A DNA stretch of 64,000 nt from Mobula hypostoma (lineage: Eukaryota), in NCBI RefSeq assembly GCF_963921235.1, contig NC_086097.1:169448001-169512000 (forward strand), read 5' to 3'. The notes beneath the pieces were generated by a model. The model had not been told where the DNA came from. It searched no databases and saw nothing but the letters and a program-made list of their open reading frames with translations. A program made the translations under genes and the position numbers. This document shows, one piece after another, positions 1 to 64,000 of the stretch (position 1 is the first letter of the stretch; every line of letters begins with the position of its first letter).

Positions 1-686
1 GAGAAGGTAGCCAATAGCATTCACTCTAATCAAGATGTATTTAAATATAAGAGTGAATAGCAGCAAAATAAACTCTGACCACGGTCTCTATTAGGGAGGC
101 AAATAGAACATGAATCTTTGAAGAGTGGTTCTCAAAAGGTGTTGAGCAAATAAAAACCTGTATTATTCTTGGTAGTAAATCAGATCAATCACAGTCAAGG
201 AAGTGTAACAATCTCCATTTCCTCCATTCAAGCTGTGAAACCCAAGTGCAGTGAGAACAAATTGTAAGAGATACCAAGCCAATATACCTTGAACCCAAAA
301 TAGTATTGAAACATGCTTTCCATTAAACAAGACAGACAAATGTCATCATATCTTGAACACCTAAAGTGCTACAATTTAAAGTTTGCTCCCCAGTTAAAAT
401 GGAAATTGAAAATTTTCAATTATCTGCAATCTCAGGTTTTCAAATATAATTGACAATTAAATAAGCCAATTCCAAGACTGCAGTGTTGATCATGTCAAGT
501 TTTTAACAGAAATCTCAAAAGAGAGACATCTGAAAAATCAGAAATCCATTTGATAATATTTATTTTAAAAATAAATGTTGGATAAACAAATTCAGAATAA
601 TCTTTCAATTTTAGCTATACCCAATTATTCTATCAAAATTAAATTCAAAGAACATTGTTTGCTGGAATATTTAATTTTGTGCTTAC

Positions 687-834
687 CTACAATTGGCGAG
701 TTTATGACCCGACCCTCTACTGATCTTCTGAATTCAAATCCAACCTCACTTAGCTCATCAAGCGGTCCAATGGACTCATCAGAACTACCGCCTTCCAATC
801 CTGGCCGGAAGATGGGTTGATTGCTCTCTCCTGG
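687..834 (-). CDS. CEP192: CEP192 coding exon 9 (gene continues beyond window start)
   Basis: PGESNQPIFRPGLEGGSSDESIGPLDELSEVGFEFRRSVEGRVINSPIV. TTTCAG acceptor, GTAAGC donor, 148 nt, phase 0-1. Confidence 0.85.
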
Positions 835-1092
835 CTGAAATGGAAATTCATGCACAGCAGGTTCACAAGTTATTCCTAGACTTTTCTAACGAACAATGTT
901 GGAGATTCAGGAATTATAGAATGATGTGAACTATAACAAGCATTAGTTCAAACAAGAACAAGTCTTCAGTTCAAATGTAAATTGCAAGCAGTAAACAATT
1001 TGAAGTTGAAAAGACAGCTTTGTAAACAAACCGCACTGCCTACAGAACATAGGCTACTGGCCTTCAGAACATAGGTTACTGGCCCACAGAAA

Positions 1093-2062
1093 AGTTCAAA
1101 GTAAAATTATCAAAAGTAGGTATACATCATCACATACTACCCTAAGATTCATTTTCTTGCAGGCATTCACAGAAAGAATATAACAGAATCGATAAAAAGC
1201 AATCAACGTGCAAGAGACAAACTGCAAATACAAAGAAAGACAAATAAAAATAATAAATAACTCATGAGTTGTAGAATCCTTGAAAGTGAGTCTTCAAAGT
1301 AGAATCAATTCAGTGACGAGTGAAGTTATCTACGCTGGCTCAAGAGCCTGATGGTTGAAAGGCAATAATTATTCCTGAACCTGCTGGTGTGGGAACCAAG
1401 GATCTTGTACTTCTGTGGTGACAACAATAAGAGACCATGACCTGGATGGTGGTGGTCCTTGATGATGGATGCTGCTTTCTTGTAGCAGCACTCCTTGTAG
1501 ATGTGCTCAATGTGCTTCCTGTGATGGACTGGGCTGTAGCCACTATATTTTGTAGGCTTTTCCATTCTTGGGCATTTGTGTTTCCATCCCAGGCCATGAT
1601 GCCACCAATCAGTATACTCGCCACTGTGCCTCCGTAGAAGTTTTCAAGATTTTCGGTGACATGCCAAATCTGCGTAAACTTCTAAGAAAATAGAAGCACT
1701 GCCATATCTTCTTTGTGATGGCACTTACACAGGGCAGATCCTCTGAAATGAAAACTTCAAGGAATTCAGAGTTACTGACCCTCTCCACCTCTAATACCCT
1801 AACAAGAACTGGCTCATGGACTTCCGGTTTCTTTCTCCTGTGGTCAATAATCAGCTCTCTGGTTTTGCTGACGTTGAGTGAAAGATCGTTGTGCCACCAT
1901 TCGACCAGATTTTCAATTTCCCTCCTATATGCTGATTCGTCACCACCTTTGATTCGGGCAACAACAGTGGTGTTGTCAGCAAACTTAAATATGGCACTGG
2001 AGCGATATCTAATCTCGTGGTCCAAAGTATAAAGCAAATAGAGCAGGGGTCTAAGCACAGGC
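1093..2062 (-). mobile_element. Rex1/Babar-like LINE 3' fragment (degraded RT)
   Basis: FADNTTVVARIKGGDESAYRREIENLVEW...LSLNVSKTRELIID RT motif, with frameshifted downstream ORFs. Confidence 0.8.
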
Positions 2063-4739
2063 CTTCAAGCATTTGAAAACCATAAAGTTTTCAAACGCAT
2101 CAGCCAAATGCAGGACAAAAAAAAGCCATATTAAGTGGACTACATCAAACTGGGCAACAGTGGCCTAATTATTTTGCCACATCGTTACCAAGTTCAAGGA
2201 AGTTTGTAGACCAGACTGATGTTGTCACTTAGCACAGCAAACATAGTCACAAGCATATGCTTTTTCACTAGTTGGGGTATCTGTGCCCTCAGAGAATCAA
2301 CACTTAACAATAACTTCGGGTGTTCTGGGTTCTCTGTCCTCAGAAACATTTAAATCACACTCAAGGATTAGCTTATCTCATTAAAGGTGTATGAACATTC
2401 AGAACTGTTTCCCCATTGTAGATACACATGTCATTGGAAGCACTGCCCCCCAATACTGATTTATTTAAACAAAGGGTGGAACTTCAATCACAATATAACC
2501 TGTTATTAACTCATCCCATTGAAGGTTACTTGCTTAAGTTAAAGAGCCAATTTTATATGTCTGGAGATAAAAATAATAAACTGCTTGTATCTCAATTAAA
2601 AATGGCTACAGCCAAAAGGCAAATTATGAAAATTCGTAGGAAAGATGGTACCTTAGCTCAGGAATATGAGGAAATTAATAAGATTTTTCAAGACTTTTAT
2701 GCTGAGCTATATAAATCTCAATGTCCGTTAGATTCCTCTAAAATGAATGCTTTTTTATGAAAGATTGTTTTTCCTAAAATCTCAGCTGAGGATCAAAAGA
2801 TTCTTGATGCTCAAATTACTGAAGCCGAAATTCATAAAGCTATTTTTTCAATGCAATCTGTTAAGTCCCCAGGACTTGATGGTTATCCCGTAGAATTTTA
2901 TAAAAAATTTGGAAAGTTGCTCTCTCTGTATATGTTGGAAATGTTTAAGGATTCTTTTGTGAAAGGTGACTTACCCTCTACTTTTTATGAGGCCTCTATT
3001 TCTTTAATTCTTAAAAAAGATAAAGATCCTACTGACTGTGCTTCATATAGACCTATTTCATTACTGAATGTTGACACTAAGATCTTGTCAAAGATAATGG
3101 CCAATCGGTTGGAGAATATTTTGGGTAAAATTATTTGTAAAGATCAAACAGGCTTTCTAAAGGGTCGTTATTCCTTTTCAAATATTCAGAGACTACTTAA
3201 TATTATATATTCATCCTGTTCTAAAATTCCACAATGTGTTGTATCTTTGGATACTGAAAAAGCGTTCGACCGAGTCCAATGGAAATATTTATTCAATGTT
3301 TTAGAGAAATTTGGCTTTGGTGTTAATTTTAATAATTGGATTAAAATGATATATAAAGCCCCTGTTGCTACTGTTGTTACTAACAATTGTAGGTCTCCTT
3401 TTTTTCAGCTTTCACGGGGAACAAGGCAAGGTTGTCCATTAAGTCCTTTGTTGTTTAATTTAATATTAGAACCCCTTGCTATTGCTCTTCGTGAGGCTAA
3501 AAATATCCATGGGATATTTGTGAGTGAGACCATGCATAAGGTCTCTCTTTATGCTGATGATTTATTGGTTTATATATCTAACCCTGACGAATCCATTCCT
3601 GCCCTGTTAAAATTATTTAATGAATTCGGAGGTTTTTCAAGATATAAAATTAATTTTAGTAAAAGTGAATTATTTCCTTTAAATGATTCTGTTTCTATAT
3701 ATGATAATACTCCTTTCAAAGTTTCAGACTCTCTTAGATATTTAGGTATTATAATTACTAAAAAATATAAGGATCTTTATAAAGCTAATTTTGTTCCCTC
3801 AGTAGACTCTATGAAGTATTTATTTAGTAGATGGAGTCCACTTACATTTTCACTTGTTGGTCGTATTCATATAGTTAAAATGATGATTCTACCGAAATTT
3901 TTATATTTATTTCAGAATATTCCTGTTTTTTTGTCTAGGAAGTTTTTTGATCAGATTGATTCTATTATTTTATCTTTTATTTGGAAGAATAAAAGAGCAA
4001 GAATTAGTAAATGTCATTTACAAAAATTGAAAAAGGATGGAGGTCTTGCTTTGCCTAATTTTAGAATGTATTATTGGGCTGTTCATCTGCGATATATGTC
4101 TTTCTGGTTATACTGGGTTGATAAGACTGATCAGCCAATTTGGGTAGATCTGGAACTAAAAGTTGTAAAACAGTTTTATTTAACTTCGTTATTGGGGGCT
4201 CCTTTACCTATGCAATTAGGTAAAGTTGTTAATTTAAACTTATATCCTGTGATTAAGTATTCTTTACAAATTTGGCTCCAATTCCGCAATTCTTTTAATC
4301 TTACAAAATTTAAACTTTGTAGTTTAATTTACCGAAATTACTTTTTTAAGCCTTCTTTGAGTGATCCAATTTTTCTACTTTGGAAAAATAAAGGTATTAA
4401 TTCTTTTTTGGATTTATTTAAAGAAGATAGATTGATGTCCTTTGAACGATTAACTGATAAATATTCTCTTTCATATTCACACTTTTTGCAATACCTTCAA
4501 GTTAGACATTTTTTACAAAAATATTCAAGTAATTTCCCTTACATATTGGAGCCTGACCTGTTAGATACTATCATGAGTATGAATCCTTTGATTAAGGGTT
4601 CTTTTGGAAGAGTTTATAATTTATTATTACAATGGGATAAGTGTCCTTTGTCTAAGATTAAACAGGATTGGGAAAAGGAACACACATCAAAGTTGCTGGC
4701 GAACGCAGCAGGCCAGGCAGCATCTCTAGGAAGTGGTAC

Positions 4740-4775
4740 AGTCGACGTTTCAGGCTGAGACCCTTCGTCAGGACT
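4740..4775 (-). ncRNA. Minimal hammerhead ribozyme motif on the CEP192 sense strand
   Basis: Reverse complement reads AGTC-CTGACGA-AGGGTCTCAGCCT-GAAA-C-GTC-GACT; core intact. Confidence 0.7.
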
Positions 4776-4791
4776 AACTGAAGGAAGAGTT

Positions 4792-4827
4792 AGTCCTGAC
4801 GAAGGGTCTCGGCCTGAAACGTCGACT
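4792..4827 (+). ncRNA. Minimal type I hammerhead ribozyme motif (PLE type)
   Basis: AGTC-CTGACGA-AGGGTCTCGGCCT-GAAA-C-GTC-GACT: stem I AGTC/GACT, intact core, stem II, palindromic ACGT in place of stem III, GUC cleavage triplet. Confidence 0.75.
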
Positions 4828-5749
4828 GTACCTCTTCCTAGAGATGCTGCCTGGCCTGCTGCGTTCGCCAGCAACTTTGATGTGTGTTGCTTGAATTTCC
4901 AGCATCTGCAGAATTCCTGTTGTTTGGGAAAAGGAACTTAATTTGACTTTTATGACGGAGGATTGGATGCGGATATTGAAGTTGGTTAACTCTTCTTCAA
5001 TTTGTGCTAGCCATTCATTGATTCAATTTAAAATTGTACATTGTTATCATTTGACAAAGGAGAGACTTTCTAAAAATTTTTCCTAATGTTGATAGTCATT
5101 GTGATAGATGTAAAACTGAGATAGCTACACTGACACATATGTTTTGGTCTTGTTCTATATTGGAACAGTTCTGGAAGTTGGTTTTCTCAACAATTTCTAA
5201 AGCACTCAAAATTAATTTACAACCTAATAAATTAACTGTGCTTTTTGGAATAGTTCCTCAAAATATTTATGGTATTTTTGTGTCTGACCAACATGTTATT
5301 GCATTTGTTACATTGAGAGTTAGGAGGGCCATTTTGTTGAAGTGGAAGGATACATCAGCTCCCACTTTGCCACAATGGTTCTCTCAAGTGATGCTATGTC
5401 TTAGTTTGGAGAAAATTAGAAGTCGAACCTTTATTTGATTTTGAGAAAAGATGCGGCTCATTTGCTCGTTATTATCATTTGAGTTAATTGATATAATTTT
5501 TCCACGATCTAATTGTAAATTCTTTTAGTATTTTTCTTTTCTTGCTGGTGGTTTGATGTTTATTTTTAGAAGCTTTTTGTATGACGCATGGCTCCGGGGT
5601 TGTACACCTAATGGGTTCTCTTTTATTTTTCCTCACTTTCCTGCTTAGTAGGTTTTTTTTGTTATCACAAAATTTTGTTTTCAATCTTTAAAATGACGGT
5701 TTTTTTTTGAGGCACTGTAAGTGCTGTTACTTCAATGTACTCATGTTTT

Positions 5750-5781
<32 letters not shown>

Positions 5782-5815
5782 CATACACACACACATATAC
5801 ACACACACACACATA
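5750..5815. repeat. (TA)n/(CA)n microsatellite in the L1 3' UTR
   Basis: Directly visible dinucleotide runs. Confidence 0.95.
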
Positions 5816-6514
5816 CAATAAAAAGATTTGAAAAGAAAGAAAGGAAGCACTGTCATTGCCAGATTCAAAATATTGAAGTAAACAATGTCACTGACAGTAT
5901 TGAATTTGTTCTTAGTGTATAAAAGCTTAAGAACAAATTTGTTCTTGAGAATTTGATGGGCTCTACTGGGAGGGTCTCCAGGGGAATGCCTGCATGTTGT
6001 GACGAATAAACGCCATTTGTATTAACCAGTTTCAGTGTCAAACACTCAGGCATCCAAACTCAGGTTTAGTGTGACATCCAAATGAAAATAAATTTATATC
6101 CATCTCACTTTATTACTAACCAGGACAGCAATGCATGTATAAGAAAACCAACCAAGAACATTACTATGCTCATGTCATGAAATTAACCTTTCCTTTCTTA
6201 ATATCAGTTGCCTACAGCAGGATGACAATATCAACTGTACTTTTACCCCAATCATTTTCAAGAGAAATTGTTCCATGTGAGATGGGTCACCTCTGACTAA
6301 GAGAACATTGTGTGCGAGAATAAACAACTACAAAAAGCCTGGCAGTGCTGTATCTAGAAAAGCAAATACATTTGATCTCCCTTCCAAAAAGTAGACAGTT
6401 GAAATGGAAAGGATGCAGTGCAGGTTCAGATTCATGAGCTGTCGAGTTTATCATAATAATTTAAACAGTTTAGAGCCATATCTAGTTTTAAATGAAAGAT
6501 GATCTCATTAAAAT

Positions 6515-7340
6515 TGTGAATTCCAGTTAATTGGGCCATCACTCAATCAGAGCAACCACTTGCTGGACAACTCTTAAAGAACAAAATCTAACCGAGAAAA
6601 TAGCAACTATTCCATTCAATTATTTGGGTCATGAAGTCACTTCACTGGGACAGGAGCCTGATGCCAAACAAATTCTAATGAGGGTCAGGTGCATGCACTT
6701 ACGTGGCTGTTAGACACTACACCCTGCTAAGAGTGAAGTTTTTAAATAGCGTAGTTGCACGTATTTATGTTCAAAAAGCAATGATGTTTTTGTCACTGAC
6801 AGCTGACAGAAATAAACAATAAGACAGTTCAAAACTATTTCCCTCACTGCGGTTTCAAGCATTCAGGCTTGATGATGCCAGAGATGGCCAGGAGTGAAAA
6901 TGAAACAATTTCACTACTTCAAGTTAAAAACCACAAAGAATTTGAAGGTTTCTACAATCACCTTCAAGGTTACAATGAAAGTGAAGATCTAGAGGATACA
7001 ATCATTGATAACATTGTATGAAGGCAGCCAATTATCTGCACTAGGTGTCCGCGCTAATTTTATTTACAATCAATCAAAAGAACATGGCAGCATATAATGC
7101 ATCAATTCCTCTGTAGATAATGATTATGAACTAGTACAGTTTATAGTACTGCAGTGGTGTTCAGTGTTTTAATTTGTTTTGTATTTCATTTAAATACATA
7201 ATCTGTTACTCTGTCAATTGCTAGTTTGTCTTTTTTTACACCTTTTTAACTATTTCCATAAAATTTCAGCTAATTGGACAGCTGCTTAATTGGGCCAAAA
7301 TGCACTGGATTGATGTCTCCCAATTAACCAGAATCCACTG
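6515..7340 (+). mobile_element. Non-autonomous Tc1/pogo (Tigger-like) DNA element, copy A
   Basis: Ends in CCCAATTAACCAGAATCCACTG-TA with a degenerate matching left TIR. Internal sequence is homologous to 25429-26242 in the opposite orientation. Confidence 0.7.
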
Positions 7341-7772
7341 TATACAAAATAATCACAGGTTTGAAAGGGTAGATGTGAAGTTGATTTTTCCCTTGGGTAT
7401 GTCGTCTGAAATCAGGTGATACAGCCTCTATACAGGGGAGTGAAAGAATCTTTGCAATCTTCTCCAAGAGTTCTTAGAAATTCAGTATTTTTAAGACTGG
7501 ATTACATTCAGAGAATCAAGCTGCATGGAGTTAGAGCAGCAAGTGGCACTCAAGTAGATCAACTGTGGTCTGAAAAATGCAGTGTGGGTATGAGGGGCTG
7601 ACTACTATATAGCTGCTATTTACTATGTTCTCACATAAAATAGGGTAACAATAAATCAATTCCTATTAAATTTTTTAAATTGCTGTGGCTATATAGTTAT
7701 ATCACATAATATTGAATGATATTTCTACCCCCACCCCTCCAACACTAAAAAAAAACCTAAGGAAATCTATAC

Positions 7773-7922
7773 CAACTCCCTTGCTGCACAGGACATTGAC
7801 TGGCTTGGCAAAGTACTGCGTTGCTGATTAGTCTCCAGCTCATCGTCCGTATCCTCACCACTTGATGGTGCAGAATCCATTCCAGTTGCTGCTTGTCGAA
7901 CAAGTGGGATCTGAAAGTTATC
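7773..7922 (-). CDS. CEP192: CEP192 coding exon 8
   Basis: DNFQIPLVRQAATGMDSAPSSGEDTDDELETNQQRSTLPSQSMSCAAREL. CAG/GTATAG sites, 150 nt, phase 0-0. AATGMDS-acidic motif as recalled from fish Cep192. Confidence 0.85.
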
Positions 7923-8961
7923 CTGTAACATGGCCAAATAATCCTTTAAAATGACCAAATATTTTCAAAAATCCTAATGCCAGAATTATATTAAAACAAC
8001 ATATAAAATAGTAAATCAGAGAACTTCACAAACTGGAAACCAGAAATAAAGCTGGAAAATGTGGATTTACAGAAAGAAACAGAGTGAAAAAACAAGTTAT
8101 TTTCAGTTGCAGAGAGGGTTGTGGACAACAACATTTTGATTGGATGAAGCCAGAGTTATCTGGGTGATTCTGAAGTGTTTAAGAGCTATCTGGTTTGGAG
8201 ATCAGAGTAAGTGAGGACTAAAATAAATAAAAAGCTATGTTAAAGCTGTGACATGCAGAGCAGGTGAGTATTAAAAATCCCGGGCATATCAAGCGGTGTC
8301 TGTGGACATGGGAAAACAGATATAACATTACATATGGATAATCAAATTGTTGAAATGACAAATTCTGAGGCAAAAAGCGAATTGTTGAACTTGACATCAA
8401 GAACCCAAATTGGCACTGAAAATTGACCTAGGAGAAAATTATCCAAGTTCACAACTATTTAATATTTAAAATACTTTACATTATGTTATTTGCAGTAATT
8501 TGTATTATAAAATTAATGAGTTTCCAGATGTTTTGCTCTGAGTCTTGACTTGTTTTGCCCTACCTGGATGGGTTCAAATCAAAGATAATAGGCATAAGAA
8601 CCACAATCTACATGGTTTTAATTAGATTGCTAGTTTACCACACACCAACGAGCAGGTTTGACATTGGCAACAAACTTAAGAGTTCTTCAGGCAGTAAGTA
8701 CAGATCTAACCATTACAGTGAAAATAATACATAATTAGATATTTATTATGTGCTCATTTGTTGAACTACTTATGATAGTATGGGGAAATATGCTACTTTG
8801 ACATGCATGTCTGTCACTAATTGAACTGGTGAGAGTTAAATTACTTTTCTTTCAAAATGTTATAGCCTTAGTTTAGCAGTTTAGTAAGTTCTTACAAATT
8901 TAAAAATCAGCAATAGCATGCAAAAAGAATTGAACTTCTATTGAATTGCAGTATTCCCTAC

Positions 8962-9033
8962 CTCATCACAATCTAATGGCTGTAAAGGATCTTGGTCTAA
9001 TTTTCTCAAATAGGAATCCAATTCATGTTCAAT
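8962..9033 (-). CDS. CEP192: Probable CEP192 coding exon 7 (72-nt symmetric exon)
   Basis: IEHELDSYLRKLDQDPLQPLDCDE. Acceptor TGTCTTTGCTGTTTTAG, donor GAG|GTAGGG, open frame, phase 0-0, unique sequence. No recognised homology. Confidence 0.62.
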
Positions 9034-10079
9034 CTAAAACAGCAAAGACAAAGGGAAAATTCTTGGTCCAACATCTCTCTTCTTTGGTGCAATAGATAAT
9101 CACAAATGCCCTCAGACACATCTGTTTGCTGTGCAGGGCTAGATTAAATGAATAGCAAACAATACATTCCACACTTTTAAGTTTAGAAGACAGGGTAAAT
9201 TTACCTGCAGTACTTTGAAAAAAGGAATGAAACAGCAAAATTGTCAGAGAAAACAGTTGTGCATCTACTAATAAACCTGCGTGTCAGTAGAAATGCCAAA
9301 TCAAAATATCAGAGCCTATTTGCAGTTACCTACAGCTGTCTGAATTAATCTAGAACCGCAAAGACAGAGGACTCGGGTGTCATTGGATATTACAGGTCCT
9401 TCAATTCACCATGTCCATGCCAACCATTGTACTTAGTTAGACTTGTCCCATTTACTTTCAGTTGGTCATAGCTTTCTATGCCTTGGTAATTCAAATGCTT
9501 CTCGAGATGCCTCTTGCATGTTGACAGCACCTGCATCCACCACATCCTCAGGCAATGCATTACAGGCTTCAACCACTTTCTTAGACCTGGTCTAAACATA
9601 TACTCACACCCTATACCTATGATACATTTAACCAACCCAGCTTCCCCCCATTGGAAAAAGATTCTATCGACCCATCTATCTCTTTCAATTTTGTACACTT
9701 TATCAAGTCACTCCTCTGCTCCATGGAAAACAAATTAAGCCTTTATAATTGAAATCCCAATTCAGGTAACATCCTATGAATATTCTTCATATCTTCCCTA
9801 CACAATGGCAACCAGCACAGCACTATCAGGAATGGTCTAAACACGGCTTTGAAATTGTATCATGGCATCCATGTGCTTACATTCTATGCCACAAGTGATG
9901 AGGGCAAACACCCAGTTTGCATTCTGCATTTTCCCCATCTACTGTGCAGCTGCTTTCAGGCATCTCTGTACTTGTACGGCAAGGTACCTCTGTTTATCAA
10001 CACTCCCTAAGATCCTGTACAGTACATGTCTAACACTTGCATCACTTGGAACATGTCAGCATTAAATTTTCTCCGCAAT

Positions 10080-11505
10080 TAGTCTGTCCAACTCTTCTTG
10101 GGCTTTCAGCTGGGTACAGATATCGATTTTAACCAACATTTTGATGATCAACTCTACCAACTTCATCAGGGATGATGCCTGGGCACATCTAGTTTGGTGG
10201 TATTTATCCCCCATCATCCATCCTTCCTGATTGGTTAGTCCTCATCCAATCAGGTTTCCAGTGTCCCACCTTGTTTACCAATCAGATTCCAGTTAATCAG
10301 ACATACTTCTCCAAAAGAGGAACTACTATGAACAAATGGACAGAGTTGCCATGGGATTGCCCTTGTCGCCAGCTATCGCTAATTTCTACATGAAGGACTT
10401 TGAGGAGAGGGCTCAGAGTTCATCGCCCTTGCGCTGAAAATGCTTCTTCAGATACATCAATGACACCTTCATAGTGTGGCTTCATGGACTCCCAGCATGA
10501 ACAGTTCCACAACCATCTGAGCAGCATACATCTAAACATTAAACTTACAACGGAGATGGAAAAGAATGGTTGCTTCCCATTCCTGGATATTCTAATACAA
10601 CGGAAACCAAATGAAAGCCTCAGGCATAGCGTCTATTGGAAACCCAATCACACAGACTTATACCTCAACAATAACAGCTAACATCACACCTCCCAATGTA
10701 GAGTGGTCCTTTCTACATTGATTAACCTTGCAAAACTCTTTCAGGCCCGGAGAGCCTCCATGAGGAAATAAGATTATTACACATGATATTCCTACAGAAT
10801 AGCTAGGTGAAGGAAATCAATTGACCCTTAAAAGGACAACAGAAAAGCCAGTAAACCTAACAACGAGGACGATCCCATCGCTACCACCTGTCTTCCCAAT
10901 ATTTCCACGGTTTCTGGAAGGATAGCAAGGATCCTGAAGAAATACCAGATTAATATTATCCACAAACCCATAAGGAAGCTCAAAGATGTGGGTCAAAGAT
11001 GACCTGGGATTCAGAGCAGATGGCATTTCCAGGATTCCTTGTGAATGTACAGCAGTGTATATCGGTCAGACAGGACACACAGTGGAAAACTACACCAAGG
11101 AGCACAGGTGGTGATTCCATTTGGGTTACCCAGAGGAATCGGCAGTAGCAGAATACTGTATTCGCGATGGCCTTAGGATCGACTTCAACAACACAAAACT
11201 ACTGTGCTGCGCCAATGGCTTTTGGGGACCACTGAAATAAAACTAGAGGAAAAGAATTTTTAACAAAGAAGGTCTTGTTCAACTTTGATTGTAAACAAGG
11301 TGGGTCAGCGAAAATCTGATTGGATGAGGAATAACCAATCAGGAGGGACGAAATACCACCGGATTAGACATGCCCAGGCATCATCCCTGATGAAAATGGC
11401 AAAGTTTGCTATCAAAGCAGTGGTTAAAATCAATACCTGTACCCAAGCTGGAAGCCCAAAAAGAGTTTGTCGTATACATCGGGAAAGCACAAGATCCTTT
11501 TTCTA
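10080..11505 (+). mobile_element. Penelope-like retroelement (Poseidon-type) remnant with inverted 5' pLTR copy
   Basis: RT motifs (YEQMDRVAMGLPLSP, FRYINDTF, EMEKNGCFPFLD) and a GIY-YIG remnant (IPCEC..VYIGQTG). The 3' pLTR at about 11290-11470 is repeated inverted at about 10090-10290. Degenerate CTGATGA hammerhead core at about 11387. Confidence 0.85.
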
Positions 11506-11965
11506 ACTGATTAATTCAATTGCAAAACTAAAAAGATGTTTGGATATCTACATGGATGGGAGGGGTAGGGTTCAGCTGTGGGTCAATGGGACTAGACAGA
11601 ATAACAGTTGGGTAAAGAATAAATGGGCTGAAGGGCCTGTTTGTGATGTAGTACTCTACGACGAATATCATGCTGGAGCTCAAGATGATCTTTCTCACAA
11701 TGAATGTCATCCTACATTTGCATTCTGGTCTTAACATATATAAAAGAAACACCAAGGGTCCCAGAACCAAATTTTACAGTGCACTTGCGATTACAGATTT
11801 CCAAACAAACAGCAACCCTCCACAGCCATTCTTTATCTCATAGTATCATCTCTAGATCCCACAGCAACTTGTTTTGGATCCCACAAGCTCCAACATTGTG
11901 GATCAGTGCAAGAGCACTGAAAATGGACAACATTCATCACATTGCTCTTAATTTCATTAATACAT

Positions 11966-14655
11966 TGAACACAGAATAGTACAGCACATTACAGACCCTT
12001 CAGCCCACAATGTTGTGCTGACCCTCAAACCCTGCCTCCCATATAACACCCCCACCTTAAATTCCTCCATATACCTGTCTAGTAGTCTCTTAAACTTCAC
12101 GAGTGTATCTGCCTCCACCACTGACTCAGGCAGTGTATTCCACGCACCAACCACTCTCTGAGTAAGAAACCTTCCTCTAATATCCCCCTTGAACTTCCCA
12201 CCCCTTACTTTAAAGCCATGTCCTCTTGTATTGAGCAGCTGTGACCTGGGGAAGAGGCGCTGGCTATCCACTATATCTATTCCTCTTAATATCTTGTATA
12301 CCTCTAGCATGTCTCCTCTCATCCTCCTTCTCTCCAAAGAGTGAAGCCCTAGCTCCCTTAATCTCTGATCATAATCCATACTCTCTAAACCAGGCAGCTT
12401 CCTGGTAAATATTCTCTGTGCCCTTCCTAATTCTTCCACATCCTTCCTATAGTGAGGTGACCAGAAATGGACACAGTACTCCAAGTGCGGCCTAACCAGA
12501 GTTTTATAGAGCTGCATCATTACATCGCAACTCTTAAACTCTATCCCTCGACTTATGAAAGCTAACACTCCATTAGCTTTCTTAACTACCCTATCCACCT
12601 GTGAGGCAACTTTCAGGGATCTGTGGACATGTACCCCGAGATCCCTCTGCTCCTCCACAATATCAAGTATCCTGCCATTTACTTTGTACTCTGCCTTGGA
12701 GTTTGTCCTTCCAAAGTGTACCACCTCACACTTCTCAAGGTTGAACTCCATCTGCCATTTCTCAGCCCACTTCTGCATCCTACCAATGTCTCTCTGCAAC
12801 CTTCGAAAATCCTCTACACTATCTGCAACACCACCAACGTTTGTGTCGTCTGCAAACTTGCCAACCCACCTTTCTACCCCCACATCCAGGTCGTTAATAA
12901 AAATCAAGAAAAGTAGAGGTCCCAGAGCAGATCCTTGTGGGACACCACTAGTCACAATCCTCCAATCTGAATGTACTCCCTCCACCACGACCCTCTGCCT
13001 TCTGCAGCTAAGCCAATTCTGAATCCACCTGGCCAAACTTCCCTGGATCCCATGCCTTCTGATTTTCTGAATAAGCCTACCGTGTGGAACCTTGTCATAT
13101 GCCTTACTAGAATCCATGTAGATCACATCCACTGCACTACCCTCATCTATATGCCTGGTCACCTCCTCAAAGAACTCTATCAGGCTTGTTAGACGATCTG
13201 CCCTTCACAAAGCCATGCTGACTGTCCCTGATCAGACCATGATTCTCTAAATGCCCAGAGATCCTATCTTTAAGCATCTTTTCCAACAGCTTTCCCACCA
13301 CAGACGTTAAGGCTCACTGGTCTATAATTACACAGACTATCCCTACTACCTTTTTTGAACAAGGGGACAACATTCACTTCCCTCCAATCATCTGGTACCA
13401 TTCCCGTGGACAACGAGGACATAAAGATCCTAGCCAGAGGCTCAGAAATCTCTTCCCTCGCCTCGTGGAGCAGCCTGGGGAATACTCCGTCAGGCCCCGG
13501 GGACTTATCCATCCTGATGTATTTTAACAACTCCAACACCTCCTCTCCCTTCATATCAATATGCTCCAGAACATCAACCTCACTCATATTGTCCTCACTA
13601 TCATCAAGTTCCCTCTCATTGGTGAATACCAAAGAGAAGTATTCATTGAGGACCTCGCTCACTTCCACAGCCTCCAGGCACATCTTTCCACCTTTATCTC
13701 TAATCGGTCTTACCTTCACTCCTGTCATCCTTTTGTTCTTCACATAACTGAAGAATGCCTTGGGGTTTTCCTTTACCCTACTCGCCAAGGCCTTCTCATG
13801 CCCCCTTCTTGCTCTTCTCAGCCCCTTCTTAAGCACCTTTCTTGCTTCCCTATATTCCTCAACAGACCCAGCTGATCCTTGCTTCCTAAACCTCATGTAA
13901 GTTGCTTTCTTCAACCTGACTAGATTTTCTACCTCACTTGTTACCCATGGTTCCTTCACCCTACCATTCTTTATCTTCCTCACTGGGACAAATTTATCCC
14001 TAACATCCTGCAAGAGATCTCTGAACATCGACCACATGTCCATAGTACATTTTCCTGCAAAAACATCATCCCAATTCACATCCCCAAGTTCTAGCCTCAT
14101 AGCCTCATAATTTGCCCTTTCCCAATTAAAAATTTTCCTGTCCTCTCTGATTCTATCCTTTTCCATGCTAAAGGCCAGGGAGCGGTGGTCACTGTTCCCC
14201 AGATGCTCACCCACTGAGAGATCTGTGACCTGACCCGGTCATTACTCAGTACTAGATCTAGTATGGCATTCCCCCAGTCGGCCTGTCCACATACTGTGAC
14301 AGGAATCCATCCTGGACACACTTAACAAACTCTGCCCCATCTAAACCCTTGGAACTAATCAGGTACCAATCAATATTAGGGAAGTTAAAGTCACCCATGA
14401 TAACAACCCTGTTATTTTTGCACTTTTCCAAAATCTGCTCCCAATCTGCTCCTCTGTATCTCTGCTGCTACCAGGGGGCCTACAGAATACCCCCAATAGA
14501 GTAACTGCTCCCCTCGTGTTCCTGACTTCCACCCATACTGACTCAAAAGAGGATCCTGCTACATTATCCACCCTTTCTGTAGCTGTAATAGTATCCCTGA
14601 CCAGTAATGCCACCCCTCCTCCCCTTTCTCCCCCTTCTCTATCCCTTTTAAAGAC
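11966..14655 (-). mobile_element. CR1-clade LINE, ORF2 (EN to RT) and 3' tail
   Basis: ORFs with GVPQGSALGP, KFADD, KSPGPDG and GDFNFP motifs; CR1-type 3' end. Confidence 0.92.
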
Positions 14656-15720
14656 CTGACCTTCAACTCATAAGGGAGAACGAGGCAGTCATAGATGAGA
14701 GCTACAGGGAGGTAGTCACACCTAGGCTGTTGGAAGCAAGTCGTTGGGTGACAGTCAGAGGGGGGAAAGCGAAGGTGGGTAGACAGGTAGTGCAGAGCAC
14801 CTCTGTAGCCATTCCCCTGAATAATAAGTTTACCATCCTGGATACCGTTGGCGGGGACAACCGACCAGGTGTGAGCCATGGTGGCAGGGCTCACTGAGTC
14901 TGACTCTGTGGTGCAGAAAAGTGGGACGGAGAAGAGGAGAGCTGTCGTCATTGGAGACTCTATAGTCAGGGGAGCAGACAGGAGATTTTGTGGACCTGAG
15001 AAGGACACCCGCATGGTTTGTTGCCTCCTGGGTGCCAGGGTCTGGGATGCCTCTGACCGGCTGCACAACATCCTGATACGAGAGGGAAAGCAACCAGAAG
15101 TCGTGATACATGTTGGTACCAACGACATAGGCAGGAAGAGGGATGAGGTCCTGAAGTGAGAGTTTCGGGAACTAGGCAGAAGGCTGAAAAACAGGACCTC
15201 AAGGGTGGCGTTCTCAGGATTGCTGCCAGTGCCACGTGACAGTGATGGTAAGAATTGGAGGAGATGGCAGTTGAATGCGTGGCTGAGGAGTTGGTGCAGG
15301 GAGCAGGGTTTTAGATTTTTGGATCATTGGGATCTCTTCTGGGGAAGGTAGGACCTGTACAGACTGGATGGGTTGCACCTGAACTCGAGGGAGAGCCATA
15401 TCCTTGCAGGTAGGTTTGCTAGCATGGTTCGGGACGATTTAAATTAATTTGCAAGGGGGATGGTACCCGGAGCGATAGAGCAGTGAAAGAAGTGCATGGA
15501 GTAAAGCCAGCTCTAACATATAGACAGGCTTTGAGGAAAGAGAAGCAGGATAAAGGGTGTAAAGGTAGGAAGGTAGAAGGGCTAAAGTGTGTGTACCTCA
15601 ATGCAAGAAGCATCAGGAACAAAGGTGAAACTGAGAGCTTGGATGCATACATGGAATTATGATGTAGTGGCCATCGCAGAGACTTGGTTGGCACCAGGGT
15701 AGGAATGGATTCTCAGTATT
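14656..15720 (+). mobile_element. Inverted 5' part of the same CR1 (ORF1 SGNH esterase plus start of ORF2)
   Basis: AVVIGDSIVRG...VIHVGTND esterase motifs, then YLNARSI...ETWLAPG..WILSI, which in CR1 precedes the FKRDRE..GGGVALL start of the minus-strand part. Confidence 0.85.
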
Positions 15721-16230
15721 AATCACATTGTTCAGAACGATTTTATCTAATTGAAGAGATGATTTATCATGAATAAAACAATGCTGACTATCCTTAATCA
15801 ATTCCTGTCTTTCCAAATCCAAATAAACCCTATACCTTGAGATTTTATTTCAATCTTTCCTACTGCTAATGCAAGACTCACTGGCCTATTAGCTACCTGA
15901 TATATCCCTGCTGAAGTCCTTGAATAAAAGAACTAACATTTGCAACCCTCCTGCCAACTGGCATTTCATCTGTGTCAGCAAAGATGCAAAAGTCTCAGTC
16001 ATCTTCTCAGCAATCTGGTAACATCTCATCAGGCCCTGGGCATTTATTGCTCCAAGACATCTTACACCACCTCCTCCTCTTCCATGTAACATACTCTAGA
16101 ACAAGGGCTCCCAACTATTTTTATGCCATAGGCCAATACCATTAAACAAGGAGTCCATGGGCCCAAGATTGGTAACTCCTGCTCTAAAATAACACTATCC
16201 CCTTTCCCTGGGTGCAAATGCAAGAATCTT
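15721..16230 (-). mobile_element. Older degraded CR1 RT fragment (target of the inverted CR1)
   Basis: ELIKDSQHCFIHDKS resembles LIRDSQHGF.KGKS. Continues the degraded fragment at about 11870-11965. Confidence 0.6.
16102..16181. mobile_element. 80-bp hAT (Charlie-like) MITE
   Basis: TIRs CAAGGGCTCCCAA / TTGGTAACTCCTG. 8-bp TSD CTCTAGAA (16094-16101) and CTCTAAAA (16182-16189). Confidence 0.75.
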
Positions 16231-17049
16231 TCTCTGTTGTTGCTGGATTTGCTGTGAAATCCAGCAGCAGTTAAAATGGAAATTACTCAGCTGAAGTCAT
16301 TGGAAGCTCAATGAACCAATTCAAATAAATAAAGACCGACTGCAAGGATGGAAGCATTAGATGATTTTTTTTTTAAAAAACTTAATTTGGTTATGTGTTC
16401 AAATTTCTCCAATATTTGCATTTTCATCTTAAATTGCCAGAGAAAATGTTTTAAAAGAAAATGCATTTGATTATTTGTGAATAGGACACATCTGAGCATT
16501 GAATCACCAATGTTTTAACACCTGGCAAACCCAGGATGTTGCTTAATCCGCTGTCATACATCTGCACTCATAAAAAACTGTAATGGGCAGGGAATGGTTA
16601 ATCAGTTTGGAACTGGTTTATATATGGTGTTTGTTCTGTAGAACCAAGCTAGAGTGTTTAACGGGCATAGAGCCTAAGAGCTCAAGCACCTGTTGCTCAG
16701 CAGAAAACTGCCATTATATGAGGTTTGCTTATTTACATTAAATCTTCAATCACACAGCAAAACTAAGCCTTTATCCATGAAGTGCTCTGCGGCTTGAATG
16801 GCATCAAAAAAAAACTTACTGTGGTTCTGAAGCTCATGCACCAGTGAGAAATAATGCAACAAATTACATTATATGCTATATATAAAAAGGCGATGCTCAT
16901 AGTATTAACGGCTATCCCATCTGATCAACTGAAAACAGTTTTGACAGCTGGTTGTATAATTGGCAGTTTACTATAGCAGTTGCAATTTGTACTGAGCACT
17001 AAAAAAGTTAAACCAAAAGGAAGGCTGAAGCATCCATAACCTTTGAGGG

Positions 17050-17965
17050 AGGTCAAGGGAAGTCACACAATAGTCTTCATTGAGGGGTCAGCAGTGGAAA
17101 GTGTGAGAAGTTTGAAGTTCCTGGATGCAAACATTGCTGAAGATGCTGGGCCCAACATATTGATGCAATTACAAAGAATAATATATCAGTGACTATATTT
17201 CATTAGGGATTTTGAAGAATATTGCTGAAAATTCTAGCAAATTTCTGAAGATGTACCATGAAGAGTATTCTAACTGGTTGTATCACCATCAGGTATTGAG
17301 GAGCCATTTCACAGGATTGGTAAAAACTGCAGACTCCTAAACTTATGCAGTTCCATTATGGGCACCTGCCTCCCCAGCATCAAGGACATCTTCAAAAGGC
17401 GATGCCTCAAAAAGGCAGCATCCATCATTAAGGACACCCCCCAACCCCCACCCCCATGATCCAGAATATCTTTTCAAGTCCATTATCCCTACTGGGGCAT
17501 AGGCCCAGCTTGCCTTCGTCCTCTACCTGTGGCCAATCTTTTAGTCTTTCAGGATGTAGCCCCTTCTTCCAGTGAGTAGTTCTTTGGAGCTTCTGCTGGC
17601 ACTTCTTTGGTGCTGGGTTTTTAATAAGATAGGGTAGCTAGCCCCACTCCCAACCCTCCTCCTCCTTTTACAGCCAGGCTTGGGACCGTCCACGGCAAAG
17701 TTATCACCCAGGATATGCTTTTCTCTTATTATTACCATCAGAGAGGAGGTAAAGAAGCTTAAGAAATGTACTCAACATTTTAGTAACACTTCTTCTCCTC
17801 TGCCATCAAATTTCTGAATGGACAATGAACCAACCCATGAACAATACCGAACTATTTTTGATTTTTTTGCACTACTTCATTTTTTTTTAAAATGTGTTGC
17901 ACAGTGCTGCTACCTCTAGACAAATTTCACGGCATATTATCAGTGATATTAAACCTGATTCTGAT
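17050..17965 (+). mobile_element. Degraded Rex1/Babar-like LINE 3' fragment with an internal insertion
   Basis: Homologous to the other Rex/Babar fragments (AAGGCAGCATCCATCATTAAGGAC; tail AAACCTGATTCTGAT). Confidence 0.6.
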
Positions 17966-20900
17966 CCCTCTTCAGTCAGAAATTACAGAAGATTGTTTCT
18001 TCTTGTTGTTCTCCAAGGTTATACTTAAGTCAATGATAAATTGTTTTCCACTTCCTGAGCTCAATACATTTACTGTTATGATATACTTGTACATGCACTC
18101 GTGAGCAGATGATTAAAGTTGGTGCACATGTGCCAATGTTTTCATCTGAAATATCTGTCTCGAAACATGGTGGCAGCGGTGAGGCTCGGAAAATTGCCTT
18201 TTTCAACCGCAGCGCCCGATTTTTTCAACTTGCAGTTGACAGCATAATAATAGCTCAACTCTGAAACATCGGAGGGTGAGTGTAAGAGTAGAAAATTGTC
18301 GACCGAGACAAGCAACCAGCCACCAGCCACAAATAGAGATGGGTGCAGTAGCAATACCTGGAGGTGAGACAGCAGAATCTCAGCGGCACCCAACACCCGC
18401 AGGCGATCCCATGCTGGGGAACCATGGTCGGGGCAAAAGTCCTCCCCCAGTCAGCGGCATCTGCCCGCCACCAACTGTGACAGTCAACCGCGGGGTGATA
18501 GACGGATGGAAGACATAGCGGCAGATGTGGACTAACTACAGTGTTGTAGCACAACTGCACAAACAGGTTCCAGCGTACTTGATGGCATTATTTTTACATA
18601 CAATTGGACCGTCAGGACTTGAGGTCTACAACAGTTCTGTGTTTGCAGATGAGGCTGAAGGCCAAGAAGACCTCAAAGATTTTAGCTGCATTTGACAGAT
18701 ATGCTATCGGTGAGAAAAATGAGACATATGAACTGTACTTGTTCAACAAGCGGCAACAAGAACAAGGTGAGACCTTTCAATCGTTTCTTGCCAACCTTAG
18801 ATCTCTTGCAAAGACGTCATTTTTGCTCGTGTATGTCAGTCTGCTGAGAGACAAGATCATACTGGGCATTAATGACTCCCAAACCAAAAAACGTGTTACA
18901 AGAGAGAAAGCAATTGCTCAATGACTGCATTGACATTTGTAAAAGCACAGAAATAGCTGAAGCATTCAGTACAGCTGCAGATAGCAGTTCCGCTACTGTC
19001 CATGGGATTAAACCTCACACTAACAAGAAAGGTCCAAAGCATCCTGGACAGAAGGCTAGTGCTAGTGGTGGAGCCAGAGCAAGAGGCACCTTGAACAGCC
19101 ACAGAAGCAAAGTGAACCCTTGCAAGTACTGTGGCATGGAACATGCAAGAGACGAGCAACAATGCCCAGCATACAGACAGGTGTGCAAGGCGTGTGGCAT
19201 TCGAAATCACTTTGCAAAGGTGTGCAAGCAGAAGCCCGGGCATGGGGTGGAAGCACAAAGCAATGACCAAACCGACAGTGACAGCAGCACCGAGTTTATC
19301 AACAATGTCACACTGCTGGTCAGCAGCTTGAAGACAAAGGATGACGTATTTGCACAGATGCTCATCAATGGAAAGCCAACAGACTTCCAAGCCGACAGCG
19401 GGGCGAGCAGTAACATTTTATCCCGCAAATACTTGGAGGGAGTAGACCACTCACTAAGACAATGCACAAAAAAGCTGATGATATGGAACAAGACCACCAT
19501 GGATGCAGTAGGGATGTGTAGAGTGAAACTGCGTAACCCCATGACGAACCGCAAGTATTCTGTCGAATTTGTCATGGTCGCTGACGACTTTACACCATTG
19601 CCAGCCAGCAAATGAATCTGATTACAGTCAACGATGACAACTTTCGCAGGGTGCATGCATCTACACTTAAAGAAAAACAATGCACACCAGCAGAACGCTA
19701 TGCAGAGGTGTTCGATGATACGCTCGGGGAGCTTCCGGATGCAGCCCACCTGCAGATTGATGAGGAAGTTCAACCTACAGTGTTACCCCCATGATGTCTA
19801 CCTCACGCTATGAAGCGGGAAGTGAAAGCTGAGCTCGATCAACTGGTAGACCGCAAGGTGATAGCTCCAGTCCATGAACCTACAAGGTGGGTTAGCCAGT
19901 TAGTAGTCGCAGAGAACAAGAACGGCAGTCTTCATATATGCATCGACCCTTGACCATTGAACAAAGCGCTGAGGAGAGAACACTACCCCCTTCTGGTGAT
20001 AGAGGACATTTTGCCAGATCTTGACCAGGCTAAGGTTTTCAGCAAGCTTGACAGGAGTTCTGCATTCTGGCAAGTGAAATTGGACAGTGAATCGAGCGTG
20101 CTCACCACTTTCAACACACCTTTCGGGCAGTATAGATGGCTCAGACTCCTGTTTGGAACCAGCGTTTCATCAGTGATCTTCCAGCGCAGGCTGCATCAGG
20201 CGCTGGAAGGACTACCAGGAGTGATCTACGTCACAGACGGCATTCTGGTGTACGAAAAAGGGGAAACACAGGAAAAGGCAATCGCCGATCAGGATGTGAA
20301 ACTTGAGCAGCTATTACAGCGTTGTATATCAGGCTCAACAAGAATAAATCTGTCTTCAGAGGGACAGAGGTACCCTTTTTGGGGCATCTCATCACAAGTG
20401 AGGGACTTCAGCCTGATCCTAAAAAGGTCGCTGACGTTCTCAACATGCCAGCACCCACGGATGTGCAGGGAGTGCAGTGATTGATCGGATTTGTCAACTA
20501 CCTGAGCCGTTTTCTACCAAGTCTCTCAGATACCCTTGAGCCAATAAGACAGCTGACAAAGCCAGATGTAGCATGGGAGTGGTCAGCTGAGCAGCAAAAC
20601 GCTCTCTCAAGATCAAGCAGATGGTATCCGAAGCACCGGTGTTAGCATACTACAATTCTAAGGAAAAGCTAACCATCCAATGTGACGCCAGCAACCAAGG
20701 CCTAGGGGCAGCACTCCTCCAGAATGGATGTCCGATCGCATATGCAAGCAGAGCGCTAACGGACACAGAAACGCATTACGCAGTGACCGAAAAGCCAATG
20801 CTCGCAATCATTTTCGCACTTGAGCGTTTTCATCAATACACTTTTGGCCACTTCACAAGAGTACTCAGTGATCACAAGCCGCTCGAAATGATAGTTAAGA

Positions 20901-22101
20901 AGCCGTTGGTGAAGGCACCAAAGCGCCTACAGGGAGTTCTTCTTCACCTGCAAAGCTATAACTTGACATCACCTACCGTCAAGGAAAGCTCATGCACCTC
21001 GCGGATACACTATCGCGAGCAGTCAGCAGTACTCCAGGCCAGGAGAACAGCTTCAACGAAGTCTACATGCTTTCGCACCTGCCAATCCGCGATGAGAGTC
21101 TAGAACAGATCCGCACAGAAACAGCGAAAGATGACACACTATTGATGTTGAAACGCATAATCATCAGTGGATGGCCAAGTGAACGTGACGTGCTACCAGA
21201 GCAACTTATACCTTACTATAGCTATAGGGATGAACTCACAATCCAAGACGGCTTAATCTTCAAAGGTGAGTGTGTCATCATATCACAAAGTGAGCGAAAG
21301 CAAATGAAGGAAAGAATTCATTCGTCACACTTGGGCGTAGAAGGATGCCTTAGACGTGCATGCGAATGACTTTTTTGGCCGGGCATGAGCAGCGACATCA
21401 AGCAATATATTGCTACATGTGATATTTGTTGCACATACGAAATGAGTCAGCAGAAAGAATTGCTTATGAGTTATGAGGTACCTGCTCGGCCATGGGAAAA
21501 GATAGGTACCGACTTGTTTGCATACGAAGAAAAAGAGTACCTTGTCACCGTTGATTACTACAGCAACTTCTTCAAGGTAGATCTTCTTTGCGATATGACC
21601 AGCGCAGCCGTTATTCACAAATTGAAGGCTCATTTTGCGAGATATGGTAGCCCAACACAAGTGGTTAGTGATAATGGGCCACAATACACATCAGTGGAGT
21701 TTCACGGATTTGCACGAGAATGGGATTTTGAGCACTTGTGTTGCAGCCCCAGAAATAGCAGAGCGAATGGAAAAGCTGAATCAGCAGTCAAAACAGCTAA
21801 GCGGATCCTCACAAAGAGCAACAAATTGCGAGCAGATCCCTACCTCGCACTTCTTGACCATCGCAACACACCTTCGCAAAGGCTCAGCACAAGTCCTGCC
21901 CAGCAACTGATGAATCGCCACACACACACGCTCCTGCCTACAAGAACGAGTTTACTGGAACCCAGAGTTGTACACGAACGCGAGCATATGAAACAACACG
22001 TCCAGCAGCAGGTCAACAATTACAACAAATCAGCCAAAGATCTTGCCCCACTCGACGAAGGGGACACCGTGTGCAAGGTAAAAAGAATTGGGAGAAAACA
22101 A

Positions 22102-22400
22102 TGCACATCAAAGTTGCTGGTGAACGCAGCAAGCCAGGCAGCATCTCCAGGAGGAGGTACAGTTGACGTTTTGGGCCGAGACCCTTCGTCCTCCCCCTCC
22201 TGTCTTCTCCTATCATTTTGGGTCTCCCCCTCCCCCTTTCAAATCTCTTACTAGCTCTTCTTTCAGTTAGTCCTGACGAAGGGTCTCGGCCCGAAACGTC
22301 GACTGTACCTCTTCCTAGAGATGCTGCCCGGCCTGCTGTGTTCACCAGCAACTTTGATGTGTGTTGCTTGAATTTCCAGCATCTGCAGATTTCCTCGTGT
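22102..22400 (+). mobile_element. PLE fold-back element #2, inserted in the Gypsy integrase
   Basis: Inverted arms. TSD TTGGGAGAAA(A/G)CAA at 22088-22101 and 22401-22414. Confidence 0.88.
22269..22304 (+). ncRNA. Minimal hammerhead ribozyme motif
   Basis: AGTC-CTGACGA-AGGGTCTCGGCCC-GAAA-C-GTC-GACT, intact. Confidence 0.72.
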
Positions 22401-22991
22401 TTGGGAGAAAGCAACTGTGTGTCGGCGCCTTGATGAGCATGCATATGTAGTTCAAACCCCTTATGGTATCTACCGACATAATCGCACACATCTACGAAAG
22501 ACGGCTCAGGAACCGCCTGAAAAGCTAATCACATATGAACAGGCCTAGGTCAAACAACCGAGATCAATGACCCCAGTGTGCCTACCACATCAAATGCACT
22601 AGCAGAGGCTAATGACAATGACTACAGTCTGCCTATCGCATCAAATACACACAGCCAAATAATAGCAGAGGCTAATGACACAACACAAACGTTGAAACAT
22701 GCAAATAACAAACAACAGGATTCGGACAAAACAGTAAAAAGTCGTTCTGGCAGCACAGTGAAAAGGCCACAATATCAAGACGACTTTATCCCACATTGAA
22801 TAATTGCATGAACAATTGAACAATAAGTCTGTGACACTACTTGGCATTTTAATGTCATGTTTATACTCAAAGAAGGACCATGTCCTATTTGAGGTTGTGT
22901 ACTTTGTAGTTCGAAGTTAAAGTCGAATTTTAGTATGTTTTATATTTTGTATATAAGCTCATACAAACGGAAATGAGTGGTATGTATTTGT

Positions 22992-23188
22992 AGCAGGCCA
23001 GGCAGCATCACTAGGAAGAGGTGCAGTCGACGTTTCAGGCCGAGAACCTTCGTCAGGCCCTGATGAAGGGTCTCGGCCTGAAACGTCGACTGCACCGCTT
23101 CCTAGCGATGCTGCCTGGCCTGCTGCGTTCACCAGCAACTTTTATGTGTGTTGCTTGAATTTCCAGCATCTGCAGAATTTCGGTTGTT
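22992..23188 (+). mobile_element. PLE fold-back element #3, inserted in the Gypsy 3' region
   Basis: Near-perfect hairpin with almost no loop. TSD TGGTATGTATTTGT at 22978-22991 and 23189-23202. Confidence 0.88.
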
Positions 23189-23521
23189 TGGTATGTATTT
23201 GTGACAGGCATAAGAGACATAAAGCATGATTAATGAATGCTTTGAAAGTTAATTCCATGAAAATACACTGGAAAGCAGACTTCAGAGAAATTGAATTTAA
23301 TTCTCAATTGTTCCTTTTCTTTGTTTTGATAAAAGGAGGGATGTTATGATATACTTGTACATGCACTCGTGAGCAGATAATTAAAGTTGGTGCGCATGCG
23401 CTGTTGTTTTTATCCGAAATATCTGTCTCGAAACATTTACCAAGGATTACTGGTGGGGGGAGAAAAGGTAGCATTTTAATCAAATAAATACTATGCATTG
23501 TAAAACTGTCAATATATTAAG

Positions 23522-24092
23522 CCATAGTCATACTTTATTGATCCCAGGGGAAATTGGTTTTCATTACAGTTGCACCATAAATAATAAATAGTAATAAAAA
23601 TAGTAATAGTAATATTACTATTAGTAGATAGTAAATAGTCATAGAAATAATAAATAGTAATAGAAAATAGTAATAAATAGTTAAATAGTAATATGTAAAT
23701 TATGCCAGTAAACTATGAAATAAGTCCAGGACCAGCCTATCGGCTCGGGGTGTCTGACCCTCCAAGGGAGGAGTTGTAAAGTTTGATGGCCACAGGCGGG
23801 AATGACTTCCTATGACGCTCTGTGCTGCATCTCGGAGGAATGAGTCTCTGGCTGAATATACTCCTGTGCCCACCCAGTACATTATGTAGTGGATGGGAGA
23901 CATTGACCAAGATGGCATGCAACTTTGACAGCATCCTCTTTTCAGACACCACCGTGAGAGCGTCCAGTTCCATCCCCACAACATCACTGGCCTTACGAAT
24001 GAATTTGTTGATTCTGTTGGTGTCTGCTATCCTCAGCCTGCTGCCCCAGCACACAACAGCAAACATGATAGCACTGGCCACCACAGACTCGT
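23522..24092 (-). mobile_element. Rex1/Babar-like LINE 3' fragment, with an AT-rich low-complexity tract at 23578-23700
   Basis: VASAIMFAVVCWGS...HPLH...RCSTERHRKSF C-terminal motif. Confidence 0.78.
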
Positions 24093-24254
24093 AAAGGAGA
24101 CAGGCAGGTACATGGATAGTACAGATGTGGAGGATTTAGGCCAAATACAAGAAAATGGGACTAGCTTTAGATATGCACCTTGTTCAGCATGAACGAGTTT
24201 GGCTGTGGGGACTGTCCCTGTGCTGCAAAACTCTGTAAAGGTATTTCTATTAGA

Positions 24255-24789
24255 TGAGGAACTGGGGACATAAAAAAATCATTTTGAACCAATGTAACCT
24301 CTGGCTAAAAGAATAATTGGGACTGAATAGGAATTTTGGAACTGAAGTAAACTCTGTCTTCAGCAGTTAGCTAAAACTGGCTTATACTAGTTCTCCCTTG
24401 GTTTGCAGAGACATCGAGAGTTTGATAACATTGTACATTGTACCCTTGTTTGAGTAGGGGAAGGAGGACTCACCGATAAGGATAGGTATGAACATCTATC
24501 TGTAATTAAGTCAGGGCCTAGCAAAGGGAATAACTGATAAGGACTGCACAGCACATCCATCTGTAATTAAGCCTTGACCTAGCAGACTCTCTTATCTGTA
24601 ACTAAGTTTCACACCAATAGACTTGGTGGGCATACCAGTTCTAATGACATCTTGCAACAGTAATGTATGGGGCTTACTATGTATAAATATATAGCTGTAA
24701 CCAGAGAGAGTGGGCCCACTTGTCGGAAATAAACTGATGTAACTATAAGAAGCTGGTCTCCCAAGTTTTATTCAGATTCAACTTTAACA
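24255..24789 (+). mobile_element. Solo LTR (535 bp; ERV- or Gypsy-type)
   Basis: TG..CA ends. 4-bp TSD TAGA at 24251-24254 and 24790-24793. TATAAA near 24682, AATAAA near 24728, and internal repeats of ATCTGTAA(T/C)TAAG. Confidence 0.65.
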
Positions 24790-25243
24790 TAGACATGATT
24801 AAGTCAACTCCTAATTTAAGTCCAGCAATTTCAAAATCAGTAATTAGAATAAAAATGAGCAATAACTATTAACTTCTGCAACTTTTTTTTTTAAAACAAA
24901 TGAATTCCAAGGAAAATGTTCTCATTAGCGAAATCAGGATAGAAACCACTGGGAGTGTGTACATAATGTAACCGGAGAAATTTTAGGCCCATAATCACTC
25001 AAACTTTAAGCTAAGGAGAGAAAGTAGTAAAATGAAACAAATCAGAAAAAAAAAACTCCTTTTGGGACAAATGCTCATGACGATATGCAGAATAAGGCAG
25101 CTGTTCCATTACTTCAGAGTACATTAACAGCAAATTAAATTTTATTTGCCGTTATATTTGATGAAACATTTGGCACCGATGTGTGGTGTACATATTTGAC
25201 GACAGAGCTTTCCCTAGTGACCCCTTGTTGAAATACTGATTAC

Positions 25244-25374
25244 CTGAACTGCAGAATGGGCTTCAGGAAGCTCTTGTCCTTCAGTGTGACCCCTCTGCAT
25301 TCCTGGTGATACAAACTTCTTGAAATAAGCTTCCAGTCTATCATCTTGTAATGTATCTGCATCAAGTTCATCAT
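25244..25374 (-). CDS. CEP192: CEP192 coding exon 6 (acidic PLK4-binding segment)
   Basis: DDELDADTLQDDRLEAYFKKFVSPGMQRGHTEGQELPEAHSAVQ resembles human DDIDDEMFYDDHLEAYFEQLAIPGM...EGPEPPE. CAG/GTAATC sites, 131 nt, phase 1-0. Confidence 0.94.
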
Positions 25375-25428
25375 CTGTTGGAATAATAATTGTGAGATCA
25401 ATCACAATCAATTAAGACAACTGAATTC

Positions 25429-26242
25429 TGGTAGATTCTGGTTAATTGGGACACACCGGGACCAGTACATTTTAGTGCAATTAAGTGGCTGACCTAATTA
25501 GGCAAAGCTTCATGGAAATAGTTAGGAAGGTATTAAAGGACAAACTACCATTTAACTGAATAACAAATTACATATTTAAATAAAATACAGTAACAAATTA
25601 GGACACTTTCAACAGTTCTACAGTACTACAAAACTGTTAGTTTGTAATAATTGACAGAAGAATTTGTCTAGTGTACGTAAGAAACAAAATCAGCACAGAC
25701 ACCTAGCGCAGATAAAGGACTGACTTCATCCGATGCTTTTGATGATTGCATCATCCAGATCTTCATTTTCATTGCAACATTCAAGATGATTGTCAATACT
25801 TTCAAATTCTCTGTCGTTCCCAACTTGAAGTAGTGAAATCATTTCATTTTCACTCCCGGCATTATTTTTTTTTGCATCTCCAAGCCTGAATGCTTGAAAC
25901 CACAGTGAGTAAAACATTTCCGAATAGCCTTACTGCTCATACCTCACTAACTATCACTGACAAAAATTACTGCTTTTTGAATTCAAACACATGTAACTGA
26001 TGCTGCTTAAAAATTGCTTGGTCTAAGCACGATGTAGCATCTAACGGCTACACAAGTGCATGCCACTGACACTAGTTAGGATCTGATCAGCAATAGTCTC
26101 CTGCCCCAACTGAGCAGCAGAGTGCCCCAAATAAATTAAGGGAAACCCAGTTATATTTCCAATTAGCTTTTGTTCTTTAAAAACTGACCCAAGTAAGTGG
26201 TTGACCTGATTAACCAATGACACAATTAACCAGAATCCATTG
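25429..26242 (-). mobile_element. Non-autonomous Tc1/pogo (Tigger-like) DNA element, copy B
   Basis: TIRs GATTCTGGTTAATTGGG and CAATTAACCAGAATCCATTG-TA; homologous to 6515-7340. Confidence 0.7.
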
Positions 26243-26402
26243 TATTTACAAAAGGCAAAAGTGTAAGGAAGGTGAAGGTAACAGCTTTACATTTTGAGTT
26301 ATTAATCCAGAAGGAATGAACCAAAATTTGTTAAAAATACAAAATAACAGACTAAAACAAATAGCACTAACAGAAGCAGAAAAAAGGCAACAGGGAAAGA
26401 AA

Positions 26403-26658
26403 GCAGTAAAACTCCAATAATCTAGTATTTGATTGTTCAGAATGCCAGTGGTCTGGCATCTGGCACTGGGTTCTGTTTCCTGCATTCCCTTTAAACTCAC
26501 CACTCACTGTAATGTTTATTAAACTACTGTGCAAAATTTAGAAACAACACAAACTAAAACTGTGTTGGGGTAATAATACCCGTAAAATCCAATCATCTGG
26601 AAAATCTGCTCATCTGGCACCTTCAAGACTCAAGTATGCTAGATTACCAGATTTACTG
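26403..26658. mobile_element. Possible small Tigger-like MITE
   Basis: CAGTAAAACT...AGATTTACTG-TA ends with degenerate internal inverted similarity. Confidence 0.4.
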
Positions 26659-26854
26659 TAAATGAAAAAGTCTATAAAAATTGGATTTTTTTTTTCCTGA
26701 ACTATGAAACATTTAAATTTGTGTTGCAATGAAGTTTACCAAACCCACAATGAACAACCCTCATTTTTAAAATTTATGATGCATATTTCACATATTACAG
26801 CTCAGTTGCAGTACTGTTACTGTGAGGCAACTGTAACATCTTTATGCACTATAC

Positions 26855-27002
26855 CTGTAGACTGTTCTTCCAAACTTGCCAGTGACAACAGCTTTTCATC
26901 CTCTAACAAACTAGCAAGGCTATCACTATGTCGCCTTGGGCCAAGTTCCTCCTCTGCTCCTCTTGAAGCAGGATAATTTTCAGAGTCCCTCATGGTAGAA
27001 AT
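26855..27002 (-). CDS. CEP192: CEP192 coding exon 5
   Basis: ISTMRDSENYPASRGAEEELGPRRHSDSLASLLEDEKLLSLASLEEQST resembles human SHTSLLENEKLILPTSLEDSS. CAG/GT sites, 148 nt, phase 0-1. Confidence 0.9.
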
Positions 27003-28199
27003 CTGGTGGGTTTAAAAACAAATACTACATATTCAAAATTAAAGCAAATTTAAACCAACAACCCAGTACTGCCGGGACTTTGAAAATCCCACCAGTCTGG
27101 TAATGCTGCACTATCTGATACTAGATTTACTAATACAACAGAAATTTCACTTTTATTTTTACACAATACACAAAAGTATTGTGCTTAAAAGGAAAAGTTA
27201 AGTAAGTTTTATTCGTCACATGTACTTCGAAAAACACAGTGAAATGAGTCATATGCATCAATTCAAATCAGTGAGGATTGTGCCGGGGCAGCCCACAAGC
27301 ATTGCCACACTTCTATGCCAACAGAGTGTGTCTACAACTTACTAACCTTAATACTTATGTCTTTGGAATGCGATAGCACAAACTGGTGCACTTGGAGGAA
27401 ACTTGTACAAGTTCCTTAGACAGCAGCAGGAATCGAACCCCGATCAGTGATCGCTGGCACTATAAAGTGATTACTGGCAGTGCAAAGTGATTGCAAAAAC
27501 TGCTTCGCAACCATGCTGCAGGAATTAGTATGCATCTGATCACAACTACAATGTGTTTCCTCCTATCCCTGTTAGGAACATATCTCTCAACTTTTCATGT
27601 AACACTGCAAGCTCCAATAAATCATTTACTTTCTTCACAACTTTGCATAAACAATTTTTGTTATAGTTGAAGTATTTTGTAGGCCAAATACCCAAGACTC
27701 GAATAGCATGTCATTTAAATTTCACTTGTGGGTCAAACTGACTGCAAATCAAATTGCCAAAAAACTGAAATGGCAACTTGAAACAACTGAAGGATAAATA
27801 TAATATGTCTAGACAATCTCTGAACATTCCATTCTCCAAATAAGCAGCTAGTGCAACTACTTTCAATGCTAAATGTATGTCATAGGTGTTATTATTTTAA
27901 TGCTAAAATAATTAAACAGTGACCATGCGCTGAATTATCTGTAATACAGAAGTGAACAATCAAAAAGACACATATCAAAGCTACAGGAAAAGCATCTCAT
28001 TTTCCAACTTATCATATCCTGGTCAGGAGGTCTGTTGATACTACTTTGTAGAGTTTAAACTAGTTTTGCAGGGGGCTGGGAACCAGAGCCATAGGTTAGC
28101 GAGGGAAGGATCGGACCAAAGGGTTGATGTTAGGGTAAGTACTGAAAGACACAATTGAAATAACAGGTATGATGGGTTAGCCAGTTTGAAGTGCATATA

Positions 28200-29683
28200 C
28201 AGTGCCAGTAAAAAGTATTCACCCCCTTGGAAGTTTTCATGTTTTTTTGTTTTACAACATTAAATCATGGCTTTAATTTGCCTTTTTTTGACACTGATCA
28301 ACAGAAAAAGAACTCTTTGGTGTCAAAGTAAAAACAGATCCCTACAAAGTGATCTGAATTAATTGCAAATATAAAACACAAAATAATTGATTGCATAAGT
28401 ATGACACACCAAGTCATCACTGGTGTAGTTAACTGGTTTTAGAAGTCACATAATTAGTTAAATGGAGACTGTTTCTGGAGACCTGTGTGCACTCATGATG
28501 TTTCAATCGATGTAGTAAAAATACACCTGTATCTGGAAGGTTCAACTGCTTATGAATTCGTATCCTGGCAAAAACTACAACATGACGACAAAAGGAACAC
28601 TCCAAACTCTGCGTAAAGGTTATTGGGAAGCACAGTCAGAAGATGGATACAAGAAAATTTCCAAGTCACTGAATATCGCTTGGAGTACAGTTAAGTCAAT
28701 CATCAAGAAATGGAAAGAATATGTAAAGCTGTAAATCTGCCTTGAGCAAGCTGTCTTCAAAAACTGAGTGACTAGAGGGTCTAGTGAGGGAGGCCACTAA
28801 GAGACCTATGACAACTCTGGAAGAGTTACAAGCTTCAGTAGCCGAGATGGGAGACTGCGCATACAACTGTTGCCCGGGTCTTCACCAGTCGCAATTTTAT
28901 GGAAAAGTGGCAAAGAGAAAGCCACATCTCAGTTAGAGTTTGCTAGAAGGCATGTGGGAGACTCTAAAGTCAGTTGAAAGAAGGTTCTATGGTCTGATGA
29001 AACCAAAATTGAGCTTTTTGGCCATCAGACTAAACGTTATGTTTGGTGCAAGCCAAACACCGCACATCATTAGAAACACACTATCCCTACTGTGAAAAAT
29101 GGTGGTGGCTGCATCATGCTGTGGGATGCTTCACTGCAGTAGGCCCTGGAAGGCTTGTGAAGGTAGAGGGTAAAAAGAATGCAACAAAACACAGGGAAAT
29201 CCTGGAGGAAAACCTGATGCAGTCTGCAAGAGAACTGCGACTTGGGAGACTTGTTTTCCAGCAAGACAATGACCCCAAGCATAAAGCCAAAGCTATAAAG
29301 AATGGCTTAAAAACAACTAAGTTAATGTCCTGGAGTGGCCAAGTCAGAGTCCAGACCTCAATCCAATTGAGAATTTGTGGGTGGACTTGGAAAGGGCTGT
29401 TCACTCACGATCCCCATGCATTCTGACAGAGCTTGAGCAGTTTTGTAAAGAAGAATTGGGGAAACATTGCAGTGTCCAGGTGTGCAAAGCTGACCTATCC
29501 ACACAGACTAAGGCTGTATTTGCCAAAGGTGCATCTACTAAATACTGACTTGAAGGGAGTATTTATGCAATCAATTATTTTTGTGTTTAGTAATATTTGT
29601 TGATTAAATCCACTGTGATTCAATGTTGTAAAACAATAAAACATGAAAACTTCCAAGGGGCTGAATACTTTTAATAGGCATTG
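28200..29683 (+). mobile_element. Tc1-family DNA transposon with transposase pseudogene (about 28582-29550)
   Basis: TA TSD. Long TIRs (CAGTGCC..AAAAGTATTCACCCCCTTGGAAGTTTTCAT). HTH GYKKISKSL and catalytic motifs [28 protein letters not shown], with frameshifts. Confidence 0.93.
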
Positions 29684-29685
29684 TA

Positions 29686-30430
29686 GATCGGTTGGGCAGA
29701 GAAATGGCAGATGCAGCTTAACCCAGATAAATGTGAGGCGCTGCACTATGGCAAGGCAAATGCAAGGAGACAGTACACTGTTAAGGGCAAAAACCCTTAA
29801 TGGTGTTGCTGAGCAGAGAGATCTTGGGATCCCAGCTCATAGCTCCTTAGAAGTGGCTACACAGGTTGATAAGGTGGTTAAGGCAGCTTACGGAATGCTT
29901 GCTTTTATTCGTCGAGACATTTTCAAAAGTCAAAAGATCACGTTGCAAATTCATAAAAAACTTGTTAGGAGTATTTCATACAGTTCTGGTTACCTCACTT
30001 TTGGAAGGATTTTGAGGCTCTGGAGGAGGTACAGAAGAGGTTTACCAGGATGCTGCCTGGTTTAGAGAGCATGTGCTGTCTTGAGAGGGTGGATAAACTC
30101 GGGTTGTTTTCTCTGGAGCACCAGAGGCTGAGGGGAGATCTGACAGAGGTTTAAGACTGAGAGGCACAGACAGAGCAGACAGGGAGTATCTGTTTCCCAG
30201 GTTTGAAATGTCTCATACCAGAAGGCATACATTGAAGGTGAGAAGGAGTAGGTTCAAGGGGGATGTGAGGGGTAAGCTTTTTTTTTAAAAAAACTGAGTT
30301 GTGGATACCTGGAATGTGTTACCTGCTATGGTAGTAGAGGCAAATACTTTTTGACATGCTTTATAGCTGGTTCAGCACAACACCGCAGGCCAAATGGCCT
30401 GTTCTTGTGCTGTACTGTTCTCTGTTCTAT
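29686..30430 (+). mobile_element. CR1 LINE 3' fragment
   Basis: EQRDLGI...VATQVDKVVKAAYGMLAFI motif and CR1-type 3' tail. Confidence 0.8.
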
Positions 30431-31039
30431 TACGATTCTAAGCTGAACAGCAATCTGACCTAACACTGAATCTAACAATTTCAAGTACACAGCCCTCACA
30501 GTACACTTCACAAGTGGCTGATTCTGAATGAAGTCATCAAGTACTAATATGAACTCTGTAATACTCTCTCCAGGTCTGTTGAAAATTTTCATCAGATTTT
30601 GTTTCTGACTGTCAGTATGTGTTGTGGTTTGCATCCAATAGTCCCAGAACTGCTAGTTTTATTTCTTTGGTTTTCATTAGTTTACATTTATACCTCATCT
30701 GAACAGGTCAGCTGCAAAAAGCAAGCTGCCACCGCTCTCTCAGCTGGAACTACCAGTTGGCATTGAGCCTCTCTTGTTATCTGCCCTGTCACAGATTTTC
30801 CCTTAGATCTCTCCTTTCGCCTACCCCTTGCCTTGCAATCGAAAACCTGTTTTTAAAACTTTACTCAGTAGATGAAAGGACAGTGACCTGAAAGATTAAT
30901 TGTTTCTCTCTCTCTGCACAGATGTAGCCTGATTTGCTCAGTATTTCATTTATTTTAAAATAACAGGAGTTGAATTTAAAATAGACTATGATTCATTTTC
31001 TAAAAAAAAACACAAAAAAAAGACATTCTCTGCAATTAC

Positions 31040-31095
31040 CTCGTTTCTCTTATTGCTGGTATGGTCAGTCAAAGTACTTGACCCAGAAGAAATAT
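31040..31095 (-). CDS. CEP192: CEP192 coding exon 4 (short)
   Basis: DISSGSSTLTDHTSNKRNE. TTTTTGCAG acceptor, GTAATT donor. Its 56 nt convert phase 1 to phase 0, exactly as the flanking exons require. Confidence 0.72.
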
Positions 31096-31164
31096 CTGCA
31101 AAAACAAGCAGCTCATTTTTAGTAAATATCATCTTTATGAATATACCAAGACCATATGACAAAG

Positions 31165-31318
31165 GAGTGTGGTGCGTGGCCAAGTGGTTAGGACGTTGGA
31201 CTCGCAATCTGAAGGTCGTGGGTTCGAGCTTCGGCCGGGGCAGCGTGTGTGTCCTTGTGCAAGGTACTTAACCACACAATGCTCCAGTCTACCGAGCTGA
31301 GAATGGGTACCAGCAAGG
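31165..31318 (+). mobile_element. tRNA-derived SINE
   Basis: A box TGGCCAAGTGG and B box GGTTCGAGC, followed by a CORE-like TGTGTCCTTGTGCAAGGTACTTAACC segment. No proper tRNA acceptor stem. Confidence 0.7.
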
Positions 31319-31335
31319 CTCGTGACAGACTTTAA

Positions 31336-34300
31336 TAAGACATAGGAGCAGAATTAGGCTATTTGGCCCATACAAGTCTGCTCCACCATTTATTCATGGC
31401 TGACCCTTTACTCCTCTCCTCAGCCCCACTCCCCAGCCTTCTCCCATAACCTTTGATCCGTGTCCAATCAAGAACCCATCAAGCTCCCACCGACCTGACC
31501 TCCACAGGTGCCTGCGGTAATAAATTCCACAAATTCACCACCCTCTGGCTAAAGAAATTTTTCCACATCTCTGTTTTAAATGGACATCCCTCTATCCTGA
31601 GGCTGTGCCCTCTTGTCCTAGACTCAGCCACTACAGGAAACATCCTTTCCACATCTACTTCGTCTTGGTCTTTCAACATTCAAAAGGTTTCAATCCCATC
31701 ACCCCCCATCCTTTTAAATTCCACCGAGTACAGAACAAGAGCTATCAAACGTTCCTCATATGATCACCTTTCATTCCTGGAATCATCCTTGTGAACCTCC
31801 TCCAGACCTGCTCCAATGCCAGCACATCTTTTCTAAGATGCGGGGCCCAAAACTGTTCACAATACTCAAGGTCAGACCTCACCAATGCCTTATAAAGCCT
31901 CGGCATCACATCCTTGCTCTTATATTCTAGACCTCTTGAAATGAATGCTCACATTGCATTTGCCTTCCTCACCACTGACTCACATGCAAGTTAACGTTTA
32001 GAGTGTTCTGCACAAGGACTCCCAAGTCAGATTTTTGGATTTTCTCTGTTTAGAAAATAGTCTACATATTCACTTCTTCTACCAAAGTGCATGACCATGT
32101 ATTTTCCAACATTGTATTTAATTTGCCACTCTCTTGCCCATTCCCTTAATCTAAGTCCTTCTGCATCCTACCTGTTTCCTCAACACCACCTGCCTCTCCA
32201 CCCATCTTCATAGCGTCTGCAAGCTTAGCAACAAAGCCATCTATTCCATCATCTAAATCATTAATACACAGCATAAAAAGCAGTCCCAACACTGAACCCT
32301 GTGGAACACCACTAGTCACTGGCAGCCAACCACAAAAGGATCCTTTTATTCCCACTCATTGCCTCCCTTCAATCAGCCCATGCTCTAACCATGTTTGAAA
32401 CTTTCCTGTAATACCATGGCTCTTAACTTGGTAAGCAGCCTCATGTGTGGCACCTTGTCAAAGGCCTTCTGAAAGTTCAAATATACAACATCCACTGCAT
32501 CTTCTTATCTAACCTACCTGTAATCTCCTCAAAGAATTCCAACAGATTCGTCAGGCATGATTTTCCCTGAAGGAAACATGCTGACTTTGCACTATCTTGT
32601 CCTATGTCACCAAGTACTCAATCACCTCATCCTTAACAATTGACTAACAGCTTCCCAACCACTGAGGTCAGGCTAACTGGTCTATAATTTCCTTTCTGCA
32701 GTCTTCCTCCTTTCTTAAAGAGTGGATTAACATTTGCATTTTTCTAGTCCTTTGGCACCATGCTAGAGTCCAATAATTTTTTGAAAGATCATTAACTAAT
32801 GCCTCCACAATCTCGACTGCTATCTCTTTTAGAACCGCAGTGTGCAATTCATCTGGCCCTGGTGACATAGGTACCCTTAGGTCTTTCAGCTGTTTGAGCA
32901 CCATCTCCCTGTAATAGCAACTGCACTCACTTCTCTTCCCTCACACTCTTCAATATCTGGCACACTGCTCGTATCTTCCTCAGTGAAGACTGATGCAAAA
33001 TACTCATTTAGTTCATCAGCCATTTCCTTGTCCTCGGTTATTATTTCTCCAGCCTCACTTTCCAGCGATCTTATATCCGCTCACAACTCTTTTACTTATT
33101 TGTTTATAATATACTTGGAAAAGCTTTTACTATCCACTTTGAGCAACACACATCAAAGTTGCTGGTGAACGCAGCAGGCCAGGCAGCATCTCTAGGAAGA
33201 GGTACAGTCGACGTTGCGGGCCGAGACCCTTCGTCAGGACTAACTGAAGGAAGAGCTAGTAAGAGGTTTTAAAGTGGAAGGGGTAGCGGGAGATCCAAAA
33301 TGATAGGAGAAGACAGGAGGGGGAGGGATGGAGCCAAGAGCTGGACAGGTGATTGGCAAAAGGGATATGAGAGGATCATGTGACAGGAGGTCCGGGAAGA
33401 AGGAAAAGGGGAAGGGGGGGGAACCCAGAGGATGGGCAAGGGGTATAGTCAGAGGGACAGAGGGAGAAAAAGGAGAGAGAGAGGAAGAATGAATGTGTGT
33501 ATATAAATAAATAACGGATGGGGTACGAGGGGGAGGTGGAGCATTAGCAGAAGCTAGAAAAGTCCATGTTCATGCCATCAGGTTGGAGGCTACCCAGATG
33601 GAATACAAGGTGTTGTTCCTCCAACCTGAGTGTGGCTTCATCTTTACAGTAGAGGAGGCCGCGGATAGACATATCAGAATGGGAATGGGATGTGGAATTA
33701 AAATGCGTGGCCACTGGGAGATCCTGCTTTCTCTGGTGGACAGAGCGTAGGTGTTCAGCAAAACCATCTCCCAGTCTGCGTCGGGTCTCACCAATATATA
33801 AAAGGCCACATCGGGAGCACCGAATGCAGTATATCACCCCAGCCGACTCACAGGTGAAGTGTCGCCTCACCTGGAAGGACTGTCTGGGGCCCTGAATGGT
33901 GGTAAGGGAGGAAGTGTAAGGGCATGTGTAGCACTTGTTCCGCTTACAAGGATAACAGACTGGGAGATCGTTTTGCTGAACACCTACACTCTGTCCGCCA
34001 GAGAAAGCAGGATCTCCCAGTGGCCATGCATTTTAATTCCACATCCTATTCCCATTCTGATATGTCTATCCACAGCCTCCTCTACTGTAAAGATGAGGCC
34101 ACACTCAGGTTGGAGGAATAACACCTTATATTCCATCTGGGTAGCCTCCAACTTGATGGCATGAACATTGACTTCTCTAACTTCCGCTAATGCCCCACCT
34201 CCCTCTCGTACCCCATCCGTTATTTATTTATATACACACATTCTTTCTCTCTCCCTCTCTCCTTTTTCTCCCTCTGTCCCTCTGAATATATCCCTTGCCC

Positions 34301-36340
34301 ATCCTCTGGGTTCCCCCCCCCCTTCTCCCTGGGCCTCTTGTTCCATGATCCTCTCATATCCCTTTTGCCAATCACCTGTCCAGCTCTTGGCTCCATCCCT
34401 CCCCCTCCTGTCTTCTCCTATCATTTTGGATCTCCCCCTCCCCCTCCCAAATCTCTTGCTAGCTCTTCCTCCAGTTAGTCCTGATGAAGGGTCTCGGCCC
34501 AAAACGTCGACTGTACCTCTTCCTAGAGATGCTGCCTGGCCTGCTGCGTTCACCAGCAACTTTGATGTGTGTTGCTTGAATTTCCAGCATCTGCAGAATT
34601 CCTCGCGTTTACGTTTTTACTATCCACATTGATATTGTTTGCTAGCTTGCTTTCATATTTCATCTTTTCCCTCCTAACAAGTCTTCTAGTTGCTCTCTGT
34701 AGGGTTTTAAAGCTTTCCAATTCTTTGTCTTCCCACTAATTTGTGCTTTGTTGTATGCCCTTTCTTTTGCTTTTACATTAGCTTTGACTTCCCTTGTCAG
34801 CCATGGTTTTACTATTTTGCCATTGAGTATTTCTTTGTTTTTGGAATACAACTATCCTGCATCTTCCCCGTTTTTTCCCCAGGAACTCATGCTATTGCTG
34901 CTCTGTTGACATCCCTGCCAGCATCTCCTTCCAATTTACTTCAGCCAACTCCTCTCTCCTACCGATGTAATTTCCTTTACTCTACTGAAATACTGATACG
35001 TCAGACTTTACTTTCTCCATACCAAATTTCAAGTTAAACTCAGTCATATTGTGATCACTGTCTCCTAAGGGTTCTTTTAAGTTAAGATCCCTTATTACTT
35101 CCGATTCATTACAGAACACTCAATCCAGTATAGTTAATCCTCTAGTAGGCTCAATGACAAACTGCTCTAAAAAACCATTTTGTAGGCATTCAAAAAACTC
35201 ACTCTCGAGTTCCATTTCCAAACTAACTTTCCAAATTGACCTGCATGTTAAAATCTCCCATGACTATCATAACATTGTCCTTTTGACATGCCTTTTCTAT
35301 TTCCTATTGTAATCTGTGGTGCACATCCTAGCTACTGTTGGGAGGCCTGTAGATAACTGTCATTTTACCTTTGACGTTTCTTGACTCAGCCCACAAGGAT
35401 TCAACATCTTCTGATCCTATGTCACATCTTTCTTCTGATTTGATGTCATTCTTTACCAGCAGAGAGCAATGCCACCCTCTCTGCCTACCTTCCAATCCCT
35501 CCGATACAACATATAACCTCGGACATTCAGTTCCTAACTACAACCATTCTTCAGCCATGATTCAGTAATGACCACAACATCATACTGGACAATCTGTAAT
35601 AGTGCAACAATATCAGCCACCTTTATTTCATGTACTCCATGCATTGAGATATATCACAGAGTACCGTATTTGCTATCCTTTTTGATTCTGCATCCCTCAT
35701 GCACTGACACTCACCCTGCTGGCTGCAATTATATCCCGTCATCTGCCTGCCATTCCTGACAGTCTGACTGCACGCCATCTTTGCTTACCATCCGTCCTAT
35801 CTGGAGTCTCTTCACTACGGTTCCCACCCCCCTGCCAAATTAGTTTAAACCCTCCACAACAACTCTAAGAAACCTGCTGCGAGAATATTGGTTCCCCTTG
35901 TATTCAAGTGCCACCCACCACTTTTGAACAGGTCATACCTTCCCCCAGAAAAGTTCCCAATGATCCAAGAATCTGAAGCCCTGCCCCCTGCACCAGTTTC
36001 TCAGGCACACATTAGTTTGCCCAATCGTCCTGTTCCTACCCTCACAGGCACATGGCACAGGCAGCAATCCCAGAAATTACTACCCAGGAGGTCCTGCTTC
36101 TCAGCTTTCTACCTAGCTCTCTAAATTCTCTTTTCAGCACCCTTGTTGTTTCTGTATCCCCAATGCACTGATACTCACCCTGCTTTCTGCAATTATGTCC
36201 GACCATCTGCCTGCCCTTCCTGACAGTCTGCACGTTATCTTTGCTTTTTTACCATCTGTCCTATCCCGAGTCCCTTCACTCCGGTTCCTACCCTCTGCCA
36301 ACCCTCCCCAACAGCTCTAACAAACCTGCCAGCAAGAATA
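31336..36340 (-). mobile_element. Degraded near-full-length CR1 LINE, interrupted by PLE #4
   Basis: RT motifs GVPQGSVLG and MSPGPDE, EN and ORF1 remnants. 36160-36340 repeats 35700-35890. Confidence 0.85.
33143..34614. mobile_element. PLE fold-back element #4, long form with GIY-YIG endonuclease fragments on both arms
   Basis: ORF 33544-33870(-) TCESAGVIYCIRCSRCGLLYIGETRRRLGDGFAEH...PVATHFN (GIY-YIG), mirrored on + at about 33957-34190. TSD TTTTACTATCCAC(T/A)TTGA at 33125-33142 and 34615-34632. Confidence 0.92.
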
Positions 36341-36599
36341 TTGAAATAGCAGATATTTCAATTTACTCACAGAATATGATTGCAGTCCAAGTCCTGTATT
36401 TATTTTTTGTTCAGTCTATCTTTAGGTAGTAGCTGAACATTGTCTTTAAATGCTATTGCTACACAATGCTATAAACACCTGGTGATGTGGTGGATTACTG
36501 AACCAACCATTTTAGTCAAGGACAGAAGTCACACTGGACAAGGTCATGTGAACCAATCCTCTTCATTTCCTATTATTACTTCTATTAGTAGATATTTTT

Positions 36600-38575
36600 C
36601 AAAGTATATTAATTATGAAAGCACATATATGTCATTATATACTACCCTGAGATTTATTTTCTTGTGGGCTAACAACCAGAGTGCAAAAGACAACAAATTG
36701 TGCAAATAAAAAATAAAGACCAGAATAGTAATAATAAATATTGAGAACACAAGTTGTCGATTCCTTGAAGGTGAGTCCATAGATTACAGAAATCAATTCA
36801 GTGTTGGGCGAATTAATTATCCTCTCTGGTTCAAGAGTCTGATGGTCAAGGGGTAATAACTGTTCCTGAACCTGCACCTGAGGCTCTGAAATCTCCTTCC
36901 TGATGGCAGCAACGAGAAGGGAGCATGGCCTAGATGGTTGGGGTCCTTGATGATGGATGTTGCTTTCCTGCGATAGTGCTTCTTGCAGATGTGCTCAATG
37001 GTGGGGAGTGTTTTACTTGTGATGGAATGGGTTTTATCCACAACCTTTTGTAGGCTTTTCTGTTCAAAGGCATTGGTGTTTCCATACCAGGCTATGATGC
37101 AACCAGTCAATATACTCTCTACCACACATCTGCAGAAATTTGTCGAAGTTTTGGATGTCATGCCGAATCTTTGCAAACTTCTAAGGAAGTAAAGGTGCTG
37201 CCTTGCTTCCTTCATAATTACACATGTGCTGGGACCAAAACAGGTCCTCTGAAATAACACTGAGGAATTTAAAGTTGCTAACCTTCTCCTCCCTTGATTC
37301 CCTGATGAGGACTAGCTCATGGACCTCCTGTTTCCTCCTCCAGAAGAGAATAATCTATTCCTTGGTCAAAGTTCAGCCTGATTTTCAGTCCCTCTCCTAG
37401 ATGCCGATTCACTGTCATCTTTGATTCGGCCAAAAGCAGTGTTGTCGAATATGGCATTTGAGCTGTACTTAGCCAGAGTTTCAGTATCCCACCTATATAC
37501 TGATTTGTCACCATCTTTTGTTCAGGCAGTGACAGCAAACTTAAATATGGCACTGAAGCTGTGCTTGGTCTCACAGTCATAAGTATTGTAAGGGGGTTTC
37601 GATTTTTATGTTACTGCGGAGGCTAATTAAACTGGCGTCTTTGTTATGTTAATCTGGGGAATGCGGCTTTGTTGTCTTAAACACTGAGAAAGTTTGCGCT
37701 AGCAGCTTGTTGTGGTTTAGAGGGTGATAAGAAATACGTTATTAACCAATTGGGATAGTTGTTATGGTTTTGGTGTATTTGAAGATACTGTTTGCGAGGG
37801 GGTTTTGGGAGCAGAAGGCGGGAGAGCGAGACAGAGGATGGACGAGGTGCTGTGAGTCCGCTAACTGGGTCGGATCCCAAGCGGGACATTCGGCAAGGAG
37901 ACGGAGACGGAGACGGATTCGTGTGGAGCGTCTGGTCGACCACCGTTGTTGGTCCCAGGCGGCCGGTTGAGGTGGTCCGAGGTGTCGCAGTGTGAAGGTG
38001 GTCCTTGAGCTCCAACGGTTTTTTTTTGTGCACGAAGAGATTGAACTTTGATAAGTGTGGCGCCTTTTATTTTCCTTTTATATTTTATTCTCTTTTAATT
38101 ATATAGTTCCAGTAATATCTATAAACTGTATATCATTTAATTGCATCTGGTGTATTGTCTGTTATTTGGGCGGGGCGGGGTACCTCACACAGCATCCACA
38201 CAAACGAATTACCCAGTTTGGCGGGGCCGAGGCTGTTTCCCTAGATGACAGCGAGCTGAGCGACCCTGAGGGTGGCCAGGGGGGCTACAGTATAAACCAA
38301 GTAGAGCAGAGGGCTAAGCACACAGCCTTGTAGTGCACCTGTGCCAATAGTGATGGTGGAGATGTTGTTGCCAATCGGAACTGGCTGGGATCTGCAAGTG
38401 AGGAAATTGAGGATCAGGATGCACAAGAAGGTATTGAGGCCCAGGACTTCGAGCTTATTGATTAGTTTTGAGGGGATGACAGTGTTGAATGTGGAGCTGC
38501 AGTCAATGAAGAGCAACCTAATGTATGCACCTTCACTGTCCAAATGTTGAAAGGTTAAATGAAGAGACACCACTA
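36600..38575 (-). mobile_element. Rex1/Babar-like LINE fragment interrupted by a solo LTR
   Basis: YIRLLFIDCSSTFNTV, GALQGCVLSPLLY and ARQHLYFLRSL motifs. Confidence 0.8.
37587..38289. mobile_element. Solo LTR (703 bp, CpG-rich, probably Gypsy)
   Basis: TGTA...TACA ends. 4-bp TSD GTAT at 37583-37586 and 38290-38293. Splits the host LINE cleanly. Confidence 0.8.
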
Positions 38576-39395
38576 TCACTGTAGAGTGATAACTTCGCTA
38601 CTTTGGATTTTAAAACAATTTAGTAGCTCAGCAGTAATTGCACTTGAAGACGCATACCAAGCTTTGTAGACATTAAAGTTTCAAACTGGACTTCAAGTCA
38701 GCTAAGTCAGATGATCTTAAGTAGGAAGCACTAAGTGCGCTAATGGGGGGCAGCAACTGGAATCAAATGCAAGTGTAAATACAGGATGAAGACTTCAATC
38801 AACGACTGAACATTGAGAAGCTTACTATAATCAGATTTTCAATATCTGGTATCTCATCATTACCTCTGATGTAACTAATTATTTGCCATCAGCAGCATTG
38901 AAAAACAACAATTGACATACCAAGAATATCATTCAAATGAGGAAGGAAACCATGTCAAATTAAGTCCTACAACATAGTTAAAATATTTTCTGCAACAAAT
39001 GATTCTGTACAGAAAAATAGTATCCCAGGTCAAATCACTTAACTAGAATTGTGGAATTGTTCCCACACAGGAAGCTAAAATTTGGCTAAGTTGGTGCAAC
39101 AAAGAAAAAATCAGTTTGCTAAAAATCTGACTTCCTCAACAGCATGGACCTATGCAAAATTAAAAAAATATATAACTTAAATGTTCATTTGCAATTTTGT
39201 ATTTGAATAAAATAGAATTTTTTTTTCCAACTAAACTTCCCCTTGCTGTTCAAAATTAATTTTGGTTACAATGCCTTCATTGATTTGTTAACTTTGTTGA
39301 ATCTTTCAGATATATGCGAAGTTTCCTTTATGACACTTGCGTTTGTTGCAAGCCACGTTTGAAAATAGTGTGCACACAGGGACTCTCAAACATAC

Positions 39396-39562
39396 CATCT
39401 AGATTTTCAAGAGATATCCTGGATTTAACATCACGACTGTAGTTTAACTGCCTTGACAATCCATACTGTCCATTCACTTCTGATGCAGAAGAATCAAGTT
39501 CATTTGTATGCTTCTTCACATCAGAGATACGATGTGCATCAATGAAATCATCCACATTTTCC
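39396..39562 (-). CDS. CEP192: CEP192 coding exon 3
   Basis: LENVDDFIDAHRISDVKKHTNELDSSASEVNGQYGLSRQLNYSRDVKSRISLENLD. Polypyrimidine-CAG acceptor, GTATGT donor, 167 nt, phase 2-1 fits the neighbours. Confidence 0.82.
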
Positions 39563-39724
39563 CTGTATAAAAAATTAATGACAGAAAATGCAGTGATATC
39601 GCAACATTTCCAAACTTCAGCAGATCTCCTGCTTTTGAGCAGTCGTCACAATATTTTTAAAATTTCAAGATTTATATTGCAAGAACAAGTTATAGACCAT
39701 CATCAACTCAATAATGTTTTATAC

Positions 39725-42700
39725 CAGTGATTCCCAACGGGGGCGGTTACATGTCTTAAGGGGACGTTAGGAGTCGTCATGGGGGGAGGGAGGGGGGCGT
39801 TCAAGATTCTTGGGGGTGGGCGGCAGTAAGCAGCACCCTATCTTGAGGCACGAAACCTGATCAACTGTTAGTAGAGCAGGCACATCCAAAAAAAAAAGGA
39901 TGAGGCAGTGGAACACAGGAAGAACCATAGCTCTGCAGGTGGTGAGCACTCATCACAACATGCCTGAAACTCAGCAATCTCATCCAACCTTACCAACCAA
40001 ACAGACATTTTTGGGGATGCACAGATTAGCAATCAGGATGCCCAATCCCCTTGACTCACAGCGCAGAATGACCTCATGCAATTTAACCCCCTCAACTTTC
40101 TGTGCAGTTCTACAGAAAACAGATCATGTAATGATACAGCGCTAGCTGAAACCAAACAGTGAAATACAATTTATCAGTGAACCTGCCGACCCCAAGGATC
40201 CCTCGAGATGTTCAAAGCAACCTCAGCTTCTTATATAAAGTCAAGAACTATTTTTGGGGATTGAGACCTTACATGATTGGTCAATCGTGCTAAATGGAAT
40301 AGTATAAAAGTAGCCTGCCGAACACCAGCTCTAAAAAGGATCTAAAAAGCGTGGATTGGGACAGGTTGTTCTCTGGCAAAGATGTCATTGGTTGGTGGGA
40401 AGCCTTCAAAGGGGAAATTTTGAGAGTGCAGAGTTTGTATGTTCCTGTCAGGATTAAAGGCAAATTGAATAGAAATAAGGAACCTTGGTTCTCAAGGGAT
40501 ATTGCAACTCTGATAAAGAAGATGAGGGAGTTGTATGAAATATATAGGAAACAGGGGGTAAATCAGGTGCTTGAGGAGTATAAAAAGTGCAAGAAAATAC
40601 TTAAGAAAGAAATCAGGAGGGCTAAAAGAAGACATGAGGTTGCCTTGGCAGTCAAAGTGAAGGATAATCCAAAGAGCTTTTACAAGTATATTAAGAGCAA
40701 AAGGATTGTAAGGGATAAAATTGGTCCTCTTAAAGATCAGAGTGGTCGGCTTTGTGCGGAACCAAAGGAAATGGGGGAGATCTTAAATAGGTTTTTTGCG
40801 TCTGTATTTACTAAGGAAGCTGGCATGAAATCTATGGAATTGAGGGAATCAAGTAGTGAGACCATGGAAACTGTACAGATTAAAAAGGAGGTGGTGCTTG
40901 CTGTCTTGAGGAAAATTAAAGTGGATAAATCCCCGGGACCTGACAGAGTGTTCCCTCAGACCTTGAAGGAGACTAGTGTTGAAATTGCAGGGGCCCTGGC
41001 AGAAATATTTAAAATGTCACTGTCGACGGGTGAAGTGCCGGAGGATTGGAGAGTGGCTCATGTTGTTCCGTTGTTTAAAAAAGGATCGAAAAGTAATCCG
41101 GGAAATTACAGGCCGGTGAGTTTAACGTCAGTAGTAGGTAAGTTATTGGAGGGAGTACTAAGAGACAGAATCTACAAGCATTTGGATAGACAGGGGCTTA
41201 TTAGGGAGAGTCAACATGGCTTTGTGCGTGATAGGTCATGTTTGACCAATCTGTTGGGAGTTTTTCGAGGAGGTTACCAGGAAAGTGGATGAAGGGAAGG
41301 CAGTGGATATTGTCTACATGGACTTCAGTAAGGCCTTTGACAAGGACCTGCATGGGAGGTTAGTTAGGAAAATTCAGTCGCTAGGTATGCATGGAGAGGT
41401 GGTAAATTGGATTGGACATTGGCTCAATGGAAGAAGCCAGAGAGTGGTGGTAGAAAATTGCTTTTCTGAGTGGAGGCCTGTGTCTAGTGGTGTGCCACAG
41501 GGATCAGTGCTGGGTCCATTGTTATTTGTCATCTATATCAATGATCTGGATGATAATGTGGTAAATTGGATCAGCAAGTTTGCTGATGATACAAAGATTG
41601 GAGGTGTAGTAGACAGTGAGGAAGATTTTCAGAGCCTGCAGAGGGATTTAGACCAGCTGGAAAAATGGGCTGAAAAATGGCAGATGGAGTTTAATACTGA
41701 CAAGTGTGAGGTATTGCACGTTGGAAGGACAAACCAACGTAGAACATACAGGGTTAATGGTAAGGCACTGAGGAGTGCAGTGGAACAGAGGGATCTGGGA
41801 ATACAGATACAAAATTCCCTAAAAGTGTCGTCACAGGTAGATAGGGTCGTAAAGAGAGCTTTTGGTACATTGGCCTTTATTCATCGAAGTATTGAGTATA
41901 AGAGCTGGAATGTTATGATGAGGTTGTATAAGGCATTGGTGAGGCCGAATCTGGAGTATTGTGTTCAGTTTTGGTCACCAAATTACAGGAAGGATATAAA
42001 TAAGGTTGAAAGAGTGCAGAGAAGGTTTACAAGGATGTTACCGGGACTTGAGAAACTCAGTTACAGAGAAAGGTTGAATAGGTTAGGACTTTATTCCCTG
42101 GAGCGTAGAAGAATGAGGGGAGATTTGATAGAGGTATATAAAATTATGATGGGTATAGACAGAGTGAATGCAAGCAGGCTTTTTCCACTGAGGCAAGGGG
42201 AGAAAAAAACCAGAGGACATGGGTTAAGGGTGAGAGGGGAAAAGTTTAAAGGGAACATTAGGAGGGGTTTCTTCACACAGAGAGTGGTGGGAGTATGGAA
42301 TGAGCTGCCAGACGAGGTGGTAAATGCGGGTTCTTTTTTAACATTTAAGAATAAATTGGACAGATACATGGATGGGAGGTGTACGGAAGGATATGGTCCG
42401 TGTGCAGGTCAGTGGGACTAGGCAGAAAATGGTTCGGCACAGCCAAGAAGGGCCAAAAGGCCTGTTTCTGTGCTGTAGTTTCTATGGTTCTATCCCGACA
42501 AACATTCAGATTCCAATCCTTGTCAACATAATTTTACCTGTTGATATCATCACCTTGTCATTCCTTTGCGTGCCGCCACCATCAATCTATTTGAGTCAAC
42601 TTGCTGCCGTCATCAGCATCCGATAGGCATTCCCTGTTTTCCCCCCGGTGTTAATTTTTTATTTTACTTTAGCCCCGTTGATGACAGGGCTAAAGTAAAA

Positions 42701-44741
42701 TACAGTACAATCTCTATGAGTCTGAAGGCGACGAAGCCCTGAATTATAATCCTGCTAAGCAATAGAAACGACAGAAAATGCGTCAATACAATGTTACATA
42801 CCTGTATAGTTCTATTCCGTTCCCATCAGATCAACGACACCCTATGTCTTATTTGTAATACTGTACTGTCTAGAGAAGCCATGAAACCATCAAGATTGCA
42901 GCAACACTCCCATAAAAGACACCCTGAAAAGGCGACTTATGGTATTACTCAGTTTCAGAAGATGAAAGAAGCATTTGAAAAGTGTTGCACACTCGAGTCA
43001 TTTGCCAAGAAAGCTAAAAATGACCTTGATCATGGTCTCACTGCTTCTTATAACATTTCCAAAATGATAGCAAAGTGTGGAAACTCTCATACAATTGGTG
43101 AAAGATTAATAATGCTTGCTGTGTCAGAAGTGCTCACTACCATTCTCAAAATAGATACCAGTATTTTAAAATAAATTCCTCCGAGTGGTAACTCTGTAGC
43201 TTGTCACATTGACGGAATGAGTGAAGACATTGAACATCAACTACGCACAGAGCTACAAAAACCAGAATTTGGGATTCAACTGGATGAGTCAACTATGCGA
43301 GACAACGAGGCACTGCTAATGGCGTATGTATGGTTTATCAAAAATGGAAACGTTTTTGAAGAGATTCTTTTTTGTAAAAAGTTAAAAACAAATATCAGAG
43401 AACCAATCTACGAGCTCAAAATGTATATTGAGAATAAAAGTATTCCGATTAGAAACACGATTTCCTGTGCAACAAATGGTGCACCATACATGACAGGACG
43501 TCATGCTAGTATAGTGGCATTTATGAAAAAGAAATTCTAAGTCTGTTTGCAATCCATTGTGTAATTCATCAACATCTCGCAACGAAAAACATCAGCCAAC
43601 GACTTTTTTCAAACATGACTTTTGTAATATCTGCTTTCAACAAAATTAAAGCTCATCCATTAAATAGCAGACTATTTCTCCAGTTGTGCCAAGATAATGA
43701 GAGTTTGAATGCTTGCTTCTTCACACTAAAGTGCAATGGCTGTCATAAGGCTGTTGCATAAAACATTTCTTCCACCTTTTTGACACACTGGTTGAATTTC
43801 TGCACAGTCAACAAGATCTTGGGAAACACATTTGAACTTCTGTGTGGAGATGTGGCATACCACACCGATCTGTATGACAAAATGAACATTCTAAATATGA
43901 AACTGCATGGTGAGAATTTCAATTTAATCCAGGCAAAAAGTGCAATGTCCACTTTTATTGGAAAATTGTAAATGTTTCAGCAAAATATTGGAAGAAGAAT
44001 GTTCAGTTTCCCTGCATGGAAAGTGTGGCACTCTCTTTCACAGACATTGATTTGGTAAGAGTATTGCTTACACCTGCAGTCACTGAAGAAGGATTTTCAG
44101 AATCGATTCAAGGATTTGAACGATCTGGAAATTCCGGACTGGGTAATTAACTCATTTCTTTGCAAAATGGGAGAACAGGTAGAGAGCTTGCAAGAAGAAA
44201 TTATCGAAATTCAGAATGATGAAGCAGCAAAATTGCTTTTTAAAAATATTGGCTTTTGTGGTACATGGCTACACTGTCGTACAAAGTTTCCTGGTCTTTG
44301 AAGAGCCAAACTGCTCTTCATTGCATTTCCATCCTCCTACCTTTTTGAAAGAGGCTTCAGTGCAGTGAACCACATACTCACAAAAATACAGAAACCACTT
44401 GGACACTGTTACCCGTGGGGACCAAAGACTTTTGCTGTCACAACTTGAACCAGATATTTCAACTCTTGATAAAAACCAACAAGCTCAAGGATCACATTGA
44501 TATAGAAGCTGCTGTACAGCATACAGATACTGTGTAAGCTAGATTTAAAGTCAAATGAAAATTTAAAGCAGAATCATTTTTCTCATGTTTGCATATGGTC
44601 ATCATGTTTTTACACTATAGGGACACTGGAAAGTACATTGTGCCTAAGAGAGACACTGACAAGTATGAAGGACCTTTATGGGGCGTTGTCTAGTATGAAA
44701 GTTTCTGATGGGGTGTTGGGTTTAAAGGTTGGGAAACACTG
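39725..44741 (+). mobile_element. hAT (Charlie/Buster-like) DNA transposon with transposase pseudogene (about 42715-44500) and a nested CR1
   Basis: TIRs CAGTGATTCCCAAC / GTTGGGAAACACTG. Degenerate 8-bp TSD TTTTATAC / GTTTACAC. BED-like CLICNTVL..EAMKPSRLQQH, SHTIGERLI, FGIQLDEST and ATNGAPYMTG motifs. Confidence 0.88.
40333..42492 (+). mobile_element. Relatively young 5'-truncated CR1 LINE
   Basis: ORF2 open apart from one frameshift near 41260 (313 + 378 aa). GVPQGSVLGP and KFADDTK motifs; tail TTCTATGGTTCTAT. Confidence 0.94.
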
Positions 44742-45728
44742 GTTTACACACTATCAAACTTTTAAACACTTTTCCAAAGTTTCATCTATACCTTGATATT
44801 GTCACATGCAGATGACACTTAACATGATAAACACTATGATACTATTCATAAGACCATAAGACATTCAGATTAGATTACATGATGTAACAGAAACTTCCAG
44901 AAGATTCTGACATTCCATGGTGAAGTGCATCAGGTTTGCAACTATACTAAATATAACACCAGAGCTCATTTACGTAAAGTGCACTAATTAATTTAATTTT
45001 ATTTTGCTATCAATACACAGGAAGGCAGTTTTTCTATTTGCACACATTGAATCAGTAAATGGAGTCTATTCCTGTGCACTGACCTTGAGAATGGTGAAAT
45101 AGACAACTAAATTAAGCAAACAAGCTGGAAATTTTACTCTAAAGCTTCTGAATTAAGGTGCTTCATGTTCCAGAAAGACTGTCATTCAATACTGGCAAAC
45201 TGAGTTCAAGGAAATTGTCTGCATCTTATGCTCAGGTGTTCCACACAATCTTCAAATACATTTATAAAAACCTCTTATGTAGGTTGAAAAAAAGAATCAA
45301 GACTTTTTATACACCAAAATGAAACTAAACTCATGGGGTTTAAAGAGGAAATCAAAATGCTGATCTGAAAAAAAAAGCAGAGAGCATAAATGCTGTAATC
45401 ACTTTTTAGACAGGAGGAAAGTAAACAGTGATGTAACACAGGGGTCACTTTTTTTTTACATTATCTACATTGCACTGGACCTCATTATGAGAAAACTTAA
45501 AGAGTTTGTAAATGACACAAAATCTTGAAGTATAGCAAAAAGTGAAGACAGCAGATTGCAGAAGGCACACAAAATAGTGTAATGGACCAGAAGATGGGCA
45601 TGCAAATTTAACTCAAAAAGTCAGTGCTATTAGTCATTGACTTTAACTTGTCACTTTCCTTGAAACAGTTTTCTTTTAGCTTTATATACAGATGTTAAGA
45701 CCAGCCAAAATCTGTCTGCATGTATCAA

Positions 45729-47482
45729 ACAAAAAAAAATCTACTGATGCTGTAAATCCAAGCAACACACAAAATGCTAGAGGAACTCAGCAGGCCAGAC
45801 AGCATCTATGGAAAAAGGGTAGAGTCAACGTTTTAGGCCGAGACCCTTCATCAGGACTGGACAAAGAAAGATGATGAGTTAGAATTAGAAGGTGGGGGAG
45901 GGGAGGAAGAAACACAAGGTGATAGGTGAAACTGGGGGGATGGTGGTGTGAAATAAAGAGCTGTGGTTAATAGGTTAAAGAAATACAGGGCTGGAGAAGG
46001 GGGAATCTGACAGGAGAGGCTCGAGTCCATGGAAGAAAAGGGGGAGAGCACCAAAGGGAAGTGATGGGCAAGTAAGGAGATAATCTTTCCATCATCTCCA
46101 ATGGGATTCCACCACAAAGCACATCTTTCCTCCCTCCCAACCCTTACCCCCACCCCCAATTTTCTGATTTCCATAGAGATCGTTCCCTATGCGACTCCCT
46201 TGCCCATCTTCCCTCACTGATCTCCCTTCTGGCACTTATCCTTGCAACTGATGTTAATCCATGGCCTTCTCGACGGTCATAATGAGGCCACACTTAGGTT
46301 GGAGAAGCAACACCTTATGTTCTGTCTGGGTAGCAACTAAGCTGATGGCATGAATATTGATTTCTCAAACTTCCGATAATGCTCCCCCACCTCCCTTCAC
46401 CATTTCCCAACCCCGTTCCCTCAATGTCACAAAAACAAAGGAGCTGGTTGTGGACTACATGAGGAATGGAGACAGGCGAGCCCCTATAGACATTAATGGA
46501 TCTGGGGTTGAGAGGGTGAACAGCTTGAAGTTCCTCAGCCTACATATCACCAAGGAGCTCACGTAGTCTGTACATACTCGCTGTGTGGTGAAAAAGGCAC
46601 AACAGTGCTTCTTTCACATCAGACGGTTGAAGAAGTTTAGTGTGAGCCCCAAATCCTAAGAACTTTCTATAGGGACACAAATGAGAGCATCCTGATTGCC
46701 TGCATCACTCAACTGTACTTCCCTCAATCACAGGACTCGGCAGAGAGTGGTGCAGACAGCCCAGCACATCTGTAGGTGTGAACTTCCCACTATTCAGGGC
46801 ATTTACAAAGACAGGCATGTAAAAAGGGTCCGAAAGATCATTCTGGACTCAAGTCACCCCAACCACAAACTGCTCCTTCTGCTACCATCCGGGAAATGCT
46901 ACTGTAGCATAAAAGCCAGGACCAACAGGCTCCGGGACAGCTTCTTCCACCAGGTCAACAGACTGCTTAACTCATGCTGACACAACTGTATTTTTGTGTT
47001 ACTTTGACTAACCTGTTGTACATACTACTTATTATAAATTACTATAACTTGCACATTGCACGTTCAGACGAAGACACAACGCAAAGAGTTTTACTCCTCG
47101 TGTATATGAAGAATGTAAGTAATAAAGTCAATTCAATTCACTCTCACTCACCTCATCTCCTTACCTGCCCATCACCTCCCTCTGGTGCTCCTTCCCTTTT
47201 TCTTTCTTCCATGGCCCTCTGTCCTCTCCTGGCAGATTCCCCCTTCTCCAGCCCTGTATCTCTTTCACCTATCAACTTCCCAGCATTTTACCTCACCCCT
47301 GCCCCCTCCCAGTTTTACCTATTACTTTGTGTTTCTTCCACCCCTCCCCCCACCTTCTTACTATGACACCTCATCTTTTTTCCTCCAGTCCTGATGAAGG
47401 GTCTCTGCCCGAAATGTTAACTATACTCTTCCATAGATGATGCCTGGCCTGCTGAGTTCCTCCAGCATTTTGTATGAGTTGC
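45729..47482 (-). mobile_element. Older PLE fold-back element #7, interrupted by a LINE
   Basis: Diverged inverted arms. TSD CTGCATGT(A/C)TCAA at 45716-45728 and 47483-47495. GIY-YIG C-terminal remnant near 46250-46375. Confidence 0.8.
46411..47140 (+). mobile_element. Rex1/Babar-like LINE 3' fragment nested in PLE #7
   Basis: SLNVTKTKELVVDY...VERVNSLKFL and RTNRLRDSFF motifs; tail AATAAAGTCAATTCAATTCA. Confidence 0.82.
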
Positions 47483-47519
47483 CTGCATGTCTCAAGTTCA
47501 GCAATGACCAGATACTTAC

Positions 47520-47642
47520 AAGTCATCTTTAAAACTAAGGACAAATTTTTTACAGGTTTCAGAATATGAAACGTTCGGTGGATGTATTTCCATGACAGAA
47601 AATCTTCCTTCTTCCATGTATGAAGCTTGACTATCTGGAATT
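47520..47642 (-). CDS. CEP192: CEP192 coding exon 2
   Basis: RIPDSQASYMEEGRFSVMEIHPPNVSYSETCKKFVLSFKDDL resembles human YPDIQASYLVEGRFSV...LQLSFQDDD. TAG acceptor, GTAAGT donor, 123 nt, phase 2-2. Confidence 0.93.
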
Positions 47643-49666
47643 CTACAGGAAAAACATAAATTCTCAAAAAATTGCACAATAATGCACATACATATTTAGA
47701 AACAATAACGCTGTTGTTTCAATGATTTCTGAAACTTGCTGAATTTGTCTCACAGAAGGTCGTAGGCTTAATTGATTCATATGTAGAAAGTAGATATTTT
47801 TGGACAGAAGTATCCAGGACCAGTTCTGCAAGGCTTTACGAGGGTAATGGGCATGACGTAATCAAATTACATGATTGGCCTAGAAGATAACCTACCAAAA
47901 AAAAACAGCTGCAAAGACTGACAGCCTGCAAATCTACCCTCCCAGCTTTCCAACTTTTCCATCTGTTAAACTTGTCATTTACCTACTTCCCCACCCCCTC
48001 AATGGAGTTTTAACATCCTTTACTCCTCAGCTTAAAAGTTCCAATAAAGAAAATTAGACCTCATGTTAGATCTAAACTGGAGCAGTTTCTGAAGTCAAAT
48101 TCCCCACTAACTTCATGCTCTACTTTTGGGATTTTATATGGAGTCCCTGGCACAGGGCAAGCAAGAAGCTGTCAAAGTAGCTCGGCATTTGTGGACAAGT
48201 ACAAATTTCCTGGCATGTATGACTGCAATACTAACTATTCTTTGCAGAATTGCTAAGTTTCCAAGGAAGTGCAGACCCAAATATCAAGAGGATAATATTA
48301 ATACTTAATAACTTATGATCAAGACTGAATAATTACACACTTCATTTAATCTCAGTCCAAAAAAAGGGGTCATTTTTCAGCCAACATCAAATTTTCTTTC
48401 TAACAAGCACAGGCTTACATTGTACAATGGCAACACAAGTTTGCTTGGGTTACCACATTCTTTGCACAAGCACGTGTCAATCTATTGACCATTTGGTCTG
48501 GCAGATGAACATGCAAATAAAGTGGTATGGATCACATATGGTGGACAGTGAAGGGGGTTGTTAAGTTCATAACAGGATCTAAATCAACCAGGAGAGTGGA
48601 CAAAAGTTCAAAGCAAAATTTATCATCAGAGTGCATACATGTCACCACATAACCATGACATTCTTTTTCTTGCAGGGATACTTAGCAAATCTATAGAACA
48701 GTGACTGTCAACAGGATCAATGAACAACAAACTGAAAATGCCAATATAAATAAACAGTGATAAATAACATGCATGAAATTACAAGATTATGAGTCCTTAA
48801 AGTGAGACCATTGGATATGGGAACACCAGAAATAGAATGTGTGGCAGATGGAATTTAACCCGGACAAATGCAAAATGATGCATTTTGGGAAGTTTATCTA
48901 GGCAAAACAAAGATGGTGAAAGGCACTTGGGGTCTAAGTATGTAGTTCCCTGAAAATAACAGCACAGGTAGGCAGGGTAATGAAGATAAATTTCACAAGT
49001 ACTGGGATGAAGTGAAAAGCTTTATTTAGCATGCCAGAAGGATCATTCCAAATGCAAGTATATCAAAAAGGAAAAGCAACATCAGAATGCAGAACATAAG
49101 AGTTAATTACAGAGAAAGTTCAGTGCAGGTATATACAACAAAGACCATAAGAAGTTTAGATTGAGAGATCTAGAGATTATCTTATTGTCTGTTTAAGAGT
49201 CTCAAACAGCAGGACCGAAGCTGTCCTTGAGCAATCCAAACAAAGTGCTGGAAGGAATCAACAAGTAGCACCTACGGAGGGGAATAAACAGTTGACATTT
49301 CAGGCTGAGACTCTTCATCTGTTTCAGCTGTCCCTGAGCTTGGTGGTAACTTGGGACAAGATGCTGCACTTATACGTAACACTGGTGAAGCCATACTTGG
49401 AATATTTTTTGCAACTCTTGACAACACACAAAGGGAAGGTTGTGAGTAAGCTAGAAAGGATGCAGAAAAGATTCCAAATTGCCTTGTTTAGAGGGTTTGA
49501 GTTGGAGTGATTGGGTCTGTTTTCCCTGGAGTGAAGGAAGCCAACAGATGACAAGACAGAGGTATGTAAAATTATGGGAGGCATTGACAGGATTGTCAGT
49601 CTCGTTACCATGTCTAAAACAATAGCTCAGATTTTTAGGTAAAGGGAGATGGTTTAAAAGGGAATC

Positions 49667-50425
49667 ATAGAAAACACAGAAAACCTACAGCACAACACAG
49701 GCCCTTTGACCCACAAAGCTGTGCCGAACATATCCTTACCTTAGAAATTACCTCGGGTTACCCACAGCCCTCTATTTTTCGGAGCTCCATATACCTGTCC
49801 AGGAGTCTCCTAAAAAACCTTATCGTATCCATCTCCACCACCGCTGCCGGCAGCCCATTCCACGTACTCACCACTCTCTGTGTAAAACACTCACCCCTGA
49901 CATCTCCTCTGTACCTGCTTCCAAGCACCTTAAAACTGTGCCCTCACGTGCTAGCCGTTTCAGCCTGGGAAAAAGCCTCTGACTATCCACACGATCAATG
50001 CCTCTTATCATCTTGTACACCTCTATCAGGTCACCTCTCATCCTCTGTCACTCCAAGGAGAAAAGGTTGAGTTCACTCAACCTATTCTCATAAGGCATGC
50101 TCCCCAATCCAGGTAACATTCTTGTAAATCTCCTCTGCACCCTTTCTATGCTTTGCACATCCTTCCTGCAGTGAGGCGACCAGGACTGAGCACAGTACTC
50201 CAAGTGGGGTCTGACCAGGGTCCTGTATAGCTGCAACATTACCTCTCGGCTCTTAAACTCAATCCCACGTTTGATGAAGGCCAATGCAACACATGCTTTC
50301 TTAACCACAGTCAACCTGCGCAGCAGCTTTGAGTGTCCTATGGACTTGGACCCCAAGATCCCTCTGATCCTCCACACTGCCAAGAGTCTTACTATTAATA
50401 CTATATTCTGTCATCATGTTTGATC
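49667..50425 (-). mobile_element. CR1 3' fragment within older CR1 debris (about 48440-51000)
   Basis: LVRPHLEYCAQSWSPH...IERVQRRFTRMLPG motif. Confidence 0.82.
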
Positions 50426-51108
50426 GAAAGGAATTTTTCACAAAGAGTAGTTGGTATCTGAAATGAACTGCCAGAGTAGGAACATTTAAGAGGCATTTGG
50501 TCAAGTATTCAAATGAACAAAGTATAGATGAATGGGAATTAAGCCAGGCAAATGGGTAATTTTTTAAATATGCATAATGGTTGATATTGATGTGGTGGGT
50601 CAAATGACTTGTTTCTGTGGTGTACACATCTATGACTCTAAATAACATCCATAGATCCTTTATCCCCCATGATAGGGGCATCAAAAACCAGAGGGCATAG
50701 ATATTCGGTGAAAGGAAGGGGTTTTGAAGTGGATTTGAGCGGAAAACATTTTCTCCCCTTAGACTGGTTGATATCTGAAGTTCACTTATGGGGGAGATGA
50801 TGGATTCAGATGCAATCATCACCTTAACAAGACATTTAGGAAGACATTTAAGGAGGCAAACCACAGAAGGATACAGATCTGAAACAGGCAAATGGGATGA
50901 GTGTAAATATTCAAAGAGGTCAACACAGACATGGCCACCCAAAGGGCTTGCTTCAATTCTGCACAACTCTATAACTCTGGATAAGGGGAAAAGAGGTTGA
51001 CGTTTAGAATCATAACTCCACTGAAGGGCAGTACAGACCCAATAGGCTAAATGGAGGATTCCTTTTCCTGGTTCCATATAAACATGTACATCAAACCAAA
51101 GACCTCAC

Positions 51109-51272
51109 CTGCTACCCAAATCTGATTTTTTAGCAACTGTTGATGCAGCCACAGGAAGTCCAAAATTTGAAGTAACAGTAACATTTTCCAGTGTTTCATT
51201 GCTACTGCTCCTCACAGACTGCAACAGAAAACTAGGAAGTGTCTCATCCTCCAAGGTCCTGATACTTTCCAT
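51109..51272 (-). CDS. CEP192: CEP192 first coding exon (exon spans 51109-51297; ATG at 51272)
   Basis: Translates to MESIRTLEDETLPSFLLQSVRSSSNETLENVTVTSNFGLPVAASTVAKKSDLGSR, matching the human CEP192 N-terminus as recalled (MEDFRGIAEESFPSFL...LENVTLSSNLGLPVAVSTLA). CAG acceptor at 51298-51300, GTGAG donor, 164 coding nt, ends in phase 2. Confidence 0.95.
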
Positions 51273-51868
51273 TACGTTAGGGGCATTTGATCATAACCTG
51301 AAAACAAAAATAGTAATGATAAACATACTCACAAAAAGTTTGATTTGTGTAAGTCAACTCAGTTTAGCATTTGTTTCAAAATAACATCAAAAGTTCAGTT
51401 CTTTTTAATCCAGAAATTGATAATGTAAAAATTAAATTGAAGAAAATAAATTTATCCCATTAAAAATAAAAACCCAGGAAATTATGTTCAGCAAGTGAGG
51501 CAGCATCTTTGAAGAGATAAAACATAACCTGCATTCAAAAATGACAAAAATTAGGGAAAATCTTTTGCACATCTCGATGGTTACTGTAAGGGGTTTTTTT
51601 TTGGATAAAGACACCAAAAACTACACATGCTACTTCAAAAAGATTCAAGATCGAACTTTGATGTGTGTTGCAAGATCGTTTATTGTCATTTCCACTGCAC
51701 AAGTGTAAAGGAGAAAAAAATTATTTTACTCAGCCCTGCTGCAGCACAAAAAACATGGTAAGATAAAGAATACAATAATTTTTAAAAAGCCACAATAAAT
51801 ATAAATACATAAGATTGCTTAAACATAGATTAATTATATGCCTAGAAAGTGAAAATAGGCAGAGGAGA

Positions 51869-52076
51869 ACAACAGGAATTCTGCAGATGCTGGAAATTCA
51901 AGCAACACACATCAAAGTTGCTGGTGAATGCAGCAGGCCAGGCAGCATCTCTAGGAAGAGGTGCAGTCGACGTTTCAGGCCGAGACCCTTCGTCAGGACT
52001 CGTCCTGAAACGTCGACTGCACTTCTTCCTAGAGATGCTGCCTGGCCTGCTGCGTTCACCAGCAACTTTGATGTGT
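51869..52076 (-). mobile_element. PLE fold-back element #5, inside a LINE remnant (about 51645-52440)
   Basis: Inverted arms. TSD ATAGGCAGAGGAGA at 51855-51868 and 52077-52090. Confidence 0.9.
51965..52000 (-). ncRNA. Minimal hammerhead ribozyme motif on the CEP192 sense strand
   Basis: Reverse complement reads AGTC-CTGACGA-AGGGTCTCGGCCT-GAAA-C-GTC-GACT, intact. Confidence 0.72.
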
Positions 52077-52706
52077 ATAGGCAGAGGAGAGTTTGTGCAC
52101 AAGGTAACTGACAGGAAATGATAAAGTAGTGGTGGTTCATGGTGTGGAAGGGCGAGTTAGTGGCTGGAGGTGCAGATCAGCTTTACTGCTTGGGGAAAAG
52201 TAACTGTTTTTGAGTCTGCTGATCCTGGTGTGAATGCTTTGTAGCCTCCTCTCTGATGAAGATAGGACAAACCATCCATGAGCAGGATGAGTGGGATCCT
52301 TCAAAATATTTCTGACCTTTTTCCATCACCTTTCTGTATATGTCTTTTGATGGCAGGTAGGCTGGTGCTGGTGATGTGTTCAGCAGTTTCTCCTTTGAGG
52401 CACTCGTGAGCTTTCGCGATTGGATGTGTAGAATCATGATTGTGCAAAAAGAGCCTCATGAAAGCCCTACATATAGAAGATTCCCACATTATAGCAGTTC
52501 ACGTAATAGAAGTTCAATCTCATGAAATTTACACCACCAAAAAAATTCTCACCAGATGTCTTAAATTCAGTTCATTGCAGTTTCTCAGCTGGTGGTAAGG
52601 GTTCAACAATTTGCATTTTTGAACTAATTCAGATTCTAATGAAAACATTCTTTACAATTTGCATGTAAAAAGGTTTTAACTCTATTCAAGACCAACAAAA
52701 CATTTA

Positions 52707-53591
52707 AAAACGCAAACACGAGAAAATCTGCAGATGCTGGAAATTCAAGTAACACACACAAAATGCAGGTGGAATGTAGCAGGCCAGGCAGCATCTATCA
52801 GAAGAAGTACAGTCGACATTTCGGGCCAAAACACTTTGTCAGGACTAACAGAAAGAAGAGATAGTAAGAGATTGGAAGGTGGGAGGGGGAGATCTGAAAT
52901 GATAGGAGAAGACAGGAGGGGGAGGGATGAAACTTAGAGCTGGAAAGGTGATTGGCAAAAGGAATACAGAGCTGGGAGACCATTTTGCTGAACACCTACA
53001 CTCCGTCCGCCTGAGAAAGCAGGATCTCCCAGTCGCCACACATTTTAATTCCACATCCCACTCCCATTCCGACATGTCAATCCATGGCCTCCTCCACTGT
53101 CAAGATAAACACCCACTCAGGTTGGAGGAACAACACCTCATATTCCGTCTGGGTAGCCTCCAACCTGATGGCATGAACATTGATTTCTCTAACTTCCGCT
53201 AATGCCCCATCTCCCCTTCTTATCCCATCTCTTATTTATTTTTATTTTCCCTTTTTCTTCTCTCTCTCTGTCCCTCTCACAATCACTCCTTGTCTGCTCT
53301 CCGTCTTCCCCTGGGCTCCCCTCTCCCTTTCTTTCACCCTCGGCCTCCCGTCCCATGATCCTCCCCTTTTTCCAGCTCTGTATCCCTTTTGCCAATCAAC
53401 TTTCCAGCTCTTAGCTTCATCCCTCCCCCTCCTGTCTTCTCCTATCATTTTGGATCTCCCCCTCCCAAATCTCTTACAACTTCTTCTTTCAGTTAGTCCT
53501 GACGAAGGGTCTTGGCCTGAAACATCGACTGTACTTCTTCCTATAGATGCTGCCTGGCCTGTTGTGTTCCACCAGCATTTTGTGTGTGTTG
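52707..53591 (-). mobile_element. PLE fold-back element #6 with GIY-YIG C-terminal fragment
   Basis: LGDHFAEHLHSV...PVATHFN...LEEQHLIFRLGSLQPDGMNIDFSNF. Inverted arms. TSD CAA(C/T)AAAACATTTA at 52693-52706 and 53592-53605. Confidence 0.88.
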
Positions 53592-54567
53592 CAATAAAAC
53601 ATTTAGCAGGTTACAATTCAACGGTACAAACATAATTTGTGAACAGAACTTACTAGATTGTTTGCTTTCATAAACTGACTTCTACAGCAGGTACCTTCAA
53701 ATTTAAAACTACTCTGAATAGTTGGGGGAGAAGATCTCCAAGGCCTTGCCCCTTTAATTTTCATAATCAGAATCAGGTTTATTATCACCAGCATGTGTCG
53801 TGAAATTTGTTAACTTAGCAGCAGCAGTTCAGTGCAATACATCATATAAAATAAACATATGTATATGTAGATTGAATAGATTAAAAATCATGCAAAAACA
53901 GAAATAATATATATTAGAAAAAATAAAGTAGTGTTCATGGGTTCAATAGGCATTTCGGAATTGGATGGCAGAGGGGAAGAAGCTGTTCCTGAATCACTGA
54001 GTGTGTGCCTTCAGGCTCTGTACCTCCTAACTGATGTTAAACGAGAAAAGGGCATGCCCTGGGTGCTGGAGGTTCTTAATAATGAACGCTGCCTTTCTGA
54101 GACACTGCTCCTTGAAGATGTCCTGGGTACTTTGTAAGCCAGTACCCAAGATGAAGCCAACTATATTTACAACCCTCTGCAGCTTCTTTTGGTCCTGTGC
54201 AGTAGCCCCCGCCCCCCATACCAGACAGTGATGCAGCTCGTCAGAATGCTCTCCACAGTACATCTATAGAAGTGTTTTTGTTGACATACCAGATCTCTTC
54301 ACACTCCTAATAAAGTATAGTCACAGTCTTGCCTTCTTTATAGCTGTTTCAATATGTTGGGACCAGGTTAGTTCCTCAGAGATCTTGGCAACCAGGAACT
54401 TGAAACTACTCACTCTCTCCACTTCTGATCCCTCTATGAGGATTGGCATGTGTTCCTTCGTCTTACCCTTCCTGAAGTTCACAATCAGCTCTTTTGTCTT
54501 ACTGACATTGAGTGCAAGGTTGTTGCTGTGACAACACTTCACTACTTGGTATATCCCACTCCTGTAT

Positions 54568-56180
54568 GCGGGGGCTGCGCTAAGGTGGTGCTAGCTGGTT
54601 CTATAGCCCCAGCAGAAATTGCAATAGCACCAGCGTAGCACCACCAAGAAATTAACTGCAATTTCACATACAAATTGCAGCTGCTTTGCTTTCTCTGTAC
54701 AGTTTTGAATACAGCTTGTTTCTCCAGTTGATCTGGTGAAACAGCGCCCCCAATTACTATAGCACCCACGCAGCAAAAAAAGTTATAAACTCTATCAGAT
54801 CCACTCTACAATTCTGCTTATTCGTTCGTTGTCAATGTCTTGCCGTTGCTGTCCTCAGATCAGTTAAGCTAATCTAAGATCACTTAAGGTGGTGATGTCA
54901 CTCACTCTCACTCACACGAGAGATTGATAGTATACATCCAGGCGCAGATCCATGGTCTCGCGAGACTAACCAATGCCACATACACACACTGTGCTTTTAC
55001 AAGCTAGCGTTGGCCTGGCACATGCATTATTTTGGTGGCGTGAGAAATGGATCGATTTTTAGTGAGAAAACAACCTCATCCAGAGGAATCAGTGGTGTCT
55101 CAACCTGAGCCTGTCTTAATTGAAAGTGACATGCAGAAAGAAGTAAGTGGGGATGAGGACGACAGCAGTTCATCAAAGGAGTGTGAGGGCGAAGTTGAGG
55201 AACAAGAAATGGAGCAGGATTCGGAAGAGAACGTGGATGAAGCTGCTCTTAGTGCTAGTGGGAATACTGTTAGCGATGTTAGCCAGCAGCCTGTGGAAGG
55301 ACCCCGTCGGCCAGCATTGAAAAAGTACCCTTCGCTGCTCGCAACAGTTTGGCAATCAGCAAAGGAGTTTTATTCGTGGCTGGTTTGACTGACTAGAATA
55401 TTGGATCACAAAAGATACTACGTTCTGCTTCGCATGCAGGCATTTCCTATGTGGAGGACATGGGTTCCATTCTGAGTCTACCTTCACTGTCACCAGTTAC
55501 CACAACTGACGGAAAGCTACAACAGCTTTCAAAACCCACCATGTAAGTGCAGCTCATATGTTTGCTATGGAGGCACAGGCCAAATTCAGATTGAGAAAAC
55601 AAGATGGTTCAAGATTGGGAAATATGCTCGACAAAGGACATGCAAGGATTGTCCAAGAAAATCGTGAGTATATGAGAGCAGTGGCTGAGTCTTTAGCAAG
55701 GACAGACAGTGAATAACACAGTGGAATTTCTAGCTCCAATGAGACCCTACCGCGATGCATTTATAGATTTATACAAACTAATCTGCATATCACTGACTCT
55801 ACCTGTGACATCTGCCTCATGCAAACGGAGTTTCACTTGCTCAGATGCCTCAACAACTACCTAAGGAATAGCAGCGGCGATGCTCAGAACAGCAACTTGG
55901 CCCTGTAGGCCATAAACAGCTGGAGGACCAAAGCACTTGACATCCAGAAAATCATTGATGCTTTCACCACCAATCACAACAACAGACAGATTGTGCTTCT
56001 CTGAAAACATCAATGGTGAGTGCAGCGATTTTTTTTAAATTTGGGCCAAGACTAATGCTGATTATTATTATTATTTTGTGGTGGATACACCATAGTCCTT
56101 ATGGTTCCTGCAAATCCTAAACTATTAAATTTACTGCTATTAAGCCTACTGGTTTTGCTTAGACTTCCAAGCGGTGATTC
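54568..56180 (+). mobile_element. Internally deleted hAT transposon (Tip100/ZMYM1-like)
   Basis: ORF start MDRFLVRK, TTF-type zinc finger remnant (RSF...WF..LEY...FCFACRHF), then directly the hAT dimerisation motif (LPVTSASCKRSF...NYLRNS). Ends are approximate. Confidence 0.7.
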
Positions 56181-56257
56181 TGTTGGTATTGAGAGAGTAG
56201 AGCAGTGGGCTGAGCACACACCCGAGGTGCACCAGTGTTGATCGCCAGCAAAGAGAT

Positions 56258-56732
56258 ACAAGGGATGATTGATAAGTTCGTGGCCTAAGGCAGGAGGAGT
56301 CAATTTTAGAAAACCTAGCACATTTATTTTTCAACATAGTTCCCTCCTACATTTACACATTTAGTCCAGCAGTCGTGGAGCATATGGATCTTGGACCTCC
56401 AGAAAGTGTACATGGCATGGGTGATTGAAAAGTTCGTGGCTTGAGGTAGAAGGAGATGAGTTATACAGCTTTCTTTACATGCACATGCAGTTCAACTCTT
56501 TGAATGATTATGCAGAAAGTTAACCTAATAACTCATCTCCTTCTACCTCAGGCCACAAACTTATCAATCACCCATGCCGTGGACACTTTCTGGAGGTCCA
56601 AGACCTATATTCTCCATGACCGCTGGACTAAGTGTGTAAATGTAGACGGGGACTATGTTGAAAAATAAATGTGCTAGGTTTTCTAAAATTGACTCCTTCC
56701 CCTTAGGCCATGAACTTATCAATCACCCCTCA
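56258..56732. mobile_element. Mariner-type palindromic MITE with doubled TIR motif
   Basis: TA flanks and about 205-bp inverted arms. The motif GGGTGATTGATAAGTTCGTGGCCT occurs at the ends and again internally on each arm. Confidence 0.82.
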
Positions 56733-57721
56733 TATTATCACCAATCCGCACAGATTGCGATCTTCCGGTTAGGGAGTCGAGGATCCAATTGCAGAGGGAG
56801 GTACAGAGGCCCAGGTTCTGTAACTTATCAATCAGGATTATGGGAATGATGGTGTTAAATGCTGAGCTATAGTCAATAAACAGCATCCAGGTGGTACAAG
56901 GCCACGTGAAGAGCTACTGAGATGGTGTCTGCTGTTGACGTATTGTGGCAATAGGCAAATTGCAGTGGGTCCAGGTCCTTGCAGAGGCAGGAGCTCAGTC
57001 TGGTCATGACCAACCTCTCAAAGCATTTCATCACTACAGACGTGAGGGCTACAGGGAGAATTTTTAAAACTTCTCTAAACCCTTTCATGCTACTGACTCT
57101 TTCCACTTGTGCTTTCCCCACGTCTTTTGTACCATAGACTCTACCTTAGATCAGCTCAGCCGTTTGTTCTTGAATTTTTTTCTGGCCCAGTCCAACACTT
57201 ATAGTTCTAAAGAAAATCCAGCTATTCTGATGACACAACCTGAGCTTACCGAGAACAAACTTTCTGTGACATTTCCCACATCACAAAAATAACCGCAGTT
57301 TAAAAGTCAGAGAAAAAAAAACCTTGTTTTTCAACAGCCATATTCATGATTATCTGGACATATCAGATCCTTTACAACCAGCAACAAGTCCTTGCACAAA
57401 CAATAAGGAGACTTGGCTAATGAAAGTCAGAAAGGCAGTTGCTGAAAATCCGAAATCAGAAAAATCTAGAAACATCCGCGGTAATTGATTGCTCCATAAT
57501 GGCCATTTTTAAATCATTCACTGAGCAATAAATATTGGCTGCAATCAAGGTACCATCCTTGTTTTCACAACAATACTGTGAAATTTTTTACATTCCATTG
57601 GAATCAGTTTCATCATCACTGCATTACAAAATAATTAATGCAAAAAAATGGAATAATGAGGGAGTGTTCATGGAACATAGAGAAATCTAATGAAGAAGCT
57701 GTTCTTGAATTGTTGAGTGTG

Positions 57722-57925
57722 GATCGGGACCATCACAGAGGCTGCTGAGTGAGCTTCCAGGCGGCTATGGATCAGGAGGTGTGACCTGTGGACCAGTGCT
57801 GCTGGGACACAAGCCAGGGCCTGGCTGGGTAATCTGGGCGAGGGTGTCTGATGTTGAAAGACCAAAACACCCAATAACCCCAGGTTACATCATTCATTGA
57901 TGATGTGTCCCAGTGCATCCGAGGA
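57722..57925 (+). mobile_element. 3' end of a HERO/NeSL-like non-LTR retrotransposon
   Basis: ITEAAE*ASRRLWIRRCDLWTSAAGTQA C-terminus, followed by a 3' UTR hairpin GGGTGTCT...AAACACCC. Confidence 0.5.
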
Positions 57926-58053
57926 TGTATCTCAGCATCAGGAGGTAACAAGAAGAACACGAAGTAGGCAGGACAGCTCCGAGTGGTATTGCTCACTCAG
58001 TATGCACTGCAATGTCCGTCAGTCTGGAGTTTTATACCTAAATGAATGATACT

Positions 58054-61000
58054 TAGCCCGTGAGCCAGTTTGGCTGGTCGGTACCATCTGAAGGGAATAA
58101 TGCTCATAGTGATTTTTGGCAAGGTATACATCTCTAAAGTTAGAAAATATGTCAGAGCATTGCACCAGTGGTAGCTTTATGTTTCTAGATGAAGTCCCTT
58201 CCTGATTAGCTCTAATTGGTTCAGGATTTCAAATACTGTAGTCAACTCTGTGGCTGGTGAATTGATGGTTGGCGGATACCCAACAATATCTTATGAGATT
58301 GGTTCTTGGTCCCTGGTGCTGATATTAAAACCAGTCCAGCTTGGGATTGTCTGATTCTCTGGATCTGTTTGCCTTGCAAGTGTCCACACCAGGTTCTTCT
58401 TGCAGGCAAGAAGAGCAGTTTCCTGGACACAGTATTCCCTGATTGGGAGAGGCTGTGTGCCCACACGTGCACCTGCTACATATACTTCCAGTGCTTGGTC
58501 CTCAATGGTGACCGATCCCTGCTTCAGTTTCTCAATGTGTGGAAGCTCAGCTCTTGGCAGATGTGGTCCATAGACATTGGCCTGTACCACTATGCCATTG
58601 ACTCTATGTGATGTACCCTTTCCAGTGAGAGTTTCCTCAAGTCTATCGATATTGTCCCATGCAAGATTGGTGAAGACATGAGGCTTGATGGAGACTGGAA
58701 GTACAATTCTCTGGTTGGAGGCTGTTGCTAGCTTTTGGAGACACAGAGCAGTGTTGTTCTCTTCAGGTTGGGAGTGCGACACCCCATGCCCAAGCCTGTT
58801 CAGTGTTTGGATGAGCAGTGTTACCCGTCAGTGTTTTTACTGCATAAGGAAGTAGAAGGTGCTTTGGTGGTTTATGTTGACCACATGTCACAGCAGATAT
58901 TATGTCCTGACTAAATGACTGAACCAGAGCAGTGACCCTCTGTGTCTTGAGTCTTGGTGTCAGGATTTCCAGTGAGCAGTCCAACAAGAAGCCGCTCCAG
59001 TTGATCCAGTATGGAGGTATGAGCACAATCTTTCACATCAGATGGATGGAATGGCCAGGAAGTCACAGTCATCTCCTGTCTAATGATTGATCTGATATGT
59101 GATGAAGTCTGCTCTCTGATCTTGTCGAAATTGGTTGCCTTGGCCCTCCAAACTTTGAGTTCCCTCTGTAGAGTTTGATTTTCCAAGGCAATGTCCCTTA
59201 ATGATACACTTTCAGGAACCATTAACAATTTTCCTTTGTCATCTGGAAATATATCTACTGAATTGCCCAGCTTCGATTCCAGTTTCCTACGAATCTGCTT
59301 CCTTGTAGAATCTTGCAGGAGTGTAACTCCACCAGGTAGCATGAAAGATTCAAGTTTCGTGACCAAAGAAGTGACTTGTACATTCATCTTGCTGGGTATG
59401 ATATCAGTTCTGATATACTTGAAAAGGTCTTTATAGGCTTCCCTTTCAATCCTTTTATACAGTTCATCACCATCTGTTTCATCGTCATTCTCTTTGTACT
59501 CAGGTTCCTTTTTCTTGATTCTGGTATAATCCTTATAGCATGAAACATGATAGTGGGCCTCCGCAGCAACCACGTCTCTGCTTGTTACTGCTAGAATCTT
59601 TTCATCTTCCTTTTGGGTTGCACATTCTCGGAGTGGTTGGTCAGCTCTGAGTTGTACAGCTTGTGTAAGCTTTTCATGCGACTTGGAGCCCTTCAGAATT
59701 TTCACCTTATTGCAAAAAATTCAGATTTGATCATACACCCTTGCTTCTGATGAAGATCTCCTACTTGGCCTTTTTGATTTACAGGTATTCTCACCAGCTT
59801 CATCAGTAATGCTTTCCTTTTCAGAGTCTCTGAGTCTCTCTTCATGGTGAAGAGGCGTCAGCATTTTCAGTGATAGTACATTCTTGGGACTTCTTTTTAG
59901 ACCATAAGACCATAAGACAAAGGAGCAGAAGTCAGCCATTCGGCCCATCGCGTCTGCTCTGCCATTTTATCATGAGCTGATCCATTCTCCCATTTAGCCC
60001 CACTCCCCTGCCTTCTCACCATAACCTTTGATGCCCTGGCTACTCAGATACCTATCAATCTCTGCCTTAAATACACCCAGTGACTTGGCCTCCACTGCTG
60101 CCCGTGGCAACAAATTCCATAGATTCACCACCCTCTGACGAAAAACTTTCTTCGCATTTCTGTTCTGAATGAGCGCCCTTCAATCCTTAAGTCATGCCCT
60201 CTCGTACTAGGTTCCCCCGTCATGGGAAACAACTTTGCCACATCCACTATGTCTATGCCTTTCAACATTTGAAATGTTTCTATGAGGTCTCCCCTCATTC
60301 TTCTAAACTCCAAGGAATACAGTCCAAGAGCGGACAAACGTTCCTCATATGTTAACCCTCTCATTCCCGGAATCATTCTCGTGAATCTTCTCTGTACCCT
60401 CTCCAACGTCAGCACATCCTTTCTTAAATAAGGAGACCAAAACTGCCCACAGTACTCCAAGTGAGGTCTCACCAGCGCCTTATAGAGCCTCAACATCACA
60501 TCCTTGCTCCTATACTCTATTCCTCGAGAAATGAATGCCAACATTGCATTCGCCTTCTTCACTACCGACTCAACCTGGAGGTTAACCTTAAGGGTATCCT
60601 GTATGAGGACTCCCAAGTCCCGCTGCATCTCAGAACTTTGAATTCTTTCCCCATTTAAATAATAGTCTGCCCGTTTATTTCTTCTGCCAAAGTGCATTAC
60701 CATACACTTTCCAACATTGTATTTCATTTGCCACTTCTTTGCCCATTCTTCCAATCTATCCAAGTCTCTCTGTAGACTAGTTTCCTCAGCACTACCGGCC
60801 CCTCCACCTATCTTCGTATCGGCAGCAAACTTAGCCACAAAGCCATCTATTCCATAATCCAAGTTATCGATGTACAATGTGAAAAGAAGTGGCCCCAACA
60901 CGGACCCCTGTGGAACACCACTGGTAACTGGCAGCCAACCAGAATAGGATCCCTTTATTCCCGCTCTCTGTTTCCTGCCAATCAGCCAACGCTCTATCCA

Positions 61001-63164
61001 CTTATGTAACATTCCCGTAATTCCATGGGCTCTTATCTTGTTAAGTAGCCTCATGTGTGCACCTTGTCAAAGGCCTTCTGAAAATCCAAATATACAACAT
61101 CCACTGCATCTCCCTTGTCTAGCCTACTGGTAATTTCCTCAAAAAATTGTAATAGGTTTGTCAGGCAGGATTTTCCTTTAAGGAATCCATGCTGAGTTCT
61201 GCCTATCTCGTCATATGCCTCCAGGTACTCTGTAACCTCCTCCTTGACAATCAACTCCAACAACTTACCAACCACCGGTGTCAAGCTGACAGGTCTATAA
61301 TTTCCTTTTTGCTTCCTTGCCCCCTTCTTAAATAGCAGAGTGACATTTGCAATCTTCCAGTCCTCCAGAACCATGCCAGAATCTATCGACTTTTGAAAGA
61401 TCATCGCTAATGCCTCCGCAATCTCCACAGCTACTTCCTTCAGAACACGTGGGTGCATTCCATCTGGTCCGGGAGATTTATCTACTTTTAGACTATTCAG
61501 CTTCCTGAGTACTTTCTCTATCTTAATTGTGACTGCGCACACTTCTCTTCCCTGCCACCCTTCAGTGTCCGGTATACTGCTGATGTCTTCCTCAGTGAAG
61601 ACTGATGCAAAATACTCGTTCAGTTCCTCTGCCATCTCCCTATCTCCCATTACAATTTTTCCAGTATCATTTTCTATCGGTCCTATATCTACTCTCACCT
61701 GTCTTTTACTTTTTATATACTTGAAAAAGCTTTTAGTATCCTCTCTGATATTATTTGCTAGCTTCCTTTCATGGTTAATCTTTTCACTCTTAATGACCTT
61801 CTTAGTTTTCTTTTGTAAGGTTTTAAAAACTTCCCAATCCTCTGTCTTCCCACTAATTTTTGCTTCCTTGTATGCCCTCTCCTTTGCTTTAACTTTGGCT
61901 TTGACTTCTCTTGTCAACCACAATTGCATCCTTTTTCCATTTGAAAATTTCTTCTTTTTTGGAATATACCTGTCTTGCACCTTCTTCACCTCGCATAAAC
62001 TCCAGCCACTGCTGCTCTGCCGTCTTTCCCGCCAGTGTCCCTTTCCAGTCAACTTTGGCCAGTTCCTCTCTCATGCCACTGTAATTTCCTTTACTCCACT
62101 GAAATACTGACACATCAGAGTTCGGCTTCTCTTTTTCAAATTTCACAATGAACTCAATCATGTTATGATCACTGCCTCCTAAGGATTCCTTCACCTCAAT
62201 CTCTCCAATCACCTCCGGTTCATTACACAATACCCAATCCAGTACAGCCGATCCCCCAGTGGGCTCAACAAGCTGTTCTAAAAAGCCATCTTGCAGACAT
62301 TCTACAAATTCTCTCGCTTGAGATCCAGTGCCGACCTGATTTTTCCAATCTACTCGCATGTTAAAATCCCCCACAATTATCATAACACTGCCCTTCTGAC
62401 AAGCCTTTTCTATTTCCTGTTGTAATTTGTAGTCCACATCCCTGCAGCTGTTCGGAGGCCTATAAGTAACTGCCATCAGGGTCCTTTTACCCCGGTGATT
62501 TCTTAGCTCAACCCATAAAGATTCTGCACCTTCCGATCCTATATCACCTCTTTCTAATGATTTAATATCATTTCTTACAATAAAGCCACGCCTCCCCCTC
62601 TGCCTACCTTCCTATCCTTCCAATACACCGCGTATCCTTGGACGTTCAGCTCCCAGAGACATGCATCCGTTAGCCATGTCTCAGTGATGGCCACAATATC
62701 ATACCTGCCAATCTGTAGCTGTACGACAAGATCATCCACCTTATTCATTATGCTGCGTGCATTTAAGTATAACACCTTAAGACCAGTATTTGGTACTTTT
62801 TGCTTTGATTTCACTGCAACTTTATTGCACTGCAACTCATCCCAATAGCTACAAATTTGCCCCATCACCTGCCTGTCTCCAAGTTCTTTAGCAACATCTA
62901 AAATAAGGGTATAGTTCCTCATTTTGGCAGCTTCAAGTAATGTTTTCCAGGATTCACAGTCTTGAGGACTAATCAAATGGTCATCTTGTTTTGCTGTTTT
63001 CCAGTGTATGCTACTTCTATTTCTTAATAGAAAGCTACCACCGTCGCAATGTTATCACATATTTTCTAGCACTAGAGGTGTATACCTTGCCAAAAATCAA
63101 TATAAGAATTATTCTCCCCAGATGATACCAGTGGCCCAAATTTGGGGTCCTGTTTCACGGACTA
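58054..63164 (-). mobile_element. Academ-type DNA transposon, internally deleted, with a nested CR1
   Basis: TAG...CTA termini, imperfect TIRs of about 85-95 bp, 3-bp TSD ACT (58051-58053 and 63165-63167). Transposase fragments with AAEAHYHVSCY, LAWDNIDRLEETLTGKGTSH and IPSWTGFN. Confidence 0.8.
59897..62876 (-). mobile_element. CR1 LINE (ORF2 almost complete) nested in the Academ transposase
   Basis: EN motifs LYLNARSI, ITETWL and GDFN; RT motifs KSPGPDG, DFQKAFDKV and GVPQGSVLGP; (CTTATGGT)n-type tail. Confidence 0.93.
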
Positions 63165-63879
63165 ACTTGCACTCACAACTGACTCCACTGCGAACTGTAT
63201 TGCAAACAACATGTAATGTTATATCAATCACACTTCTTTCAAAAAGACAATCTCTTGACCCAAGTCTTTCCAAATATCTACCCAATAAGGTTTGACATCT
63301 AGGATTATGCTTCTGGAGCAACTTGGCTCAGAAAGAAAACTGCTTGCTGCTATATCAACAATATTAACTTTTATCCTTAAACCCTTGCAACAATGTCTAA
63401 CAATTCCAAAGTACTTCGTAAAATACAGAAAAAATACAGAACATATAATCAGGGCTTCATTATATGGTCTTTAATTCCAATATTAACAGGAGCACAAAAT
63501 AATGCAGTACAGGAGCACCTGGCTGCCTTAGTCCTGTTGATCCCCCCTTCCTGTTCTCTCGCATTCCTACAAGTTTCTGTTAATCAAATGTTTACCCAAT
63601 TCTTTTGAATGTTACTGTCAAATCTACTCCTACCAACCTTTCATACAGAGTTTTCTACATTGTAACCACTTTATCCATACTATAAAGTGTATTGCGCTTC
63701 AATCTCTAAACGAATCCGTACACTTTAGCCTTTACATTATATACACAAAAGTTTTGAGCAGCGGAATAAAGCACACCGAACAATAAAAAGTCTGGAGAGG
63801 TTTCTAACAAAAGTGCAATGTTTAACTCAGGGAATACTTACATAAATTTATCAGATCAATAACTACTTGTGATGCTATA

Positions 63880-64000
63880 AACAAAGCGCCCAAATAAGCA
63901 ACTCCTTCGGGGGTAGGCCCCAGACTCGCGGTGCTCAAGGCGCGCAGCTCAAAGGGGGCGAGCCCTGTCGATGTAAGCATGCGCAGCTCGAAGGGAACGA
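63880..64000. promoter_or_regulatory. Edge of a CpG-rich region, probably next to the non-coding first exon/promoter of CEP192
   Basis: CpG density rises abruptly upstream of the gene. The first coding exon has a splice acceptor, so a 5' UTR exon must lie further up. NRF1-like GCATGCGCA at 63977-63985. Confidence 0.5.

Follow-up and report, generated by a model that had tools for sequence, protein, structure and literature searches.

Head-to-head joined end copies of a Neptune-type Penelope-like element in the genome of Mobula hypostoma

Seven insertions found in the window, i.e., the whole stretch of 64,000 nucleotides of Mobula hypostoma contig NC_086097.1 that was analyzed (positions 169,448,001 to 169,512,000), are almost certainly 5'-truncated end copies of one Neptune-type Penelope-like element (PLE), joined head to head.

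Results

All seven insertions listed by the first-pass annotation are present, with coordinates off by just 1–3 bp (Table 1), and no terminal arms of the family were found in the window other than their 14. Each insertion indeed consists of two inverted, outward-pointing arms, and the duplications of 13–18 bp ascribed to them are genuine: the flanks match in all seven cases, three exactly and four with one mismatch, and in a swapped-flank control 3 of 150 pairs reached the score reached by 63 of 83 real pairs. The hammerhead motif, which had been attributed to all arms alike, is whole (36 nt) in 4 of the 14, namely both arms of element 1, the right arm of element 2 and the left arm of element 6, and is truncated or mutated in the rest. 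GIY-YIG endonuclease fragments do occur in the long copies (elements 4 and 7 and, decayed, element 5); the match of element 4 to PF01541 (E = 0.0085) is weaker than the Pfam cut-off. A Pfam search of the unrelated insert of element 5 gave no match. Arms of elements 1–4 and 6 share 89–97% identity with one intact copy of the parent element, while elements 5 and 7 represent older subfamilies (69–82% to the reference copy, element 7 about 80%).

Table 1. Coordinates of the seven insertions and their parts; arm positions are numbered from the predicted ribozyme cut.
Feature	Position	Strand	Description
Element 1	4682–4923		tailless arm −, tailed arm +; duplication 4668–4681/4924–4937, 14 bp, exact
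Element 1, tailless arm	4682 to about 4790	−	extends to −50
Element 1, tailed arm	4788–4923	+	begins at −35; head-to-head with tailless arm
Element 1, complete minimal hammerhead motif	4792–4827	+	predicted cut after 4823
Element 1, complete minimal hammerhead motif, opposite arm	4740–4775	−	
Element 2	22102–22400		duplication 22088–22101/22401–22414, 14 bp, 1 mismatch
Element 2, arms			tailless − (to −25, motif incomplete); tailed + (from −122)
Element 2, complete minimal hammerhead motif, right arm	22269–22304	+	
Element 3	22992–23188		duplication 22978–22991/23189–23202, 14 bp, exact
Element 3, arms			both from −28, without stem I 5' strand; left ends about +37, right tailed
Element 4, duplication	33125–33142/34615–34632		18 bp, 1 mismatch
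Element 4, tailless arm	33143–33955	−	to −742; linker Zn-finger, GIY-YIG endonuclease end, 3' UTR, pLTR end
Element 4, tailed arm	33956–34614	+	from −565; endonuclease end, 3' UTR, pLTR end
Element 5	45729–47482		tailed arm −, tailless arm +; duplication 45716–45728/47483–47495, 13 bp, 1 mismatch
Element 5, unrelated insert	about 46420–47140		~0.7 kb, lengthens element 5
Element 6	51869–52076		duplication 51855–51868/52077–52090, 14 bp, exact
Element 6, arms			tailed − (to −31); tailless + (from about −18)
Element 6, complete hammerhead motif, left arm	51965–52000		
Element 7	52707–53591		duplication 52693–52706/53592–53605, 14 bp, 1 mismatch
Element 7, arms			tailed − 52707–52966; tailless + 52967–53591 with endonuclease end

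The proposed PLE origin is supported by the recovery of the parent, represented by three intact copies (L280–L282) in which a 1043-codon frame for RT and GIY-YIG lies between two motif-bearing pseudo-LTRs (pLTRs), 3512–3515 bp apart. The frame contains DKG, the RT core, a CX4CxxC linker (residue 910) and GIY-YIG/CCHH, with the DKG and endonuclease motifs at residues 447, 950, 974, and 989, and the intact copies are 98.8–99.1% alike. In these copies and in L093 the pLTRs are formed by partial tandem, the upstream copies varying in length and the motifs lying 3512–3548 bp apart. Pfam matches of family fragments to RVT_1 and GIY-YIG were weak and short of the curated cut-offs; the longer homologues (n = 178) mostly carried RT-type domains. 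The attributes of an EN+ PLE are all found here: one frame encoding RT and, at its C terminus, GIY-YIG, as well as DKG, CCHH, pLTR, the optional tail, inverted copy, and duplication. We take vertebrate PLEs with a CX2-5CxxC linker to be Neptune, and the family is called Neptune-type because of this association and of its own CX4CxxC linker. In PMC8557442, Neptune and Nematis are described as having a Zn-finger-like linker of the form CX2-5CxxC that separates RT from EN and that Penelope/Poseidon lack.

The family accounts for about 4.9% of the sampled DNA, and a 28-mer spanning the hammerhead motif has 46,540 exact copies, which, together with the intact and nearly identical frames, bears out the claim of an abundant and recently active lineage. 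The density of one insertion per 9 kb given for the window stands as the genome-wide rate of all family insertions (147 events in 1.32 Mb), but not for inverted pairs, which were detected once per 44 kb; the window is rich in such pairs (7 vs. 1.45 expected, P about 8e-4), of which old ones can be missed.

Across the sampled loci the end points of the arms, scored against exact duplications, are bimodal, falling either at +96..111 (33/41 at +100..105) or at +42..71 (38/41 at +60..69), and the resulting tail of 35 nt is present on one arm only. Every one of the 75 duplication-bounded pairs has one long end (about +100..105) and one short end (+75 or earlier), the pooled pairs coming partly from loci picked with a tailed-arm query and with flanks limited to 1.5 kb; in the random sample plus the window the same rule is followed by 27 of 27 pairs. 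Among young one-armed copies of the random sample 11 were tailed, 12 tailless, and 7 of other kinds, an even split from which independent choice of the two ends would yield about half mixed pairs. The reach of the two arms is also coupled, with 8 short-short, 6 long-long, and 2 mixed pairs in the random sample plus window (Fisher p = 0.009), and 11, 13, and 3, respectively, when the C1 set is added (p = 7e-5). Before counting, 12–13 loci that repeated the window or another locus were set aside, along with 4 pairs in which an arm continued into the ORF and 3 arms, of 58, lying at the edge of a stretch.

Short arms accumulate directly 5' of the ribozyme: of the 55 young random arms, 15 start in the 41-nt interval between −50 and −10, as compared to 4 in the 100 nt upstream of it, and among 29 ORF-5' loci 5 of 9 internally deleted copies switch at −31..−40. 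Of 49 pairs, 43, 46, and 44 have matching arms at the three subfamily marker sites, respectively (24, 35, and 25 expected). Duplication length has its mode at 14 bp (28/75), with 13–15 bp in 53 of 75 cases, and the duplicated sequences are richer in AT than the background (67 vs. 58%).

The minimal type I hammerhead recognized in the pLTR by the first-pass annotation is complete, with the core boxes, the 9.1 bulge, a 4-bp stem I, stem II, and a palindromic ACGU replacing helix III. A custom hammerhead descriptor retrieved 32 matches in 1.38 Mb, all family-like, and none in each of three shuffles. The Rfam hammerhead models matched no hammerhead family in the window and the parent pLTR, and Rfam matches to microRNAs (on two insertions) and to other families were dismissed as under the cut-off. 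In 131 arms of this genome the pairs of stems I and II are mostly invariant, apart from one one-sided G-C/G-U switch and changes resembling CpG decay. Structure prediction indicates that the hairpin RNA buries the motif, whose stems have a pairing probability of about 0, and the monomer is predicted to adopt an alternative fold. A count made at the predicted cut alone gave 290 copies starting there, and many of the 100 listed fit stem-I/core microhomology; in the sampled loci only 2–3 arms start at −1..+1. Under the one-RNA model discussed below, the hammerhead would be a passenger in the two-armed products, and its likely role would be that of a predicted ribozyme, dimeric or protein-assisted, in the tandem transcript of the parent.

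Discussion

Starting from the observed parent, arm geometry, duplication length, two end points, and arm-length coupling, we lean modestly toward the view that each insertion arose in one step, the two nicked target strands each priming reverse transcription from the same RNA. The RT/GIY-YIG protein would nick the two strands about 14 bp apart, their 3' ends would prime at two internal sites of the RNA, one close to +103 and one close to +67, and both antisense cDNAs would reach the same stop, a break or the 5' end of the RNA, near −30 to −60 and just upstream of the hammerhead. Joining of the cDNA 3' ends, whether blunt, through few-base microhomology or via a template jump, would be followed by fill-in. 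Start sites close to the RNA 5' end would give run-off cDNAs of 100–150 nt and hence the hairpins of 200–300 bp, each likely folded anew on landing, and a single surviving cDNA would leave a one-armed copy, with or without the tail. According to the part of PMC11167929 consulted, an anole PLE in vitro cuts and extends both strands from two internal starts flanking the tail, ribozyme cleavage being dispensable; no difference in start-site use was seen between the strands, and the strict one-of-each rule does not therefore follow from the anole data alone.

Some observations count against the one-RNA model, namely an adjacent long/long pair without duplication (L249) and short/short ends in 3 of 16 adjacent pairs lacking duplication support. 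When all arms were ranked by how well they matched, the partner came first in only 6 of the 32 pairs compared, although it ranked higher than the median in 30. Marker agreement would be equally expected with one subfamily active at a time, so that a shared RNA molecule is what we infer, and RT pausing or inverted microhomology of the local sequence would be another possible source of the accumulation near −30. In four sets of assembled contigs of uncertain RNA status, coverage of the element follows the copy structure of the genome and displays no transcript start.

Self-priming, by which the nascent strand folds back on a nearby palindrome and is copied from itself, perhaps on an antisense template, has been hypothesized for rotifer PLEs (PMC3846280, in the part consulted). 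It would account for the coupled lengths and for the marker agreement, and finds further support in near-symmetric junctions with few-base overlap (gaps of −11..0 in 35 of 53 young pairs) and in a short inverted repeat at about −38..−24 that yields a recurrent junction type. A copy made by snap-back must nonetheless sit within the first strand, while among 42 pairs the tailless arm, opposite a tailed one, reaches further upstream in 14 (the tailed arm in 18, the two within 10 nt in 10); elements 1, 4, and 7 of the window are among these exceptions, and we consider snap-back unlikely. A shade less probable is the use of a separate RNA by each subunit of a protein dimer, with different start sites imposed by the asymmetry of the complex. 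The anole protein is predicted to be dimeric (PMC11167929, part consulted), and both the one-of-each rule and the possibility for either arm to reach further would follow; coupled arm lengths, however, are not predicted, and a clear cross-subfamily chimera was not found in the loci examined, where the candidate L097 turned out to be a deleted young copy. Inversion after insertion, by recombination of neighboring one-armed copies or repair of a hairpin-capped break, may have produced L249, but a single duplication encloses both arms in the 75 pairs, all of them one-of-each, which renders this route highly improbable.

The small products had also been interpreted as MITE-like units with a working ribozyme, a proposal that did not hold, since junctions are mostly unique, tails occur on either side, and the motif is predicted to be buried. 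That the short hairpins amplify themselves as a non-autonomous family, MITE-like or retrozyme-like, by means of their own ribozyme is the least credible of the explanations considered, even though 15 of 27 duplication-bounded pairs (random sample plus window) measure at most 320 bp and the junction of element 1 was found 75 times. Sizes of two-armed copies grade continuously between 96 bp and 5 kb, the seven window junctions all differ, that of element 2 is unique in the genome, and 75 junction copies compare with 46,540 for the arm 28-mer; the motif, moreover, is sequestered in the predicted hairpin and often incomplete. Twelve of the 75 copies of the element 1 junction were inspected, with the tail on the right in 7 and on the left in 5 and with differing subfamily backgrounds, and these copies therefore formed independently. 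Clonal amplification as in MITEs is contradicted by such unique or independent junctions and by the size continuum, and mobilization by a DNA transposase acting on terminal repeats is contradicted by arms that are PLE ends stopping at two RT-type start sites.

Returning to the one-RNA model, a broader and more tentative reading, to which we give somewhat less than even credence, is that the tens of thousands of fossil intermediates in this genome reveal the PLE cycle itself. Each of the two internal start sites on one RNA would obligately be taken by one target strand, the hairpins of 200 bp would be joined run-off, strong-stop-like cDNAs of the transcript 5' end, and tail, inverted pLTR, or partial tandem would be set by which cDNA survives or jumps. 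A literature search, with most subscription papers outside its scope, returned no paper on the family in sharks and rays and nothing pointing to a two-primer, one-RNA model, which may be in print.

Comparison with known elements

MITEs are short, non-coding elements with inverted ends and a target duplication. The short insertions share this form and structure-based tools may mislabel them; the family differs in being retrotransposed, non-uniform in size and junction, unequal at its ends, and flanked by duplications of 13–15 bp. This matters for annotation: a single PLE lineage gave rise to about 5% of the genome, and its short products resemble both MITEs and microRNA hairpins. Non-LTR retrozymes are likewise non-coding, hammerhead-bearing and derived from a PLE pLTR, but consist of two or more head-to-tail units, each with a whole hammerhead on the same strand, and are expressed as small circular RNAs (Li, Clavereau and Pollet 2026 preprint, 10.64898/2026.07.22.740005), whereas the window insertions are non-clonal and all seven head-to-head, with no short same-strand tandem among them.

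Published minimal type I hammerheads have the same core, the bulged base ahead of stem II, the 4-bp stem I, and the palindromic ACGU, and in Schistosoma pairs of motifs lie on opposite strands, 100–700 bp apart (minimal-hammerhead paper). The family differs in a stem II of only 4 bp, whose first pair is G-U in 32 and G-C in 15 of 50 young arms, and in an old lineage carrying C at core A6 (14 of 81 old arms).

In the parts consulted of Craig et al. 2021 (PMC8557442), Arkhipova et al. 2013 (PMC3846280), and Schostak et al. 2008 (PMC2377424), insertion units of EN+ PLEs comprise a pLTR, an adjoining inverted 5'-truncated copy, and a tail of 30–40 bp, often single-ended. Our family shares with these canonical elements the head-to-head copies within a duplication, the one-arm tail, the partial tandems, and the single RT and GIY-YIG frame; as compared to those accounts, which give the features qualitatively, it stands out for its scale, the one-of-each ends in all 75 pairs, and the coupled lengths. 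With the Poseidon element PAc of Anolis carolinensis, as described in the consulted part of Frangieh et al. 2024 (PMC11167929), which does not deal with two-armed insertions, it has in common two internal starts 3' of the hammerhead that define the tail, the cutting and extension of both strands, and AT-rich targets, and it differs in belonging to another clade, as its linker indicates, and in starts about 67 and 103 nt past the cut. Published accounts of PLEs already cover the minimal hammerhead, the inverted 5' copy, and the tail on one side; the contribution made here is quantitative, i.e., the one-of-each ends, the coupled arm lengths, and the pile-up 5' of the ribozyme. The origin of tandem and inverted PLE structures is stated as open in the consulted part of PMC8557442, and a young, high-copy family with intact frames offers countable rules (long and short end, coupled lengths, 14-bp stagger) that are testable in vitro.

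Seven insertions and their parent element

The positions of the seven insertions agree with those of the first-pass annotation and, as it claimed, every insertion is a pair of arms that share one terminal sequence, point outward and are enclosed by a direct repeat of 13-18 bp. The duplication score was reached by 63 of 83 real pairs vs. 3 of 150 swapped-flank control trials. The 36-nt motif ascribed to the arms is whole in 4 of the 14, the remaining window arms lacking the whole motif; elements 5 and 7 (numbered in window order) are older copies, matching the reference copy at 69-82%.

A search with element 4's endonuclease fragment recovered loci where it runs on into a reverse transcriptase (RT). 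The natural reference copy L093, whose predicted ribozyme cut is position zero in our numbering, carries an inverted pseudo-LTR (pLTR), a direct pLTR, a frameshifted ORF and a second pLTR, the textbook arrangement of a Penelope-like element (PLE). A protein search of the genome (3.48 Gb) scored 101 places, with open frames of 1020-1054 codons in six; three of these were retrieved, and in each a frame of 1043 codons, with the DKG motif, the RT core, the CX4CxxC linker and the GIY-YIG/CCHH motifs, is flanked by two motif-bearing pLTRs 3512-3515 bp apart. These intact copies are mutually 98.8-99.1% alike and the arms of elements 1-4 and 6 are 89-97% identical to them, so that the proposed PLE origin stands and the autonomous PLE with the same pLTR, suggested as a check, is located. 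The linker, described as a Neptune or Nematis mark (PMC8557442), putatively marks the family as one of these and not as Penelope/Poseidon. Four full-length-type copies (L202, L203, L218, L225) have in common an internal jump, with the sequence returning at about +984 to +777; this looks like a variant with a 200-bp duplication.

In a sample of 132 ten-kb stretches, placed at round coordinates on 17 large contigs and totalling 1.32 Mb, the family makes up 4.9% of the sequence and contributes 177 terminal arms, of which 58 are young. The 147 insertion events amount to one per 9 kb, hence the density initially proposed holds as a genome-sample rate of all insertion events but not for inverted pairs, 30 of which were detected. 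A 28-mer across the ribozyme motif has 46,540 exact genomic copies.

Other features of the window

The Twister-P1-like match falls within a sequence that is weakly repeated (72-76% matches at two random loci) and may represent the 5' terminus of a LINE of the RTE type. The separate inverted-repeat element, with relatives at four loci (L083, L101, L130, L177), has no relation to the PLE and comes closer to a genuine MITE. Element 2 sits at the end of the Gypsy-like integrase frame, and the translated insert of element 5 resembles a LINE RT end, a Pfam search with it giving no match. The zinc finger match is possibly a hAT-like transposase fragment.

Features of the window by position
Feature	Position	Strand	Remarks
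LINE fragment	2761-4758	+	RT domain; interrupted by element 1
Element 1	4682-4923
LINE fragment	11957-15323	-	RT domain
Twister-P1-like ribozyme match	17650-17707	-	Rfam 28 bits, E=0.078, below 67-bit cut-off
Broken Gypsy-like LTR retrotransposon	about 18850-22250	+	protease, RT, RNase H, integrase
Element 2	22102-22400
Element 3	22992-23188
Element 4	33143-34614
LINE fragment	40303-42421	+	RT domain
Spin-doc-type zinc finger match	42743-43174	+	PF18658, E=5.6e-05, below cut-off
Element 5	45729-47482
Insert within element 5	about 46420-47140		~0.7 kb
Element 6	51869-52076
Element 7	52707-53591
Inverted-repeat element	56261-56730		about 470 bp; arms 86-92% complementary
LINE fragment	58911-62611	-	RT and AP-endonuclease domains

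End points and pairing of the arms

The outer ends of the arms lie near +67 (tailless arms) or near +103 (tailed arms), and microhomology to the target is mostly 0-1 base. These two positions are the counterparts of the internal RT start sites by which the tail of an anole PLE is delimited in vitro (PMC11167929). One end of each type occurs in all 75 duplication-bounded pairs, among them 27 of 27 from the random sample and window; the pairs breaking this rule (one long/long, three short/short among 16 adjacent pairs) are all without duplication. The sole long/long case seen (L249:457-4135) is a head-to-head pair with a tail on both ends. Of the one-armed young copies, 11 are tailed and 12 tailless, with 7 of other kinds.

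Arm reach is coupled within pairs: in the random sample and window 8 are short-short, 6 long-long and 2 mixed (p=0.009), with corresponding counts of 25, 22 and 6 in all 53 young pairs, a set including selected loci. Inner ends cluster at -50 to -10 (15 of 55 young random arms vs. 4 in the 100 nt upstream of it), and five of nine internally deleted copies have their switch point at -31 to -40. At -35 there is an initiator-like sequence. The Drosophila Penelope transcript is reported to start inside the pLTR, from an internal promoter (PMC2377424).

The hammerhead motif

Over 1.38 Mb, a minimal type I hammerhead descriptor matched 32 times, with no match in any of three shuffles; Rfam hammerhead models did not match the motif. 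Its core, bulged base, short stem I and palindromic ACGU are those of the published min-HHR (PMC4209133), which upholds the earlier identification of a minimal hammerhead, as a predicted ribozyme. Several observations speak against a strong ribozyme role: 32 of 50 young arms have G-U as their first stem-II pair, core position A6 is C in 14 of 81 old arms, the stem pairs, mostly invariant, show no two-sided covariation among 131 arms, the monomer is predicted to adopt an alternative structure, and element 1 RNA is predicted to form one long hairpin (-217 kcal/mol) in which the motif stems have a probability of about 0. The A6-to-C old arms (L034, L055, L058, L074, L101, L103, L115, L158, L166, L168, L169) suggest that one lineage spread while its core was altered. 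Min-HHR activity is described as low, even in dimers (PMC4209133), and in the anole PLE insertion persists when the ribozyme is mutated (PMC11167929). A raw count, without control, gives 290 copies starting at the predicted cut.

Origin of the inverted pairs

We lean slightly towards a process in which two primers would reverse-transcribe one RNA from start sites near +67 and +103, both cDNAs running to the same stop, with short hairpins as run-off products from the 5' end of the RNA. The stricter reading, in which two-site priming with run-off hairpins is obligate, is tentative, and we lean somewhat against it. A literature search, with older key papers and supplements outside its scope, found no published statement of such a model. 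Self-priming (snap-back) on an antisense template, a hypothesis in PMC3846280, remains a rival; in its plain form it cannot let either arm reach further, yet in 42 pairs the further-reaching arm was tailed in 18 and tailless in 14, the remaining 10 lying within 10 nt. A model with two RNAs, one per subunit of a protein dimer, likewise remains a rival to two primers on one RNA. Arms of a pair agree at subfamily sites in 43, 46 and 44 of 49 pairs, and those of three long pairs are 98.6-99.1% alike vs. a median near 93%. The presumed origin from a single molecule is the weak point of the one-RNA model: subfamily succession alone predicts such agreement, and for only 6 of 32 pairs does the partner arm rank first among the matches.

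The MITE-like inference of the first-pass annotation does not stand: a MITE-like family is contradicted by the size continuum of duplication-bounded pairs (96 bp to about 5 kb), by rarely recurring junctions (only two coordinates recur among 42 young pairs, twice each, and that of element 2 occurs once genome-wide) and by a tail on either side. The element 1 junction, with 75 genomic occurrences, is a hot spot formed repeatedly and not a clone, since in 12 examined copies (element 1 and 11 others) the tail lies right in 7 and left in 5, and the copies carry different subfamily marks. Identity with non-LTR retrozymes was rejected, as these need head-to-tail units according to a preprint (10.64898/2026.07.22.740005).

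Pairs of min-HHR motifs 100-700 bp apart on opposite strands have already been reported (PMC4209133). The family is a further member of an already known kind of insertion, and its PLE and hammerhead features are known.
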